This document shows, one piece after another, positions 1 through 64,000 of a stretch of 64,000 nt of DNA. Position 1 is the first letter of the stretch. Each line of letters starts with the position of its first letter. This DNA comes from Sedimentisphaerales bacterium (GTDB lineage Bacteria; Planctomycetota; Phycisphaerae; Sedimentisphaerales; Anaerobacaceae). The stretch covers positions 6,400,001 to 6,464,000 of the forward strand of contig OY970194.1 in assembly GCA_963708075.1 (NCBI GenBank), in the 5' to 3' direction. The position numbers were made by a program, and so were the translations under genes. The notes under the pieces are model-generated. The model was not told where the DNA came from. It made no database searches and saw only the letters and a list, made by a program, of their open reading frames with translations.

Positions 1-1
1 C

Positions 2-211
2 ACCTGCTACGAGCTTGCCGGCGGGCCCATGGCTAGAATCGTCCACAAAGGACCGTACGAGAGGTCCGCACAGGCGTACCGGAAGCTGTTTGCCTGGATC
101 GCCGAGAACCACAAGAAAATCGCCGGACCGACCAGGGAAGTCTATCTCAACGACCCCAAAAAGGTCTCGCCTGAGGAACTCCTCACGGAAATCTACGCTC
201 CTGTGGCGTAG
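2..211 (+). CDS. GyrI-like small-molecule-binding domain protein, C-terminal part (starts before window)
   Basis: Frame open from base 2; ARIVHKGPYE...AY..L..WI.EN...AGPTREVYLNDP...LLTEIYAPV is the GyrI-like signature. Confidence 0.85.
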   Translation, partial: TCYELAGGPMARIVHKGPYERSAQAYRKLFAWIAENHKKIAGPTREVYLNDPKKVSPEELLTEIYAPVA

Positions 212-222
212 ATCACGGTCTG

Positions 223-738
223 TCACGTCACGGGCCTTGCAGGGTCCGGCAGAACCATCCCGCCCTTATCGAAGAAGGACCAGACCTGATCGGCCGTCGG
301 CAGGGCGGCGACAATCTTTGCTGTCGATGGGTCCCGGCAGATCGCGGCCAGGCAACTGATCGCCTGGAGATAGGCGCCGGGCGCCGCCTTCGGGGCCAGC
401 GTCAGGACGACCAGCTTGATGCGGTCGTCGGGCCTGTGTGGGTCATACACGATTCCCTGCGGGGACGTAGCCACCGCGACGAAGACCTCCCGGATGGTTC
501 CGAGCCTCGCGTGCGGCATGGCCATGCCGGGGGCGACAATGGTCGGAAGGTCTTTCTCCCGCTCCAAAACCGCCTTGTAGGCATCCGCGACATCCCCGAT
601 ACTGCGTCCCCGGCCGAGCAGTTGCAGCATCTCCAGCAGGACTTTGTCACGATCTGTCTCCTGAGTCTGGCAGATCACCTCGGAAGGGCGAAAGAGTGAT
701 GAAAACCGGATATTGTCTTCCTCAATCGTCATAGCCAT
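223..738 (-). CDS. PTS sugar transporter EIIA (fructose/nitrogen-type) domain protein
   Basis: VLEREKDLPTIVAPGMAMPHARL phospho-His motif; 171 aa stand-alone domain. Confidence 0.85.
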   Translation of the reverse strand: MAMTIEEDNIRFSSLFRPSEVICQTQETDRDKVLLEMLQLLGRGRSIGDVADAYKAVLEREKDLPTIVAPGMAMPHARLGTIREVFVAVATSPQGIVYDPHRPDDRIKLVVLTLAPKAAPGAYLQAISCLAAICRDPSTAKIVAALPTADQVWSFFDKGGMVLPDPARPVT

Positions 739-890
739 TCACTGTACAGATGACAACTCACCCGGCGCCAGATCGCGCTATACGTGCCTTTCCTGGGACC
801 GGCCCGCCAGAAACCCGGCCGGGAAAACCCTATAAAGCCGCCCGCCGACGGCGCCGTCAAGCGGAAAATGCCCCCGCGTGCGTGGAGGGG

Positions 891-947
891 TGCACGATAG
901 GATTGTGGCAGAGAAAGCATGCGATTGTGGGTGGCAGCGTCAAGTGC
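891..947 (-). repeat. Dispersed 57-bp element, copy 1 (copy 2 at 51384-51440, opposite strand)
   Basis: Manual alignment to 51384-51440 gives 51/57 identity. Confidence 0.85.
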
Positions 948-1069
948 AGCTTGGCGATGGCCTTCCTGGCATGCGGTGCAACCATCGGCAGGCCGGCGCC
1001 TGCCGATGCCGCCCAGAAGCTTGACGAGGTGAACTCACGCATGATCGAGGAGAGTCCGCATCGGTATCG

Positions 1070-1936
1070 TCACGACCAATCAACTTTGGCAGCCCATTGG
1101 GGCAGGGTGGTCGGCTGAATGCCGGACTCCTTGGCCACAGCTTTGATGTCGACGTTGTAGCCCACGGCATCAAACCACTCGAGCATGATCGCGAAGTCCT
1201 CGCTGAACTTGCGGACCTCCTCGATGGGCGTCGGGACGAACTCGAGCTTCCTGCCCGCGGTTTTTCCGATGATTTTGGCTGTCTGGGGCATGGTCTTCGC
1301 ATCGCCGGCGATGTCGATGGCCCGGCCGTTCAGTTTCTGGTAATTGTCGAAGGCCCATGCCCCGTACTTGCCGATGTCCTCCACGGCGATCATCTGGAGC
1401 GCAGTCGCAGGCTTGATTCCCACTGTGAGTTTGCCCTGATCAATCGCCGGCTTGAACCAGGGTGTGAGGAAGTTCTCCATAAAGAAGACCGGCCGAATGA
1501 TCGTGTAGGACGGGAACTTCAGGCTCCGCACCGTCTCTTCGACCTGCCACTTGTTTTCGAAGTGTGGGATTCTCGTATTGCGGTGGGCCGACGCGACGGA
1601 GGAGTACACAAAATGCTGGACGCCGGCGTCTTTGGCTATTTGGGCAAACCGTTTGCCCTGCTCTTCTTCTCTCTCGACACCAGCCTCCCACGTGTTCTGC
1701 ACGGAGAACACGCCCCAGACTCCCTTCGCCGCCTGTGCGAGAGAGGCGGCATCATCCAAATCGCCCCGGACGATCTCGGCGCCGAGCTTAGCCAGAGCCC
1801 GGGCGTTTTCCGCATCAGGGTTGCGGGTCATGGCTCGAATGGGGTAGCCCTTCGTCAGAAGCTCCCGGGCGACGGCCCCGCCCTGTTTCCCTGTTGCCCC
1901 AGTCACAAGAACCTTCCTGCTGTCCACCATCTCCAT
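1070..1936 (-). CDS. NmrA/HSCARG family NAD(P)-binding protein
   Basis: VLVTGATGKQGGAVA Rossmann motif; HFVYSSV, PHFENK, RPVFFMEN. Confidence 0.92.
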   Translation of the reverse strand: MEMVDSRKVLVTGATGKQGGAVARELLTKGYPIRAMTRNPDAENARALAKLGAEIVRGDLDDAASLAQAAKGVWGVFSVQNTWEAGVEREEEQGKRFAQIAKDAGVQHFVYSSVASAHRNTRIPHFENKWQVEETVRSLKFPSYTIIRPVFFMENFLTPWFKPAIDQGKLTVGIKPATALQMIAVEDIGKYGAWAFDNYQKLNGRAIDIAGDAKTMPQTAKIIGKTAGRKLEFVPTPIEEVRKFSEDFAIMLEWFDAVGYNVDIKAVAKESGIQPTTLPQWAAKVDWS

Positions 1937-2092
1937 GCTCCTTCCTCTGAATGAGTCTTATTCAGTACAGCCATACGCAGGACACCCTGCATACCCATTA
2001 CGTACGTCCCGGCTCGCGGTGCATTTTTGTCTGCTAAGGTGCAGTTCAGGGCTCCGCATGGATCGTCGTGCTCGCTGCTCGTGCGGCGAGGC

Positions 2093-2974
2093 TCACGTGT
2101 GGCGGGCCGTGGAAATGGCGGGCCGCCCGCCGGACACGCCCCGGATCGTATTGTGCAGGCTCACGATGTAGCAGATGAGGATGGAAAAGGTAATCGCCCA
2201 ATGTAGTTTGAAGCGGTATTGGCAGATCGCCAGCAGAGCCGTAATGGCGGCTGCGGTGAATATAACCTGGAGAAGGCTTGCCCCCCTGCCGAGCGAATCG
2301 CTGTCCGTGAGACTCAAGCGGAACAGAAGCAGCAGGAGGACGCTGCTGAGGATGTTCCACGCGGGGAAAATCATTAACCAGCCCAGGTGCTCCTGCACCG
2401 CGATGCGCCCCGCGTGGACGCCCGTGCCTGCGGCGACGGTCACCACGAACAGCAGCATCATGAATTCCTCGCGGTCGGATCTTGGCCTCTGGAGCAGAAG
2501 GTTGATGAGTGATACTATTGCGGCGAGAATGGTCAACGCCGGCACGAACCGCACGTCATTCAGGCTCAACAGGGAGAATGCTTCGCGAAGGTCGGTCGCC
2601 GGCCCGGGATTGATGAACCACAGCAGCGAGAACGCCGAGCTCAGAGCAAACAATGTCACGTCGTCGCATCGCGGGATCGGCAGCCATCGCAGCTTCCCGG
2701 CGGCGAGCCTGCGCCTATCTTCGACGGGAAGTGTCCTGAATAGAAGGTGGTCAAAGATTTCCTGATCGCTCTTCGCCTGCCAGTCTTCCGCGTCTTCCCG
2801 CGTGCCTGAGTCGCTACTGGGTGCCGACTTTATCGCCTCTCCCGGCTCCTTCCCGCGCACGATAATGGAATGGCCGCAGGCGGGACATGCCGTCGTCTTG
2901 CCGGCCAACTCTTCATTGGCACGAATCTGTTGGCCACAGTACACGCATGAGAACTCGATCATATGATTGGCCAT
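2093..2974 (-). CDS. Zn-ribbon-containing membrane protein
   Basis: IEFSCVYCGQQ...CPACGH N-terminal Zn ribbon, then several TM segments. Start trimmed to ATG 2974 (or 2962) because the longer ORF overlaps the divergent gene. Confidence 0.7.
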   Translation of the reverse strand: MANHMIEFSCVYCGQQIRANEELAGKTTACPACGHSIIVRGKEPGEAIKSAPSSDSGTREDAEDWQAKSDQEIFDHLLFRTLPVEDRRRLAAGKLRWLPIPRCDDVTLFALSSAFSLLWFINPGPATDLREAFSLLSLNDVRFVPALTILAAIVSLINLLLQRPRSDREEFMMLLFVVTVAAGTGVHAGRIAVQEHLGWLMIFPAWNILSSVLLLLLFRLSLTDSDSLGRGASLLQVIFTAAAITALLAICQYRFKLHWAITFSILICYIVSLHNTIRGVSGGRPAISTARHT

Positions 2975-3248
2975 GCATCCCTTTACTTCACGCCAGATGC
3001 CCCGGGTCAGGATACCGCTTAGTCCGGATGCCGCCAAGAGAAAACGACCTCCCCCGACCGGCGGCACAGCACTTCGGTGGCAACAGAGGATTAGGGATTT
3101 GCCCCCGGTAATTGTGGAGAAACTCTTTGGCCGGCGCAGCCCGGACAGCGTAGAGAGAGTGTCGAGGGGGTTCGGTTCCGGATGCGGGCCCGAGTCCCCG
3201 AGAGAAAGATGTAACACATAGTATCTTTTACAACGGATTATCGGATTT

Positions 3249-4403
3249 ATGAAACCTGAAGCAATGCATACCCGTCGCACACCGACGGTGATAAAATGGA
3301 CATCATTTACCGCGATTGTAATTCTGCTGACTGGCTGTCGGGTGCTTCCCGACAAAGGGCTTTCGCGTCCTGCCAACGAGGTGGTCACCACCGGATTCGC
3401 CAGCCCGCCCAGAATTCGATTCGGATCCTATCCGACCTCCACGATGGGCACAACGTTCATCGGGCCGAATCTGGGCAGGCACGGATATCACTCCTCGCTT
3501 GGCGAGAAAAACGGCATTGCGTACACCTGCCGGGGCGGTGACATCGATGTCATCCACGTGCGGATCGCCGCCGATTGGACCGCGTATCTCGTGGCCAAGA
3601 CCTACAAGACCCTGATGAGCGGCAAGCCCGGATTCTCCTACAAGCTTTCGGTGGATCGCTCGCACAACGACGTGACGTTTACCTATCCGCCGGACTGGAA
3701 TCGCCGATCCCATGCGGAGCAGGCCGCCGCGGCCAGGGAGGTGGCGATGGCCGTCGGGCCGCACTTGTGCTTCACCATGACCACCTGGCACGAGATTCTC
3801 ACCTGGTTCGGGTTCCGATGCATCGGTGTGGTCACGGAGTTTCCCTCCGCATTCTCCTGGGAGGATTCCTTCTCCAATCTGCTGGGCACTGTTGTCGCCG
3901 TTCGCGCACTGCAGGATACGCAGAACAACTACGATAAGGCGATAGAGATCGCGATAGACGAGGAGATGAAGAAACTGGGAATTATGCCTGCCAAAGTGGC
4001 CAAGGAAGCCAGTCAACGGGTCAAAGGCGACTGGTTCACCGGGTCCGTCCTGTTCTTCGTGAATGTCAAGATGAGGAACTTCGATGTAGGCTTGGACGAC
4101 GGCCACGTCACGCCGACCCTTCTGCCCGGAGTCACCGAATGTCCCAATGCCGAACCTACACCCTATCCCGTTCCCACGCTCGATGCGGTGACTCGGCACG
4201 GGTTCACTATGAAGATCCAGACGCGATCCCGGGAATGGGAGAGGGACAAGATCTTCATGGTCCTGTTCGGCGATCGGCATGACAGGCGAATCGATCCGGA
4301 GGTTCACATTCCTCGCCTCATCGAGTACGCGCGCCAGAACGCCATCGACAAATACGGCTACATGGTGGAGCCGGAAACCTCACGGGCATACGCGCGTCGG
4401 TGA
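3249..4403 (+). CDS. DUF4056-family lipoprotein
   Basis: Lipobox LLTGC; GIAYTCRGGDIDVIHVR, WHEILTWFG and SAFSWEDSFSNLLG motifs. Confidence 0.8.
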   Translation: MKPEAMHTRRTPTVIKWTSFTAIVILLTGCRVLPDKGLSRPANEVVTTGFASPPRIRFGSYPTSTMGTTFIGPNLGRHGYHSSLGEKNGIAYTCRGGDIDVIHVRIAADWTAYLVAKTYKTLMSGKPGFSYKLSVDRSHNDVTFTYPPDWNRRSHAEQAAAAREVAMAVGPHLCFTMTTWHEILTWFGFRCIGVVTEFPSAFSWEDSFSNLLGTVVAVRALQDTQNNYDKAIEIAIDEEMKKLGIMPAKVAKEASQRVKGDWFTGSVLFFVNVKMRNFDVGLDDGHVTPTLLPGVTECPNAEPTPYPVPTLDAVTRHGFTMKIQTRSREWERDKIFMVLFGDRHDRRIDPEVHIPRLIEYARQNAIDKYGYMVEPETSRAYARR

Positions 4404-4637
4404 CCCGACGATGGCCCTGTAGCCTCGATCTCCTGGCGTTTTGGGGCTGTATTATCGGGCATTCTCGGCCGGTTTCGGCGGCGATTGTGGCAGTCCTAAG
4501 CGGTGACGTCTTCTCTTCACAACAACGGATTCCGGATTTGTCCTTGACATACAGGATACTTTGCTGCAATCTCGTGCCGTGTTTGTCATGCGGACTGGCC
4601 GCACAAGTTCCGGTGTTCATGATTTAGGAGGTCCACG

Positions 4638-5588
4638 ATGAAGTATTCACCACGATTCCTGTTGGCGGCATGCCTGTTTCTGGCGGCCCTGCCGGTCGGT
4701 CCGGCGGCCGCGTACGATCAGCCGGCAGGCCTCAATCTCGGCGGCACCAGTTTCCTCGACGGCATCCCGCCCGCCGGCCCGGGCTTCTACTTCCAGGAGT
4801 ACATCGAGTACTACACGGCCGACGAATTCCCGGAGATCGGTGCTCCGATTGATCCGGACACGAGCTTGGACGTTTGGGCCAGCCTCAACCAGTTCATCTA
4901 CCAGTCGAATCAGAAGCTTCTTTTCGGTGGCAAGTGGGGCCTCAATGTCATCGTGCCGGTCGTTAGCATTGACATCGACGATGACAACCACATCCTGACC
5001 GACAACGGCGGTGGGCTGGGCGACATCTACGTCGGTCCCTTCCTGCAGTGGGACCCGATCATGGGTGAGAATGGCCCGATCTTCGTGCACCGCGTCGAGT
5101 TGACGACCATCCTCCCCACGGGCAAGTACGATGATGACAGAGCCCTCAACCCGGGCAGCAACTTCTTCTCGTTCAACCCATACTGGGCAGCCACGTGGTT
5201 TGCCTTGCCGAAGGTAGAATTGTCCACCCGCGTGCACTACCTGTGGAACGACAAGAATGACGATCCGCTGGACACCCCCGCTCCCCCCGTCGTGGAGGAC
5301 AGTCAGGCAGGCCAGGCTTGGTGGGCGAACTTTGCCGCCTCGTACGAGATCCTGCCCCAGCGGCTTCGCGCCGGTATCAACGGGTACTATTTCAAACAAA
5401 TTGAACGCTCGGAGGTCAATGGCGACAAGGTGAGCGGCATGGAAGAAGTCTTCGCCATCGGACCGGGCGCCCTGTACAGTTTCTCGCAGCACACCCACCT
5501 GTTCTTCAACGCCTACTTCGAGACGGACACTGAGCTTCGTCCGGAAGGCGAGCGGTTCTGGCTGCGCTTCGTGCATCATTTCCAGTAG
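4638..5588 (+). CDS. SphA / MetA-pathway-of-phenol-degradation family outer-membrane beta-barrel
   Basis: Signal peptide; LNLGGTSFLDG, GLGDIYVGP and PTGKYD...NPGSNF motifs; C-terminal F; RBS AGGAGG. Confidence 0.8.
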   Translation: MKYSPRFLLAACLFLAALPVGPAAAYDQPAGLNLGGTSFLDGIPPAGPGFYFQEYIEYYTADEFPEIGAPIDPDTSLDVWASLNQFIYQSNQKLLFGGKWGLNVIVPVVSIDIDDDNHILTDNGGGLGDIYVGPFLQWDPIMGENGPIFVHRVELTTILPTGKYDDDRALNPGSNFFSFNPYWAATWFALPKVELSTRVHYLWNDKNDDPLDTPAPPVVEDSQAGQAWWANFAASYEILPQRLRAGINGYYFKQIERSEVNGDKVSGMEEVFAIGPGALYSFSQHTHLFFNAYFETDTELRPEGERFWLRFVHHFQ

Positions 5589-5615
5589 CGGCCGACGTGA
5601 TTTCGAAAGCTCATG

Positions 5616-5665
5616 CGAATGGCGGCTCCCTGACAGAACAGGCGAGCCGCCATTCGAGTTTCTTC
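5616..5665 (+). terminator. Probable intrinsic terminator
   Basis: 13-bp stem CGAATGGCGGCTC/GAGCCGCCATTCG followed by a pyrimidine tract, 28 nt after the stop. Confidence 0.55.
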
Positions 5666-5937
5666 CCTTCCTCCCCCGAATTCCTTCTATCCTCCTCGTT
5701 CGTCGCACGTGAGCGTGCAAAACTGCTCCGCATCCTCGTTCGCCAGTGAGTCCTCACCAGCGATTCCCTGCGAAGGATTAGGCACAATCCCGCTTCAGGG
5801 CTCCGTCCGGGGCGGAGTAAATGGAGAGAATCGCCGGTCCGGCGCACAGTTCGGCGGCCGTGAAAAGCGCGAAAGGTCGATGGATTGACGTGCTGGGTTT
5901 TGCGCTCATCCGCAAGGCGGAAGAAAGGGGTGGCAGC

Positions 5938-6531
5938 ATGATCGGCATTCAAATAGCGGGTTACACGTTCGGCACAGAGGAGGCCGCCAAGTCCCCGATC
6001 ACCGACAGTGAGTTCGATCTGCTCAAGCAGACCGTTACATTCACCGACGAGGACGCACGGTACCTCCGGATGGCCGGCGAAGTGCTGGACGACCAGCTTG
6101 AGGAAGTGTTGGACGTGTGGTACGACTTCTTCGCCTCGCACCCGCACCTTGCCTACTACTTCAGCGGCCCCGATGAGGAGTTGGACCGCAATTATCTGGC
6201 GGCGGTGCGACTGCGGTTCGAGCAGTGGATCCGCGACACCTGCTCGGCCCAATATGACCGTGCCTGGCTCGACTACCAGGAAGAAATCGCGCTGCGTCAT
6301 ACGCGGTTCAAGAAGAACCAGACGGACAACGTGCTCTCCCCGGCGGACCACATCCACCTGCGTTATGTGCTCGCCGCTCTCTATCCGATCGTGGCCACGA
6401 TCAAGCCGTTCCTGGCCAGGAAGGGCCACTCCCCCGAGGAGGTGGAGAGAATGCACCAGGCATGGTTCAAATCCGTTGTCCTGCAGGTGACGCTCTGGGC
6501 TCGGCCATACGTTCGCCCCGGCGACTTCTAA
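5938..6531 (+). CDS. Protoglobin (single-domain globin)
   Basis: IAGYTFG...WYDFFASHPHLAYYF...YQEEIALRHTRFKKNQTDNV...WFKSVVLQVTLWARPY..GDF closely follows archaeal protoglobins as recalled; purine-rich RBS before ATG 5938. Confidence 0.92.
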   Translation: MIGIQIAGYTFGTEEAAKSPITDSEFDLLKQTVTFTDEDARYLRMAGEVLDDQLEEVLDVWYDFFASHPHLAYYFSGPDEELDRNYLAAVRLRFEQWIRDTCSAQYDRAWLDYQEEIALRHTRFKKNQTDNVLSPADHIHLRYVLAALYPIVATIKPFLARKGHSPEEVERMHQAWFKSVVLQVTLWARPYVRPGDF

Positions 6532-6615
6532 GCCCGTTCGCCGGAATGCTCGCCGGGTGGCGGCGGCAAACGCAGTTCGCCGATGGTGAGTGGCTGCGGT
6601 GGGCAACATCTCAGT

Positions 6616-6644
6616 TTGACGGACCAATGGCCGTGCTGTATAAT
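6616..6644 (+). promoter_or_regulatory. sigma70-type promoter of the aminotransferase
   Basis: TTGACG-N17-TATAAT, 40 nt upstream of ATG 6685. Confidence 0.75.
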
Positions 6645-6684
6645 CCTGCCTCCAGAGTAGAACCGTGGTTGGAAAGGTCGTACC

Positions 6685-7884
6685 ATGCAGGTGATCAGCG
6701 CGGATATCAGTAACAGCATCCAGGGCGCGTCCTGGATTCGTCGTATGTTCGAGGCCGGAATCGAGCTCAAACAGAAATTCGGGGCCGACCAGGTCTGCGA
6801 TTTCACGCTCGGCAATCCGGACCTGCCGCCCGTGCCCCACGTCGCTCACGCGCTTCGCAAACTCGCCGATACGGTCCAGCAGCCCCTATCCCTGGGGTAC
6901 ATGCCTAACGCCGGCCTGCCTTCCGCTCGTCAGCGCCTGGCGGAGTACCTGGCCCGGGAGCAGCAGGTGCCGCTCACGGCCCAGCACGTCATCATCACCT
7001 GCGGGGCGGCGGGGGGGCTCAATGTCCTGTTCCGCACGGTCCTGGAGCGAGGCGAAGAGGTCATCTGCCCGTCCCCATACTTCGTGGAGTACGGATTCTA
7101 CGTGGGCAACTACGGCGGCAAGCTCGTCCCGGTCCCATCCAGGCTGCCGAGCTTTTCGCTGGACCTCAATGCCCTTGAGGCGGCCGTCACGGACAAGACC
7201 CGCGTCATTCTCATCGACAGCCCCAACAATCCAACGGGGGTGGTGTACGAGGAAAGCGAGCTGAAAGAACTCGCCGCGATAGCCGCCCGCGCCACCGCCC
7301 GATACGGCAGGCCCGTCTTTCTGGTTTCCGATGAACCGTATCGTTTTTTGGCCTATGACAACGTGAAGGTCCCGCCGATCCTGCCGCTGTACGAGTTCAG
7401 CGTGGCGATTGGCTCGTTCTCCAAGAGCCTGTCCCTGGCGGGCGAGCGCGTCGGCTACATCGCAATCAACCCCGCCATGCCCCAGGCCGACCAGGTGCTC
7501 GCGGGCCTGATCCTCTGCAACCGGACGCTCGGATACGTTAACGCCCCCGTGATCGGCCAGCGCCTGATCGAGGCGGCCCTCGGGGTCACCGTAGACGCTG
7601 GAATCTACAAGAAGCGCCGCGATGCTATGGCGGGCATTCTCCGCGATGCCGGCATCGAGTTCGTCCTGCCAAAGGGAGCGTTCTACTTCCTGCCCAAGGT
7701 CCCCGGCCGTGTGGACGACCTGGAGTTCTGCCGACTGCTCCTGGACGAGCGAATCCTCGCGGTTCCGGGCCGAGGCTTCGGCCTGCCCGGCTACTTCCGC
7801 CTGACCTACTGTATGGATGAAGCGATCATCCGCCGCGCCGCCCAGGGCTTCCAAAAAGCCGCCGACCGCGCCAGAAGCAAGTGA
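6685..7884 (+). CDS. PLP-dependent class I/II (aspartate-type) aminotransferase
   Basis: SPNNPTG, SDEPY and SFSKSLSLAGERVGY (PLP lysine). Confidence 0.93.
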   Translation: MQVISADISNSIQGASWIRRMFEAGIELKQKFGADQVCDFTLGNPDLPPVPHVAHALRKLADTVQQPLSLGYMPNAGLPSARQRLAEYLAREQQVPLTAQHVIITCGAAGGLNVLFRTVLERGEEVICPSPYFVEYGFYVGNYGGKLVPVPSRLPSFSLDLNALEAAVTDKTRVILIDSPNNPTGVVYEESELKELAAIAARATARYGRPVFLVSDEPYRFLAYDNVKVPPILPLYEFSVAIGSFSKSLSLAGERVGYIAINPAMPQADQVLAGLILCNRTLGYVNAPVIGQRLIEAALGVTVDAGIYKKRRDAMAGILRDAGIEFVLPKGAFYFLPKVPGRVDDLEFCRLLLDERILAVPGRGFGLPGYFRLTYCMDEAIIRRAAQGFQKAADRARSK

Positions 7885-8192
7885 TGCCACAGGCCGGGCC
7901 CTGCCCGTCATCCGCCCCGCAGGGCAAATTGGCTTTGCTTCGCTCGCAATGACAAGTCAGAGTCGGTTTTGAGACGGTTTCTTAGGCTTACTTCGACTAG
8001 TGACGTCAGCCCTTTCCCTAATCAAGCTCTGACATAGAATCCCTCATTGCCCGCACTCCCAAAGTAGGCTTTTTCAGGAGGCAGAATAGGGTATCCTCCT
8101 CGTTCCAACCTCTGACACAAAAGGATGAAATGGACTGTTGCCATCCTGGGCAAGAGTGACGAATCAGGCCTCTTTCTTCGAAAAGGGATCTT

Positions 8193-9530
8193 ATGAAGAC
8201 GCTAACGATTTCGAAGGCAATGACGATTCTTCTTCTATGCCTGAGCCTTGGGGTTCCGCCTGCACTGCCCGGACAGGACACCCAGCAGAAGGTTCAACCT
8301 GCGCCGCCTGAGCAGAGCACTCCGCAGAAGGTTCAACCTGCACCGCCTGGACAGGGCGCTCCAGAGGGAGTCCAAAAGGAAAGCCAGAAAAAAGACGAGC
8401 AACCTCCCCTCAGGCCGGAGGAACTCGACCAGCTCCTGGCATCCATCGCGCTATATCCTGATGACCTTGTGGCTCAGGTGCTGACGGCGTCGACCTACCC
8501 GGTCGAGGTCGTCCAGGCGGCGCGGTTCGCGAAAGAGAAATCAGATCTCAAAGGCGAAAAACTGATGGCGGCGGCCAAGGATAAAGAATGGGATCCGAGC
8601 GTGAAGGCGATGCTCCAGTTTCCGGAAGTGCTGACGATGATGGACGAGAAACTCGACTGGACCACCAAGGTCGGCGACGCCTTTCTCTCCCAGCAGCGGG
8701 ACGTCATGGATTCGATCCAGCGTCTCCGAGGCAAGGCCAAAGATGCGGGCAACCTGAAGACCACCAAAGAGCAAAAGGTGATCGTGGAACAGGAGACGCA
8801 AACGATCGTCATTCAGCCTGCAAATCCGCAGGTTGTTTACGTCCCCACCTACAACCCGACGGTGGTATATGGGACCTGGCCTTATCCGGCCTACCCGCCT
8901 TACCCGGTATATCCCCCAGGCTATGTGGCGACGGCCTCCCTCTTCTCCTTTGCCGCCGGTGTGGCCGTGGGTGCTGCCTGGAGTGGCTGGGGTGGCTGGC
9001 ACTCTAATTGGCACGGCGGGGATGTCGAGATCGGCATCAGCAACTACAACAACTTCACCAGAAACAATTATACCAATGCCAACAGGTATCAGATGAACCA
9101 GAATCTGAAGAGCCAGTCCTGGCAACACAACCCGGAGCATCGCAAGGGCGCCCAGTACAGGAACCAGGCGACGGCCCAGAAATTCGGCGAGAGCCGGGCC
9201 GGGACCAGAGACGTCAGGAGCGGGTACCGGGGGTACGAAGGCGGTGCAGGCGGCCGAACGACGGATCTCGCCCGACCCGCCGGCGGTGGGGCCGGGGCCC
9301 GGGACCTCTCTGGACGACCGGCCGGCGGTGGCGCCGGCACGCGAACGGCGCCGAGCGATTCCCGCGCGAGCGCCTTCAGCGGCGCCTCCACGGGCGGCGG
9401 CGGTGACCGTGCGGCCAGCATGCGAGGCCAGACGAGCCGCAGCAGTGCTTCGTCCGCGAGGGCAGGTGCTTCCCGCGGGGGCGGCGGAATGGCTCGCGGC
9501 GGCGGCGGTAGAGGAGGCGGTCGTCGCTGA
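8193..9530 (+). CDS. DUF3300 domain protein
   Basis: ELDQLLASIALYPDDLVAQVLTASTYP, WDPSVKAM, VMDSIQRLR, YVPTYNPTVVYG, WQHNPEHR; Gly/Arg-rich tail. Confidence 0.93.
   Translation: MKTLTISKAMTILLLCLSLGVPPALPGQDTQQKVQPAPPEQSTPQKVQPAPPGQGAPEGVQKESQKKDEQPPLRPEELDQLLASIALYPDDLVAQVLTASTYPVEVVQAARFAKEKSDLKGEKLMAAAKDKEWDPSVKAMLQFPEVLTMMDEKLDWTTKVGDAFLSQQRDVMDSIQRLRGKAKDAGNLKTTKEQKVIVEQETQTIVIQPANPQVVYVPTYNPTVVYGTWPYPAYPPYPVYPPGYVATASLFSFAAGVAVGAAWSGWGGWHSNWHGGDVEIGISNYNNFTRNNYTNANRYQMNQNLKSQSWQHNPEHRKGAQYRNQATAQKFGESRAGTRDVRSGYRGYEGGAGGRTTDLARPAGGGAGARDLSGRPAGGGAGTRTAPSDSRASAFSGASTGGGGDRAASMRGQTSRSSASSARAGASRGGGGMARGGGGRGGGRR
8285..8362 (+). repeat. In-frame 39-bp tandem duplication (QKVQPAPP x2)
   Basis: GCAGAAGGTTCAACCTGC at 8285 and 8324. 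Confidence 0.85.
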
Positions 9531-9602
9531 CAGGTGTGGGATCAGAGAGAACTGGGATTTCGCAAAACGAAAGTTGAGCTTACTTTACGAAGGAAATACA
9601 CC

Positions 9603-10559
9603 ATGCTGTGCTTGATTCATAATTGGAAAAGAGCGAGTACGAATAGCCGTACGTTATGGGTCGTTCCTGCAGTCCTGGCCATACTGGCCGCGCTGACCTG
9701 GACTGTTGGGGCCCAGGAGACGAAACAGAGGACATTCTCGTCGCCCGAGGCGGCGTTGACGACCTTGGTGGAAGCATCGCAGGCCGGGGACAAGGAGAGT
9801 GTGTCGGCCATCCTGGGGCCTGAGAGTGAAGAACTCATCTCTTCCGGAGACCCGGTGTCGGACAAGGCGGATCGGGATCGGTTTCTGGCCGCCTATGCCG
9901 AGAAAGCCGATCTCGCCAAGACAGGGAACGACCGGGTCGAAGTCGTTCTTGGCAACGATAACTGGCCCTTCCCGATCCCTATCGTGAAGAAGGGGGACGG
10001 TTGGCTCTTTGACACCCAGGCGGGCAAAGAGGAGATTCTGAATCGGAGGATCGGCCGGGACGAGCTCAACACCATTGAGGTCTGCCAGGCCTACGTGGAA
10101 GCTCAGCACAAGTATGCCAGTGCGGACCGCGAGCAGGACGGGATTATCCAGTATGCGCAGAAGATTATCAGTGATCCAGGCAAGCGCGACGGCCTATATT
10201 GGCAAGTGGCAGAAGGAGAGGTCCCGAGCCCGTTAGGCCCATTCATGGCGAACGCGGCGACGGAGGGGTACAAGAAGGCTGACAAGCCGATTCCCTTTCA
10301 TGGATACTATTTCCGGATTCTGACGGGGCAGGGATTGAAAGCGGCGGGAGGGGCTTACAACTACGTGATCAATGGTCACATGGTGGCAGGGTTCGCGCTG
10401 GTGGCATGGCCGGCGGAGTATGGCAGTTCGGGGGTGATGACATTCATGGTGAACCGCAATGGGATCGTGTATGAAAAGGACCTGGGACCCGCGACTGAAG
10501 AAATAGCGAAGACGATAACGCTCTACAATCCGGACCAGACCTGGAGGAGGGCGCAGTAG
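9603..10559 (+). CDS. DUF2950 domain protein
   Basis: WPFPIPIVK, EILNRRIGRDEL, PFHGYYFRIL, AWPAEYGSSGVMTF; usual partner of DUF3300; start uncertain. Confidence 0.92.
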   Translation: MLCLIHNWKRASTNSRTLWVVPAVLAILAALTWTVGAQETKQRTFSSPEAALTTLVEASQAGDKESVSAILGPESEELISSGDPVSDKADRDRFLAAYAEKADLAKTGNDRVEVVLGNDNWPFPIPIVKKGDGWLFDTQAGKEEILNRRIGRDELNTIEVCQAYVEAQHKYASADREQDGIIQYAQKIISDPGKRDGLYWQVAEGEVPSPLGPFMANAATEGYKKADKPIPFHGYYFRILTGQGLKAAGGAYNYVINGHMVAGFALVAWPAEYGSSGVMTFMVNRNGIVYEKDLGPATEEIAKTITLYNPDQTWRRAQ

Positions 10560-10635
10560 GCGTATCGGATCACGTCCCTGATTGACAAGCTTTCGGCTTG
10601 AAATGGCCAGGCCGATGCCGCCAGGGGATGGCTAC

Positions 10636-10682
10636 AAAAAACGAAACGGGGCGGGAGCGACGGTTGGTCGCTCACGCCCCGT
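10636..10682 (-). terminator. Intrinsic terminator between convergent genes
   Basis: ACGGGGCG-G-GAGCGAC/GTCGCTC-A-CGCCCCGT stem followed by a T-run on the minus strand. Confidence 0.7.
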
Positions 10683-10711
10683 GTGAAAACCGGTTCATAT
10701 TCTCCGGCGGA

Positions 10712-13700
10712 TTACTTCTTTTCCTCGCCGAGGTCGTCGTGGGTGCCGGCCACGGTGATGCTCTGGGTGGTCAGCAGCGACGGTTTGGTGTAGAGCATAA
10801 AGGACATGTCTTCGCTGCGGCCGGTCTGATCGGTCAGCTCGACCCAGGGGTAGTTGGCGGCGATGGTCATGTAGTTGATGGCCACGGCGTCGCTGTTGCT
10901 GCCGGCGCCGGCCAGCGTCATCACGTCCACTTCGCTCAGGGCGACCTTGAAGACGCGAACGTCATCGATCAGCCCGCTGAAGAACTCATCGTCGCCCGCG
11001 CCGTTGGCGCCGATGGCCAGCGTCGAAACCACAGGTGTGGTGAAACCTCTCTGCTGGGTCGCCGTTGCCACGAGCTGCCCATCGACGTAGATGTCCATGG
11101 CGCGGGTCATAGCGTCATACGTGGCGGCCACGTGGTACCATTGATTCGCCGTCAGGCTGTCCGGACCCTGCCACGTGTTCTGTCCGACGCGGAAGTGCAA
11201 ACGGCCCTCGGCGTCCAGCCACAGACCGAAGCGGTTGCCATTGAGGCTGGCGCGATCGTACTCCATGATCGCGTGCCACCGGCCCCGGGTCTCTCTCGGG
11301 AAGATCCACGCGGAGAGGGAGAACGAGTTGGGGGCGAAATTGAAGCCCTTGGGCCGCTCGACCTTGACGTAATCGCCTCGTGCGGCGAAATCAAGTGCAC
11401 CGGCGAGCCAGCCGCCATCGGGCCGCCAGACGGGCCGACCCATCAGAGTGCCATGGTTGCTATTGCCCGAGCTGTCGGCGGCGACGGTGCCGGTCCGCTC
11501 GTCGAGTTTCCAGTAGCCCAGCATATCGGCGCCCGACAGGTCCCACCCGCTGTGCGGATGGTTGGTCCAGCCCCACGGATAAACGATGGTCCTCGGGTCT
11601 TTGTACATCGCGACCACGCCGAGCCACAGGACGCCGTTCTTGCCGTCCTGACGGAACCAGTTGGCCTGCGGCAGGTGGACAGTGTAGCGATACACCGGCT
11701 CGGAGCCTCTGACGCTCGAGCTCGTGGGCTCAGGATGCTTATCGAAGCCGACCATGACTTCATCGAACTGCTCGGCCTTGTACTCCCAGAGTTTCTGGCC
11801 GGGATGGTTGAAGCCCTTCGTGCTGTCGGCGGCATCTGTCCAGATCGACAGCATGAAGTAGTCGGGCTTTCGCGGAGCGGGCATCTGGGTGCATTCACAG
11901 GCCTGATAGCCGTAGCCGATATATGAGCCCCACCAGGCGATGCCGGTGACCGGGGTGGTTCCGTGGCACCTCCAGTCATCGGCGACGATGCGTTGAAGCG
12001 TCGAGCCGGTCCCTGCCTGCTCGGTATCGATGGTGAACGCCAGGTCGATCCGTCTGCCCGAGGACGGATGCTCCCGCGGATAGCTCAGGTCTCTCCAGGA
12101 GCCCTGGAAAGGCTCGATGCCACTGCCCCAGACAGCGGCGTCATTCCAATTCGTGGCGGCTGTCTTCCAGCCGAACCGCGTGGCGGTACTGCCGGGCGGG
12201 TGAATCAGCGAGGCCTGGGCCACCAGCCAGTAGACGACCGGCTGGCTCGACGTGCCCGTCTGCCGGAATGCCTCGTTCGAGGGGATCCTGAAGGTGTACT
12301 TGTACACCATTCTGTGATTGTCACGATCATAGGTGCTATCGGCCGGGCTGTAGAAGCTCTCGGCTTGTCCCTGCTGCGGCTGGACGGTGAACCCGCCGCG
12401 AGAGAACTCCTTGCGCCACAGGACCCTGCCCGGCATGCTGAAGCCGGTGGGGCTGCGGGTCGCCGGGATGTCCTCGCGGATGCTCAGCGTGAACTCGGCG
12501 TTCTCCGCGCTGCCGCTGGGCAGAATATCCTCATACCAAGAACCCCAAAGTGTGATGCCTGTGATCGATCCGGTTGTTTTGCATTCGAAATCATCGCCGC
12601 AGATCGTGTCGGCCCCGGTCGGGGGGATGTCCGTGGTGATATCGACATCGACACCCGTCGTGGTCGTATCGGGGTTCTGTGTCCACTTGGCCACGGCGGA
12701 GGCGCTTTCGACGCCCTGAGACTTCTCATCCTCGTAGTGCGGCCAGTTGCGGAGTCCGCCAAAGACCTGCTCCCACTTGATGAACTCGGGATTGGTGGCC
12801 AGCTCGAACGCCATATCGTACGGGTCGAGCCTCTGACAGGTCAGCGAATCGGTGATCGGCTGGGCTGTAGCCACGTCCAGGGTATTACCCACGGCCAACT
12901 CGTTGCGGCGGACATCCGCCTTGACGGCGGCGTCCATCCACGACTGCGGCCGGGTCTTCCAACCCCAGAGGAACTCCGGTTCCGGCAGGCCGGTATAGAC
13001 CGCCGTGATGCTGATCCAGAAGATGCGGTCCGTCGTTTGCGTCTCTACGAAATCAGCCTGCAGGAAGTACTCGCGTTCCTGGAGCTCCAGCAGGTATTGG
13101 TAGGCGGTGTCCGCCGCCTTACGGGGGAACTGATCGCTGCCGACGCGTTCCTGCTGGACCCTGTCGGCGGGGACATTGATCAGCCAGAGGAGTCTGCCGG
13201 GCCGGCTGAACTGGTAGCCGGCGTCCGCCCGGACGTTGCTCCAGAACGCGATCCGCCAGGAATCAGGTTCTCTGCGGGGCGACGTGTCCTGGTCCCAGCC
13301 CGCGTACGAGCCCCACCAGTGAATCGTGGTCACCGGCATGTCGCCCGTGCAGCGGTAATCATCGGCTACGAGTCGCCAGGTGGCAGTGCCGCTCCCCAGC
13401 GGCTTGCTGACGTATGCCGGCTGATCCCAGCCGCAGTACACGGGCATCTGGGAATCCGGATCGTACTCGATTGGCGGCTGCGACCACTTCTGATGCTCCA
13501 GCGGCGGCTTGACCGGCACGAGGGCGTCCTCGACGCGGACCATGTAGTCCTCGACTTCGCCATCGGCGGCGAGGCCCTCATAATCCAGGCCTCGCACTGT
13601 GCTGAAGCGGAAGCGTGCGAACGTCTCACCCGCCGCGGCCTTCGCCGGGACGGCTAACGTCAGCCGGTTGACGCCGGCGGTCAGTGTGGTATCGACGAAA

Positions 13701-15952
13701 ACGTGCTCGCCTGCGTCGTCCCAATCCCCGTCGGCATTCCAGTCGAACCACGCATTGAGGCTGCCCTGCACGGAGGCGGTGACTTGGACGTCGGCCGTTT
13801 CACCAACGACCAGGCTGGCGAACACCACGCCGTCCTCATCATCGACGCCATTACTGTCGTCACCGGTGGCCAGGGCATTGGGCTGGCCGTCAAACTCGCC
13901 GTCCACACGGCTGCCGAGGTAGACCGTCGGGGAAATCAGGTGGCTGGCGCCATTGCTGACCGACAGTGTCGAGTATGTTGGATCAGGGGCATCGCCGAAA
14001 TCAGTATCCGCCATGTCCGGGCCCGTGATGACGAAGGCCAGGTCGAGGGGTTTGCCCGCGTATTCATGTTCGTCCGGATAGGCCATGGACAGCCATCCAA
14101 ACACCGGATGACGCCAGACAGCCTTATCGCTGAACTGCAGTCTCTGCTCGGTCGTCTCCCACCCGAACGCGTACGTGGCGTCTTCCTCATGCTTCTGTTG
14201 AATCTCCATCCAGTAGATAGTGCCTTGCTTCTGGACGAACGGCTTGTCGCTGTCCTCGAAGCAGATGTCGTACTGGAAGATTCGTTTGTCGTTCTCGGGC
14301 AGGTATAGCTTGGTCGTCGGGTCGAACCAACCCCTTTTGATGGAGCCCGAGACGTCGTGGAAATCGTAGCTGTACGGCCGGATTTCCTTGGTCCAGAGCA
14401 ACTCTCCGGGCCGGCTCCACGGGGTCTGGACGTCCGCCGGCTTGTTCGAGTAGATGTTGATCACGAACGCCAGGCTGTCCACGCTGAACGGCGGCAACAG
14501 GTCGTTCTGGAAGGAACCCCAGAAGTGAATCTCATTGATCGGACCGTTCTGGGTGCATCGGAAGTCGTCCGCGAGGCTCGTCCAGTACGTGGACACGTCC
14601 ATGCCGGTCCTCTGCTTGTCGGGCAGTTGAGCCCAGTGCATCTTATGCGAATCGCCGTTTACCCACTCGCAGAACTTCAACGGCTCGTTGGTCTTGAGCA
14701 GATAGTCTTCCGTCTCGCCGTCCGCGAAGACCCCGTCGCCGTTCCAGCCTTGCTGAACCTGGCGATCGGAGATGGTGAATCTGGCCCAGACGTATCCGCC
14801 GAGCGGCCCGATCTTGAAATTGGGAGGTCGAAGCGCGGACAGTGGCCCGCTATAGCCGGCCGGCACGGGGAAGTTGACGATCACGTGCTCGGGCACCGCG
14901 CCGTCGGGGCACTGTGCGGAACCCTGCCATTTGCCGTCCTGGTTCCAGTCGAACAGGATGTTCACATAGGCTTCACGCTGATCTTGTCTGTTGTTGGTGA
15001 CCTCGATGTCGATGGTCGCATCCCAGACGGCGGTGAGGCAGGCGTTTCCAAGTGATTCCAGAACCGTGAAATTCAACGCTCCCACGGTCCCGGTGGATGT
15101 CTTGACCGTGTATCCCCTGGGCTTGATCAGGCCGGCATCGCCATCCAGTTGTTTCTCGTCCTGGTTGTACAGGTCCGGGCTGAACGCGGGGCACTTGCCG
15201 CCGTTGCCGTCGGCCTCCAGGTCCACCTTGGGCCCGAAGTAGCAGGTCTGGCTTTGGTGCTCGACCCAGGCGGCCGGGCCCACGCCTACGCACGTCGGGA
15301 ACAAGCCCAGGACGCCGGTGGATGGATAGGCCAGGACCCCTTCGGGGGCGTCGCCGAAGTCACGATTGCCCGTGGGAGGAACGGGGGTGCCTTTGGATAC
15401 GCACTCATGTTGAATCCGCCCCTGTATGGTGACATTCTCGCCGCGGATGTCGATAGAGACCCACTGGGGGCAGAACTCCTCGATCTCGAAATTCGTGCTG
15501 ATGGCCTGCGTCCCGCGCACGGTGGTCCGGGGGAGAATCGTCTGGCGCAGGATGTAGAGCCGCTCGTGGTCGGGATTGGCTACTCGCGCCGGCAGGGGAG
15601 GCTCGGTCTGCGTGGCCGGCCAATCCAGGCTGGTCCAGTTCACAGCGATCTCGACAGTGCCGCTTTGCGTGGAGTCCAGCAGGTCCAGGGAGACGTCCAC
15701 CGTGATGACTTTCTTGAGGTCGCGATTTGGCCTGTCATTGAAGAACCACTGCGCCAACCAGTCCGTGTTGGGGTAGTAGTACCAGGAGCCGTGGTTGTAG
15801 CCGGTCCCCGATCCATCCATGATTTCCCCGTTTTGACCGACATCGACCGCGAATTGGTCTTGCACGGCGCTCGCGGTACCCAGCCCCACACACAGGACCA
15901 GCACGAGGACAGCGACCGTAAACCTGCTCAGCACTTCCTTCAGACCACTCAT
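10712..15952 (-). CDS. Large secreted protein with GEVED domains, repeated KWxQ..ADD(F/W)xC..WWGS modules and a LamG-like jelly roll
   Basis: Signal peptide after RBS GGGAGG; DFGDAP x2, GETEDY and GEVEDY, ADDxRC/GDDFEC repeats, YWKLDE...FSGLIDDVRVF. Confidence 0.88.
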   Translation of the reverse strand: MSGLKEVLSRFTVAVLVLVLCVGLGTASAVQDQFAVDVGQNGEIMDGSGTGYNHGSWYYYPNTDWLAQWFFNDRPNRDLKKVITVDVSLDLLDSTQSGTVEIAVNWTSLDWPATQTEPPLPARVANPDHERLYILRQTILPRTTVRGTQAISTNFEIEEFCPQWVSIDIRGENVTIQGRIQHECVSKGTPVPPTGNRDFGDAPEGVLAYPSTGVLGLFPTCVGVGPAAWVEHQSQTCYFGPKVDLEADGNGGKCPAFSPDLYNQDEKQLDGDAGLIKPRGYTVKTSTGTVGALNFTVLESLGNACLTAVWDATIDIEVTNNRQDQREAYVNILFDWNQDGKWQGSAQCPDGAVPEHVIVNFPVPAGYSGPLSALRPPNFKIGPLGGYVWARFTISDRQVQQGWNGDGVFADGETEDYLLKTNEPLKFCEWVNGDSHKMHWAQLPDKQRTGMDVSTYWTSLADDFRCTQNGPINEIHFWGSFQNDLLPPFSVDSLAFVINIYSNKPADVQTPWSRPGELLWTKEIRPYSYDFHDVSGSIKRGWFDPTTKLYLPENDKRIFQYDICFEDSDKPFVQKQGTIYWMEIQQKHEEDATYAFGWETTEQRLQFSDKAVWRHPVFGWLSMAYPDEHEYAGKPLDLAFVITGPDMADTDFGDAPDPTYSTLSVSNGASHLISPTVYLGSRVDGEFDGQPNALATGDDSNGVDDEDGVVFASLVVGETADVQVTASVQGSLNAWFDWNADGDWDDAGEHVFVDTTLTAGVNRLTLAVPAKAAAGETFARFRFSTVRGLDYEGLAADGEVEDYMVRVEDALVPVKPPLEHQKWSQPPIEYDPDSQMPVYCGWDQPAYVSKPLGSGTATWRLVADDYRCTGDMPVTTIHWWGSYAGWDQDTSPRREPDSWRIAFWSNVRADAGYQFSRPGRLLWLINVPADRVQQERVGSDQFPRKAADTAYQYLLELQEREYFLQADFVETQTTDRIFWISITAVYTGLPEPEFLWGWKTRPQSWMDAAVKADVRRNELAVGNTLDVATAQPITDSLTCQRLDPYDMAFELATNPEFIKWEQVFGGLRNWPHYEDEKSQGVESASAVAKWTQNPDTTTTGVDVDITTDIPPTGADTICGDDFECKTTGSITGITLWGSWYEDILPSGSAENAEFTLSIREDIPATRSPTGFSMPGRVLWRKEFSRGGFTVQPQQGQAESFYSPADSTYDRDNHRMVYKYTFRIPSNEAFRQTGTSSQPVVYWLVAQASLIHPPGSTATRFGWKTAATNWNDAAVWGSGIEPFQGSWRDLSYPREHPSSGRRIDLAFTIDTEQAGTGSTLQRIVADDWRCHGTTPVTGIAWWGSYIGYGYQACECTQMPAPRKPDYFMLSIWTDAADSTKGFNHPGQKLWEYKAEQFDEVMVGFDKHPEPTSSSVRGSEPVYRYTVHLPQANWFRQDGKNGVLWLGVVAMYKDPRTIVYPWGWTNHPHSGWDLSGADMLGYWKLDERTGTVAADSSGNSNHGTLMGRPVWRPDGGWLAGALDFAARGDYVKVERPKGFNFAPNSFSLSAWIFPRETRGRWHAIMEYDRASLNGNRFGLWLDAEGRLHFRVGQNTWQGPDSLTANQWYHVAATYDAMTRAMDIYVDGQLVATATQQRGFTTPVVSTLAIGANGAGDDEFFSGLIDDVRVFKVALSEVDVMTLAGAGSNSDAVAINYMTIAANYPWVELTDQTGRSEDMSFMLYTKPSLLTTQSITVAGTHDDLGEEKK

Positions 15953-15973
15953 AACATACCTCCCATAAGTATC

Positions 15974-16001
15974 TCGAATATCGCCATTCGAATTTCGAAT
16001 A
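15974..16001. repeat. Heptamer variant tandem repeat (TCGAATA-like x4)
   Basis: TCGAATA TCGCCAT TCGAATT TCGAATA just upstream of the RBS. Confidence 0.65.
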
Positions 16002-16524
16002 TTGACGGCGCACGGCGACCGTGATTCGTCCCAGAAGGAATCGACCTGTGTGGCTCTGTCCTCAAGCAAAAAGCGCGGCCTTGAAGTGAAAATCACTTCC
16101 GCCACCTCCGAGAATGTTATCGAACTGAAAAATCACCGTATCACTGGCGACACGATGCATGATTCTGCGTCTGCACCCCAGACGCAAGGTTTTGTGTCTC
16201 AATTTATCGGACCGGCCGCCCCAGCCGCCCTCAGTCAAAACCACATCCAGGCGGGTCCCCAATGGGGTAGCCGCCTCCATTGACTCTCGGCTGGGGTGTA
16301 AGGGCAAGTCTCAAACCCACCCCTACGAACCGGCCGGTGAAATAGAGTGCCACAATGACCTGAATATATAACGGAATTGTTGGGGATTTGTCCCGGCCGA
16401 GTCCCCGGAGGCTCTGGCACGGATTACACACGAGTTCATCGTAGCACCCCATGAAGCCTTGAGGGGCTCTGCGTTTGCCTTGACTGCTGCTTGAGGAAAG
16501 GGGCGGAAGCGGTACAATCCAGGC

Positions 16525-17664
16525 ATGAAGAGACTGTATTGGACAGAGCCTGACGTATTCGAAGCGCAAGTCGAGGTCACCGTGGCTGGGCCGAACAAGG
16601 TCACGATCGAGCCGGTCCTCTTTCATCCCGAGGAGGGTGGCCAGCCGGCGGATAGAGGCTTCATCGGCGAGGCCGTCGTGTGCGACGTCCAACTCGTGCA
16701 GGGCAGGGTGGAGCACACACTGGACCGGCCGCTCCCGGCTGGCAGGTACATCGCTCGCGTGGACAGTGAGCGACGGCTGTCCACGGCGGGCCAGCACACG
16801 GCTCAGCATATCTTGTCGGGCATCGCTGCGGCGAGGTTCGGCCTGGCGACCGTGGGCGTGCATATCGGGCTCGACGGCTCCACGATCGACTTCGACAAGA
16901 AGACCGATTGGGATATCGTGCGGGATCTGGAACGACTGGCCATGGAAGCGGTCATGCTCGATGTCCCGGTCGAGACGGCGCTGGATGATGATGCCGCGAA
17001 CGCTCGCAGTCGCCTGGGTCCGATTGAGGCGGATGTGATCCGCGTGGTCCGGATCGGCGATTACGACAGATCGGCCTGCTGCGGCGCCCACGTCAGATCC
17101 ACCGGCCGGATCGGGATCATCCGGGTGTTTGACCTGGAGAACAGAAAGGGTGGGACTCGTCTGTCGTTCACGGCCGGAAGGAGGGCCATCGAGCAGTCAC
17201 AATTCGAGACGGCCATCCTGCGAGAGCTGCGCAAAACCGCCGGCTGCGCCACGAGCGATCTGCCCTCGTTCCTGCAGAAGACCGTGGAGCGGACGAAAGA
17301 ACTGGCCAAGGAGATCGACCGGCTGTGGTCTTCGCGACTGGCGGATTTGGCGGAATCGGCCAGGGTCGCCGCGGTCGGCTCGTCCAAAGTGGGTATCCAC
17401 ATCGGCGAATTGCCAAGGGGGCTGGTTACAACGCTGGCGGGCATGATCGCCGAAGCGGTGGATGGCGCCGGCATCGTTATCAGCGCCGGCCAGATCGCCG
17501 TCAGCTCCAGGACCCTGGATGCCGGCGGCCTCCTCAAGCAGATTCAGAGCCACGCCGGCGGCAAAGGGGGAGGGTCGCCCAAGGCCGCCAATGGCAGGCT
17601 CGACAAGCCCCTGACGGAAGAGACGCTGTTGGCGATTCTCGCGGATTCACACGAGAGCCGGTAG
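16525..17664 (+). CDS. AlaX-like alanyl-tRNA editing protein with DHHA1 domain
   Basis: FHPEEGGQPADRG, QHTAQH and CCGAH Zn motifs; C-terminal GGKGGG. Confidence 0.9.
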   Translation: MKRLYWTEPDVFEAQVEVTVAGPNKVTIEPVLFHPEEGGQPADRGFIGEAVVCDVQLVQGRVEHTLDRPLPAGRYIARVDSERRLSTAGQHTAQHILSGIAAARFGLATVGVHIGLDGSTIDFDKKTDWDIVRDLERLAMEAVMLDVPVETALDDDAANARSRLGPIEADVIRVVRIGDYDRSACCGAHVRSTGRIGIIRVFDLENRKGGTRLSFTAGRRAIEQSQFETAILRELRKTAGCATSDLPSFLQKTVERTKELAKEIDRLWSSRLADLAESARVAAVGSSKVGIHIGELPRGLVTTLAGMIAEAVDGAGIVISAGQIAVSSRTLDAGGLLKQIQSHAGGKGGGSPKAANGRLDKPLTEETLLAILADSHESR

Positions 17665-18063
17665 CAACAGAAGACCGCAGTCCACCAGGGCATCGCGGCG
17701 GATGGGCAAAATGATTCGGCGCCTTCCATCCGTGAGCCTTTCAAAGCTGCCGAATGCGTAACTCCCCTACGCACCCTCTTTGCGAACTCGCACGTATGCA
17801 TAAACAGATAAAAGGGTAAAAACCGGTAGTTTATGTATTTCAAAATAGTGTGCAGCGAAAGGAAAACCAGGCGAGGTTCGCACGGCGGATTGTTGACAAC
17901 GGTTGTCTGACCGGGCTCCTGCTCTCCTTGGCCGGATACAGCAGGGTTGAGACCTTGGGGTGCGGCGTAATGCAGAGTATGCAGTCCGGAGCCTTGCCAA
18001 TGAATGTCCTGTGACGACCTCCTTCCTGAGAGCTTGCGGGACAAGAACTGAAAGGATGCAACC

Positions 18064-18246
18064 ATGGGTCTGTTAGCATGGGCATTGATCTTCCTGATCG
18101 TGGCGATTATCGCCGCGGTATTCGGATTTGGCGGGATTGCAACGGCATCGGCCGGCATCGCCCGCGTGTTGTTCTTTATCTTCCTGGTTGTCTTTGTCGT
18201 CCTGTTGCTTATGGGTCTGCTCGGCGGGCGAGGAATCACTGCATAG
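18064..18246 (+). CDS. DUF1328 (YtjA-like) small membrane protein
   Basis: [45 protein letters not shown]. Confidence 0.93.
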
Positions 18247-18433
18247 CGGGTTGGACCCATGGCGGACAGGAACCAGGAGCAGCCCGGCCGCGAGTAAAGA
18301 GAAGAATGAGACAGCTTTCAGCGGCAATGACACTCGCGGCCGGGCCTTCTGCGGAGAGCTTGCGCAAAGAGGCTACGGGTGATCTGTTTCTTCATGGACC
18401 GTCCGAAAAAAACACGAAATGCATGTTTTTTGC

Positions 18434-18463
18434 TTGACAATTGTGGTCTAGTAGTCATATAAA
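18434..18463 (+). promoter_or_regulatory. Probable sigma70 promoter
   Basis: TTGACA-N18-TATAAA with an AT-rich upstream tract. Confidence 0.5.
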
Positions 18464-18857
18464 TATCAGTGTTCGCCATGCAAGAAGCCAAGACCATGTG
18501 GTGGACGAGCCTCCATGGAGGAGGTAGAAGACACGCGACAGGGGTCACTGTCGCACACGGAAGGCAGGGAGTAGTCTGACATTTGGAAAGGGAGGTCTGG
18601 AGCGGTGAGCGATTAACACTTCTTATCGGGAACACATCCCCACGACGTGAAGCCAAGTCTCAGTGCGCCGATGACAAAGGCGGTTGAGTTCTGTGGTTGA
18701 GTATCTTGAAGCCGATCTCTGTTGACGTGCAGGATTTGGCTTGTGCGACGCGCGGGTAGAGTTGGCGGGTTCTTTACAGGGTGATCGTTGTCCTCGCGCT
18801 GAGTGCGCGAGGACGCATGGATACAGGTAACGATGTTTCGGAGATGGAGGAGCCATC

Positions 18858-19526
18858 ATGGGACACGGATGTCGCGTTTGCGCGGTGTTGTTGCTGGTAG
18901 TAGGGATGTTCGGTACGGCCCAGGCTGTCAGCACGTATTCGGGAAGCCTCAGCTATGACGGCGGGGGGATCACAGGCACCTACGGCAATTTCTGGCTGGC
19001 CAGCGGAACCGCGTTGGACTGGTCGGTCAATGCAAACGGCAATGGGACGTACACCTATACCTACGAGTTGCAGGTCCCGGACGATTCCAAAGAAATCAGC
19101 CACATGACGATAGAGGTCTCGCCCAGCTTTACGAGCAGCAACTTGCTGGAGGTCCTCCAAGGCACGATTGCTGACGACCAACCGGACGACTATCCGAAAG
19201 GCGGCGCCGATCCGGGCATGCCCAGCTCTCTTTGGGGCATCAAGTTCGAAGGAGGTGCCGGCGAAACGGACTTTGATTGGACGGTGTCTTTCATATCCGA
19301 TCGTGCCCCGGTCTGGGGTGATTTCTACGCCGTCGACGGCAAAAGGCCGGGCGCCGTAACAGCGATCTGGAACGCTGGATTCGGAAATCCGGATTTCGAC
19401 GGACCCACCGACCATATCATGGTGCCGGATTCGACCAACCATACCACCCCCGCTCCGGGAGCGATTCTGCTGGCGGGCGTTGGAATGGCCCTGGTGAGAC
19501 ATATTCGGACACGGCGCTGGGTGTAA
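18858..19526 (+). CDS. PEP-CTERM-like (PAPG variant) exosortase substrate
   Basis: Signal peptide; C-terminus TPAPGAILLAGVGMALVRHIRTRR; RBS GGAGGAG. Confidence 0.85.
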   Translation: MGHGCRVCAVLLLVVGMFGTAQAVSTYSGSLSYDGGGITGTYGNFWLASGTALDWSVNANGNGTYTYTYELQVPDDSKEISHMTIEVSPSFTSSNLLEVLQGTIADDQPDDYPKGGADPGMPSSLWGIKFEGGAGETDFDWTVSFISDRAPVWGDFYAVDGKRPGAVTAIWNAGFGNPDFDGPTDHIMVPDSTNHTTPAPGAILLAGVGMALVRHIRTRRWV

Positions 19527-19541
19527 CACCATGATCATTCA

Positions 19542-19602
19542 CGGATGGGCGGGCCGGTGATCCTTCACGACTTTCGATCACCAGCCCGTCCTTCCGTTTT
19601 TC
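19542..19602 (+). terminator. Probable intrinsic terminator
   Basis: GGGCGGGC-C-GGTGATC/GATCACC-A-GCCCGTCC stem, then TTCCGTTTTT. Confidence 0.6.
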
Positions 19603-20226
19603 AGATTTCAGGCCTACCTCACTTCTACCACAGAAGGTCGCATCTCCGTCGCTCTTGGCGGGCGGCATCTCCATCTGTCAATCAGATCGATTGAGCATTC
19701 CCCTTAGGCCTTCCTGAGCATAATGCGTATTCAACACTCCGAGCAGAATGCCGTATATGCGCTTGGAGCTATCCAAGTCGCGCGGCTGGTTGCGCGGATG
19801 GATTGTGGAGCGAAAATGACACCGCACCCGTTGGGTCGTCCACAGAGCAGGCAGGAGCCGTTGCGATGAGCCCCTGATGCGGAAGGCGTCAGCGGATTGC
19901 CGGATCTCGATGAAGGCTTATCATCCACCCAGGGGTGGGCCGACACGCCGATGATGGTCGTGCGTCTCCCCAAAATTGGATGCCGGATTCAGTGCGGGGA
20001 CTCAGCGGGCGGCAGGTGCCATGGTGACTCGGCGATGCCGAGAAAACATATAAGAACCGAGGCGATGCGTCCCAGGACGCGTGCCTCAATTGAACCACCG
20101 GTGCGGGGACGCACCACGACGCTCGAGAAGGTCGGCGGTTTGTAGTGACGCCGTGAGACGTTCTTCTTGATGCCTTTACGAGCACACTACGAGCTGCCGG
20201 CCTGATCGGGTAGAGCTCGGGCGCCA

Positions 20227-22311
20227 TCATTTCAGTTGCATCCAGAGGTAGCTGTAGCTCAGGGCTGTCCTCAGGGCCCGCTGGCGGTTGGTCGCCGCCG
20301 CGGCGTGGCCGCCTTCCGTATTCTCGTAGTAGTACACCTTGTGCCCCATGCCTTCCATTTTCGCCGCCATTTTGCGTGCGTGGCCCGGATGCACACGATC
20401 GTCCTTCGTGGAGGTGCAGAAAAAGACTTGTGGATACTTTTTATCGGCGGAGAGGTTGTGATAGGGCGAATACCGGCTGATGTATGCCCACTCCCCGGGA
20501 ATGTCGGGATCGCCGAACTCCGCCACCCAACTGGCGCCGGCCAGCAGCTTATTGTAGCGTTTCATGTCCAGCAGCGGCACCTGGCAGACGACGGCGTTGA
20601 ACAGGTCCGGTCTCTGGGTGAAGGCCGCCCCCATGAGCAGCCCGCCATTGGACCCGCCCATGATTCCCAGATGCGCGGGCGTCGTGATCTTGCGCTGTAC
20701 CAGGTCCTCTGCCACGGCAATGAAGTCATCATAGCAACGTTGGCGGTTCTCCTTGAGGGCGCAGATATGCCATCGGGGTCCGAACTCGCCACCCCCGCGA
20801 ATGTTGGCCAGGGCATACACGCCGCCTTTTTCCAGCCACGCCGCGCCGACAGTGGCCGCATAGGAGGGAAGCTCGGGGACCTCGAAGCCGCCGTAGCCGT
20901 ACAGGAGCGTCGGATTCGAGCCGTCCGCTTTGGCCGCCTTCGATTGCACGAGGAAGTAGGGGATCCGCGTGCCGTCTTTCGAGACCGCCTCCAACTGCTT
21001 CACCTCCAGGCCGTTCGCATTGAAAAAGTCGGGAAGGCTCTTCACTTTCTGCATCTGCCGCCCGTCCGGCGAGTAGTAGAGGCTGGTCGGGCTCAGGAAG
21101 CCTTCGTAGGTGAAGAAGTATCGATTCGATTTCTCATCCGTCGCATCAACGGACAAAGTCCCAAGCTGCGGTGCATTGACCCTCTGTTTCTCCCAGCGGC
21201 CCTCGTTGAAGCGGAACTCGTACAACTCACTCTTTACGTTATTCAGCACCTCTGCCAGGAGGATATCCCGGGTCATCGAGAACGCGATGATATTCGATCG
21301 CTCGTTGGGCTCGATGATAGTGTCAAAAGTGCGACTGCCTTTCAGGTACCGGTCGTAGTCGATGCTGATCAGCGAGCCCTGCTTGTAGGTCTGTGAGTTG
21401 ATAGTCCAGTCCGACCGAAGCCGCACGAGCAACTGGTTTTTGAAGAATCCGCCGAAATTCGCGTCGTCGGGAATCTCCAGCTTGATGGGCCGGCCGGCCT
21501 CGATGATGTACGTGTGCGATGTGTAGAAGGTGATTCCCCGGTGAATCACGTCATACTGTCTCTCCGGCGTGTTGATGACGGAGGTTCCGACTTCTACGTC
21601 GGTCGGTTCGCCCTCGAAGATCGTCCGGGCCTCGCTCAGCGGCGTGCCTCTCTTCCAGAGCTTTGTCACGCGCGGGTACCCGGATGCCGTCAAGCTGCCC
21701 GGCCCGAAATCGGTCTGCACGTAGATCGTGTCCCGGTCCTTCCAGGAGACGGAGCCCTTCGTCTCAGGCAGGGAGAACCCATCTTTCACGAACTGCTTCG
21801 TGCCGGTGTCGAACTCGCGCACCACCGCGGCGTCGCCGCCGCCCCGCGAAAGGTACACCAGGTGGAGCATGTAGTCCGGATACAGTCGCACCGTCCCCTT
21901 GTACACCCATGGCATGCCCTCGTCCTGCGAGAGCTTGTCGATATCCAGCAGGACCTCCCATTGCGGTGCGGGTTTGAGATATTCCTCCAGCGTCGTGCGG
22001 CGCCACAGGCCCCGCTCGTTCTTCTCGTCCTGCCAGAAATTATGGATGTACTCGCCGCGGAAGCTTGGATAGGCGATGCGCTGGTCGGAGTTCAGGATTT
22101 CCAGGGCCTTCTGGTACGTCGGCTCGAACAGAGGCTGGGCCTTGAGCACGGCCAGGGTCGCCTCATTCTTCTCCTTTACCCAACTCAATGCCTTCTCGCC
22201 CTCGATGTCCTCCAGCCACAGGTAGGGGTCCGCCTCATCCTGGCACGATGCCTGTTGGACCCACAGCAGAGCGAATAGCACCGAGAGTAGAACGCTGAGT
22301 GTACCTTTCAT
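20227..22311 (-). CDS. Prolyl oligopeptidase (S9A), secreted
   Basis: DPYLWLE, GGSNGG catalytic Ser, DDRVHP, EGGH; signal peptide; RBS GAAAGGA. Confidence 0.95.
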   Translation of the reverse strand: MKGTLSVLLSVLFALLWVQQASCQDEADPYLWLEDIEGEKALSWVKEKNEATLAVLKAQPLFEPTYQKALEILNSDQRIAYPSFRGEYIHNFWQDEKNERGLWRRTTLEEYLKPAPQWEVLLDIDKLSQDEGMPWVYKGTVRLYPDYMLHLVYLSRGGGDAAVVREFDTGTKQFVKDGFSLPETKGSVSWKDRDTIYVQTDFGPGSLTASGYPRVTKLWKRGTPLSEARTIFEGEPTDVEVGTSVINTPERQYDVIHRGITFYTSHTYIIEAGRPIKLEIPDDANFGGFFKNQLLVRLRSDWTINSQTYKQGSLISIDYDRYLKGSRTFDTIIEPNERSNIIAFSMTRDILLAEVLNNVKSELYEFRFNEGRWEKQRVNAPQLGTLSVDATDEKSNRYFFTYEGFLSPTSLYYSPDGRQMQKVKSLPDFFNANGLEVKQLEAVSKDGTRIPYFLVQSKAAKADGSNPTLLYGYGGFEVPELPSYAATVGAAWLEKGGVYALANIRGGGEFGPRWHICALKENRQRCYDDFIAVAEDLVQRKITTPAHLGIMGGSNGGLLMGAAFTQRPDLFNAVVCQVPLLDMKRYNKLLAGASWVAEFGDPDIPGEWAYISRYSPYHNLSADKKYPQVFFCTSTKDDRVHPGHARKMAAKMEGMGHKVYYYENTEGGHAAAATNRQRALRTALSYSYLWMQLK

Positions 22312-22514
22312 CTGCGGTTTCCTTTCATGGGACACGCAATCATCCTGGCGGCAAATGAACGGCGATCATGATACTCGCGGGGCTGTCCCAAGGCAATGCG
22401 CCGCGGGGCGTCTGAAGCAAAGAAAAGACTTGCCCGCAGCGACGGGGCATCGGGTACAATGGGAATGGTGTGGATTCGTGAGAAGAAATGACCTGACTTG
22501 ATGGAGTGCTGAGA

Positions 22515-22769
22515 ATGCCCGAGGAACCGATTGGACAAGTAGTGGATTTCTTCGCCCGGCCCGTGGTGGCCGCCATCCAGTTGACCGCCCCGCTGAAGGT
22601 GGGGGACAGGGTTCACATCAAAGGCCATTCCACTGACCTGGAAGTGACCATCGCCTCAATGCAGGTCAATAATGCCCAGGTCCAGGAAGCCAAACCAGGC
22701 GACGGCGTCGGTGTGAAAATCACCGACCGCGTGCGAAAGGGCGACGTCGTCTACAAGGTCGTGGAGTAG
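22515..22769 (+). CDS. Translation elongation factor-like small beta-barrel protein (EF-Tu domain 2-like)
   Basis: IGQVVDFF...LKVGDRVHIKGHST...SMQV...VGVK..RVRKGDVVYKV. Confidence 0.8.
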   Translation: MPEEPIGQVVDFFARPVVAAIQLTAPLKVGDRVHIKGHSTDLEVTIASMQVNNAQVQEAKPGDGVGVKITDRVRKGDVVYKVVE

Positions 22770-23064
22770 ACCAGCCGTCGCAGCAGGGGAGGCCATAGTC
22801 CGAAAGGCCGATCGCCAGGCCAAGTGATGATCCTCCGCTCACAGTGCTACCCGGCGTACAAGAAGCCCAACGCTGAAAACCTGCCTACGCACAAGCCATA
22901 GGATGCTGTGGAAGTCCATCACATGGTGGGTGCTTACTACTTGAGTTTTTTGTGGCGCGCGGCCGAAGAATAAGGGTATGGTATCGCCTGGCCGTGTTGG
23001 CCGACAATCGGTTTCGATGGGGCTTGGCATTCAGGCAATCGGTTTGGCAGTAAAGGGATTTACA

Positions 23065-24051
23065 ATGAACAGTGCATGGAACGCTATTCGTCGCATTTCG
23101 TTACTGGCTGTGCTGCTCGTGTTGCTCGGCTCAGGCGTGGTCGCTGCGGCTGCAAATGATGCGAATGATCCGAATCTGGCTGGAAACGGTGCGACGAATC
23201 CGTTCACCTTCAGCAGTGCCCAGGAGGTTCTGACGCGGGTCTATGCGCTGCTGGCGGAGTACGGGCTCAGGGTTCTTGGTGCCGTACTGCTTTTTGCCGT
23301 CGGACGGTGGGCGGCGAAGATGTTGTCCGGATTGGCCGCCAGGATCATGAAGAAGGCCAAGGTCGATCCGACGCTCATTCCCTTCCTTGAGAACCTGACG
23401 TACACCGCTATGCTGGTCTTCGTGGTGATCGCCGTGTTGGATCGCCTGGGGGTCCAGACGGCCTCCGTGATCGCCGTGCTCGGTGCGGCAGGACTCGCCG
23501 TAGGCTTGGCTCTGCAAGGCTCGCTGGCCAATTTCGCCTCCGGCGTGCTGCTGCTGATATTCAAACCCTTCCGCGCTGGCGACTTCGTGGAGACTGCCGG
23601 TGCCAAAGGGACAGTGCAAGCCATCCACTTGTTCAACACAGTTCTCAATTCGCCGGATAACATCCGAATCATTGTTCCCAACGCCCAGGTCACCGGCGGA
23701 AGCATCTTGAACTACACGATCAATGGGACCCGGCGCATCGACCTGGTCGCCAGCATCTCTTACGAAGACGACATGAAGAAAGCCAAGAAGGTTATTGAGA
23801 ACGTTCTGGCCCAGGAGAAGAGAATCCTGCCGGAGCCGGCTCCGCTCGTGGTCGTCGGAGAAATGGCCGACAGCAGCGTCAACTTCTTTGTGCGGCCCTG
23901 GGTGAAGACAACCGACTATTGGGACGTCTACTTCGATCTCACCGAGAAGCTGAAGACCGCCATCGAAGAGCACGGCATGAGCATCCCGTTCCCGCAGCAG
24001 GAGATTACCATCAAGAGCGCCGCCGCCGCAGCGAACCTGAAAAGCGCCTGA
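23065..24051 (+). CDS. mscS: Small-conductance mechanosensitive channel
   Basis: GAAGLAVGLALQGSLANFASG, KPFRAGDFVE, IPFPQ. Confidence 0.92.
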   Translation: MNSAWNAIRRISLLAVLLVLLGSGVVAAAANDANDPNLAGNGATNPFTFSSAQEVLTRVYALLAEYGLRVLGAVLLFAVGRWAAKMLSGLAARIMKKAKVDPTLIPFLENLTYTAMLVFVVIAVLDRLGVQTASVIAVLGAAGLAVGLALQGSLANFASGVLLLIFKPFRAGDFVETAGAKGTVQAIHLFNTVLNSPDNIRIIVPNAQVTGGSILNYTINGTRRIDLVASISYEDDMKKAKKVIENVLAQEKRILPEPAPLVVVGEMADSSVNFFVRPWVKTTDYWDVYFDLTEKLKTAIEEHGMSIPFPQQEITIKSAAAAANLKSA

Positions 24052-24073
24052 GAATTGTTCCAGTCCGAAGCTC

Positions 24074-25261
24074 CTACTGGCTGTCCCAGCCGGCGAGGGG
24101 TGGGATGTCGAGGGGCCAGGCGAGATGCAGATTGCCGCCGGGGCCGAGACGGCTCTCGGGCAGATCCTTGACCCGTCGGCTCTTGCGAAGCTGGTCCGAC
24201 ACTGTGACTTTCTGGACATGGCCGTCCAACAGGGAGACGTAGGAGTGGCCCGTGTTCAGGTCGCCCCCGCGGGGACGGTGGTAGGTCGCAAAGGCATCCC
24301 CGACGTCAGTCTCAGGCATCCTCGACGCATAAGGGCGTCCCGCAGGACTGTCGAAAGTCGTGTAGGAGGGCCCGATATCCAGAGACCCTAGAGTGATGGC
24401 GCCGGTGACCTTGAACCTGGGCTTTTCACCGTCCGTGACATCGGCGGGAGCATTCATGGTCCCATCCGGGGTCCCTCCCCAAGGGCCGCTGAGATTGTAC
24501 GACGCCGGCCATCGCGATCCCTTGTTGACCGGCCAGGAATTCTCCTCGCCGAAGGCAAATACCTCGGAAGGACTGCGCGTGACCTGTGCCTCCCTGCGGA
24601 TGGTTCTCATTCGGACGGTCCGTACATCCACTTCCAGTGACCCCATTGCGAAGCTTCCGGTCGGGAGGGTCCTATGCAGGTTGCCGTTCATCGTGTAGGA
24701 GTACTGGGGGATGAAGGGGATGGGCAGGTTTGGCTCGCCCATTCCAAGACCTGATCCGCCCATCCCAAAACCACCACGACCAGGTCTTGGAGGAGGCGGA
24801 GGTCTCCTGGGTTTATTAGGATCCTGGTTACAGCCCCGTTCCTCGCAGACACGGGCCCCGGTCTTGCAGAGGAGGACCTTGGCGTTTCCCACATAGGGTA
24901 TCAGAGAGCCCTGAAGCTCCTTGTGCTCGCGCATCAAGGGGCCCGCCGGACCGATTTCGGCATCATGCCAGCGGCAGCGCCACGGGTGCCCAGCTCCATA
25001 AGCCGGCTTGAATGGTTCCTTGGGATCTTTGTGCTTGAATGATTCCATGGAATGGTAGAGGTAGGTTGGATTGGGAAAGAGGTTGTCATGATCGTTGCAG
25101 TAGGTCTTGAGCATCACGGCCATCTGCCGCAGGTTCGACCTGCACACGGTCTCGGCGGCGTGCTGCCGCGCCACGTTCATGACCGGCAGACCCAACGCCA
25201 TCAGAAAGGCGATGATCGCCATGACCACGAGCAATTCGACGAGTGTAAAGCCCTTCTTCAT
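24074..25261 (-). CDS. Prepilin-type N-terminal cleavage/methylation protein, H-X9-DG (DUF1559-like)
   Basis: KKGFTLVELLVVMAII, CRSNLRQ, C-terminal H...SLLDGHV. Confidence 0.9.
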   Translation of the reverse strand: MKKGFTLVELLVVMAIIAFLMALGLPVMNVARQHAAETVCRSNLRQMAVMLKTYCNDHDNLFPNPTYLYHSMESFKHKDPKEPFKPAYGAGHPWRCRWHDAEIGPAGPLMREHKELQGSLIPYVGNAKVLLCKTGARVCEERGCNQDPNKPRRPPPPPRPGRGGFGMGGSGLGMGEPNLPIPFIPQYSYTMNGNLHRTLPTGSFAMGSLEVDVRTVRMRTIRREAQVTRSPSEVFAFGEENSWPVNKGSRWPASYNLSGPWGGTPDGTMNAPADVTDGEKPRFKVTGAITLGSLDIGPSYTTFDSPAGRPYASRMPETDVGDAFATYHRPRGGDLNTGHSYVSLLDGHVQKVTVSDQLRKSRRVKDLPESRLGPGGNLHLAWPLDIPPLAGWDSQ

Positions 25262-25277
25262 TTTCTCTCTCCGGCTA

Positions 25278-25871
25278 TCACTTGGGCATGTGCCAAACAG
25301 GTATCCGTCCCTTCTCATTGGACTTCATCAGCTCCTCGATGATCGCCCGTCCCTCGGGACTCTTCGCCGGGACCCATTGCTTGTCCTTGACCCGCCTGAT
25401 GAGCCGGCTTTGCGCCCATTTACGCATGTCGCTCATGTCCGACGCGGAAGCTTTCCCGGGGGCGTCGGGGTCGGGCTGTTCCAGAAAGCCGACGACCAGG
25501 TCGCTCTCATTCGGGTCCAGGACATAGCTGTACACGTGCGCCCGAAAGCCCGCGAGTTCGCCGCTTGGCGTGGGGCCGGATGGAGCGGCAATGGGACCGA
25601 TCTGCTTGAAACCGGCTGTGAACAGCTTGCCTGTATTGACGTCATAGAACCAGGCCGTCTTGCCGTGCTGGAACACGTGCTCCGGCGGCGATTTGAAGGC
25701 ACGCGCCGCCGCAATCACCAGCAATAACACGCACAGGCAGGTCGCACCGATGATCAGCCGATAGCTTTCACTGAGCCATGTGCGCAGACCGAGCTGCCGG
25801 ACCCGGTCCTGGAATTCCTCCAGGCGATGGCCGATCTCGCGGGTGAGCAGCTCGGGAATTCTTATCGCCAT
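25278..25871 (-). CDS. Hypothetical single-TM protein in the prepilin operon
   Basis: 197 aa, one TM helix, RBS GGAG, 16 nt from the next start. Confidence 0.7.
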   Translation of the reverse strand: MAIRIPELLTREIGHRLEEFQDRVRQLGLRTWLSESYRLIIGATCLCVLLLVIAAARAFKSPPEHVFQHGKTAWFYDVNTGKLFTAGFKQIGPIAAPSGPTPSGELAGFRAHVYSYVLDPNESDLVVGFLEQPDPDAPGKASASDMSDMRKWAQSRLIRRVKDKQWVPAKSPEGRAIIEELMKSNEKGRIPVWHMPK

Positions 25872-25890
25872 GTCGTCGTGTCTCCGTACT

Positions 25891-26138
25891 GGAGTTCTGC
25901 AAAATGGAAGTTGGGCTTATTATTCAAGGAAATCCGCTTTGGGATTTCCTTGAATCAGCAAGCTGTTCATGTGTGGCACACCCTGCCCGGACCTATGTTG
26001 CCGTGTGCAGCAAGGCAATCGCCGGTCATTTTCCAGGATACATACCACGCACCATCGACGGCTATTGTTGGAGAAGGAAAAATGAAAGGCGCATTCTTCC
26101 TTCCCCAAGTAAGCCCAACTTCCATTTTGCAGAACTCC
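25891..26138. mobile_element. MITE, 248 bp, perfect 29-bp TIRs, 3-bp target duplication ACT
   Basis: GGAGTTCTGCAAAATGGAAGTTGGGCTTA (25891-25919) is the exact reverse complement of 26110-26138; ACT at 25888-25890 and 26139-26141. Confidence 0.9.
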
Positions 26139-26147
26139 ACTTCTTGA

Positions 26148-26901
26148 TCATTCATTGGCATCGTATCCGCCTCCCAGTATGTCGACCACATATTTGAGAT
26201 CGGGATTGTCTGCGGACGCCTCCTCGGGTTCGGCGATGATGCCTTTGATGAACTTCAGCGTGCGGGCGTCTTTCCAGCGGGTGTAGCTGCCGTGGCCATC
26301 GACGAACGTCATGTTGCACCCGTCGTTGTGCCGGGCGGTCATGTTCTGCGAGTTGATGCCGACGAGAACCTGCCCACGGATTCCACATCCACCGGCCCCG
26401 GCTCTTAATGACGGGCCGGAAGTCCATTCCGAGAGCGTCTGGATCTATGTCCGTCAGGAGCAGTTGCCGGCCGGGATGAGAGACGCTGTGCAGCGTCCGG
26501 TAGCGTCCGGTGCCGTCGTAGCTTTGGCCGCACATGTTGGCCGCAAAACCATAGCAGGAGTCAATGGTCTTGCCCCAGACGGACATCCCTCCCTCATTCC
26601 TGGCGACGCTCTTGCACAGGAAGACCTCGTTCACGTTATAGACGTAGGATGCCATCTGCTCGGGGCCATGCAGCATCGGAATGCGATCGTCCTGCTCCGC
26701 GACAATCTGGTGCCAGGCCAGTCCCAACTGATGCTGGTTCGCCAGGCAGTGCGTCTGCTCGGCCTGTCTCTGGGCACGTGTCAGGCTCGGTAGCAGCAGC
26801 GACATCATGAGGCAGATGATCGAGATTACCACCAGCAATTCCGTGAGGCTAAAGCCTCTCGGGCGCTCGCGAATGCCTGCTTTTCTCCCATGTGGGGCCA
26901 T
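26148..26901 (-). CDS. Prepilin-type H-X9-DG protein, apparent +1 frameshift at 26364-26370
   Basis: RGFSLTELLVVISII N-terminus; RHNDGCNMTFVDGH lies in a second frame; removing one base of GAGAACC joins them. Confidence 0.85.
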
Positions 26902-27155
26902 GTCATTGCACTCCCGACAAAACGTCGATTCATGCCATTGGCCAAACGCTCGCGATGCACTTGTTCCGCCGCATCCCGCTGCGACCGGCGGCGCTTAAGA
27001 GCACGTCTATCCCGCTGATACAACCCTATTGTGGCGCGGACGCCGCCCGATGTCAAGCAGGAAATGCATCAGAAACGAGCAGGGCCGCAGGTCAGGCCTG
27101 CAGCCCTGTATCGATGTTCATGGGAGTGTCGAGAGGCCCTTCGCTGCACGAAAGC

Positions 27156-28469
27156 TCAGCGCTCCGCCTCTGGCTTGATGGTGATGGTGTGGCGAACCGG
27201 GACGAAAGCGGTGCTGATAGCGGCGACAAGCGGCGCACGAACTTTCTCCGTGAGGGCAACCGTCATCTCTATATCCGTTTGGCCTTCGGCCCCGTGGAAG
27301 AGGTCCTTGACCTGCCTTGTCTCGTAGGCCTGCTTCTTCACCACTGCCTCATCCACGCGTTTGAAGGCTTCGCTGAACGGGTTGACCTCGAAATCCGCCG
27401 CGAGATTGACGCCCCGGGTCAGTTCCTCGGCAGTGTATATCTTCGATGCATCGCCCCATGTGACACGGTAACGGCCCGGCGCCGCGTTGCGGACGCTGAG
27501 CATGAGTCGATTCAACCGATCATTGAAGGGCACAAGGGTCATGCCGGAGCGGATGCTGGAATCGTCGTTGGCCGGACCTGCGGCGCAGAATGGATACCGG
27601 CGGCTCTCAATCTCCATCTGTCCCGGCTCGGTGGCGAGGATGCGATGTCCCTCCGATACGGTGGCCTTGCCATCAGCCAAATCGAGCGTGATCGTGCCGA
27701 TCTCGCCGTCCAGACCCATCGCCCTGAGGAAGGCGTAGGCCATCACGAGGTGGCCCGCCCAGCCGGGGTGCACACCATCCTTGCCTGCGATCATGAAATT
27801 GCTGCCGTATCGCTGCTTTGCCTCGAATCCGCCGACCAGCATGGGACAGAAGACATCCGCAAATCCCACCTGCTCGTCGGTGGCCAGTGTGACGCCGACG
27901 TTGCGAAACTGGGCCAGGCTGTGATTGAGGTCCTCAACCGTGCCCTGGGCCCGCTGGACCCAGGCGGGCATCTTGCCCACGGTTCCGGGCGAGCCCTGGA
28001 TGACCCGCACGCCGCGCTGTTTGAACTTGCCTATGACGACCCGCGAGGCGTCACGATACGTTCTGGCGTACTCCTCTTTGTAGGGCTGGTAGTTGTGGTC
28101 GTTCATCCCATAGCACGTCGTGGCAATGGTCGGGCTGAAGCGCAGGACATCGTTCTCCATCCTCGCCAAAAAGCCGGGGGCTTTCTCGCCGCTCCAGCCG
28201 AACTGTCTCACCGTGACATGCAATTGCGGCACGCACACGGTCAGGTACGTCTCGATGATCCGCGAGTACATCTTCTGCTCGGTGATCGAGTCGCCGCAGA
28301 TGGCCAGCTTATCGCCGGGCCTGAGCAGCAACTCTTTGCACGCCGGCGCCTGCACCGGCCTATAGGTGGAAAAATACGGATCGGCGGGCAGTGGCTCCAA
28401 CGGCTGCGCAAGCAGCGGAGAACCCAACGCCACCACGAGAAGAATGAGGCACCACATGCGTTTTGTCAT
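27156..28469 (-). CDS. SGNH/GDSL hydrolase, secreted
   Basis: GDSITE, GWSGE, YGMND, DGVHP. Confidence 0.92.
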   Translation of the reverse strand: MTKRMWCLILLVVALGSPLLAQPLEPLPADPYFSTYRPVQAPACKELLLRPGDKLAICGDSITEQKMYSRIIETYLTVCVPQLHVTVRQFGWSGEKAPGFLARMENDVLRFSPTIATTCYGMNDHNYQPYKEEYARTYRDASRVVIGKFKQRGVRVIQGSPGTVGKMPAWVQRAQGTVEDLNHSLAQFRNVGVTLATDEQVGFADVFCPMLVGGFEAKQRYGSNFMIAGKDGVHPGWAGHLVMAYAFLRAMGLDGEIGTITLDLADGKATVSEGHRILATEPGQMEIESRRYPFCAAGPANDDSSIRSGMTLVPFNDRLNRLMLSVRNAAPGRYRVTWGDASKIYTAEELTRGVNLAADFEVNPFSEAFKRVDEAVVKKQAYETRQVKDLFHGAEGQTDIEMTVALTEKVRAPLVAAISTAFVPVRHTITIKPEAER

Positions 28470-28535
28470 GCGTGTCACTATAGCCCGCCGCCATCCCGCC
28501 GACAAGAGGAAACACAACCATCGCGGCCACGTTCA

Positions 28536-28742
28536 TCAACGCCATCCGTGTGGACCACGATGGTCCCAGTGCGGCCGGGGCGGCGGGCCGGGGACTTGGA
28601 TGACCTCGACTCGCTCGGCCGGCGGAACGTGTACGACGCGCACGGCCCGCGCCGACCTGTGTTCATCGCACGAGATGACCATGCAGCCACTGAGCCAGAG
28701 CATCAAGGCCGCCATGACGGCGATCAGCATTATCTTGTTCAT
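28536..28742 (-). CDS. Small lipoprotein
   Basis: MNK + hydrophobic core + LSGC; RBS GGGAG. Confidence 0.7.
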   Translation of the reverse strand: MNKIMLIAVMAALMLWLSGCMVISCDEHRSARAVRVVHVPPAERVEVIQVPGPPPRPHWDHRGPHGWR

Positions 28743-29004
28743 AATCGATTCTCCCGGACCAGCGACGCATTCACGGCGTCCCGTCCACAGATAAAAGGCA
28801 ACTCGCCGCCCGTTGGTAACATCCACGTATCCACTGGGGAACGCGGATGAACCATTCTTAAGACAGGTATCCGAAGAATCGATGCGGAGTGATGCGGACC
28901 ACGTGTGTCCTCAGGCTTCGGCGAGCTGAGCTCAGTGTAGATTTCCACCGCGCACCGTGCGTCGGGTAAGCCCTCCGATTTCTCTCCCGGCCGGACCTTG
29001 GCGG

Positions 29005-29793
29005 CTACAGATTCGCATAGTCCTTGAATTGTCTCATCCACTCCGGCCACACGGGCGTTCCACTGGCCGCTCGTTCCTGGACCCATTGCCGATGCCAATG
29101 CAGCTCCCACAATTCCTTCAAGCCGACCGGTCGGATCGACGTGTCCATGAACACGGCATTCACAGCCCCGTTGTGCCGATTGATACAGAAGCTGCACATG
29201 GCGTTGGTGTACCAGTCCCAGTGACACTCGCCGTCAACTGCCGGCGCGTGATTCCTTGGCAGGGGCAGGCCGTCCACCCACTGGCAATCGACGAACACGG
29301 GTACCTGGTACCCGCCCTTGATGCGAATTGTCCGCCAGTTCCTGTTCGTGTGCGGGTCGCCCGTGTCGTTGCCGACCCAGGCGTTGAGTCCGAAGCTGCC
29401 GTAGTCTCCTTTGATCGCATAGTTGGGCACGGTGGGCAGCCGGCCCTCGCCGTACACTCCCCAGCCCACAAAAGGCCCCTCGGTGTCATCGCTGTAGAAC
29501 TTGGTCGTCGCCGGGCAGACACGCATCTTTGGCTCACGGCTATAGTACGGCCGAAACGCGTGGACCCAGCTGTGAGTTGGCTCGCTGCCCGTCTCCTCGT
29601 GGAAGTTGCCGTTGTTGTCCTCCGCGTACATGGTAAAGGTCAGACCCATCTGCTTCAGGTTCGACTGGCACGCCACGGCTCTGGCTTGTTTGCGCACCCG
29701 CTGCAACGCCGGCATGAGAATGGCCATCAGCAACGCGATGATCGCGATAACAACCAGAAGTTCAATGAGTGTGAAGGCATTTGTCTTACGCAT
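29005..29793 (-). CDS. Prepilin-type H-X9-DG (DUF1559-like) protein
   Basis: [36 protein letters not shown]. Confidence 0.92.
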
Positions 29794-29932
29794 GGCGTTC
29801 CCTTCTCACGCAGCGTTTAGCGGTACCTCCGCAAACGACTGTGCTCGTCCCAGAATAGCGAAAGGGGCAGCCCTAGTCAAGCCTTTGGAGGGCTTCTCTC
29901 AGGGTATCCGCATGCAGACGGGAAATCTGTGG

Positions 29933-30685
<753 letters not shown>

Positions 30686-30710
30686 AGCATCCTCCTTTCA
30701 AAAGGCCCGG

Positions 30711-33700
30711 TCACCTGCCGGAGGATAGCTCCTGCCGGCTTACGATGCCGTGCCAGAGATACCGGGTTGGATCGGGCCGAGAGCCCAGATGCAGGGTCAA
30801 TGTGCGGCCTTGCACCGTGGCATCGATGGCCGGGCCTCCGTCCATCCGGAGCGCCACCTGGCCGGGCATCGGCTCGGGTAACTCGACGGCCAGATCACGG
30901 TTTCCCAGTGAATAGATCCAGAGTTCGGACCTCGTGGCGTCGCCTTCGGCCACGAAGCTCACGCCCTCGTCGCCCATGTCCACAGTGCCGACGGATTTCA
31001 GGTTCGCCGCGATGACTCCCGGGGCCGTGGCTCTGAAGCCGTGGGAGGCAAGTTCGTATCCGCCGGAGAGCATCGGATGGCCGTTGAGATTCGCCACGAT
31101 TTCAACCGGCCCGTAAGTAGCCCGCAGGATGCCGTCGTCCTCAAGCGTGGGATTCGCGCCACGATCGTGGACAAAGGCCCGCACCGGCTCGCCCATGAAT
31201 CGCGAGCAGACGGATTTCTGCAATCGATCCAGCCAGAGGAGCCACTGGCGGGAGCTTGCCTGGTCCAGGGATGAAGCCCTGATGCGATAGCTCATATTGT
31301 AGCCCAATCCCAGCGTCCAGGCCAGCACTTCATTATCTGTGACAAACTGTCCGAGATCGTGATGCACCATCGCCGTCTTGTCATGCGCGATGTACTGGGC
31401 GAGCGGGAAGATCTCCCAGGTCTGCGGCGGAAAACGTTCTTTGAGGAACGTGCGCCAGGTCGGAGCGTTCTTCGTCGGGACAATCGACCATGTCATGCCG
31501 CACAGTTGCGACTCGTAATTGACGATGCGATCCCACCCGTTCTCCGTGGAGAGCGGCTTCTTGCGGCTGTCTTCGGCGACCATCGAGACGAGCCCTTCAC
31601 TATAGGCAAACGGCGTGGGAGACGCAGGATTCGTGTCGTACTGCCAGTCCCGGGCGCCGCACTGATCCTGGAACAGCACGTCGATGGGATAATCCTCCGT
31701 GAATTGATGGACAGTCAGGCGGTTGGCGGCCAGCACCGCCGGGTGCCAGTGGCAGACGGTATAGCCGTCGTTGGTGCCGTATCGTTCGTAGGAGAGAGAG
31801 CCGTCCAGACGCCGCAGAAGCGGGGCCTCGCCCTCGCGCACGAACGTCGGCCCCCGGGGATGATCGCACCACCAGGTCGGGTTGGTGTAGGGCATGACCA
31901 GGTGCCCCAGCTCGCGAGATCGTGAGAGCAACGCCTGAATGTCGGCGGGCGTGCCGAAGGCAGAATTCGGAGGCAGATGGTCCGGATACTCTTTGTCGAA
32001 GCCGCCCTTGAGGTAACGAGTGAAATGGATCAGCGATGGGGCGGGCACTTGATCCAGGTGTGTAAGCATGTCCCGGCACGTGCCGTCGAGAAAGACCAGC
32101 ACCGACTGCTTGAACGCCGCCAGGGTAGCCGCGGACATCTTCGATTCGAGGGAGCGCGTGATCTGATTCGCCTGGCAATAGGCGTTCAAGCCGTCCGCCG
32201 CCGAATGGCCCAGGATCAGGCGCACGACCGGCGATTGCCACTGACTGCCTCGACCGACGTAGGTCGCGAACGCTCGTTCGCAGTAGCCGCCGCGCTCATC
32301 GCCGCCCCAGGCGAGTCTGCCCGGAACGAAGATGGCTGCCGGATTGCCGGCACCATCCCAGGGTTGCCACTGCATCGGCTGGACTCCGTAGATCGAGGCG
32401 GAACCGGCGGACGCATCGAGATGCAGGAAGTCCGCGAAGGCGGGCGGGTATGGCGTCGCGTAGCTGTAGTACAAGGCGGGCCGCAGCTCGTAATAGAACG
32501 GATAGCCGCCGACCTCGAACCAGTTGCCGCCGGCTCGCACGTATCGCCCAACGGCGGCCACTGTCCCCGGCATACCTGTCTCCTCGAGCACGGGGGCGAA
32601 TTCTCCGTAGGGGTTGAGGATTGCGAGGAAGTCGGTGCCTGCGAGCGCATCGAGCATGGCGCGGGCGGTGCGGAGTTCGACCACCTGGAGCCCGGCTGCC
32701 TGGATGGCGGTCGAAGCCATGAGCCGGTCCCGCCAGTCGGTCACCGGCACGACGGTCCAACTGCCTGTCCGAGGCCCATTCTCCAGTGCCACCAACCCGA
32801 TTCTCGACCGGCCTGTCTGCGAGGTCGTGGCGAGGTGTTCAATGGCCGCGGTGACCAGGTCGATGGCCAGTTGCGCCTGGTCGGTCTCGACCCGGCCCCC
32901 AATGCGGAAAAAAGAGCCTCGTCTGCCCAAAGGAGTGCCGTAGAAATACGGCCCGTTTGGCGAATCGACGAGCACCAGTTCCGCCTGGTCCCGTGGCGGC
33001 GGGCGATTGACGATGGCGAGCTTGCCATCCCATCTGCCGGCAAGCTCATCGCCCAGCCACGTGCGGCCGTCCGCCGTGACACTGACAGGCACGGGTGGGT
33101 CGTTGTCGGTCCGCATTACCAGGCCGGTCCCGAAGAGGCTGATGTAGCCGCTCGATCCCGCAACCTGAGTCCGCCAGCCTACCGGGTGGTCGGCAGGTTG
33201 ACGCTCGAAGAACGCGGGGCGGAACGCCGCGCCCACTGACTCACTCGCATGCAGCGGGCAAACCAGCCGCTCCATCTGATCGGGGGCAAAACGTAGACGC
33301 GAGGGAAGGGCAAACTCAAGCACGGTCTTGCTCACCGGCTCCACCTCCGCCGTGAAGTCCAGGCCATCCGCACGCTCCGTGACAGTGACCGTCACCGCAA
33401 TATCGGCGCTGCTATAGCTCAGACGCAAAGTCTCGTCAGCGGTGTCTGCGGACCAGCGGAACTTCCGTGTCACCGAGTCGGCCGCGAAATCCGCCGCATT
33501 GACGTCGCCTCCTTCTTTATAGACCGCCTTCCATAAACCCTCTTCGCCGCTTTGAAGGATGCTGCTGCTCTTGCCATGCATCGTGACCGAGCGTATGGCT
33601 CCATTGACATCGTTGAACACAACGGCAAAGGCCTCGCCGGAAAACACGATCTCGCCCCCGCGATGCTCGACGGCGCCGGCGAAGGATGGAATACCTGTCA

Positions 33701-33755
33701 GCAGCAGCAGGACAATCACGACAACTCGTCCTGTGTCCCACCATAGGCATCTCAT
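30711..33755 (-). CDS. Large secreted protein, probable glycoside-hydrolase-like TIM barrel
   Basis: Signal peptide; FDKEYPDHLP...GHLVMPYTN...DVLFQDQ pattern; family assignment tentative. Confidence 0.6.
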   Translation of the reverse strand: MRCLWWDTGRVVVIVLLLLTGIPSFAGAVEHRGGEIVFSGEAFAVVFNDVNGAIRSVTMHGKSSSILQSGEEGLWKAVYKEGGDVNAADFAADSVTRKFRWSADTADETLRLSYSSADIAVTVTVTERADGLDFTAEVEPVSKTVLEFALPSRLRFAPDQMERLVCPLHASESVGAAFRPAFFERQPADHPVGWRTQVAGSSGYISLFGTGLVMRTDNDPPVPVSVTADGRTWLGDELAGRWDGKLAIVNRPPPRDQAELVLVDSPNGPYFYGTPLGRRGSFFRIGGRVETDQAQLAIDLVTAAIEHLATTSQTGRSRIGLVALENGPRTGSWTVVPVTDWRDRLMASTAIQAAGLQVVELRTARAMLDALAGTDFLAILNPYGEFAPVLEETGMPGTVAAVGRYVRAGGNWFEVGGYPFYYELRPALYYSYATPYPPAFADFLHLDASAGSASIYGVQPMQWQPWDGAGNPAAIFVPGRLAWGGDERGGYCERAFATYVGRGSQWQSPVVRLILGHSAADGLNAYCQANQITRSLESKMSAATLAAFKQSVLVFLDGTCRDMLTHLDQVPAPSLIHFTRYLKGGFDKEYPDHLPPNSAFGTPADIQALLSRSRELGHLVMPYTNPTWWCDHPRGPTFVREGEAPLLRRLDGSLSYERYGTNDGYTVCHWHPAVLAANRLTVHQFTEDYPIDVLFQDQCGARDWQYDTNPASPTPFAYSEGLVSMVAEDSRKKPLSTENGWDRIVNYESQLCGMTWSIVPTKNAPTWRTFLKERFPPQTWEIFPLAQYIAHDKTAMVHHDLGQFVTDNEVLAWTLGLGYNMSYRIRASSLDQASSRQWLLWLDRLQKSVCSRFMGEPVRAFVHDRGANPTLEDDGILRATYGPVEIVANLNGHPMLSGGYELASHGFRATAPGVIAANLKSVGTVDMGDEGVSFVAEGDATRSELWIYSLGNRDLAVELPEPMPGQVALRMDGGPAIDATVQGRTLTLHLGSRPDPTRYLWHGIVSRQELSSGR

Positions 33756-34081
33756 CTTCCGGAATATCTTGGCGGTGTCGAGGGTGTTAGCATCGTGTCG
33801 CAGGTGGAAGGCTTTCCCGATGGGGGCTGGCCCGGGCACGTTTCTGTATACTCGTAGTTCCGGTTTTGCGTTCATGCCTTGATTGTAGCCTCGGCGAGGC
33901 ACAACATCAATCTAAGGCAGGGGCGGTAGCTGAATTGCACGTCCTTCGTGGGGGTGTGATACATCCTGGCTTGAAGGCCTTCTCGCTCAGCGCGGATCCT
34001 GCGTGCTCGACCTGCGATTTGAAACTGTCCGGCACGTTCGGGGCCTCGCTGCCCACCACTTGCCGCCATCCTGTGTGGAGT

Positions 34082-34116
34082 AAGAAAAAGGCCCCGCCAT
34101 TGCCGCAGGGCCTTCC
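34082..34116 (-). terminator. Intrinsic terminator of the csp gene
   Basis: AAGGCCCTGC/GCGGGGCCTT stem followed by TTTCTT on the minus strand. Confidence 0.75.
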
Positions 34117-34137
34117 TATATTCAGATTCTCTTGGGC

Positions 34138-34341
34138 TTAGCTCGGGGTGACGTTGGTCGCGCACGGGCCTCTTTTGCCCTGCCCGACTTCAAAGTCGAC
34201 CGCCTGGCCCTCCGTGAGCGAGGCGTAGCCTTCAGTTTTGATCTGCGAGTGGTGGACGAACAAATCTGCGCCGCCGCCAGACGGACTGATGAAGCCGAAT
34301 CCCTTGCCTTCATTGAACCATTTCACTGTACCTTTTGCCAC
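34138..34341 (-). CDS. Cold-shock protein (CspA family)
   Basis: [25 protein letters not shown] start after AGGAG. Confidence 0.95.
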
Positions 34342-34452
34342 GTGTTCTTCTCCTGAGGCCAATCCGGCCTGCAAACGTACTTTCCCTCGTGTTGTCGATC
34401 AGGGGTAAACTCCGAGGGAGGAAAGCATACTCCTTCATAAGACCTGCGTGCT

Positions 34453-34480
34453 ATTATCAGTCCGCCCTGAAATATGTCAA
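34453..34480 (-). promoter_or_regulatory. csp promoter, implying a ~105-nt 5' UTR
   Basis: TTGACA-N16-GATAAT with an AT-rich UP-like tract. Confidence 0.65.
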
Positions 34481-34771
34481 CAAAATAAATCGCAAAAATA
34501 CAGAATATTCGTGATCTTCCCCGGCCGGCCCCCCTTTTCCTGTCCACCGGCTCCGCGCAGGAGCGAACGGCTGTCACTGTGCTGCCGGGGCGGCGGTGCT
34601 TTCCTGTGCGGAGGCCTTGACTTCCTCCGGGGAACTGAGGGCATAGTCGATCATCTTCCTCGCGATTATACGATACCTGCGAAACACGTCAGGTAGTCCG
34701 CCGCCTTGTGAGGGTCGCTCGGTGAACTCTACGGGAGAACCGGCAGGGCGGCCACCGGAGAATCCGCGTGA

Positions 34772-35143
34772 TCAGTAGTTGTCTTCCGGCGTAAGCTCCA
34801 TAATGGCCGCCTTGCGGGTGTCATACGTGTCGAACTCGTCGTCGAGGCGCACACATTGGAGTTGCCATTTGAGATGGGGGGACACGCCGCACAAGACAAG
34901 GCGGTAACTCGACTCCTCGACCAGTCTTTGCAGATCCATCATGAGCCCATAGCTTGCGGTTTCCAGATTCGCCAGGTCGGTAAGATCCAGGACAACATGA
35001 GAATCCATATACTCGTCGCAGAGCCACTGAAGGTCGCCTTGCAGGCCATCCGCAGGCTCCTCACGAAGCCATACTTTGAAAGCGGAAGGCCCGTCTGCAA
35101 TCGTGACCACAATAACATCCAGAGAATACATTTCGACGGACAT
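34772..35143 (-). CDS. STAS domain (anti-sigma antagonist-like) protein
   Basis: VVLDLTDL...RLVLCGVSPH...LDDEF. Confidence 0.75.
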   Translation of the reverse strand: MSVEMYSLDVIVVTIADGPSAFKVWLREEPADGLQGDLQWLCDEYMDSHVVLDLTDLANLETASYGLMMDLQRLVEESSYRLVLCGVSPHLKWQLQCVRLDDEFDTYDTRKAAIMELTPEDNY

Positions 35144-35592
35144 AGTCGGCGATCCTTCCGTTCATGGAGACAAAAACAAGCGTCCTCGGTGGTCCCTGCC
35201 GCCGGCGTTCCTTGCCGCGACCGCGCAGAGGAGTCGAATTGTGCGCTCCGCCAGTTCCTCCGGGCACCGCTCCGGATGCAAGCCATGGAGAAGCCCAAGA
35301 GCGGCCTGCTCTGTAGACGTCAGGCCGGCAAAACGGTCACATGGCAGTCTTTCTCTGTTCGTGATGTAAGAAATCATGAGGTCCCTCGCATCTCCGGAGA
35401 GCGCTTGCTCGTATTGTGAGATCGGTTATTCATCACATGAGAATCCTTTCTGTGGCGTGTGCATGAACCATTATACCTGGAATGGGGGCGAGGTGTTTGT
35501 AAATAATCGATTTATCTTGGCCTTTTCGGCATTTTCCGCCAAGGATGGGATACGCCAGTTGAAAATATAGTGGAGGCGGAAAAGAAAAGAAC

Positions 35593-35620
35593 TTGCGTGG
35601 ACGCCGGAGGGCAGTATGAT
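35593..35620 (+). promoter_or_regulatory. Possible sigma70 promoter of the RRM gene
   Basis: TTGCGT-N16-TATGAT. Confidence 0.45.
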
Positions 35621-35793
35621 GGTAGTCATTGACTGTTATTCTGAACTTGGGATGATCGCCTGATGAAGCCTTGAAGCAACACTATTTGCAGTCGACAGCA
35701 TCGCCGGCCTCAAGACCCATCTCCCGCATCATTTCTCTTTGCGTATCACGCCTTTCACATACAGGGGTCCGATGGTAATGAAATGGGCACGGA

Positions 35794-36120
35794 ATGGATA
35801 TCTATGTGGGCAACCTGTCGAGTAATGTCACGGAGAGCGATCTTCGCGAGCTGTTCGAGTTGTTTGGCCGGGTGGAAAGAACGAACGTGGTAAAGCATTG
35901 TCATGGCAATGAATCCAGGAGATTTGGATTTGTGGGTATGCCGGCCAGAAGCGAGGCCATCTTCGCCGTTCTCAATGTCCATGGCAGGAACTTGAAAGGC
36001 CTCGCGATCACGGCCAACGAGGTCCACCCGAGGGATCCCGTTTCCGGGGCCTGCCGCGTTCGCTGCCACTGCCGCGACGCGAAATCAGCGACTGCATGTG
36101 CTCACCCCATCTTTCAGTAA
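35794..36120 (+). CDS. RNA-binding protein (RRM)
   Basis: IYVGNL (RNP2), RFGFVGM (RNP1). Confidence 0.88.
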   Translation: MDIYVGNLSSNVTESDLRELFELFGRVERTNVVKHCHGNESRRFGFVGMPARSEAIFAVLNVHGRNLKGLAITANEVHPRDPVSGACRVRCHCRDAKSATACAHPIFQ

Positions 36121-36138
36121 TGGGGGGAGGAGACACAA

Positions 36139-36765
36139 ATGATTCTTAGCTTTTTCACCAGGCAGTTCAATTTCTTCGATCGGTTTGAAGAACAGGTGGC
36201 TCATGCGGTGGAGGCGGCACGCTTTTTCAAGGAGGTGGTGGCCCAGGATCGCGTGAGTGAGGAAATGCTGAGCAAGATGGCCGAGATCGAGCATCAGGGG
36301 GACAATGCGGCGCACACGATCATCGAGCAGTTGAACCGAACGTTCATCACGCCGTTTGATCGGGAGGATATCCATGCTCTGGCGATGGAACTCGATGACA
36401 TCACGGACATGATCAATAACATCGTGAGCCGGCTCAGGGTTTACAATATCATCGGCGTGGACAGGAACATGGTGGAGTTCGCCGCCGTGATTGAACAGTC
36501 GGTGCAGGCGGTGGCCAAAGCCGTCGGTGGGCTGCGGCATATCAAAAACGTCCGGGTGGTCTTCGACGCCTGCGTGGAGGTCAACCGCCTGGAGAACGTC
36601 GGCGATGTGATGCGCGACCGGGTGCTGGCGGAGCTCTTTGCGACCACGAAGGACCCGATCGCCGTGCTCAAATGGAAGGACCTTTATCAAGACGCCGAAA
36701 CCGTGCTGGACGTCTGCGAAGACGTAGTCCACGTCGTTGATTCCATCATGGTCAAACAAGCATGA
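36139..36765 (+). CDS. DUF47 phosphate-transport regulator (PhoU-like)
   Basis: IEHQGD, LNRTFITPFDREDI, LENVGD; RBS GGAGG. Confidence 0.92.
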   Translation: MILSFFTRQFNFFDRFEEQVAHAVEAARFFKEVVAQDRVSEEMLSKMAEIEHQGDNAAHTIIEQLNRTFITPFDREDIHALAMELDDITDMINNIVSRLRVYNIIGVDRNMVEFAAVIEQSVQAVAKAVGGLRHIKNVRVVFDACVEVNRLENVGDVMRDRVLAELFATTKDPIAVLKWKDLYQDAETVLDVCEDVVHVVDSIMVKQA

Positions 36766-36926
36766 GCAAGCGTTTCGTCGTGCGGGCGTATGGCTGGAAC
36801 CAGGGGTCGTCCTGGATTGCTTTCAGGCACTCTTTGAGAGACAGGCCATGACAGATCCCCATCCACTCGCCCGCGTGCCTCAGCCAAGCGAGGTTGGAAC
36901 GGTTGGGGCTGCGGCACTCTATGCGG

Positions 36927-37338
36927 TTACTTCTTGTACGCGGCTTTGGGGTCGTAGACCTTTTGGGCGATGGGTGCGAGGGCGGTCTTGCTGTGGGGTT
37001 TCAGGGCCCGGTAGAAGCAGGACTGGTAGCCGACGTGGCACTGGCCTTGATCGACGGAGACTTTCAAGATCAGGCAGTCCTGGTCGCAGTCGACGAGGAT
37101 CTGGTGCACGGTCTGGACGTGGCCGCTTTCTTCGCCCTTCATCCAGAGCTTGCCTCGGGAGCGGCTGAAGTAGGTGGCCCGGCCGGTTCTCGATCGTGCG
37201 GTCGAGGGCCTCGCGATTCATCCAGGCGACCATGAGAACCTGACCGCTCTCGGCGTCCTGAGCGATGGCCGGGATCAGCCCCTGGGCGTCAAACTTCGGC
37301 GTAAACTGCAAACCTTCTTCTACCTGCTTCGATTCCAC
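36927..37338 (-). CDS. hisI: Phosphoribosyl-AMP cyclohydrolase, apparent +1 frameshift at 37185-37191
   Basis: [17 protein letters not shown] in one frame; [27 protein letters not shown] in the next. Confidence 0.92.
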
Positions 37339-37406
37339 CAGGATTCACCTCAGATCGAATTCCTTGTCGATAACACCTTGTCAGACCATGTTTTAGCAGC
37401 TATATT

Positions 37407-38462
37407 TTGGGTGGACAAGCCCTTTTTTGGAGATCGATGTTGTCGAAGGCCCAGGACGCCGGAAGGACCCGATATCTATCGCTGGCTGCTCGCATTATCG
37501 TTGCGGTGGTTGCGGTCGGCTGGGTCCTTCATGGCCAGGATTGGGCGAAACTGGGGCATGTGTTCCGGCGGCTGAACCTGTGGTACTTTGCGCTGGGTCT
37601 GACGGCTTTCACCGTTAATCAGTTGATCATTGCGTTTCGCTGGTGGCTGCTGCTGCGGGCCCAGGAGATCCATATCGCGGCGGGCCCTACTGTCCGCCTG
37701 CATTTTCTGGGACTTTTTTACAACAATGTCATGCCCGGAGCGATAGGGGGGGATTTGCTGAAGGCCTGGTACGTAACCAAGCACACGGACAAGCGTCTGG
37801 CGGGAGCGCTCAGCGTGGTTGTGGACCGCGTTATCGGACTGGTCGGGCTGGTCTTTATGGCGGTCTTCGCGTATCTCTTGTTTGTGCATCATCCCCTTGG
37901 CAGGCCGGGCGAGGCCAAGCCGGGGGGGGCAGGGGCGTGGCTTGGGCAGCACAAGAACCTCATCTTCTGGGTTTTCGTAGGAATTGTGGCCGTGCTGGTG
38001 ATTGTGTTTGTGCAACCGTATGGCCGGGCGAGGATCAGGCAGACGCTGAGGCGGGCGCTGCATCGGGGCGCCGATCTCCTGCGGGGAGCGAAGGATGCCG
38101 CCCTCGTCTATTGCTGCAAACCCCTGACGATACTTTGGACGATGCTGTTGACGTTTGCCGCCCAGAGCATCGTAATTGTCGCGTTTTGGCTACTGGGCGG
38201 CAATCTGGGGATCGATGCCACCCTGACGCACTACTTCGTCATCTTCCCGGTGACGTGGGTGGTTGGGGCGTTGCCGATCAGCGTCGCTGGGCTCGGCGTG
38301 GTCGAAGCTTCGACCGTCGAGTTGTTCGTCCGCATGACGGGTACGCCCGAAGAGAGTGCTTTCGCGTTGGTGCTTTGCCAGCGACTCATCTGGGTTGTGG
38401 CCTCCCTGCCGGGAGCGGTGGTGCATCTGCTTGGCGCCCATCTGCCGGGAGATTTGTGTTGA
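37407..38462 (+). CDS. Lysylphosphatidylglycerol synthase-TM / flippase-like membrane protein
   Basis: RWWLLL, FYNNVMPGAIGGD, VDRVIG, PISVAGLGVVE; start may be ATG 37437. Confidence 0.85.
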   Translation: MGGQALFWRSMLSKAQDAGRTRYLSLAARIIVAVVAVGWVLHGQDWAKLGHVFRRLNLWYFALGLTAFTVNQLIIAFRWWLLLRAQEIHIAAGPTVRLHFLGLFYNNVMPGAIGGDLLKAWYVTKHTDKRLAGALSVVVDRVIGLVGLVFMAVFAYLLFVHHPLGRPGEAKPGGAGAWLGQHKNLIFWVFVGIVAVLVIVFVQPYGRARIRQTLRRALHRGADLLRGAKDAALVYCCKPLTILWTMLLTFAAQSIVIVAFWLLGGNLGIDATLTHYFVIFPVTWVVGALPISVAGLGVVEASTVELFVRMTGTPEESAFALVLCQRLIWVVASLPGAVVHLLGAHLPGDLC

Positions 38463-38572
38463 CGGAGAAATTTGCGCAAGTTAAGTTACACACGTCGGAT
38501 AGGGACATGGTGGCCGGGGGGCGAACAGTGGTAAAGGACCGTTCGCCGGTGCCAGTAAAGGGCTATTACTGA

Positions 38573-39322
38573 GTGATAAACGTTACGCGTCGCTTTAAGA
38601 GCTACTTCCTGCGTGGCTTGGCGGTCTTGTTGCCGACGATGCTGACCATCTGGATCCTGGCGTGGGGCTACGGTCTGATCCAACGCAACGTCAGCAGCCA
38701 CATCAACACAGGCATCGTCAAGGCGCAGAAGTGGGTTTGGGCTCAGAGGCACGAGGGGATCTCCCAGGACGCGATCGATAAGTACGAAGAAAAGCTCAAC
38801 GAAAGATTCGTCAAGGGTTTTGCCGGCTCGGTTGTAGGCCTGCTGATCGCCATGCTGGCGGTCGTTTTGGTCGGGGCGCTTCTGGCCAGTGTGATGGGCA
38901 GGGCTCTGTGGGGCATCATTGAGGCATCGATCATGAATACGCCGGTCATACGGCGGGTGTATCCCTACGTCAAGCAGGTGACCGACTTCGTGTTGCCGCC
39001 CGAAGACCAGAAGCGGATGTTCTCGCAAGTGGTGGCGGTGGAGTACCCTCGCCCGGGACTCTGGGCCGTCGGGTTCGTCACCGGCTCGGGCTTGCGGAGA
39101 ATCTCCGAGAGCGAGCAGCAGGAGTTCCTGACGGTGCTGATCTCGACCTGCCCGACGCCTATCACCGGGCCCATCGTGGTTGTGCCCAAGGAGCAGGCGG
39201 TCCTGCTGGATATGACAGTCGAGGAAGCGGTTCGATTCGTCGTCAGTGCCGGCGTGGTCGTGCCGGACGGCGAGCATGTGATGGCTTTGCCCGCGGCTGT
39301 CGTCGAGCAGGAGAAACAGTGA
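38573..39322 (+). CDS. DUF502 domain membrane protein
   Basis: FLRGLAVLLP, VEYPRPG, GFVT, PTPITG. Confidence 0.9.
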   Translation: MINVTRRFKSYFLRGLAVLLPTMLTIWILAWGYGLIQRNVSSHINTGIVKAQKWVWAQRHEGISQDAIDKYEEKLNERFVKGFAGSVVGLLIAMLAVVLVGALLASVMGRALWGIIEASIMNTPVIRRVYPYVKQVTDFVLPPEDQKRMFSQVVAVEYPRPGLWAVGFVTGSGLRRISESEQQEFLTVLISTCPTPITGPIVVVPKEQAVLLDMTVEEAVRFVVSAGVVVPDGEHVMALPAAVVEQEKQ

Positions 39323-39355
39323 ACGTGCGATTATACTTGTTTAAGGAGACCCATC

Positions 39356-39679
39356 TTGCTTTTTACCATCACGGGTAAACACGTCAGTATCAGCGACGAC
39401 CTCCGAACCCGGGCCGAGGAAAAGACCTCGAAACTCCCGAGGTACTACAGCGGCATCAACCAGGTGGAGGTCATCGTGAACGGCAACGAGGGGGGCAAGA
39501 CAAGCGTGGAGGTGATCGCCCGTGGAGAGCACGGGAACGTCTTCGTGGCCACCGAGAAAGGCGATGGTGCTCTTCAGTGCATCGACTTGGCCGTACACAA
39601 GCTGGAGCAGCAGTTGCACAAGAAGAAGACGAAGGAACGAGACAACAAACACGTGGGCGGACGGGGGGCCGCCGAGTGA
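39356..39679 (+). CDS. hpf: Ribosome hibernation factor HPF/RaiA
   Basis: ITGKHV..S..LR...K..KL...IDLAVHKLEQQL; upstream of an EIIA gene. Confidence 0.88.
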   Translation: MLFTITGKHVSISDDLRTRAEEKTSKLPRYYSGINQVEVIVNGNEGGKTSVEVIARGEHGNVFVATEKGDGALQCIDLAVHKLEQQLHKKKTKERDNKHVGGRGAAE

Positions 39680-39752
39680 AGTGATTTCGCCGGGTGGGCC
39701 GGTAGCGCCTCGATCCCGGAAAGAGAAGGAAAGAAACAACCGGACGTTAAGG

Positions 39753-40226
39753 ATGAAATTCAAAGACTTTATCTGTTTCAAGGCGACCATCCCTGTGCTG
39801 AAGACCGCGGATCGGGACGGGGCGATCGGTGAGTTGATTTCCGCGCTCGTTGCTGCCGGCAAGCTGACGGCGGCGCAGGCCAAGGAGGTCACCAAGGCCG
39901 TGATCAAGCGGGAGAACGAGGCCAGCACCGGCATGGGCAAAGGCGTGGCCGTGCCGCACGTCAAGCACGCGGCCGCCAAGCAGGTCATCGGCGCCGTCGG
40001 TTTCAGTGCCGAGGGAATCGATTTCTCCGCGCTCGATGAACAGCCGGTCTACTCCGTGATCCTGCTGATCAGTCCCGTGGACAATCCCGACAAGCACCTG
40101 CAGGCAATGGAGAACGTGTTCAAACACCTCCAGAAGGAAAGATTCCGCAAGTTCCTGCGGCAATGTCGGACGCCCGAGGAGCTGGAGGACCTGCTGAACG
40201 AGGCCGATGAGAAGCCCTCATGGTGA
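39753..40226 (+). CDS. PTS EIIA (Ntr-like)
   Basis: KRENEASTGMGKGVAVPH; hpf-EIIA-HPr-EI context. Confidence 0.9.
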   Translation: MKFKDFICFKATIPVLKTADRDGAIGELISALVAAGKLTAAQAKEVTKAVIKRENEASTGMGKGVAVPHVKHAAAKQVIGAVGFSAEGIDFSALDEQPVYSVILLISPVDNPDKHLQAMENVFKHLQKERFRKFLRQCRTPEELEDLLNEADEKPSW

Positions 40227-40276
40227 TCCTGGCCGCGCGGAATGCAAAGCCTGGGATACACGCGGGAGACGGTACG

Positions 40277-40576
40277 TTGGGAAAACCGGTTTGCGAGAGG
40301 ATCGTTGAGATCAAGAACGCCGAGGGCCTTCACATGCGCCCTGCGCTGAAGTTCATCGACATCGCGAACCGGTACGGCTGCGACATCCGGGTCAGCAATG
40401 ACAAGATGACGGCCGACGGCAAAAGCATTATGGAGATGAGCATGCTGGCGGCGACCTACGGGACGCATCTGACGATCCGGGCCGAGGGCCCTGACGCCGA
40501 GCGGGCCGTCGGCGAATTGCAGGAGCTTGTCGAAGTCCGCATGTTCGACGAGCCGCCTCCGGAAGGTAAGAGGTGA
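40277..40576 (+). CDS. ptsH: HPr phosphocarrier
   Basis: NAEGLHMRPA, DGKSIM; TTG start after GGGAG (start uncertain). Confidence 0.9.
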   Translation: MGKPVCERIVEIKNAEGLHMRPALKFIDIANRYGCDIRVSNDKMTADGKSIMEMSMLAATYGTHLTIRAEGPDAERAVGELQELVEVRMFDEPPPEGKR

Positions 40577-40661
40577 GGTTCGGGAGAACAGACATTAGGC
40601 TCGCATTACTCCGGGAAATCCCAAAAACGATTTCCCTGGGGACGTGGCCTTGTTGGTGTGC

Positions 40662-42407
40662 ATGGAGATAAAAAAAGGAATCGCGGTTTCGCCGGGCGTC
40701 TCAATCGGCAAGTGCCTCATCATTGACTCGGAGGACTACCGAATTCCCCGACGCCCCATCGAAGCCTCGCAGCGAATGGCGGAGATTCAGCGGGTTCGCG
40801 CCGCCTTTCGCGAGGCCGTCCGCGAGCTGACTGCTCTGGAACAGGCGCAGAAGCAGGACGAGACCGGCGGCGGGCGCATCAAGGACATCTTTGCGGTCCA
40901 TCTGCGTCTGCTGCGTGACCGGAGCCTGCGCCGCAGGATCACGGACATGGTCCAGGCGGACCTGGTGACGGCCGAGTACGCCGTTTCCGCCGTCCTTCGC
41001 GAAGTCGCCTCCCACTTCATCGCGGCCAAGGACACGTACATCAGCGAGCGGGCCGCCGATTTCTACGACGTGGAACGGCGTCTGCTCAAACAACTGCTCG
41101 GCCACACGCGAGAGGACGTCGGCCACCTGCGAGAAGAGGCGGTGGTGGTGGCGCGGGAGCTGAGTCCGACGCAGACGGCCAGCTTCAACAAGGAGTTCGT
41201 CAAGGGCATTGCCTCAGACGCGGGGGGGCGAACGAGTCACGCGGCCATTGTTGCGCGGTCGCTGGGCATCCCCGCCGTCGTGGCCCTCGAAGACCTCACT
41301 GAAATCGTCCACGGCGGCGATCTGGTCATCATCGACGGCAATCGCGGCATCGTGATCGTCAATCCGGATGAGGAGACGATCCGTCAGTACGAGGCGTATG
41401 GGCGCGAGTTCATCGCCCTCGAACACAAGCTCGATGCGATACGGGAGGAGCCGGCGGTCACTCGCGACAAAGTACGGGTGACTCTGCTGGGCAATATCGA
41501 GTTCCACGACGAGGCGCAGCAGGTCCTCGACAAGGGCGGCGAAGGGATCGGGCTGTACCGAACGGAATTTCTGTACCTCAACCGCCCGACGGAGCCGACG
41601 GAGCAGGAGCATTACGAGGCGTACGCGACCACGGTGCGCATCATGGGAAAGCGGCCGGTGGTGATTCGCACGGTGGACCTGGGGGCCGACAAGTACACGC
41701 AGCGGCGGCGCTACGTGCCCGAGCCCAACCCGTTCCTCGGCCTGCGCTCCATCCGTTACTGCCTCCAGAATCTCACGATGTTCAAGACGCAATTGCGCGC
41801 GATCCTCCGCGCCTCGGTGCTCGGCGAGGTCAAGGTCATGTTTCCGCTGATCACGAACATCCAGGAGCTGATGCAGGCGAAGATGATCCTGCATGATGTC
41901 ATGGAGGACCTGGACGAGGAAGGGATCAAATACAACCGCGACATGAAGGTGGGCATCATGGTCGAGACGCCGTCGGCGGCCCTGACCGCGTCCAGCCTGG
42001 CCCGCGAGTCGGATTTCTTCAGCATCGGGACGAACGACCTGACGCAGTACACGCTGGCGGTGGACCGGGGCAACGAGCTGGTCTCGACCCTGTACTCGGC
42101 GGCGGACCCCGCCGTGCTTCGCCTGATCCGAACGGTGATCCAGGACGCCTACAAGGCGCAGATCGACGTCTCTGTCTGCGGGGAGACCGCCTCCGAGCCG
42201 GAGTACGTCATGCTTCTGCTCGGCATGGGGATTCGCACGCTCTCGCTTTCGGTGCCGATGATTCCGGAGATCAAGCAGGTGATCCGCTCGGTCACCATCG
42301 AGGAGTGCAACGTCCTGGCCCGAACGGTGCTGGCGATGAACTCCGAGAGACAGATCTCGGCGTACCTGCGAAACGTGGCGCGCAAGATCCTGCCGGAGGT
42401 GTTCTGA
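40662..42407 (+). CDS. ptsI: PEP-protein phosphotransferase enzyme I
   Basis: TSHAAIVARS, GLYRTEF, EPNPFLGLR, SIGTNDL, VCGE. Confidence 0.95.
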   Translation: MEIKKGIAVSPGVSIGKCLIIDSEDYRIPRRPIEASQRMAEIQRVRAAFREAVRELTALEQAQKQDETGGGRIKDIFAVHLRLLRDRSLRRRITDMVQADLVTAEYAVSAVLREVASHFIAAKDTYISERAADFYDVERRLLKQLLGHTREDVGHLREEAVVVARELSPTQTASFNKEFVKGIASDAGGRTSHAAIVARSLGIPAVVALEDLTEIVHGGDLVIIDGNRGIVIVNPDEETIRQYEAYGREFIALEHKLDAIREEPAVTRDKVRVTLLGNIEFHDEAQQVLDKGGEGIGLYRTEFLYLNRPTEPTEQEHYEAYATTVRIMGKRPVVIRTVDLGADKYTQRRRYVPEPNPFLGLRSIRYCLQNLTMFKTQLRAILRASVLGEVKVMFPLITNIQELMQAKMILHDVMEDLDEEGIKYNRDMKVGIMVETPSAALTASSLARESDFFSIGTNDLTQYTLAVDRGNELVSTLYSAADPAVLRLIRTVIQDAYKAQIDVSVCGETASEPEYVMLLLGMGIRTLSLSVPMIPEIKQVIRSVTIEECNVLARTVLAMNSERQISAYLRNVARKILPEVF

Positions 42408-42410
42408 CGG

Positions 42411-43187
42411 ATGGAGGAGAAATTCGAAATCCGAAATTCAAAATTCGAAACGCCGGTGGCGGAGCACACATCGGTGGTACACAGCCTGGTGGTGCGATTC
42501 CGGATTGGAGGGGCCTTGAGGTTCCTCTCCCATGCCGAGACGTTGCGCGTGTTTCAGCGGGCTTGTGCCCGGGCGAACATCCCCGTCAAGTACTCGGCGG
42601 GATTCAATCCGCATCCGAAAGTATCCCTGCCTCTGCCCCGGTCGGTAGGTGTGGAATCGGATGACGAGCTGCTGGTGGTCCGGCTGTCGGACGAGCCGCA
42701 CGATACGGAGGCATACAGAGCCCGAATGCAGCAGGTTCTGCAGGAGGCCCTTCCGGCGGGGATCGACGTGCTCGGCGTGGAGCTTGTCGGGTCGGGTTCG
42801 TTCCAGCCCCGCTCAGTCGATTACCTGTTCTGCATCCATGCCGATCGTGCCGCGGGCCTGGCGGATCGGCTGCGGCAGCGGGCGGAAGTCATCCTGGCGA
42901 GCGCAAGCTGGATCGTGGAGCGCAAGCTCCCGGGAGATGCCAAGGTGCGCCGCATCGACGTCCGGCCGTTCCTGGAATCCATCCAGCCGGTCGAGCATGG
43001 TGTGAGGGTCAGGTGCAATGTAACGGCTGCCGGATCGATACGCATGGATGAGATCCTGCAGCTTCTGGAGTTGGAATCGGAGGATCTGGCGGCCCCGGTT
43101 CGAAGGACCGCCGTCGAGTGGAGAAGTAACAAGACGGGGTCAGGCCCCGATGTAGAGGATTCAGAAATATGCCAAGAGAAATGTTGA
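42411..43187 (+). CDS. TIGR03936-type radical-SAM-associated protein (DUF2344)
   Basis: RFLSH...RACARA.IPVKYSAGFNPHPK...VGVES; adjacent to Rne/Rng. Confidence 0.85.
   Translation: MEEKFEIRNSKFETPVAEHTSVVHSLVVRFRIGGALRFLSHAETLRVFQRACARANIPVKYSAGFNPHPKVSLPLPRSVGVESDDELLVVRLSDEPHDTEAYRARMQQVLQEALPAGIDVLGVELVGSGSFQPRSVDYLFCIHADRAAGLADRLRQRAEVILASASWIVERKLPGDAKVRRIDVRPFLESIQPVEHGVRVRCNVTAAGSIRMDEILQLLELESEDLAAPVRRTAVEWRSNKTGSGPDVEDSEICQEKC
42419..42453. repeat. Heptamer variant tandem repeat (GAAATTC-like x5)
   Basis: GAAATTC GAAATCC GAAATTC AAAATTC GAAACGC. Confidence 0.8.
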
Positions 43188-44701
43188 TCAATGTGGCGGA
43201 GAAGGAGGAATGCCGGGTGGCCGTCGTGGAGGGCACCACCCTGGAGGAACTGTACGTCGAGCGAGCCAGCGCCGGCACCCATGTGGGCAATATCTACAAG
43301 GGCAGAATTGTCAATATCGAGTCGGGAATCCAGGCCGCCTTCATCGATATCGGGACCGAGAAGAATGGGTTCCTGCACATCAGCGATCTGCATCCCCGGT
43401 ATTTCCCGGGCAACAAGAACCAGAATCAACTCGTGGAGAATATCGGCCGCCGGCAGGCGCTGAAGGACCGGCCGCCCATGCAGAATTGCCTGCGGCGGGG
43501 ACAGGAACTCGTGGTCCAGGTGACGAAGGAGGGGGTCAAGACCAAGGGCCCGACCCTGAGCACCTACCTGGCGCTGGCCGGCAAGCATCTGGTCATGATG
43601 CCGTGGATGCGGGGCTACGGGATCTCGCACAAGATCGAGGACGAGGAGGAGCGCAAGCGCCTTGCCCAGGTGTTCGATGAGAACAAGCCCCCCAAGGGCC
43701 ACGGGTTCATCATCCGCACCGCCGGCGAGGGCGCCTCGAAGCGCGATATCCAGAATGACCTGCGCTACCTCAATCGCCTGTGGAGCGCCATCGAGAAACG
43801 GATGGAGACGGAGAAGGCGCCGGGCGACATCTACCAGGAGTCCGACCTGGTCATCCGCGCCTTGCGGGACACATTCGCCGGCGACATTGAAAGGATTATC
43901 TGCGATTCGGATCTCACCGTCCGCAAGATCCGGGACTTCCTGTCGATTGCCACGCCCCGGCTCAAGCCGAAAGTGGTGTACTATGACGGCAAGATCCCGC
44001 TGTTCCACAAGTACCAGATCGAGGATGAGATTACCAAGGTCCAGTCCCGCACGGTGGAGCTCAAGAGCGGCGGCTCGATCGTCATCGAGCAGACCGAGGC
44101 TATGGTCTCCATTGACGTCAACAGCGGGCGATACCGCAAGCAAAAGAACGCCGAGCAGACGGCTTATGAAAGCAACATGGAGGCGGCGACCGAGATCGCC
44201 CGTCAACTGAGGCTGCGCGACCTCGGCGGCCTGATCGTCTGTGACTTCATCGACATGCGAAGCCAGAAGCATCGCAAGGAGGTGGAAACGGCCTTCCGCG
44301 ATATGGTCAAGGGGGACCGCGCCCGCACGAAAATCCTGCGGATCAGCCGCTTCGGCGTCGTCGAGATGACCCGCCAGCGGATGCGCCCATCGCTGCAATT
44401 GAGCACGTACCTGGCCTGCCCCCAGTGCGCCGGCACCGGGTTCATCAAGAGCCACGAGTCGCTGGCCCTGGAGATCATCCGCCTGCTGAACCTGGCGGTG
44501 TCCAGGGACCACATCCGTCGCATCGAGCTGTCGGTCTCGCCCGAGGTGGCCGACTACCTCCAGAACGAGAAGAGGACGGCGATCGCCCAGATCGAGCAGA
44601 CGGCGGAAAAACGCGTGATCATTCATGCCTCCACGGACTACTCCGGCGAGGAACGCCAGCTCATCTGCTTCAACGACCGCGGCGGCGAGGTGAAACTGTA
44701 A
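43169..44701 (+). CDS. Ribonuclease E/G family
   Basis: GNIYKG, AAFIDIG, IDVNSG, RLRDLGGLIVCDFIDM, CPQCAG. Confidence 0.95.
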   Translation: MPREMLINVAEKEECRVAVVEGTTLEELYVERASAGTHVGNIYKGRIVNIESGIQAAFIDIGTEKNGFLHISDLHPRYFPGNKNQNQLVENIGRRQALKDRPPMQNCLRRGQELVVQVTKEGVKTKGPTLSTYLALAGKHLVMMPWMRGYGISHKIEDEEERKRLAQVFDENKPPKGHGFIIRTAGEGASKRDIQNDLRYLNRLWSAIEKRMETEKAPGDIYQESDLVIRALRDTFAGDIERIICDSDLTVRKIRDFLSIATPRLKPKVVYYDGKIPLFHKYQIEDEITKVQSRTVELKSGGSIVIEQTEAMVSIDVNSGRYRKQKNAEQTAYESNMEAATEIARQLRLRDLGGLIVCDFIDMRSQKHRKEVETAFRDMVKGDRARTKILRISRFGVVEMTRQRMRPSLQLSTYLACPQCAGTGFIKSHESLALEIIRLLNLAVSRDHIRRIELSVSPEVADYLQNEKRTAIAQIEQTAEKRVIIHASTDYSGEERQLICFNDRGGEVKL

Positions 44702-44826
44702 GCCGGATTCGGCAAAATTCTCATGCGGCACTCGCTTGTGCGCCCGTACAGATGGCAGGGAGGGGCTATTGTGTGCGGAAGAATGATCCGGCGGTGTGCC
44801 TGGTGTGGAAATGGAGTTCATGAGCC

Positions 44827-45804
44827 GTGGAATTTGATCTCGACTATGCCCGCAGTGTGATTCGCGCGGAGGCCAGCGCGATTGCCTCGATGACGCCGAT
44901 TATCAATGGCGCTTTCGTCAAGGCGGCCCAGATGCTCTATGAGTGCACGGGCTCGTGCATCATCAGCGGCATCGGCAAGGCGGGCATCATCGGCCGCAAG
45001 ATCAGCGCGACCCTGGCCTCCACCGGTACGCCAAGCCATTTCCTGCACCCCGCGGAAGCCGTGCATGGCGATCTCGGTCGCCTGCGCAAAGACGATATCG
45101 TCATGGTTCTCAGCTACGGCGGCGAGACGGACGAGATCACTCGGCTCATCAACCTGGTCAAGCAGCTCCAGATCCGCCTCATCTCGATCACCAGCGATAT
45201 GGATTCGACACTGAGCCGGCACAGCGACGTCGTGCTGTGCATGGGCAAGGTGAACGAGGCCTGTCCGCTGGGCGTGGCGCCGAGCGTCTCGACGGCCTGC
45301 ATGCTCACGATTGGCGACGCGCTGGCGTTCACGGTGATGAAGGCCCGCCGCTTCAGCGTGGAGGACTATGTCCGGTTCCATCCCGGCGGCTCGCTGGGGG
45401 CCAAGCTGATGACGGTCGAGCAATCGATGATGTTCCGGCCGGGCGAGAAGCTGCCGGTGGTAAACGCCGGCATCACGGTGCGCCGGATGCTGGAGGAGAC
45501 CAGCGATCTGAAACGCCACGGGGCGGTGATGGTCGTGGACGAGCAGAGCAGGCTGGCCGGCATTATCACCGATGCCGACTTGAGGCGACTCCTGACCCGG
45601 CAGGGACCGGAAGCATTTGATCTAGCCGTTGGCACTATCATGACGGCCAACTGCAAGAGGATTCGCGCCGACGCCCTCGCCTCCGAGGCGACTGCCATCT
45701 TCCACAAGTACCGTATCGATGAGCTGCCCGTGGTCGACGCCGAGGACCGGCCCGTCGGCCTGATCGACGTGCAGGACATCGTGATGATCAAGGTCGTCGG
45801 ATGA
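44827..45804 (+). CDS. kdsD: Arabinose-5-phosphate isomerase (KpsF/GutQ)
   Basis: GIGKAG, STGTP, EAVHGDLG, HPGGSLG, CBS pair. Confidence 0.93.
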   Translation: MEFDLDYARSVIRAEASAIASMTPIINGAFVKAAQMLYECTGSCIISGIGKAGIIGRKISATLASTGTPSHFLHPAEAVHGDLGRLRKDDIVMVLSYGGETDEITRLINLVKQLQIRLISITSDMDSTLSRHSDVVLCMGKVNEACPLGVAPSVSTACMLTIGDALAFTVMKARRFSVEDYVRFHPGGSLGAKLMTVEQSMMFRPGEKLPVVNAGITVRRMLEETSDLKRHGAVMVVDEQSRLAGIITDADLRRLLTRQGPEAFDLAVGTIMTANCKRIRADALASEATAIFHKYRIDELPVVDAEDRPVGLIDVQDIVMIKVVG

Positions 45805-46325
45805 GACAGCGGCCGATAGATTTCAAGGCGATTCAACTGCTCGTGCTGGACGTCGACGGCGTTCTGACCGACGGCGGGCTGATCATCCACGCCGACGGCA
45901 GCGAGAGCAAACGCTTCCATACCCTCGACGGGCACGGGATTCGTCTGTGGCAGCGGGTGGGCGGCAAGGTCGCCTGGATCAGCGGGCGGATGTCGGAGCC
46001 CGTGAACCGCCGGGCGGAGGAGTTGGAAATCTCATACGTGCTTCAGGACTGTCACTTCAAGCTGCCGGCCCTGGAGCAGCTTCTCCGCGAGGCGGGCCTC
46101 AAGGCGGAGAACGTCGCATACGTGGGCGACGATCTGATGGACCTGCCGCCGATCCTGCATGTCGGCTTTGGCGTAGCCGTGGCGAATGCCGTCGATGAGC
46201 TCAAGGCCCATGCCGATTACGTGACCACCCGAGGCGGCGGCTATGGGGCGGTGCGGGAAGTGATCGAGTATATCCTGAAGAATTCCGGCCGGTGGGACAA
46301 CCTCATGGACCGGTACCTGACATAG
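45801..46325 (+). CDS. kdsC: KDO-8-phosphate phosphatase
   Basis: DVDGVLTDG, GDDLMD, GGYGAVRE. Confidence 0.93.
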   Translation: MRQRPIDFKAIQLLVLDVDGVLTDGGLIIHADGSESKRFHTLDGHGIRLWQRVGGKVAWISGRMSEPVNRRAEELEISYVLQDCHFKLPALEQLLREAGLKAENVAYVGDDLMDLPPILHVGFGVAVANAVDELKAHADYVTTRGGGYGAVREVIEYILKNSGRWDNLMDRYLT

Positions 46326-46341
46326 GCGCCGGCCCGGGAGT

Positions 46342-48616
46342 GTGAGCGTGCGCAGGTTCGTGATAGGACTGACTGTGCTTGGGGTCCTGGTGGCCCTGTA
46401 CCTGGGCTACGCGCGGATCGGCGGGACGCCGGCGCCCGGTTCTCAGCATACCCGAGCTGCTGCCGCCGCCGGTGGTGAAGACAACCGGGGAGCCAAACGT
46501 CCAGGGCGGCAGGATCGGTCCGATGAATACGGAAGTCATCGACATCAAGCAGACGCGGTTCTTCCACAGGGATGAAAGCGGCCGCGTCGATCGCGAGTTC
46601 GGCTTCGAGGTCTTTCTGCACAAGCAGGCCGACCGCTGGCGATTCACCCACCCGTACATGAAGCTGTTCCTGCCCAAGCTCCAGTGCCACGTCATCGCCG
46701 ACACCGGCGAGGTCCAGGTCCAAACCGCCTTCAAACAACTGGTTCCGAACGACGCCTTCTTCCAGGGCAACGTGGTCATTCACATCGTCCCTCCAAAGCG
46801 CAATGATCCGAGGGAGTGTCTCATCTACCTCGACGACGTGACATTCGTCGCGGAGAAGTCGCTGTTCTCCAGCACCGGCCCCGTGCGATTCGTCTCTCAC
46901 AGCGCCGTGCTCGAAGGCGTCGGTATGGAGCTGATCTACGACAGCCTGCAAGGCCGGCTGGAGCTGTTTCGCGTGGTCAAGCTGACGAGCCTGCGCATTC
47001 GCAGCGCCGACATCGCCCTGTTCTCCGGCGATAAGGAAACCGCCAGACGTGAACGCCGCAGAACAGGCGAGCCGGCCGCCGGTGTTGTGCAGGAACGCGC
47101 CGGTGGCGCATCCGGCTCTGTGCCTGCGGGCGCCGGGCGCGTCTTTTATGAGTGCGTTCTCCGCGGCAACGCGACAATCGATACGCCGCAGCTCCTCGTG
47201 ATCGCACGGGACCTCTTGTCGATCACCGATATCCCCTGGCCCCGACCTGCGGAAGACGAACCGACGGCGGACCGCGGACAAGTGGGGCCCTCTGAGCCGA
47301 ATACGTCGGAACCTGCACCGGAGCCGCTGGACACGAAGCCGCCGGGGCAGATCGCCTTCGATGCAATGCCGGCCGAGTCGTTCGACATCGTCGTGACTTG
47401 CTCGGGCGGCCTCGTGGTTGCCCCCATGGGCACCTGGAGCCGGCACGTGGACCCGAATGACCTTGCCCCATCGCCGGGCGGCGTCCCGCCGGCGCTCGAT
47501 GCTCAGTCGGATCGCCGGCAGGCCATCGCCCAGCGCATCGAGTACGACGCGACGACGGGCGATGGGGTACTCACCGGCCCGGTGCAGATGGCCGTGCCTC
47601 TCGATCCAAACAGTCTGGCCGGACCTGCGCAGGCGGACGCCGGTCGGGCCCCGGCTATACGCGGCGAACCTATCCCGATGACCATCACCGCTCGGGATGT
47701 AGTCCGCTACCTGTCTGCGTTGAATCGCGTGGTGCTCGAGGGCGACTGCGTGGCCTCCGCCCTGAAGACGGACCCGAATGTCACGCACGCGTTTGCACTA
47801 TCGGCCCCGACATTCGCCCTGGATCTTGCGGAGGATGCCAACGCGCCGGCGTCCGAGAAAGCCATCGGCACGGCGGTCGCCCTGAAGCGGTTCTGGACGG
47901 ACGGCGGCCCGGCCTCGATCGTCGTGAAAAGAAGGGCGGGTCGGCTTCATCCCGCTGGAGAGGGGCAGCTTCTCGGCTCGACGCAAGTGCTGGCCTCGCA
48001 GTTGGAGTATGAGGCGGCCGGCAAGCTGTTCACCGCCCGGGGCCCGGACGGCGAGCTGCGGCTCAACAACGCTCAAGCCTCCTCGCTCGACCCGAACGTG
48101 GGCGAGTTGCGTGCGAGTCGTGCATCTTTTCGCGATGTCCGCGACGAATCGCGGCAGATCGATCCCAACGCCTTCGGTTTCAATCAGCCGTGCTACGCCT
48201 TCCTCCGGGGCTTCGACCTGCTGACCTTCGCTTCCGACACGAATCGGATCGTCGTGGCCGCCGAGTCGCAGCCCATCCTGATCGACTACATCCCCGTGAT
48301 CGGGGGCAAGTACGGCCAGCACGTCAAGGGCGAGGCCGGACACCTCGACCTGACCCTTCGCCAGGCCGCCCCCGGCCGCATGGAGCTCGCCTCCCTCATC
48401 GCCTCGAAGGGCATCACCTACGAGGACCAGGACAAGCAATTCGCCGGCGGCACGCTCACCTACGACCGCGAACGATCTCTGGTGAAGGTCGTTGGTGACG
48501 ACATACAGCCATGCTCCCTGAACGGCGCGCCGGTTGATGGGATCGAAATGGACGTCACCACAGGCACCCTGAAGACCCGACTCGAAGGCCCCGGCGTCTT
48601 TCAGGGGAAACGCTGA
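46342..48616 (+). CDS. LptC/LptA-like beta-jellyroll LPS export protein (putative), apparent +1 frameshift at 46438-46444
   Basis: N-terminal TM anchor in frame 46342, long beta-rich body in frame 46379; position after kdsD-kdsC. Confidence 0.6.
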
Positions 48617-48626
48617 TCGGCCCCGG

Positions 48627-51176
48627 TCATTGCCCTGGCAAGGAGCTGTCGACGGAGAGTTGCCAGAAGAGGCGCGGGTAGTCGTGGCCTTCGAGAATCC
48701 ACCAGAGATCGTCGGTGCCGTTGCCGGCTTCGTCGAAGAAGTCCCAGCCGACGTGCAGGAACGTCTCGGCGGTGCGCATCTGGGCGGTGGTTTTCCCGAA
48801 TGTGTCGTCGCAGCCCCAGGCGTTCACTCCCTGGTCTGAGCACATGTTTGCCCGGCCGCTGGTTTCGGTGTCCCAGAACGAGGCCGTGATGCCGCCGTTG
48901 TTGTCGCCCACGAGGCCGCCGACATTGAGGTTGCCGGTGGGGAGACCCGTTGCATAGCAGCGGTTGATGGCGCCGGTGTTTTGCCCGGCCAGGCCGCCGA
49001 CAAACTCAAGACCGGCCGCGTCGCCGTTGGAATAGCAGTTTGCGATGTCGCCGAACCAGTTGCTGCCGACGAGGCCGCCGACGAACGTCCGGCCGCGTAC
49101 CGCGGCAGTGCTGTAGCTGGCGCTCAGGCTGATTCCCTCGTTGAGCCCGACGAGTCCTCCGGCGTAGTCGTTTCCAGTCACGCGGCCGGTGCTGCGGCTG
49201 TTGCTCACGCCGCCCATATTGTCCCCGACCAGTCCGCCGACGAGGGAGTAGCCGTTGACGGTGACGCGGCTTGTGCTGTCGGCCACGGAGCCGTAGTAGC
49301 TGCTGCCCACCAACCCGCCGACGCACTCGTATCCTTCGACCTCGCCCTCGCTGTGGCAGTTGGCGGCATGACTTTCCTGGCTGTGCCCGGCGAGGCTGCC
49401 GATCCTGCCGCCGGCGCCCCAGACGCGGGCGTCGAGTACGGCCAGGTCACGGACCTCGGCCCGGTCGCTGAGCCTGCCGAACAGACCGAGATAGCTGATC
49501 CCCGAGATCGTCAGATCAGTGACCGTGAAGCCGTTGCCGTTGAAACTTCCCCGGAACTGGGGGATCACGGCGATTGACCACGTGATGCCGGAGAGGTCCA
49601 GGTCCGCGATCAGTTTGCAGCAGGCTGTCTGGCTTTGGTAGGCCAGCGACGCCAGTTCCGCTGCCGTCGAGATCTGGTAGGGGTCGCTGGGCGTGCCTTC
49701 CCCCGCAGGCGTTGCCGGCTCCCAGCCGTTCAGGATGCCCAGGACGGGATAGCCGCCTCCGGCCGGCATCTGCCAGGTCTGGTGCAGCCCGTTCGCCGTT
49801 TCGCCGACGAAGTCCCAGCCCGCCTGGAGGAAGGTCTGGCGGTCCTGCATTTTGGCGGTGGACAGGTCGGTCCCGCCGTCGCTGGCGGACTGGAGGGAGG
49901 TCGCTTTGTCCCAGAAGCAGTTGCTCACGTTGCCCAGCCAATCGTTGTAGCCGATGAGCCCGCCGACCGCCTTCCACCGGCCGGTGACGGCGCCGGTGCT
50001 GTAGCTGTTGACTACGGTGCCGCTGTTCTCGCCCACAAGCCCGCCGACCCGCACATCGGCGGTGACGGCGCCGGTGCTGTAGCAGCATAAAATGCTGCTG
50101 TAGACGTCGCGGTGCCCGGCGGTGCCGCTGACGCTGTCTTGGCCGTTGTTGTGCCCGATGAGGCCTCCGACGTTCTCCTGCCCGCGGACCGACCCGGTGC
50201 CGGAGCACGCGAAGATGCCGCCGCTGTTGTCGCCGACGAGTCCGCCGACGTTCACCTTCCCCGTGACCGGCCCGGCATTGAAGCCGGCGGTCACGCTGCC
50301 GCCATTGTGTCCGACGAGTCCGCCGACATTCGACCCGCCATCCACGGCGCCGGCACTGTGGCTGTTCCGCACCTCGCCGTAGTTCTCTGCGACGAGTCCG
50401 CCGACATCATTCACCCCGTGGACGGCGCCGGTGCTGAAGCTGCGGTACACCTCGCCGGTGTTATACGCTACCAGGCCTCCCGTATTCTCTATGCCATCCA
50501 CCGCCGCCGTGCTTGAGCAGTCGCTCATGCGGCCGCCATTGTGGCCCGCGAGCCCGCCGAGATGCATATCCCCGCTGACCCGGGCGGCACTCTGACTTTC
50601 ATCCACGATGCCCCTGTTGTCGCCCAGCAACCCTCCGACGAAGTAGCTGCCGTGAATGGCCCCGGAGCAGGAGCATTTGACCACACGACCACCGTTGTTG
50701 TGGCCGACGAGCCCGCCGATATGCGCTCCGGAGCCGGTCACATTGGCATCCGACACGACAAGATTCCTGACCTCGGCCCCGGAGGCGAGTTGACCGAAGA
50801 GGCCGAGATAGCTTTCCCCGGAGATGGTGAGGTGACGAATTGCACGGCCGTTGCCGTCGAGCGTGCCCGTGAAGGCCGAGCCCTGAAACTCGTCCTCTTC
50901 GGCGGAATTGTCCGGCGCGATCATGGCCCGGGCGAACACACGCCGGCCGGCAAGGCCCGGGTCCATATCGATGTCATTCACCAGTATGAAGTGCTTGTCC
51001 CAGTCCGCGGGCGTGTCGGACAGGTGGATGAGGTCCTGGGCTGTCGCGATGCGGTAGGGGGCCTTGGCAGTGCCCTCGCCGCCGCTGTATCCGGCACGGG
51101 CCGGCAGGCTCATCAAACAGATCGCCAGAAGCAGCGGAACGATCCGCAAGACTCGAAGATCACTTGCCGTCCCCAT
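48627..51176 (-). CDS. GLUG-motif repeat secreted protein
   Basis: Many VGGLVG.N.G repeats; YSGGEGT..PYRI, SFWD..TSG, GWDF. Confidence 0.93.
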   Translation of the reverse strand: MGTASDLRVLRIVPLLLAICLMSLPARAGYSGGEGTAKAPYRIATAQDLIHLSDTPADWDKHFILVNDIDMDPGLAGRRVFARAMIAPDNSAEEDEFQGSAFTGTLDGNGRAIRHLTISGESYLGLFGQLASGAEVRNLVVSDANVTGSGAHIGGLVGHNNGGRVVKCSCSGAIHGSYFVGGLLGDNRGIVDESQSAARVSGDMHLGGLAGHNGGRMSDCSSTAAVDGIENTGGLVAYNTGEVYRSFSTGAVHGVNDVGGLVAENYGEVRNSHSAGAVDGGSNVGGLVGHNGGSVTAGFNAGPVTGKVNVGGLVGDNSGGIFACSGTGSVRGQENVGGLIGHNNGQDSVSGTAGHRDVYSSILCCYSTGAVTADVRVGGLVGENSGTVVNSYSTGAVTGRWKAVGGLIGYNDWLGNVSNCFWDKATSLQSASDGGTDLSTAKMQDRQTFLQAGWDFVGETANGLHQTWQMPAGGGYPVLGILNGWEPATPAGEGTPSDPYQISTAAELASLAYQSQTACCKLIADLDLSGITWSIAVIPQFRGSFNGNGFTVTDLTISGISYLGLFGRLSDRAEVRDLAVLDARVWGAGGRIGSLAGHSQESHAANCHSEGEVEGYECVGGLVGSSYYGSVADSTSRVTVNGYSLVGGLVGDNMGGVSNSRSTGRVTGNDYAGGLVGLNEGISLSASYSTAAVRGRTFVGGLVGSNWFGDIANCYSNGDAAGLEFVGGLAGQNTGAINRCYATGLPTGNLNVGGLVGDNNGGITASFWDTETSGRANMCSDQGVNAWGCDDTFGKTTAQMRTAETFLHVGWDFFDEAGNGTDDLWWILEGHDYPRLFWQLSVDSSLPGQ

Positions 51177-51383
51177 GTCTCAATTCCTCCCCGCCTCGGG
51201 CAGCGGCGTCGTCCCGCGGCGGCAACCGCACAGATCCGGCACGATGCTCGATCAACTGCCACTACCCAGTGTACCCGGTCCGGGCACGGCGGTCCTGTCA
51301 TCGGTTCTGATGAGCGGCGGGCGGAAAAACCTGATGCAGTGTCTGTGAAGACAATCTGGTAGTCGGGTGGCAGCGGCGAGCCG

Positions 51384-51440
51384 GCGCTTGACGCTGCCAC
51401 CCACAACCTCATGCTTGCTTTGCCACAATCCTGTCGTGCA
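51384..51440 (+). repeat. Dispersed 57-bp element, copy 2
   Basis: 51/57 identical to the reverse complement of 891-947. Confidence 0.85.
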
Positions 51441-51586
51441 TCCGACGCAGGCCGATAGGGTATGGCATTGTACGGCCACAAGGAGTATGATAGGCGACGT
51501 CGCGGACGGCGAGGGTATCGTTGCCGCGGCACTGAGGCATATCGGGAAATCGCAGAACCGCTGGCTGGATGGCTGGAGATTGGACC

Positions 51587-52123
51587 GTGAAGCGCATTCT
51601 TTCTCTGCTCATGCTGTTGCTCACTGTGTCGTGCAGTTCCTCGAACAAGGGCTCCGCAACTTCTGTTGCGGAGGATGAGAAATACAACCAGGCATTGGAA
51701 TACTACACGCTGACGCACGCGCCGGGGATGGACCCGAATCGTCCGGCGGATGGGCCGCGTGGAAGGCCGACCTCCGAAGCAAACGTTCAGAGGGCGACAA
51801 GGCTTCTGACCCTGCGGGATGCGATCCGCGCATGGCGGCACGAGAAGCCGGATCGCCGCGTCGCTGTCAAGGATCACAAGGAGGTCGAGCGGCTCGTCGA
51901 GCGAGTCTTTGACGACCCCGTGTCACGATCACGAATGGTCGTGAAGACCTATGATCTGAAGCTATGCGAGGGGATCACCTACCAGTTCTACAACAAGAAC
52001 CGGGGTTTCGTTTGTGTCATGTTTTATGACCGGGGCCCCAGGATGCGGGCGGGCCTGGACCTCTACCTGTTCAAGCACGATGGGAAATGGGAGATTGTCT
52101 ACAGAGTCGACTGGATCTCCTGA
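51587..52123 (+). CDS. Hypothetical lipoprotein
   Basis: GTG start after GGAG; KR + hydrophobic core + TVSC. Confidence 0.7.
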   Translation: MKRILSLLMLLLTVSCSSSNKGSATSVAEDEKYNQALEYYTLTHAPGMDPNRPADGPRGRPTSEANVQRATRLLTLRDAIRAWRHEKPDRRVAVKDHKEVERLVERVFDDPVSRSRMVVKTYDLKLCEGITYQFYNKNRGFVCVMFYDRGPRMRAGLDLYLFKHDGKWEIVYRVDWIS

Positions 52124-52168
52124 GAGCCTCTAACGGAATGAAAGTATGGCCGAAGGCCATTCCTTATA

Positions 52169-52263
52169 TCATTCCCGCGCAGGCGGGAATCCAGCCGCGT
52201 ACCGAAGTTTCCTGGACCCCCGCCCCCGATCAGGTCGAGGGCAAGCTCTGCGCGGGGGTGACA
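52169..52263. repeat. REP-like doublet (TCATTCCCGCGCAGGCGGGAATCCAG family)
   Basis: Two inverted palindromic units between convergent genes; related to 56061-56137. Confidence 0.85.
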
Positions 52264-52273
52264 TAGTCGAGGC

Positions 52274-52954
52274 TCAGGGGCAGAGGTGGGTCAGGTCTTG
52301 CATGGTCAGGTCGCTGAGGCGGGCGACGACTTTGTCGGCCTCCTGTAACTGGTCGGCTTCGTAGGTGTTCGTCACGGCGATGGTGCGCATGTTGGCGGCC
52401 CGGGCGGCCTTGAGGCCCCAGTGCGAGTCCTCGATGACCACGCAGTGCGCGGGCGCGATCGGCTGGACCCGCCGCTGGTTGAGCTTCTTGAGGGCCAGCA
52501 CGAAGCCCTGCGGGTCGGGCTTGCCCCGCTTGACCTCCTCAGCCGAGACGACCACGTCGAAGTAGCTGCGCAGCTTGGCCCCGTCCAGGATCAACTCGAT
52601 CTCCGCCCGCAGCGCGCCGGAGCAGATCGCCGTCGGCACGCGATTCTGCGACAGCATTTGGAGGAACTCGCGGACGCCCTCGATGATCCTGCCCTCCGTG
52701 CGGGCGAGCTGCTCGAAGACCTTCGTTTTCTGCTGAACGAGTTCCTGGATTTGGGCCTCGTCGATGTGAAGGCGTCCTTCCCCGATCAGGGCTTTGAAGC
52801 AATCCACGTCGGTCATGCCGAGGTAGTCGCTGTAGTACTCGCGCCTGGTGAGCTCGAATCCATGCTTGCTCAATACGGCGTTGAAGGCCCGGAAATGAAG
52901 AATCTCCGAGTCGGTAATGACCCCGTCGAAATCAAAGATCACCGCGCCAAGCAT
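52274..52954 (-). CDS. HAD-family phosphatase (beta-PGM-like)
   Basis: IFDFDGVITDSE, GKPDP, IEDS. Confidence 0.92.
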   Translation of the reverse strand: MLGAVIFDFDGVITDSEILHFRAFNAVLSKHGFELTRREYYSDYLGMTDVDCFKALIGEGRLHIDEAQIQELVQQKTKVFEQLARTEGRIIEGVREFLQMLSQNRVPTAICSGALRAEIELILDGAKLRSYFDVVVSAEEVKRGKPDPQGFVLALKKLNQRRVQPIAPAHCVVIEDSHWGLKAARAANMRTIAVTNTYEADQLQEADKVVARLSDLTMQDLTHLCP

Positions 52955-52970
52955 ATAGGTCCCATTCGTC

Positions 52971-54773
52971 TTACGTTTCCGGCACGGGCCCGACCAGGGC
53001 CTCGTACTCGCTGAACGTCGATTTGTCGCCCCGGCGGACGAGGTCCGTCAGTGCCTTGATCTTCGGTGCGTTCTTTTCGACGTATCGCCGGGCCAGCACG
53101 GCCTTTCGTTGCTTCATGGGGACCTTTTGCCCGTTCCTGGCGTCGGCGCCAGCGACCGCGACATTCATGTCCACGGTGGTGCTGGCCTGGCCGCAGAACA
53201 GGTAGCCGTTGATCAGGTCGATGGCGACATCGACCAGGGCCCGGCCGTACAGGTCCATGTAGTCGTTGCCCTGCTCCTTCGTGAACTCGATGGCCGCGTT
53301 CAATTGCTGCGTCCCCTCCGCCAGCTTCTGCAGAAGGTCCGCCACATCCGGGCTGTATTGCAGGCCCGCAAGCTCGGCCAGGTACTTCTCCGCCGTGCCG
53401 CTGCACACGCCGCGGACCGCCGCCACGACCTGCAACTGGCTCGTGCCCTCGTAAATCGTCGTGATCCGCGCGTCGCGCACGTGCCGCTCGATGGCGTAGT
53501 CGCGCATGTAGCCGCTGCCGCCGAGGACCTGCATCGAATCGTACGTCACGCGATTGGACATCTCGGAGCAGTAATACTTGCTCATCGGCGTCAGCATGCC
53601 GGCGTATCTCTTATAGATGCGGGCGCTGTCCTTGAGCTTCTTTAGCTCGCCCTTGTCCTCCGGCGGGTGGTTATCGACCTGATTATTGTAGCCGATGGCC
53701 AGGTCCACGACGCGCGAGGCGTCGTAGAGCAATGCCCGTCCGGCCTCGATGGCGATCTTCATGTCGATGAGCATGTCGCGCACGGCAGGCAGGCGCTCGA
53801 TGGCCACGGAGAACTGCTTTCGACTGGCCGCATAGTCCCGGGCGATGCGGTAAGCCGCCTCGGCGATTCCCATGGACTGCCCGGCGATGCCGATTCTCGC
53901 GCCGTTCATCAGCGTGGCGACATAAGGGACCAGGCCGCGCTGCCGCTCGCCGATCAGCTCGCAGGGTGTGTTGTCGAAGAAGATTTCGCAGGTGGGCGAG
54001 CCGTGGATGCCGAGCTTGTCCTCAAGCCGGCGGATGTGGACGGTCGGTCCGGGCTCACAGACGAGCAGGCTCAGACCCAGCCCGCCGCTGCGGTCCGGCT
54101 CACTACGGGCGAGCACCAGCAGGATATCGCCGCAGCCGTTGGTGATGAATCGCTTGACGCCGTGGAGGAACCAGTTGCCGTCGTTGTCCTGGAAGGCCCG
54201 CACCTTCACCGCCTGCAAATCCGAGCCGGCGTCGGGCTCCGTCAGCACCATTGCGCCTGTGACCTTGCCGTTGGCGAAGGCCGGCAGGTACTTCTGCTTG
54301 ATCTCGTCGGAGGCAAATGCGTTGATCGTATCGGCGATGCCTTGGAGGCCGAAGATATTCATCAGCGAGGCATCCGCCCGCGAGAGAATCTCGATAGCCA
54401 TGGAGTACACGAGATTCGGGAAGTTCAGGCCGCCGAAGCGGTGAGGCAGGGTGAAGCCCATGACTTCCGCCTGGCCGAGCTTCTCGATGGCCTCCCGGAT
54501 TCCCTGCGGCCGGGTGACCGAGCCGTCCGGGTTCAGCGTGTTGCCCTCGCGGTCCACGCTTTCCGCCCGCGGCGCGATGAAGTCCGCGCACAGCTCGCCG
54601 ATGGACTCCAGCACCATCTCATAATTTCGGACGGCCTCCTGCTCGTTGGCCGGAGCGTGATCGAACTGCCCCGCGAACCGGAAGTCCTCCTCGAATGCCC
54701 TCGCCAGTTGCCCCAGGTCGATATGCCTGAACAGAAACCGGATGTCATCGTTGTCTTTGTAGAAGTTGCCCAT
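52971..54773 (-). CDS. Acyl-CoA dehydrogenase
   Basis: LTEPDAGSDL, KRFITNG, KLGIHGSPT, RKQF, GGSGYMRDY, IYEGTSQLQ. Confidence 0.95.
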   Translation of the reverse strand: MGNFYKDNDDIRFLFRHIDLGQLARAFEEDFRFAGQFDHAPANEQEAVRNYEMVLESIGELCADFIAPRAESVDREGNTLNPDGSVTRPQGIREAIEKLGQAEVMGFTLPHRFGGLNFPNLVYSMAIEILSRADASLMNIFGLQGIADTINAFASDEIKQKYLPAFANGKVTGAMVLTEPDAGSDLQAVKVRAFQDNDGNWFLHGVKRFITNGCGDILLVLARSEPDRSGGLGLSLLVCEPGPTVHIRRLEDKLGIHGSPTCEIFFDNTPCELIGERQRGLVPYVATLMNGARIGIAGQSMGIAEAAYRIARDYAASRKQFSVAIERLPAVRDMLIDMKIAIEAGRALLYDASRVVDLAIGYNNQVDNHPPEDKGELKKLKDSARIYKRYAGMLTPMSKYYCSEMSNRVTYDSMQVLGGSGYMRDYAIERHVRDARITTIYEGTSQLQVVAAVRGVCSGTAEKYLAELAGLQYSPDVADLLQKLAEGTQQLNAAIEFTKEQGNDYMDLYGRALVDVAIDLINGYLFCGQASTTVDMNVAVAGADARNGQKVPMKQRKAVLARRYVEKNAPKIKALTDLVRRGDKSTFSEYEALVGPVPET

Positions 54774-54800
54774 ATCTCATCCGTACCTTAGTTTTCACTT

Positions 54801-54882
54801 CGGGTGCCATGTCCACGCTCGCGTGGACATGCCTGGCTCATCCGGCAGATACATGCTTACGCAGGCGTAAGCATGGCACCCG
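54801..54882. repeat. REPIN-like doublet (CGGGTGCCATG...CATGGCACCCG)
   Basis: Terminal inverted 11-mers enclosing two internal palindromes. Confidence 0.85.
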
Positions 54883-54883
54883 G

Positions 54884-54954
54884 CGACTTACGATTCTCGA
54901 TTCGCGATTTTGGGCCGGCCCTTCAGCAATCGTAAATCATAAATCGTAAATCAC
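54884..54954. repeat. Inverted pair of heptamer arrays (CGATTNN x4 / AAATCGT x4)
   Basis: CGACTTA CGATTCT CGATTCG CGATTTT - GGGCCGGCCC - CAATCGT AAATCAT AAATCGT AAATCAC. Confidence 0.85.
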
Positions 54955-55985
54955 TCTACGCCTTTCTCCTTGATGGCCTTGATCATCCTTGGGACGACCT
55001 CGTTCAGGTCGCCGAGGATTTTGTAGTGGGCGACGTTGAAGATCGGGGCCTCGGGATCGTTGTTGATGGCGACGATCTTCTGGCTCTGGGCCATGCCCGC
55101 CTGGTGCTGGATGGCGCCGCTGATTCCGACGGCGATGTAGAGACTCGGGCGGACCGTTGTCCCGGTCTGGCCGACCTGGTGGTCGTGGTCGATGAAGCCG
55201 AGATCGACCGCCGCCCGGGTCGCCCCCGGGGCCGCACCGAGGCAGTTAGCCAGATCCCAGACCAGCCGGAAATTCTCTTTGCTGCCAACGCCCGCGCCGC
55301 CTGCGACGATGATTCTGGCCGCCTTGAGATCGACCTTCTTTGGCCGCTTGTGTTCCTGCAAAATCTCCAGGGGCAGATCGTCGTGAGCGAGCTTCACACT
55401 CTCCGTCACGATTGTGCCGCGGCGCTTCACGTCGGGTTGCGGCATGGCCATCACGCCTTCACGGACAGTCGCCATCTGCGGCCAGCGGTCGTAGTTGATG
55501 ATCGTCGCGATGATGTTGCCGCCGAACGCCGGGCGGATCTGGAACAGCAGATTCTTATGGACCTCGCCGTCCTTGGCCGTGGTGTGATCGCCGATCTGCA
55601 GGTCGGTGCAGTCGGCGGTCAGGCCCGCCTTGGCGGCGCTGGCGATTCGCGGGGCCAGGTCCCGGCCCGCCACCGTCGCGCCATAGAGCACGATCTGCGG
55701 CTTGTGCTTGTGGATCAGGTCGAGGATCACCTTCGCGTAGCTGTTGGCCTGGTACGCCCCGAGGAACGGGTGCTCGACCAGGTACACCTTGTCGGCCCCG
55801 TACTGTGTCAGCTTCGTGCCGAGCTCCTTGACGCCGTCGCCCAGGAGCACCGCCGCCAGTTTCACCTTCAGCGTATCCGCCAGGTGCCGCGCCTTGCTCA
55901 TCAGCTCCAGCGGCGTCTCCTCCAGACGCCCGCCATGCTGCTCCGCGAACACCCACACGTCCCCTTGTCTATTCACGTCGATCAT
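54951..55985 (-). CDS. etfA: Electron transfer flavoprotein alpha subunit
   Basis: [28 protein letters not shown]. Confidence 0.95.
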
Positions 55986-56060
55986 GCTTGGCTTCTCGTC
56001 GTCCTTATCTCGTCAAATCGATGTCCCTGTTCCGTGCGCATCAGACGAAACGGTCGTCCT

Positions 56061-56137
56061 CATGTCACCCCCGCGCAGGCGGGGGTCCAGGAACGCACAG
56101 AGAGTAACTGGATTCCCGCCTCCGCGGGAATGACATG
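56061..56137. repeat. REP-like doublet
   Basis: CATGTCACCCCCGCGCAGGCGGGGGTCCAG ... CTGGATTCCCGCCTCCGCGGGAATGACATG. Confidence 0.88.
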
Positions 56138-56183
56138 GGGTGGCGTTCGCCCCGCTCTTACCAAACTATAGGCTCGAAGCGTG

Positions 56184-57194
56184 TCAGTCATCTGTCAACT
56201 TCGCCTCCGCTGGCAACGTAGCTCGAATTGTGGCTTTCAATTCCTTGCTAACATCATCAGGTTTCGTCGAGTCCCACAGGATTGTCAAATGGTGGTTAGT
56301 ATCGAAGTGAGGCTTGGACTTGTGATCTTCGAATACTTTTTTCTCACACGTGTAGATGACCGGTTTTCCCATTCCCTCAGCGTACCCGGCTTCCCAGTAG
56401 GCGCCCCGATTCCCGTGCGTCAAGTCGGCGATCAGAAAGCGCGAGGTTCGTATCTCCACCCTCAACCTGTCATCTATTAGTCCTGCCGGCTGGGGCCTAT
56501 CAGGGAGTTTGAATAGATCGAAGCCGGTTTCCTTGACCGCCGGCTTGAACACGCTCTCAAAGATGTCCTCCAACGGTTCCTCGTTGTACTGCATGGCCAT
56601 GAATGCTCTGCGGCTGTCAGCGTGCCCCAGTTTGAGCTTCTCGTAATGCTCCCAACCATCGAAAGACAGAGTTACGCGTCTCCAAACGCCAGATTCTCCG
56701 GGCCCATGGTCGATCAGTTTTGCATTGTTGAGCAAGTGGCTAGAAACGAGCTCGAATTCCTGTTCATTTGGAGACCCGACGATCGCTTGAATGGCCAGTC
56801 TCTCGACTGCGGCGTATCGACCGCCGACCTTGATGTTATCACCTATCCACCGCACATAGTTGTCAGCCTGCGCCATAGGTGATGGACGTGGATTCCTGAT
56901 AACGCCGCTCACGAGCTCGTGGGTTAGGACTATGGGGTCCTTCCCGCTTAGCCTCTTCTTTGACTCATGTTCAGTGCGAATCCAATGGCTCAGCACTGCC
57001 ATCTTCTGAGGGTCTCTCTCAAGTAAATCCTCTAGAAAGGACACCCTGCGCAGGGAATCGGTGAGAGGTATCTTAAGGCAGAAGTCACCACACCGCTCGC
57101 AGTGGTACTTGTCCACCCTGGCTTGGTCTCGGGCATCAGGCTCCGAGATCAGCGGCGTAATATCGGTTTGACACACAGGGCATTTGTCGCTCAC
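56184..57194 (-). CDS. Zn-ribbon + nucleoside-deoxyribosyltransferase/TIR-like domain protein (accessory)
   Basis: CPVC...CERC N-terminus; AFMAM...IADLTHGNRGAYWEAGYAEGMGKPVIYTC...HFD C-terminus; GTG start after AGGAG; visibly lower GC. Confidence 0.8.
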   Translation of the reverse strand: MSDKCPVCQTDITPLISEPDARDQARVDKYHCERCGDFCLKIPLTDSLRRVSFLEDLLERDPQKMAVLSHWIRTEHESKKRLSGKDPIVLTHELVSGVIRNPRPSPMAQADNYVRWIGDNIKVGGRYAAVERLAIQAIVGSPNEQEFELVSSHLLNNAKLIDHGPGESGVWRRVTLSFDGWEHYEKLKLGHADSRRAFMAMQYNEEPLEDIFESVFKPAVKETGFDLFKLPDRPQPAGLIDDRLRVEIRTSRFLIADLTHGNRGAYWEAGYAEGMGKPVIYTCEKKVFEDHKSKPHFDTNHHLTILWDSTKPDDVSKELKATIRATLPAEAKLTDD

Positions 57195-57217
57195 GTTCGT
57201 ACTCTCCTGTTTGTACT

Positions 57218-58129
57218 TCACGCGATGATCTTGTCCTGGATGAGCTCGTGGATCATGGCGGCGACACCTTCGTCGGTCGGGGCGATTGTCTTGCTTTCTT
57301 TCGCGGCCAGGACGACGCTTTGGATGCGGTGGACCTTCGTGGGCGAGCCGCTGCGGCCGCACCAGGTCAGGTCCGCACCGATGGCGTCCAGGTCCCACTG
57401 CTTGATCAGCAGGCCCTTCTGCGCCAGGGCGTCCGCCTGCTCCTTGACGAGCTTCTTGATCGTTACATCATTCACGCCGGGATGGGCGGCCTTGACCTGT
57501 TGCTCGATCTCCACCGGCGCCAGGGCGTTCTTGTTCTTCATGAGTTTCCTGGCCGCCGCGACCCGGGGCTCGCCCGCTTCGCCCGTGACCGTCAGCAGGA
57601 CGGGCAGCCTGGCCCGGACCAGTTGCCAGCCATTGCCGATATTGCGACGGGCCGTGATCGTATCGCCTTCGAGTCCTTCCATCGCCTCGACGTAGGTAAT
57701 CTGGGTAATTCCGAGCTTCTCGGCCATCTGCGGGCCCACTTGGGCGGTATCGCCGTCGATGGCCTGCCGGCCGCACAGGACGATGTCGTAATCCAGCTTT
57801 TTCACGGCGCAGCTCAGGATGTAGCTGGTCGCCAGGGTATCGCTGGCGGCGGCACGCGAATCGGTGACCAGGACGGCGTCGTCCGCGCCCCGGTACAGAG
57901 CATCGCGGAGAATCCTCGCCGCCGCGGGAAGGCCCATCGTAATCACGGTAACCCGGCCGCCGAAGCGGTCCTTGATCCGCAGCGCGATCTCCAGCGCGTT
58001 CAAGTCTTCCGGATTGAAAATGGCCGGCAGGGCCGCACGATTTACCGTTCCGTCGTCATTCATGACCTGCCCGGTAATCCTTTGCGTATCCGGCACCTGC
58101 TTGGCCAACACAACACAGTGATAACCCAC
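57218..58129 (-). CDS. etfB: Electron transfer flavoprotein beta subunit
   Basis: KQVPDT, NPED, GRQAIDGDTAQVGP, GSPTKV. Confidence 0.95.
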   Translation of the reverse strand: MGYHCVVLAKQVPDTQRITGQVMNDDGTVNRAALPAIFNPEDLNALEIALRIKDRFGGRVTVITMGLPAAARILRDALYRGADDAVLVTDSRAAASDTLATSYILSCAVKKLDYDIVLCGRQAIDGDTAQVGPQMAEKLGITQITYVEAMEGLEGDTITARRNIGNGWQLVRARLPVLLTVTGEAGEPRVAAARKLMKNKNALAPVEIEQQVKAAHPGVNDVTIKKLVKEQADALAQKGLLIKQWDLDAIGADLTWCGRSGSPTKVHRIQSVVLAAKESKTIAPTDEGVAAMIHELIQDKIIA

Positions 58130-58398
58130 CTGCGGTCTCCTACCAGTTGTCTTATCTGATGCTGATCCCCAGGAAGCCCATAGTTTACCCGCCCTCGTTC
58201 GCAGGTCAACCCCAAACTGAGGTAGGCCGCCAAACGCTGTGTGTACAGCCGCGTTCTATATTGCACGGCGTGGACCAAGAGGCGGGGGCGCCTCGGGCTG
58301 GAAAGAAGAAGCCCCCGCAAGCAAAAAACGGAGGGAGAGGAAGTGCGGCTCACGGGGGCTTATAGACTGCGATTCCCTGTGTCCCGAAGGACCGGGCC

Positions 58399-58782
58399 TC
58401 AGGTTCGGGAAGACGGCCCCGTATGAGACCGTGTTGCGAAATGTGCCGGCGCGCAACCTTGCAGGCGCGCCAAAGCAGCGGTCTTGTCCTCGACGAAATC
58501 GAAGAGTCTGTCGAGCTGGACGGTAACGAAGACGCCCCTCGTTTGGGGAGCCACGCCGCACAGGACCAGCTTGTGCCCCAGGTCCCGCATCAGCCGGCGC
58601 AATTCCAGGAGCCTGGAAAACGTCAGAGACCCCACAACATCAACCGTGGAGAAGTCAACGATGACATCGCAGCGGCCTCTTTGACGTGCCATTTCCACGA
58701 CGGTTTGCAGCTCGCTGTGTCCCTCCAGTTCCCGAGGCAAGTCCACAACGATCACGTCCTCCAACCCTGTCTGAACGCTCAT
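58399..58782 (-). CDS. STAS domain protein
   Basis: VIVDFSTVDVVGS...KLVLCGV...LDRLFDF. Confidence 0.85.
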   Translation of the reverse strand: MSVQTGLEDVIVVDLPRELEGHSELQTVVEMARQRGRCDVIVDFSTVDVVGSLTFSRLLELRRLMRDLGHKLVLCGVAPQTRGVFVTVQLDRLFDFVEDKTAALARLQGCAPAHFATRSHTGPSSRT

Positions 58783-59196
58783 CCACGGCCATCCTTTCCA
58801 GCATCCTGGTGCCAATCAAAATCGTAGGTGCGACCTATCCTATTTCTAATGGCGTCTGCCGATGGCAGAATGTGGATGCCAAAAATGAGAAAAATTCATT
58901 CGACGAAGCACATCGCCGCTGCATCTCCTCGTGACCGGCGTATCCTCCCCTCCTAATGACCCGGAATCACGGCATCTGTCGCTCTGCAGGCCCGCTACTC
59001 CTTGTGGGACATGAGGATTGCCCCCGTGCGCGGAACTTCGGCCTCTCCTACGTCCTGGAACTTGTCTCAATTGTGAGAGACAACGTCGCGATTATCGGTT
59101 CACGCCCCGCCAAGGGCCTGCGGGTCTGATAATGAAACGTCCGCGATTATCGGCCCTTTTCGATTTCCGTGTGGCATCCGCCCATGCGTATGGACA

Positions 59197-59212
59197 TGGC
59201 ACGCTATTTGCT
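59197..59212 (+). promoter_or_regulatory. sigma54 -24/-12 promoter
   Basis: TGGCACGCTATTTGCT matches TGGCAC-N5-TTGC(A/T). Confidence 0.8.
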
Positions 59213-59355
59213 GTCTTAAGGTTGTCATCGCCATAGACGTGTGTGGCGGTACTTGGGGGTCAGCGAAACACCATACGTAACGTAGGTCACGCCAGAACCC
59301 AATTCGAGGGGACAAACAGCCGGATTCTGCCGGCACGAATTGGAAAGGGGTCTAA

Positions 59356-59974
59356 ATGCACACCGATCGAAACCTGGGGAGACTGTTTGTTGCCGCGATT
59401 GCCACGGCCTTGCTCATGGCGGGCTGGGCGGTCGCCGCGCACTCCGATCACGGCTGTGATGGCTGCCACGTGCCTCACAACGCCGGCGATCTGCCGGGAG
59501 TGCCGCTCTGGAACGGCAACGAGAACCACCACGACGTTCACGATGTATTCCAGCTCGACGTTGCAGGCGAGCATGGAGGGCCAGCCCACCGGGGCCTCCA
59601 GGCTGTGCCTCAGTTGCCACGACGGCGCCAACCCGAGCTATGTGTGGATGAGCGACAGCCGCAAGTTTGGGGCCAGTGAGCTGACGAACAGCCATCCGAT
59701 CTCGTTCGTGTATGACTCCTCGCTGGTCGCTGCCGACGGCGCGTTGAAAGACCCGTCGCAGCCCAGCACGCTCGGGCGGACGATTGCCGAGGACCTGCTG
59801 GACGCCAGCAGCCGGGTGCAATGCAACAGTTGCCACGACGTGCACATCAGCGGCGTGGGCCAGTATTTGCTGCGCGGCTACGATTACGGCCGGGAGACGA
59901 TCGCGAACCCCGACGGCACGACCACGACAGTGCGTCACGGACCGGAACTGTGCCGCATGTGCCACATCAAATAG
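59356..59974 (+). CDS. Periplasmic tetraheme c-type cytochrome (doubled-CXXCH-like), apparent +1 frameshift at 59521-59527
   Basis: Signal peptide + CDGCH in frame 59356; CLSCH, CNSCH and CRMCH in the next frame. Confidence 0.85.
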
Positions 59975-60290
59975 GACCGGGGCACCGAGGCTCGTTGCAC
60001 ACGGATCCTTCGCGGCCCGTCGCCGGTATCGCAATGGCGGGCTGCATACGTGCCCATCGAGCCCTGGAATATGATTCTATAGCACCGGGTGGCAGCGGCA
60101 AGCGCGAGCTTGCCGATGGTTCCCAAAGGGACCATCACCAAAGCCTTTTGGCCCCGTTCAGGCTAGGCTTGGGGGGGCTGCCACCCGGTGCTTGTCATTT
60201 GAATGCCCGAGCCCGAGACCAGGAAGCCCGAAAACTCTGCGGCGAATTCGCCTACCCGAACATCCCCGAAGACGACCCGCCGGAAGCAGA

Positions 60291-60434
60291 ATAGGACCCA
60301 TGGGACCTATAGGACGGATCGGACGAATCCGGTACCTTGCCACGGCACCGGCGGCGTGAACCGATTTCAGCCAGGGTCACGGGGCTCATTGGTTCCATAG
60401 GTCCTATGAGTCCCATCCGTCCTATTCGTCCCAT
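60291..60434. repeat. Convergent 9-nt variant arrays (ATRGGACNN): 60291-60326 (+) and 60381-60434 (-)
   Basis: ATAGGACCC ATGGGACCT ATAGGACGG ATCGGACGA versus TGGTTCCAT AGGTCCTAT GAGTCCCAT CCGTCCTAT TCGTCCCAT. Confidence 0.88.
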
Positions 60435-61063
60435 CCCGCAGCCGCGGATTGTCACGGCTCTGGCGGCGGGCATGGTAAAGCCGTTCTGTGAACCCGCCTT
60501 CAGCGAGGAAATGCTGCTCCAAAGAGCGGAGTTGCTGGTCAAGCAGGTAGTTGGCCTGGTGGACGAGACAGATCACGGCGTTAGCCGCAACCTCCGGCAG
60601 CCCCTTCTCAACATAGGTCCTATAGGTTCTCATAGGTCCTATCAGGCCGGTAGGCCAACGTCCTGATCGCACGAGCCTGCGGATGGTCCTTGCCCCAAAT
60701 GGGCAGGTCCCGCTGCCGGAGAAAATCCTGATAGTCCTGGAGCAATTCCTCCAGGCTGGCCCGCGCCACATTGGTCAGCTTGAGTTCAGTCTTCTTCGAG
60801 GTGCCGGAGGCTTGGCTACCCTCCGCGATATTCTGCTTGCCGCTCCTCGCGGCCTGCACCATCTGATCGGTTGTGCGCGAGTAGCGGTCGATGAAGCGGG
60901 CGCAGAAGGCGACCGTCGCATCATAGATGATCTCGGCCACCTGATAGGATTTGAGCTGCCGATACCCGCCATGCGCAGGAATCACCCCCGGCGAATCATA
61001 GGTCCCATCGGCCCCATGAGTCCCATCCGTCCCATCCAATCGCGGCTCTCTCCTATCCTCCAT
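60367..61063 (-). CDS. Four-helix-bundle (23S-IVS/Avd-like) protein with suffix domain, apparent +1 frameshift at 60625-60631
   Basis: HGGYRQLKSYQ, DQMVQAARSGKQNIAEGS, VARASLEELLQDY; suffix AANAVICLVHQANYLLDQQL..LEQHFLAEGGFTERLY in the second frame. Confidence 0.9.
61000..61035 (-). repeat. 9-nt variant array at the 5' end of the four-helix-bundle gene
   Basis: AGGTCCCAT CGGCCCCAT GAGTCCCAT CCGTCCCAT. Confidence 0.85.
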
Positions 61064-61225
61064 GCGGCCGATGATAGCTGCCCCCTCTGCCGGCGAGCAA
61101 GCCTTTTCCACAGGATCGCCATCCCCTGGACGGCGTCGCGGGCGTTCTTCTCCAGCCTGGACAACACCAAGAAATCCGTTGGCAACATGCCCGTTGGCAA
61201 CGCGCGAAGTCTCGGACTCAGGCCC

Positions 61226-63999
61226 TCAATCGTCCGGAGATGCGGTTGGTTTATTTGGCTCGCGGCCTAACACGAACCATTGCTCAAGGGCTTCCACAAG
61301 CTCCCGTCGAACTCGCTCATCTCCGGTGCGGCTCTCCGCCAGCTCTGTAAACCGGGCGACAGCCTTGTCGATCCGGACATTCATGCGATCCAGCAGTTTC
61401 AGGCATGGGTCCAGATCGCCGGGCAGTTCAACTTTACCGCTTATGCCCAAATTGGCCAAGCGCAGGATCAACTCGGCTTGGCCACGAGACGGGCAGTCAA
61501 CGTGTGTCTTTCTCACCTTTCCGAAATAGACCGTGTTCGGATCAAACATGGGCGACGGTGACAGGATGGCCGGGCGTTCTTCCGGAATGTCCACGAGCAT
61601 CTTGGCCCCGGACCATTGCTCGACCCATTCCGCAAGTGGCGTGGCATCTTCAAGCTCGGCGGCGTCCCAGATGTCGGCAGCCAAATCATGAACACTGAAA
61701 CGCTGATTGTTCGATTTCGCCCGCTGCTGCATCTTTTCGATTTCGACCACTCGAATATCGCGGAAGTGCCGTGCGGTCGCCTCATACAACCGCGCAGTCA
61801 GGTCGGTCCGCTCTTGTGGATCAGTCACACCAAGCAATTCAAGGACCGCATCGTCCAAGTCTTGGCGGTCGCGCTGGCGCAACTCATCGGAGAGCACCAG
61901 CGGCCCTGCGGCGATTCTCCTCGCGCGGTCCGGTGTATGGCAATCCATCAACTGCTCTTCTACCAACCTACCTACCTCACGCCGGCTCATGCGCTCCAAT
62001 GCGGTAGTAAGGCGTTTAGCCAAAGATGCTGATATGTTGCGAGGGTCAGGCACTTCTAAGAGATTCACGTCCACCACTTCAGTCTTAAGGTTACCCTCGG
62101 TACCCGCGAACCTGCCATAGAACGTTTTGAATAGACCAATGAGGGTAGAATTCAAGATGGCTACAAGCGACTTGGCTTCGCGTGCAGAGAGATCCCCCGA
62201 AGCTATGTCGAACAAGTTGTGATTGCAGATCAAACCCTCGGGGTTTCCCGCAATGATGTGCCGATACTGTTGCGCCATCGGCCAAAACGCAATTCCGGGC
62301 GCACCAGACCTGTCAAGTCGTACCAAGGATCGCGGGCAGCACACGTGGAACGCTTGGGAACGGGCACAGGCTTCGACTTTTTCGATGCAAAGGTCGCCGT
62401 CATGCCATAACGAAGGTAATGCCACACCCAGGGCGATTCCGCTTTCAGTTTGTCCATCGGCTCGCTGACGAGCAGGACAACTCGGTCCAAATCGGATGCG
62501 CGAACAACGGGACGATCAACCTTCATCAAGCTATGGACTTCCGGCGCGACGTATTTCGCTTCGATAGGATGGATGCTTCCGTCGCCGGCTTCAATAATCT
62601 TGATTTTTCCCGATTCGACCTCCTTGCGTGGTGCGCCGCCCGCGTGTCGGGGAAAGAGACGATCTGCTTCGTGTTTTGCCAAGATATCCGCCGTGATATC
62701 TCTGGGCATGAAGAAGGCGTCACAGCCACTCGTTATTCCCCTTCGGATTGTAGCCACCTCTCCAAGATGAACAAACCGGTTACTGAAGCGACGCATGATC
62801 TCGAAGTAGAGGTCCGGGGCACGGACGTACCGTCCCCATTTGCCCGCATGATAATCACCGTTCTCTTTGGGACCGTTTGCTGGTTTGGTAGCCGTCGGCG
62901 TATCCTCGTCGGCGTCAGGTTCACATCCGTTCTCGTATTCCTCCGCGAGCGGTTCCAATTCCACGTCGCCCAGAATCGACCCGGCGCGAACACCATCGTT
63001 CCACAGGTCGCCCTGTGTCTTGACGATGATGCGCATATCCTGGTCCTGGAGGTCGATCTCTGTGCTGAGGATTCGGTATCGCATCGCCTCAATGGAAGCT
63101 TGGCGGGCATCCTCATTCTGGCCAGGTGGAATAGCGATGATGTCGGCCAGCCTGCGAGAGAACCGCACAAAACGAACGCGGTTTTCCATACGCTCCGTCT
63201 CATCGTCACACTGTTGCAAGATCGTGACGCAGGTTTTTACTCTCGCATCTTCAAACCATGGCTCGGCAGCGCTTTCCATGATTGCAAGAATTTTGAAGTG
63301 CCGAAGCACCCAGCCCTGAAGGGCAAAGCCGTACTCGACATCCAGCCACGATGAACTGGTGAGAAAACCGAAGTAGCCGCCGGGCTTGAGCAGGCGTGTT
63401 GCAGCAGGCCAGAAGTAGCAATGCAGGTCACTTCGACCGCTCAAATGCAGATCGGGCCACGCATCGCTCGCAATCTCAGCAAAGCGGGCCTTGTCCTTCT
63501 TCTCGACTTTCTCCTGGCGGACGTATGGCGGATTGCCAACTACGGCATCCAACTCCGGCAGCAATACCGCGGTGCGGTCTGAGGACTCACTCGCCACAGG
63601 AATCTCGCAGAACGGTTTCTCAGGTGTAACATCGAAGAAGTTGCACCGCACAATGCGCGGGTAATTGGCCTCATCATTGATTTCGCGGGCGGCAAGGTTC
63701 AGCGTCGCCAGATGGGCTGGATAGAGGGCGATGTCGCACCCGAATAACTCGCCGATCAAATCCAGATGTGGGCGCGACGTGTCCAAGTGACGCTTACGGT
63801 AGTAGGCACGCACAAGGAAACTGCCCGACCCACAGGCTGGGTCCAAGATCGCATAAGAAGCGCTGCGAACACAGAAACCGTTGATCAGATCTACCACATC
63901 ATCGCCTGTGAAGTGCTGGCCGTAGCGGTGTCGCTCATCCGGGCCAATCAGCTTTTGGAAGATGCGCCCCACCACATCGGACGGGACTTCCCCAAAGTC
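61226..63999 (-). CDS. N6-adenine DNA methyltransferase, probably Type IIG-like R-M (5' partial); frameshift near 62295-62299
   Basis: YGQHFT, ILDPACGSGSFL, VVGNPPYVRQE, then a TRD-like C-terminus; frames 62230-63975 and 61226-62425 join on adding one base. Confidence 0.88.
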
Positions 64000-64000
64000 T

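Follow-up and report, generated by a model that had tools for sequence, protein, structure and literature searches.

The window, the whole 64,000-nucleotide stretch of DNA that was analysed, carries five genes whose reading frame switches at the 7-mer GAGAACC or its complement GGTTCTC. The preliminary description had placed GAGAACC at 26364 and 59521 and GGTTCTC at 37185, 46438, and 60625, and all five positions are exact in the assembly. Removal of one doubled base restores GAGACC/GGTCTC, the target of BsaI and Eco31I on which Golden Gate cloning relies. The features, each followed by its support, are as follows.

26364..26370, plus strand: GAGAACC on the strand opposite the prepilin gene, probably a true GAGACC with one spurious A added
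26148..26901, minus strand: prepilin-type gene (N-methylation motif), 250 aa when read through (PF07963; paralogs)
37185..37191, minus strand: GGTTCTC, a break in hisI, whose own strand reads GAGAACC there (alignment of relatives)
36927..37338, minus strand: hisI, phosphoribosyl-AMP cyclohydrolase, 136 aa, single copy in the genome (PF01502)
46438..46444, minus strand: GGTTCTC antisense to the 757-aa gene (homologs; X1 contig)
46342..48616, plus strand: 757-aa gene, read through (open frame; no Pfam match to name a family)
59521..59527, plus strand: GAGAACC within the gene of the multiheme cytochrome (independent contigs lack base 59524)
59356..59974, plus strand: paired-CXXCH cytochrome c gene, 205 aa when read through (PF09699)
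60625..60631, minus strand: GGTTCTC in the four-helix-bundle gene (homologs; X2 contig)
60367..61111, minus strand: four-helix-bundle (PF05635-like) gene, 247 aa, open from the first GTG (Pfam score below cut-off)
45105..45111, no strand assigned: natural in-frame GGTTCTC, negative control (homolog and paralog alignment)

Deleting one doubled base gave continuous frames of 250, 136, 757, 205, and 247 aa for the 26364 gene, hisI, the 46438 gene, the cytochrome, and the four-helix gene, respectively, as had been proposed, and the motif lay on the sense strand of hisI, the cytochrome, and the four-helix gene and on the antisense strand of the prepilin and 46438 genes. The window contains 16 copies of the 7-mer in either orientation, of which those at 13266, 20745, 21773, and 45105 are natural and in frame, serving as negative controls, and 29 intact GAGACC/GGTCTC sites, including those cited earlier at 163, 9847, and 20981. 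Regarding the gene labels, Pfam supported hisI, the prepilin, and the CXXCH cytochrome; for the LptC-like label, the downstream 724 aa of the 757-aa gene matched no Pfam family, and the four-helix gene scored 31 against a PF05635 cut-off of 33.8.

When same-genus homologs were examined by tblastn, they aligned through the junction for four genes, and the best bit score was higher with the deletion than without it: 181 vs 100 for hisI, 175 vs 92 for the cytochrome, 144 vs 93 for the four-helix gene, and 57 vs 40 for the 46438 gene. The optimal deletion offset coincided with the doubled base in hisI and the cytochrome, fell inside the motif in the four-helix gene, and was located loosely in the 46438 gene. 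In relatives, the hisI segment TIETGRATY runs continuously over the junction, where the PF01502 profile match begins. For the prepilin, a DNA search of five relatives gave no ortholog spanning the junction; paralogs from the same genome aligned over residues ~15-244 only once the base was deleted, and reading through recovered a C-terminal HxxxxxxxxxDG stretch.

The genome-wide enrichment proposed as a check in the preliminary description was found: a +1 frame switch occurred at 118 of the 657 assessable GAGAACC sites, compared with 0.9% of positions, and an unbiased scan for +1 shifts ranked GAGAACC first among 7-mers. The strict frame test used here counts true gene overlaps in its background, as an enrichment of ATGA words shows, and its p-values assume independent positions. 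The figure of 118 is a sample and not a census, because this test scored the motif position at just one of the five window sites and flagged neighbouring positions at the other four. About 6-7% of GAGACC sites appear to be hit, or roughly 240-290 genome-wide; of the genome's 1683 GAGAACC sites, the artefact would account for ~17%. An independent homology catalogue placed the 7-mer at 23 of 46 +1 shifts (~0.4% expected) and at none of 25 -1 shifts.

The preliminary description had left the target as GAGACC or a sub-motif. The full hexamer stood and the sub-motif GAGAC was rejected, because the 7-mers derived from GAGACG, GAGACT, and GAGACA (GAGAACG 11/696, GAGAACT 6/388, GAGAACA 7/507) showed no error enrichment genome-wide. 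Among all single-base insertions into GAGACC, doubling of the A was the only strongly enriched variant; GGAGACC (16/606) and GAGACCG (14/559) showed a mild excess, the other insertion variants were not clearly enriched, and none of the deletion variants was. Extension to a longer or bipartite motif was likewise discarded, as 20 bases on either side gave just soft preferences within ~4 bases. Shifted sites showed an assembly-strand skew (74:44 vs 814:761, p = 0.02) that is unexplained.

Contigs from public runs offered a view of the same DNA beyond the assembly, as the preliminary description had suggested for reads. These came from runs X1, X2, and X3 and covered the sites at 46438, 59521, and 60625. 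Base 59524 is missing from X1 (depth 6.2 of 6.2) and from X3 (3.5 of 3.5), two runs from different studies with depths of 3-6, X1 possibly being the same sample as the assembly; X2 record 15 stops at 59524 and is uninformative there. At the other two sites, the contigs were one base shorter: the X1 contig over 46173-46773 has 600 letters over 601 positions with no mismatches and one gap somewhere in the span, and the X2 contig over 60625, from a roughly 90% relative, has 536 letters over 537 positions with one gap somewhere in the span. The eight X1 pieces listed held two mismatches and one gap in total. Eighteen runs with only a minor share of the words did not enter as habitat evidence.

Repeats and single-copy genes gave further evidence. 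Among 17 repeat groups with identical 25-nt flanks, seven mixed 6-mer and 7-mer copies. The only ileS copy in the genome is split at GAGAACC, and so is hisI, also a sole copy. Since the 7-mer is enriched at frame switches (118/657), the contigs lack the extra base, repeat copies are mixed, and the sole ileS is split, we conclude with a probability of about 0.9 that the extra A at GAGACC is an assembly artefact, that the affected genes are intact, and that the cause is methylation by the methylase cassette described below. The earlier reading that the genes are intact and the organism modifies GAGACC thus gained support from these four lines and from the methylase pair.

Two biological readings of the extra base were considered and rejected. 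Programmed ribosomal frameshifting or transcriptional slippage at GAGAACC would account for the same heptamer recurring at frame switches. Such recoding is extremely improbable: instead of a sense-strand signal in one conserved register, 40 of the 118 shifted sites were antisense, codon registers (p = 0.13) and the sense/antisense split (p = 0.43) matched those of intact GAGACC, relatives have continuous frames, and the independent DNA is without the extra base. Real motif-targeted insertion mutagenesis, for example a cutting or repair footprint of the nuclease or Vsr fixed in the chromosome, finds support in the cassette, which carries a nuclease as well as Vsr and probably targets this motif, and the contigs covered three of the five window sites. 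We nevertheless regard it as very improbable, in line with the preliminary description, as the base is missing from contigs that match the assembly everywhere else, the sole ileS and the sole hisI would be inactivated, and the shifted sites showed no depletion in genes and the register of random GAGACC sites.

The predicted modifier of GAGACC, an Eco31I/BsaI-type pair of m6A and 5mC methylases, is present in the genome. In this organism, a planctomycete that the names of homologs place near the Phycisphaerae, the cassette lies outside the window at genome positions ~4,944,990-4,949,700. It encodes Vsr and a DUF3883 nuclease alongside two methylases, one for m6A and a circularly permuted one for 5mC. 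The m6A methylase scored 389.3 bits against TIGR02987 (Alw26I/Eco31I/Esp3I family; cut-off 353.5), a score above cut-off seen in 1 of 24 genus genomes, the present one. In the adjoining C5 methylase, the only one found in the genome, profile positions 234-322 precede positions 2-180 in one frame. It shares 50% identity overall, and 66% over the first 119 aa, with a 396-aa E. coli enzyme that adjoins a PF09665 nuclease and corresponds, by eye, to the M2.Eco31I rows in the S5 dataset of PMC5944983, as far as that excerpt shows. By eye against the same excerpt of the dataset (PMC5944983), the recognition segment belongs to the GGTCTC clade, not to those of GTCTC (Alw26I/BsmAI) or CGTCTC (Esp3I/BsmBI); identity of the N-terminal segment was 66% to the E. 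coli enzyme vs 56% to an Enterococcus fused enzyme.

According to PMC4659465 and PMC5944983, Eco31I, EcoMI, and BsaI are type IIS systems for GGTCTC, with M1 an m6A methylase and M2 a circularly permuted 5mC methylase. The present cassette shares with them the adjacent TIGR02987 m6A and permuted C5 methylases, a segment ending in SRSTYYG, and the same hexamer. It differs in having, instead of the PF09665 HNH nuclease, a DUF3883 PD-(D/E)XK protein and Vsr. PF09665 (RE_Alw26IDE), a profile that detects the E. coli nuclease at 510 bits, had no match in the genome, which is 93% complete and in which the search controls were also unmatched. SMRT sequencing detected GAG(m6A)CC in E. coli, and GGT(m5C)TC was predicted (PMC4659465); the doubled base in GAGAACC is this known m6A position.

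An artefact at GAGACC of another origin, from a different modification or from a k-mer weakness of the basecaller or polisher, was also weighed. The genome encodes many methylases besides the cassette, and the error rate varies with flanks, from 14% after T to 1.7% after G. Against this, the cassette's predicted target is the error motif, the base doubled is the one methylated in E. coli, and error-rich relatives without a family member above the cut-off showed no enrichment (G013 5/53 and G033 2/26 vs a 5.8% background; power was low, the genomes being 74-76% complete). DndC, for phosphorothioation, was not found in a search whose control hits were weak. We therefore consider another cause unlikely. 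In two further control relatives, G018 and G011 (fragmented, 1.18 Mb), 1 of 82 sites was shifted (Fisher p = 8e-6). No D12-class methylase was found in the genome.

Methylation by the cassette would most likely act as follows. The methylases would give each strand one mark, GAG(m6A)CC or its complement GGT(m5C)TC, and because the two marks would sit on adjacent base pairs, reads from both strands would be disturbed at one spot. The long-read consensus would then at times double the A/T pair at the m6A, in a flank-dependent manner. GAGACC is presumably methylated in this organism, and the platform was presumably nanopore.

Oxford Nanopore errors at methylation motifs have been described, within the parts of these papers considered here, for Dcm CCWGG (PMC6591954) and, in R10.4 data, as ambiguous positions (PMC11610573) and strand-specific mismatches (PMC11610603), these R10.4 errors being mainly substitutions (PMC11610603, PMC11610573). 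Such errors strike only some occurrences of a motif (PMC12392509). The present case is alike in that errors cluster at one short motif, affect some occurrences only, and are absent from other data; it differs in its fixed single-base insertion, its non-palindromic motif, and the predicted marking of both strands, on a platform that we infer. A literature search, with coverage mostly outside subscription journals, returned no paper on a GAGACC single-base indel in nanopore data.

GCGC is a second error motif in the assembly, and not every frameshift in the window is of the GAGACC type, given an apparent sixth at GCGC near 62300:

62290..62302, minus strand: apparent -1 shift right after GCGC, within a gene for a type IIG restriction-methylase with Eco57I/N6_Mtase domains (frames only)

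A conserved orphan beta-class methylase at genome positions 3,447,922-3,448,989, present in 22 of 24 genus genomes, is a candidate GCGC enzyme; the literature search found nothing on an orphan beta-class methylase for GCGC. Any mark at GCGC or CAGCTG would be expected to be 4mC, given that the Eco31I-type enzyme is the sole C5 methylase found. In the homology sample, 51 of 71 frameshifts fell at GAGAACC or GCGC, which distorts the calling of pseudogenes, completeness, and pathways and passes truncated products on to protein databases. The frameshifts themselves are not new biology; genes such as ileS and hisI are falsely broken at the affected GAGAACC sites, and GCGC adds a similar class. From the assembly alone it was possible to derive a modification motif and to match it to one particular enzyme pair.

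The cassette's putative nuclease is a 437-aa DUF3883 PD-(D/E)XK protein with a NOV_C domain, encoded co-directionally after the methylases. It was not similar in sequence to the Eco31I-type nuclease (E 0.55; BsaI's own nuclease lay outside this comparison) and had no sequence relative in the PDB. Among unique DUF3883 loci, 22 of the 23 whose upstream DNA extends to 1.2 kb or more carry the permuted C5 methylase, 17 of the 18 reaching 3 kb or more carry the m6A methylase, and SRSTYYG ended every complete recognition segment. GAGACC ranked first of 2080 hexamers for avoidance in cassette DNA (9 vs 32.9 expected, homologous cassettes not being independent samples), compared with 37 vs 37.9 expected, i.e. 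no avoidance, in the flanks.

From these sequence comparisons, the DUF3883 protein is somewhat more probably than otherwise the cognate restriction enzyme in a widespread system specific for GGTCTC; its family would then consist of BsaI/Eco31I isoschizomers unrelated to R.Eco31I. Such a family would, with similarly modest confidence, combine a small PD-(D/E)XK nuclease with an N-terminal recognition domain without a clear solved relative; the N-domain model (pLDDT 92) gave only weak winged-helix matches with Z of at most 4, and the missing fold match is no demonstration of a new fold. The nearest ESM Atlas clusters were BpuJI-like (0.86), a lead only. With BpuJI-like type IIS enzymes (BpuJI_N plus NOV_C), the protein shares an N-terminal domain, a flexible linker, and a C-terminal NOV_C nuclease; it differs in that the BpuJI_N Pfam domain matched none of 37 family members and was not among the listed fold-search matches. 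The literature search, again mostly outside subscription journals, gave no paper on a DUF3883-type nuclease family. If the assignment is correct, the GAGAACC error footprint would be indirect in vivo evidence of cassette activity on GAGACC, and the enzyme, from a testable GGTCTC-specific nuclease family, could cut at an offset different from that of BsaI. One locus, L179, carries an Eco31I-like nuclease as well, so the DUF3883 protein may be accessory.

The window belongs to a single 7,515,525-base contig (60% G+C, 93% complete), which the names of homologs place in the Planctomycetota (Phycisphaerae/Sedimentisphaerales), and carries 16 copies of GAGAACC/GGTTCTC, hereafter the heptamer, and 29 of the intact hexamer GAGACC/GGTCTC. 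The five heptamers at which the preliminary description had reported frame switches were all found, starting at 26364 (prepilin gene), 37185 (hisI), 46438 (a 757-aa gene), 59521 (cytochrome gene) and 60625 (four-helix-bundle gene), and deleting one base of the doubled pair gave an unbroken frame in every one of these genes. In alignments, same-genus homologs bridged the junction in hisI, the cytochrome gene, the four-helix-bundle gene and the gene at 46438, the optimal deletion being the doubled base itself in hisI and the cytochrome gene; for the prepilin gene, read-through was backed by paralogs within the same genome. The name "LptC-like" for the gene at 46438 was not confirmed.

Frame shifts were assessed genome-wide with a dicodon model trained on the genome, comparing the best frame 120 bases either side of each position. 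Among the 657 of 1683 heptamers that could be assessed, 118 showed a +1 shift and 7 a -1 shift, with a +1 background of 0.9%, and an unbiased scan of 7-mers ranked the heptamer top. Near-identical words remained at background in the same test (GAGAACG 11/696, GAGAACT 6/388, GAGAACA 7/507, CAGAACC 1/476), and 1575 of 1618 intact hexamers stayed in frame. The excess of shifts corresponded to about 6.5% of GAGACC sites, or roughly 240-290 in this genome, with a soft flank effect (error rates of 14% after T, 9.7% after C and 1.7% after G). Proteins from 60 stretches (1.18 Mb) of two relatives, G018 and G011, were also aligned to the genome, revealing 71 frameshifts; the heptamer was present at 23 of the 46 +1 events and at none of the 25 -1 events, against about 0.4% expected. 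Areas covered at a minimum of 50% identity held 135 heptamers and 301 hexamers, again giving about 7% of sites. The genome-wide motif enrichment anticipated in the preliminary description was therefore present in both tests. Shifted sites were distributed 74:44 between the assembly strands, compared with 814:761 for intact sites (p=0.02).

Contigs of four public sequencing runs were placed on window positions 44100-64000, a range that takes in the sites at 46438, 59521 and 60625. Base 59524 was missing in contigs of X1 (depth 6.2 of 6.2) and X3 (3.5 of 3.5), two runs from separate studies; depth is low, and X1 may itself be the source sample. An X1 contig crossed 46173-46773 with 600 letters over 601 positions, no mismatches and one gap, and an X2 contig from a relative at roughly 90% identity crossed 60625 with one gap, the gap position being unlisted in both cases; the eight X1 pieces listed contained 2 mismatches and 1 gap altogether. 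Comparison with independent contigs bore out the artefact at the cytochrome site, and gave one-gap contigs of unlisted gap position over 46438 and 60625. Of 17 repeat groups whose copies share the same 25 bases on either side of the site, 7 contained both the hexamer and the heptamer. Programmed recoding at the heptamer was ruled out, because shifted sites occurred in both orientations (78 sense, 40 antisense) and used codon registers like those of intact hexamers.

In the control relatives G018 and G011, 1 of 82 heptamers was shifted. The counts in two further relatives (5/53 in G013, 0.8 Mb examined; 2/26 in G033, 0.4 Mb) did not differ significantly from a 5.8% background. In the G013 C35 and G033 C27/C33 stretches, about 5.8% of assessable positions lay near a +1 shift without a dominant motif, which marks these assemblies as very error-rich. 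The only isoleucyl-tRNA synthetase gene (ileS) was broken at GGTTCTC (genome position 1,830,463), and single-copy hisI was likewise broken at the motif. Motif enrichment, the base missing from independent contigs, the mixed repeat copies and the splitting of the sole ileS and hisI together support the earlier proposal that the genes are intact, and the frameshifts are almost certainly an assembly artefact.

Nanopore consensus errors tied to motifs are established (PMC6591954, PMC11610573, PMC11610603, PMC12392509). A literature search on nanopore methylation errors found no published account of a GAGACC to GAGAACC indel; the GAGACC errors are a fresh, well-resolved case of an already known artefact. 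The methylase inventory proposed in the preliminary description located an Eco31I-family m6A methylase and a permuted C5 methylase in one low-GC cassette outside the window:

Genome positions about 4,944,990-4,949,700 (locus L021:7990-12701): low-GC cassette of an Eco31I-family m6A methylase, a permuted C5 methylase, a DUF3883 nuclease and Vsr.

The circularly permuted C5 methylase, at about 4.947 Mb, was the sole C5 methylase match in the genome. Before it comes an adenine methylase of 570 aa whose score exceeds the TIGR02987 (Alw26I/Eco31I/Esp3I family) cut-off, a family over cut-off in 1 of 24 genus genomes, the one studied here; after it come a NOV_C/DUF3883 gene of 437 aa and a vsr gene in convergent orientation. 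The cassette has 53.5% G+C and its flanks 61-64%. Natural permuted C5 methylases are catalogued in PMC5944983; judged by eye against the first of the two parts of its S5 alignment, the segment IRESYAKGGGSRSTYYG belongs beside M2.Eco31I and M2.BsaI and apart from the Esp3I/BsmBI and Alw26I/BsmAI enzymes. A 396-aa enzyme of E. coli, whose identity to the C5 methylase is 50% overall and reaches 66% in the first 119 residues, adjoins a PF09665 nuclease and matched the M2.Eco31I rows of that part by eye.

PMC10810934 states how large the Eco31I and BsaI methylases are and gives GGTCTC as their target. According to two reports, an Eco31I-identical system produces GAG(m6A)CC by SMRT sequencing, with GGT(m5C)TC predicted (PMC4659465), and another E. 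coli strain carries adenine-methylated GAGACC and cytosine-methylated GGTCTC (PMC12679398). Methylation as reported there puts the m6A at the doubled base, beside the m5C-bearing pair. The predicted marks would thus occupy both strands at adjacent base pairs, which would leave the consensus without a clean strand, and an extra base would be called. We consider it very probable (roughly 0.9) that the artefact is due to predicted methylation by the methylase pair of the cassette.

A profile search of the 93% complete assembly found no PF09665 gene, and sequence comparison detected no similarity between the DUF3883 protein and the Eco31I-type nuclease. Of 8000 candidates scored, 209 were homologs of the DUF3883 protein at E<=1e-20; 43 loci were fetched, and 32 were unique after 11 duplicates were dropped. 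A permuted C5 methylase was present in 22/23 unique loci with at least 1.2 kb upstream, an adenine methylase in 17/18 with at least 3 kb, and Vsr in 1/20 with at least 600 bases downstream. In cassette DNA, none of the 2080 hexamers was as depleted as GAGACC (9 vs 32.9 expected), a figure that overstates independence because the cassettes are related, whereas the flanks were not depleted (37 vs 37.9). In the predicted structure, the C-terminal domain adopts an Hjc-type PD-(D/E)XK fold (Z 12.4, rmsd 2.8, 114 aligned), and the N-terminal domain, confidently modelled (pLDDT 92), bore only a weak resemblance to winged-helix structures (Z no higher than 4). The nuclease is unrelated to R.Eco31I, its family travels with Eco31I-type methylases in public loci, and we lean towards regarding this group of DUF3883 proteins as a putative new family of GGTCTC-specific restriction enzymes. 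At locus L179, a DUF3883 member lies divergent to an adjoining complete Eco31I-like system including an Eco31I-like nuclease (52% identity); given that nuclease, the member may be accessory there.

GCGC is a second indel-error motif, with shifts in both directions: it lay within about 10 bases of 15/25 of the -1 and 13/23 of the remaining +1 homology events (about 9% expected). Enrichment was seen in G033 (51/931 at -1), was weak in G013 and was absent from G018 and G011. The observed/expected ratio of GCGC in the genome was 0.76, and the enzyme behind these errors is probably not a 5mC methylase. The window holds one apparent case:

Window positions 62290-62302 (near 62300), minus strand: apparent sixth frameshift, GCGC type, in a type IIG gene.

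This restriction-methylase gene (61226-64000, minus strand; Eco57I/N6_Mtase/MmeI domains) is apparently split near 62300, and the GAGAACC at 63158 falls inside its open frame.

Two further methylases were found in the genome:

Genome positions 4,912,817-4,913,821 and neighbour (locus L014:1363-3077): M.PvuII-like m4C methylase, 377 bits to PDB 1boo, adjoining a 215-aa gene.
Genome positions 3,447,922-3,448,989 (locus L011:1420-2490): orphan beta-class DNA methylase, 71-81% identity, in 22/24 genus genomes.

CAGCTG was near absent (observed/expected 0.042 here, 0.03-0.10 in four relatives), yet the M.PvuII-like methylase was found in just 6/24 genus genomes. A +1 shift was seen at 3 of the 27 CAGCTG sites that could be assessed. 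The orphan enzyme is a candidate lineage-wide methylase. Several palindromes were strongly avoided genome-wide (TTTAAA 0.20, TTGCAA 0.32, CTCGAG 0.34, GTCGAC 0.36, AAGCTT 0.41, CTAG 0.18), and short intergenic repeats, multicopy in the relatives' genomes, occupied window positions of about 60085-60122 and 25900-26145.
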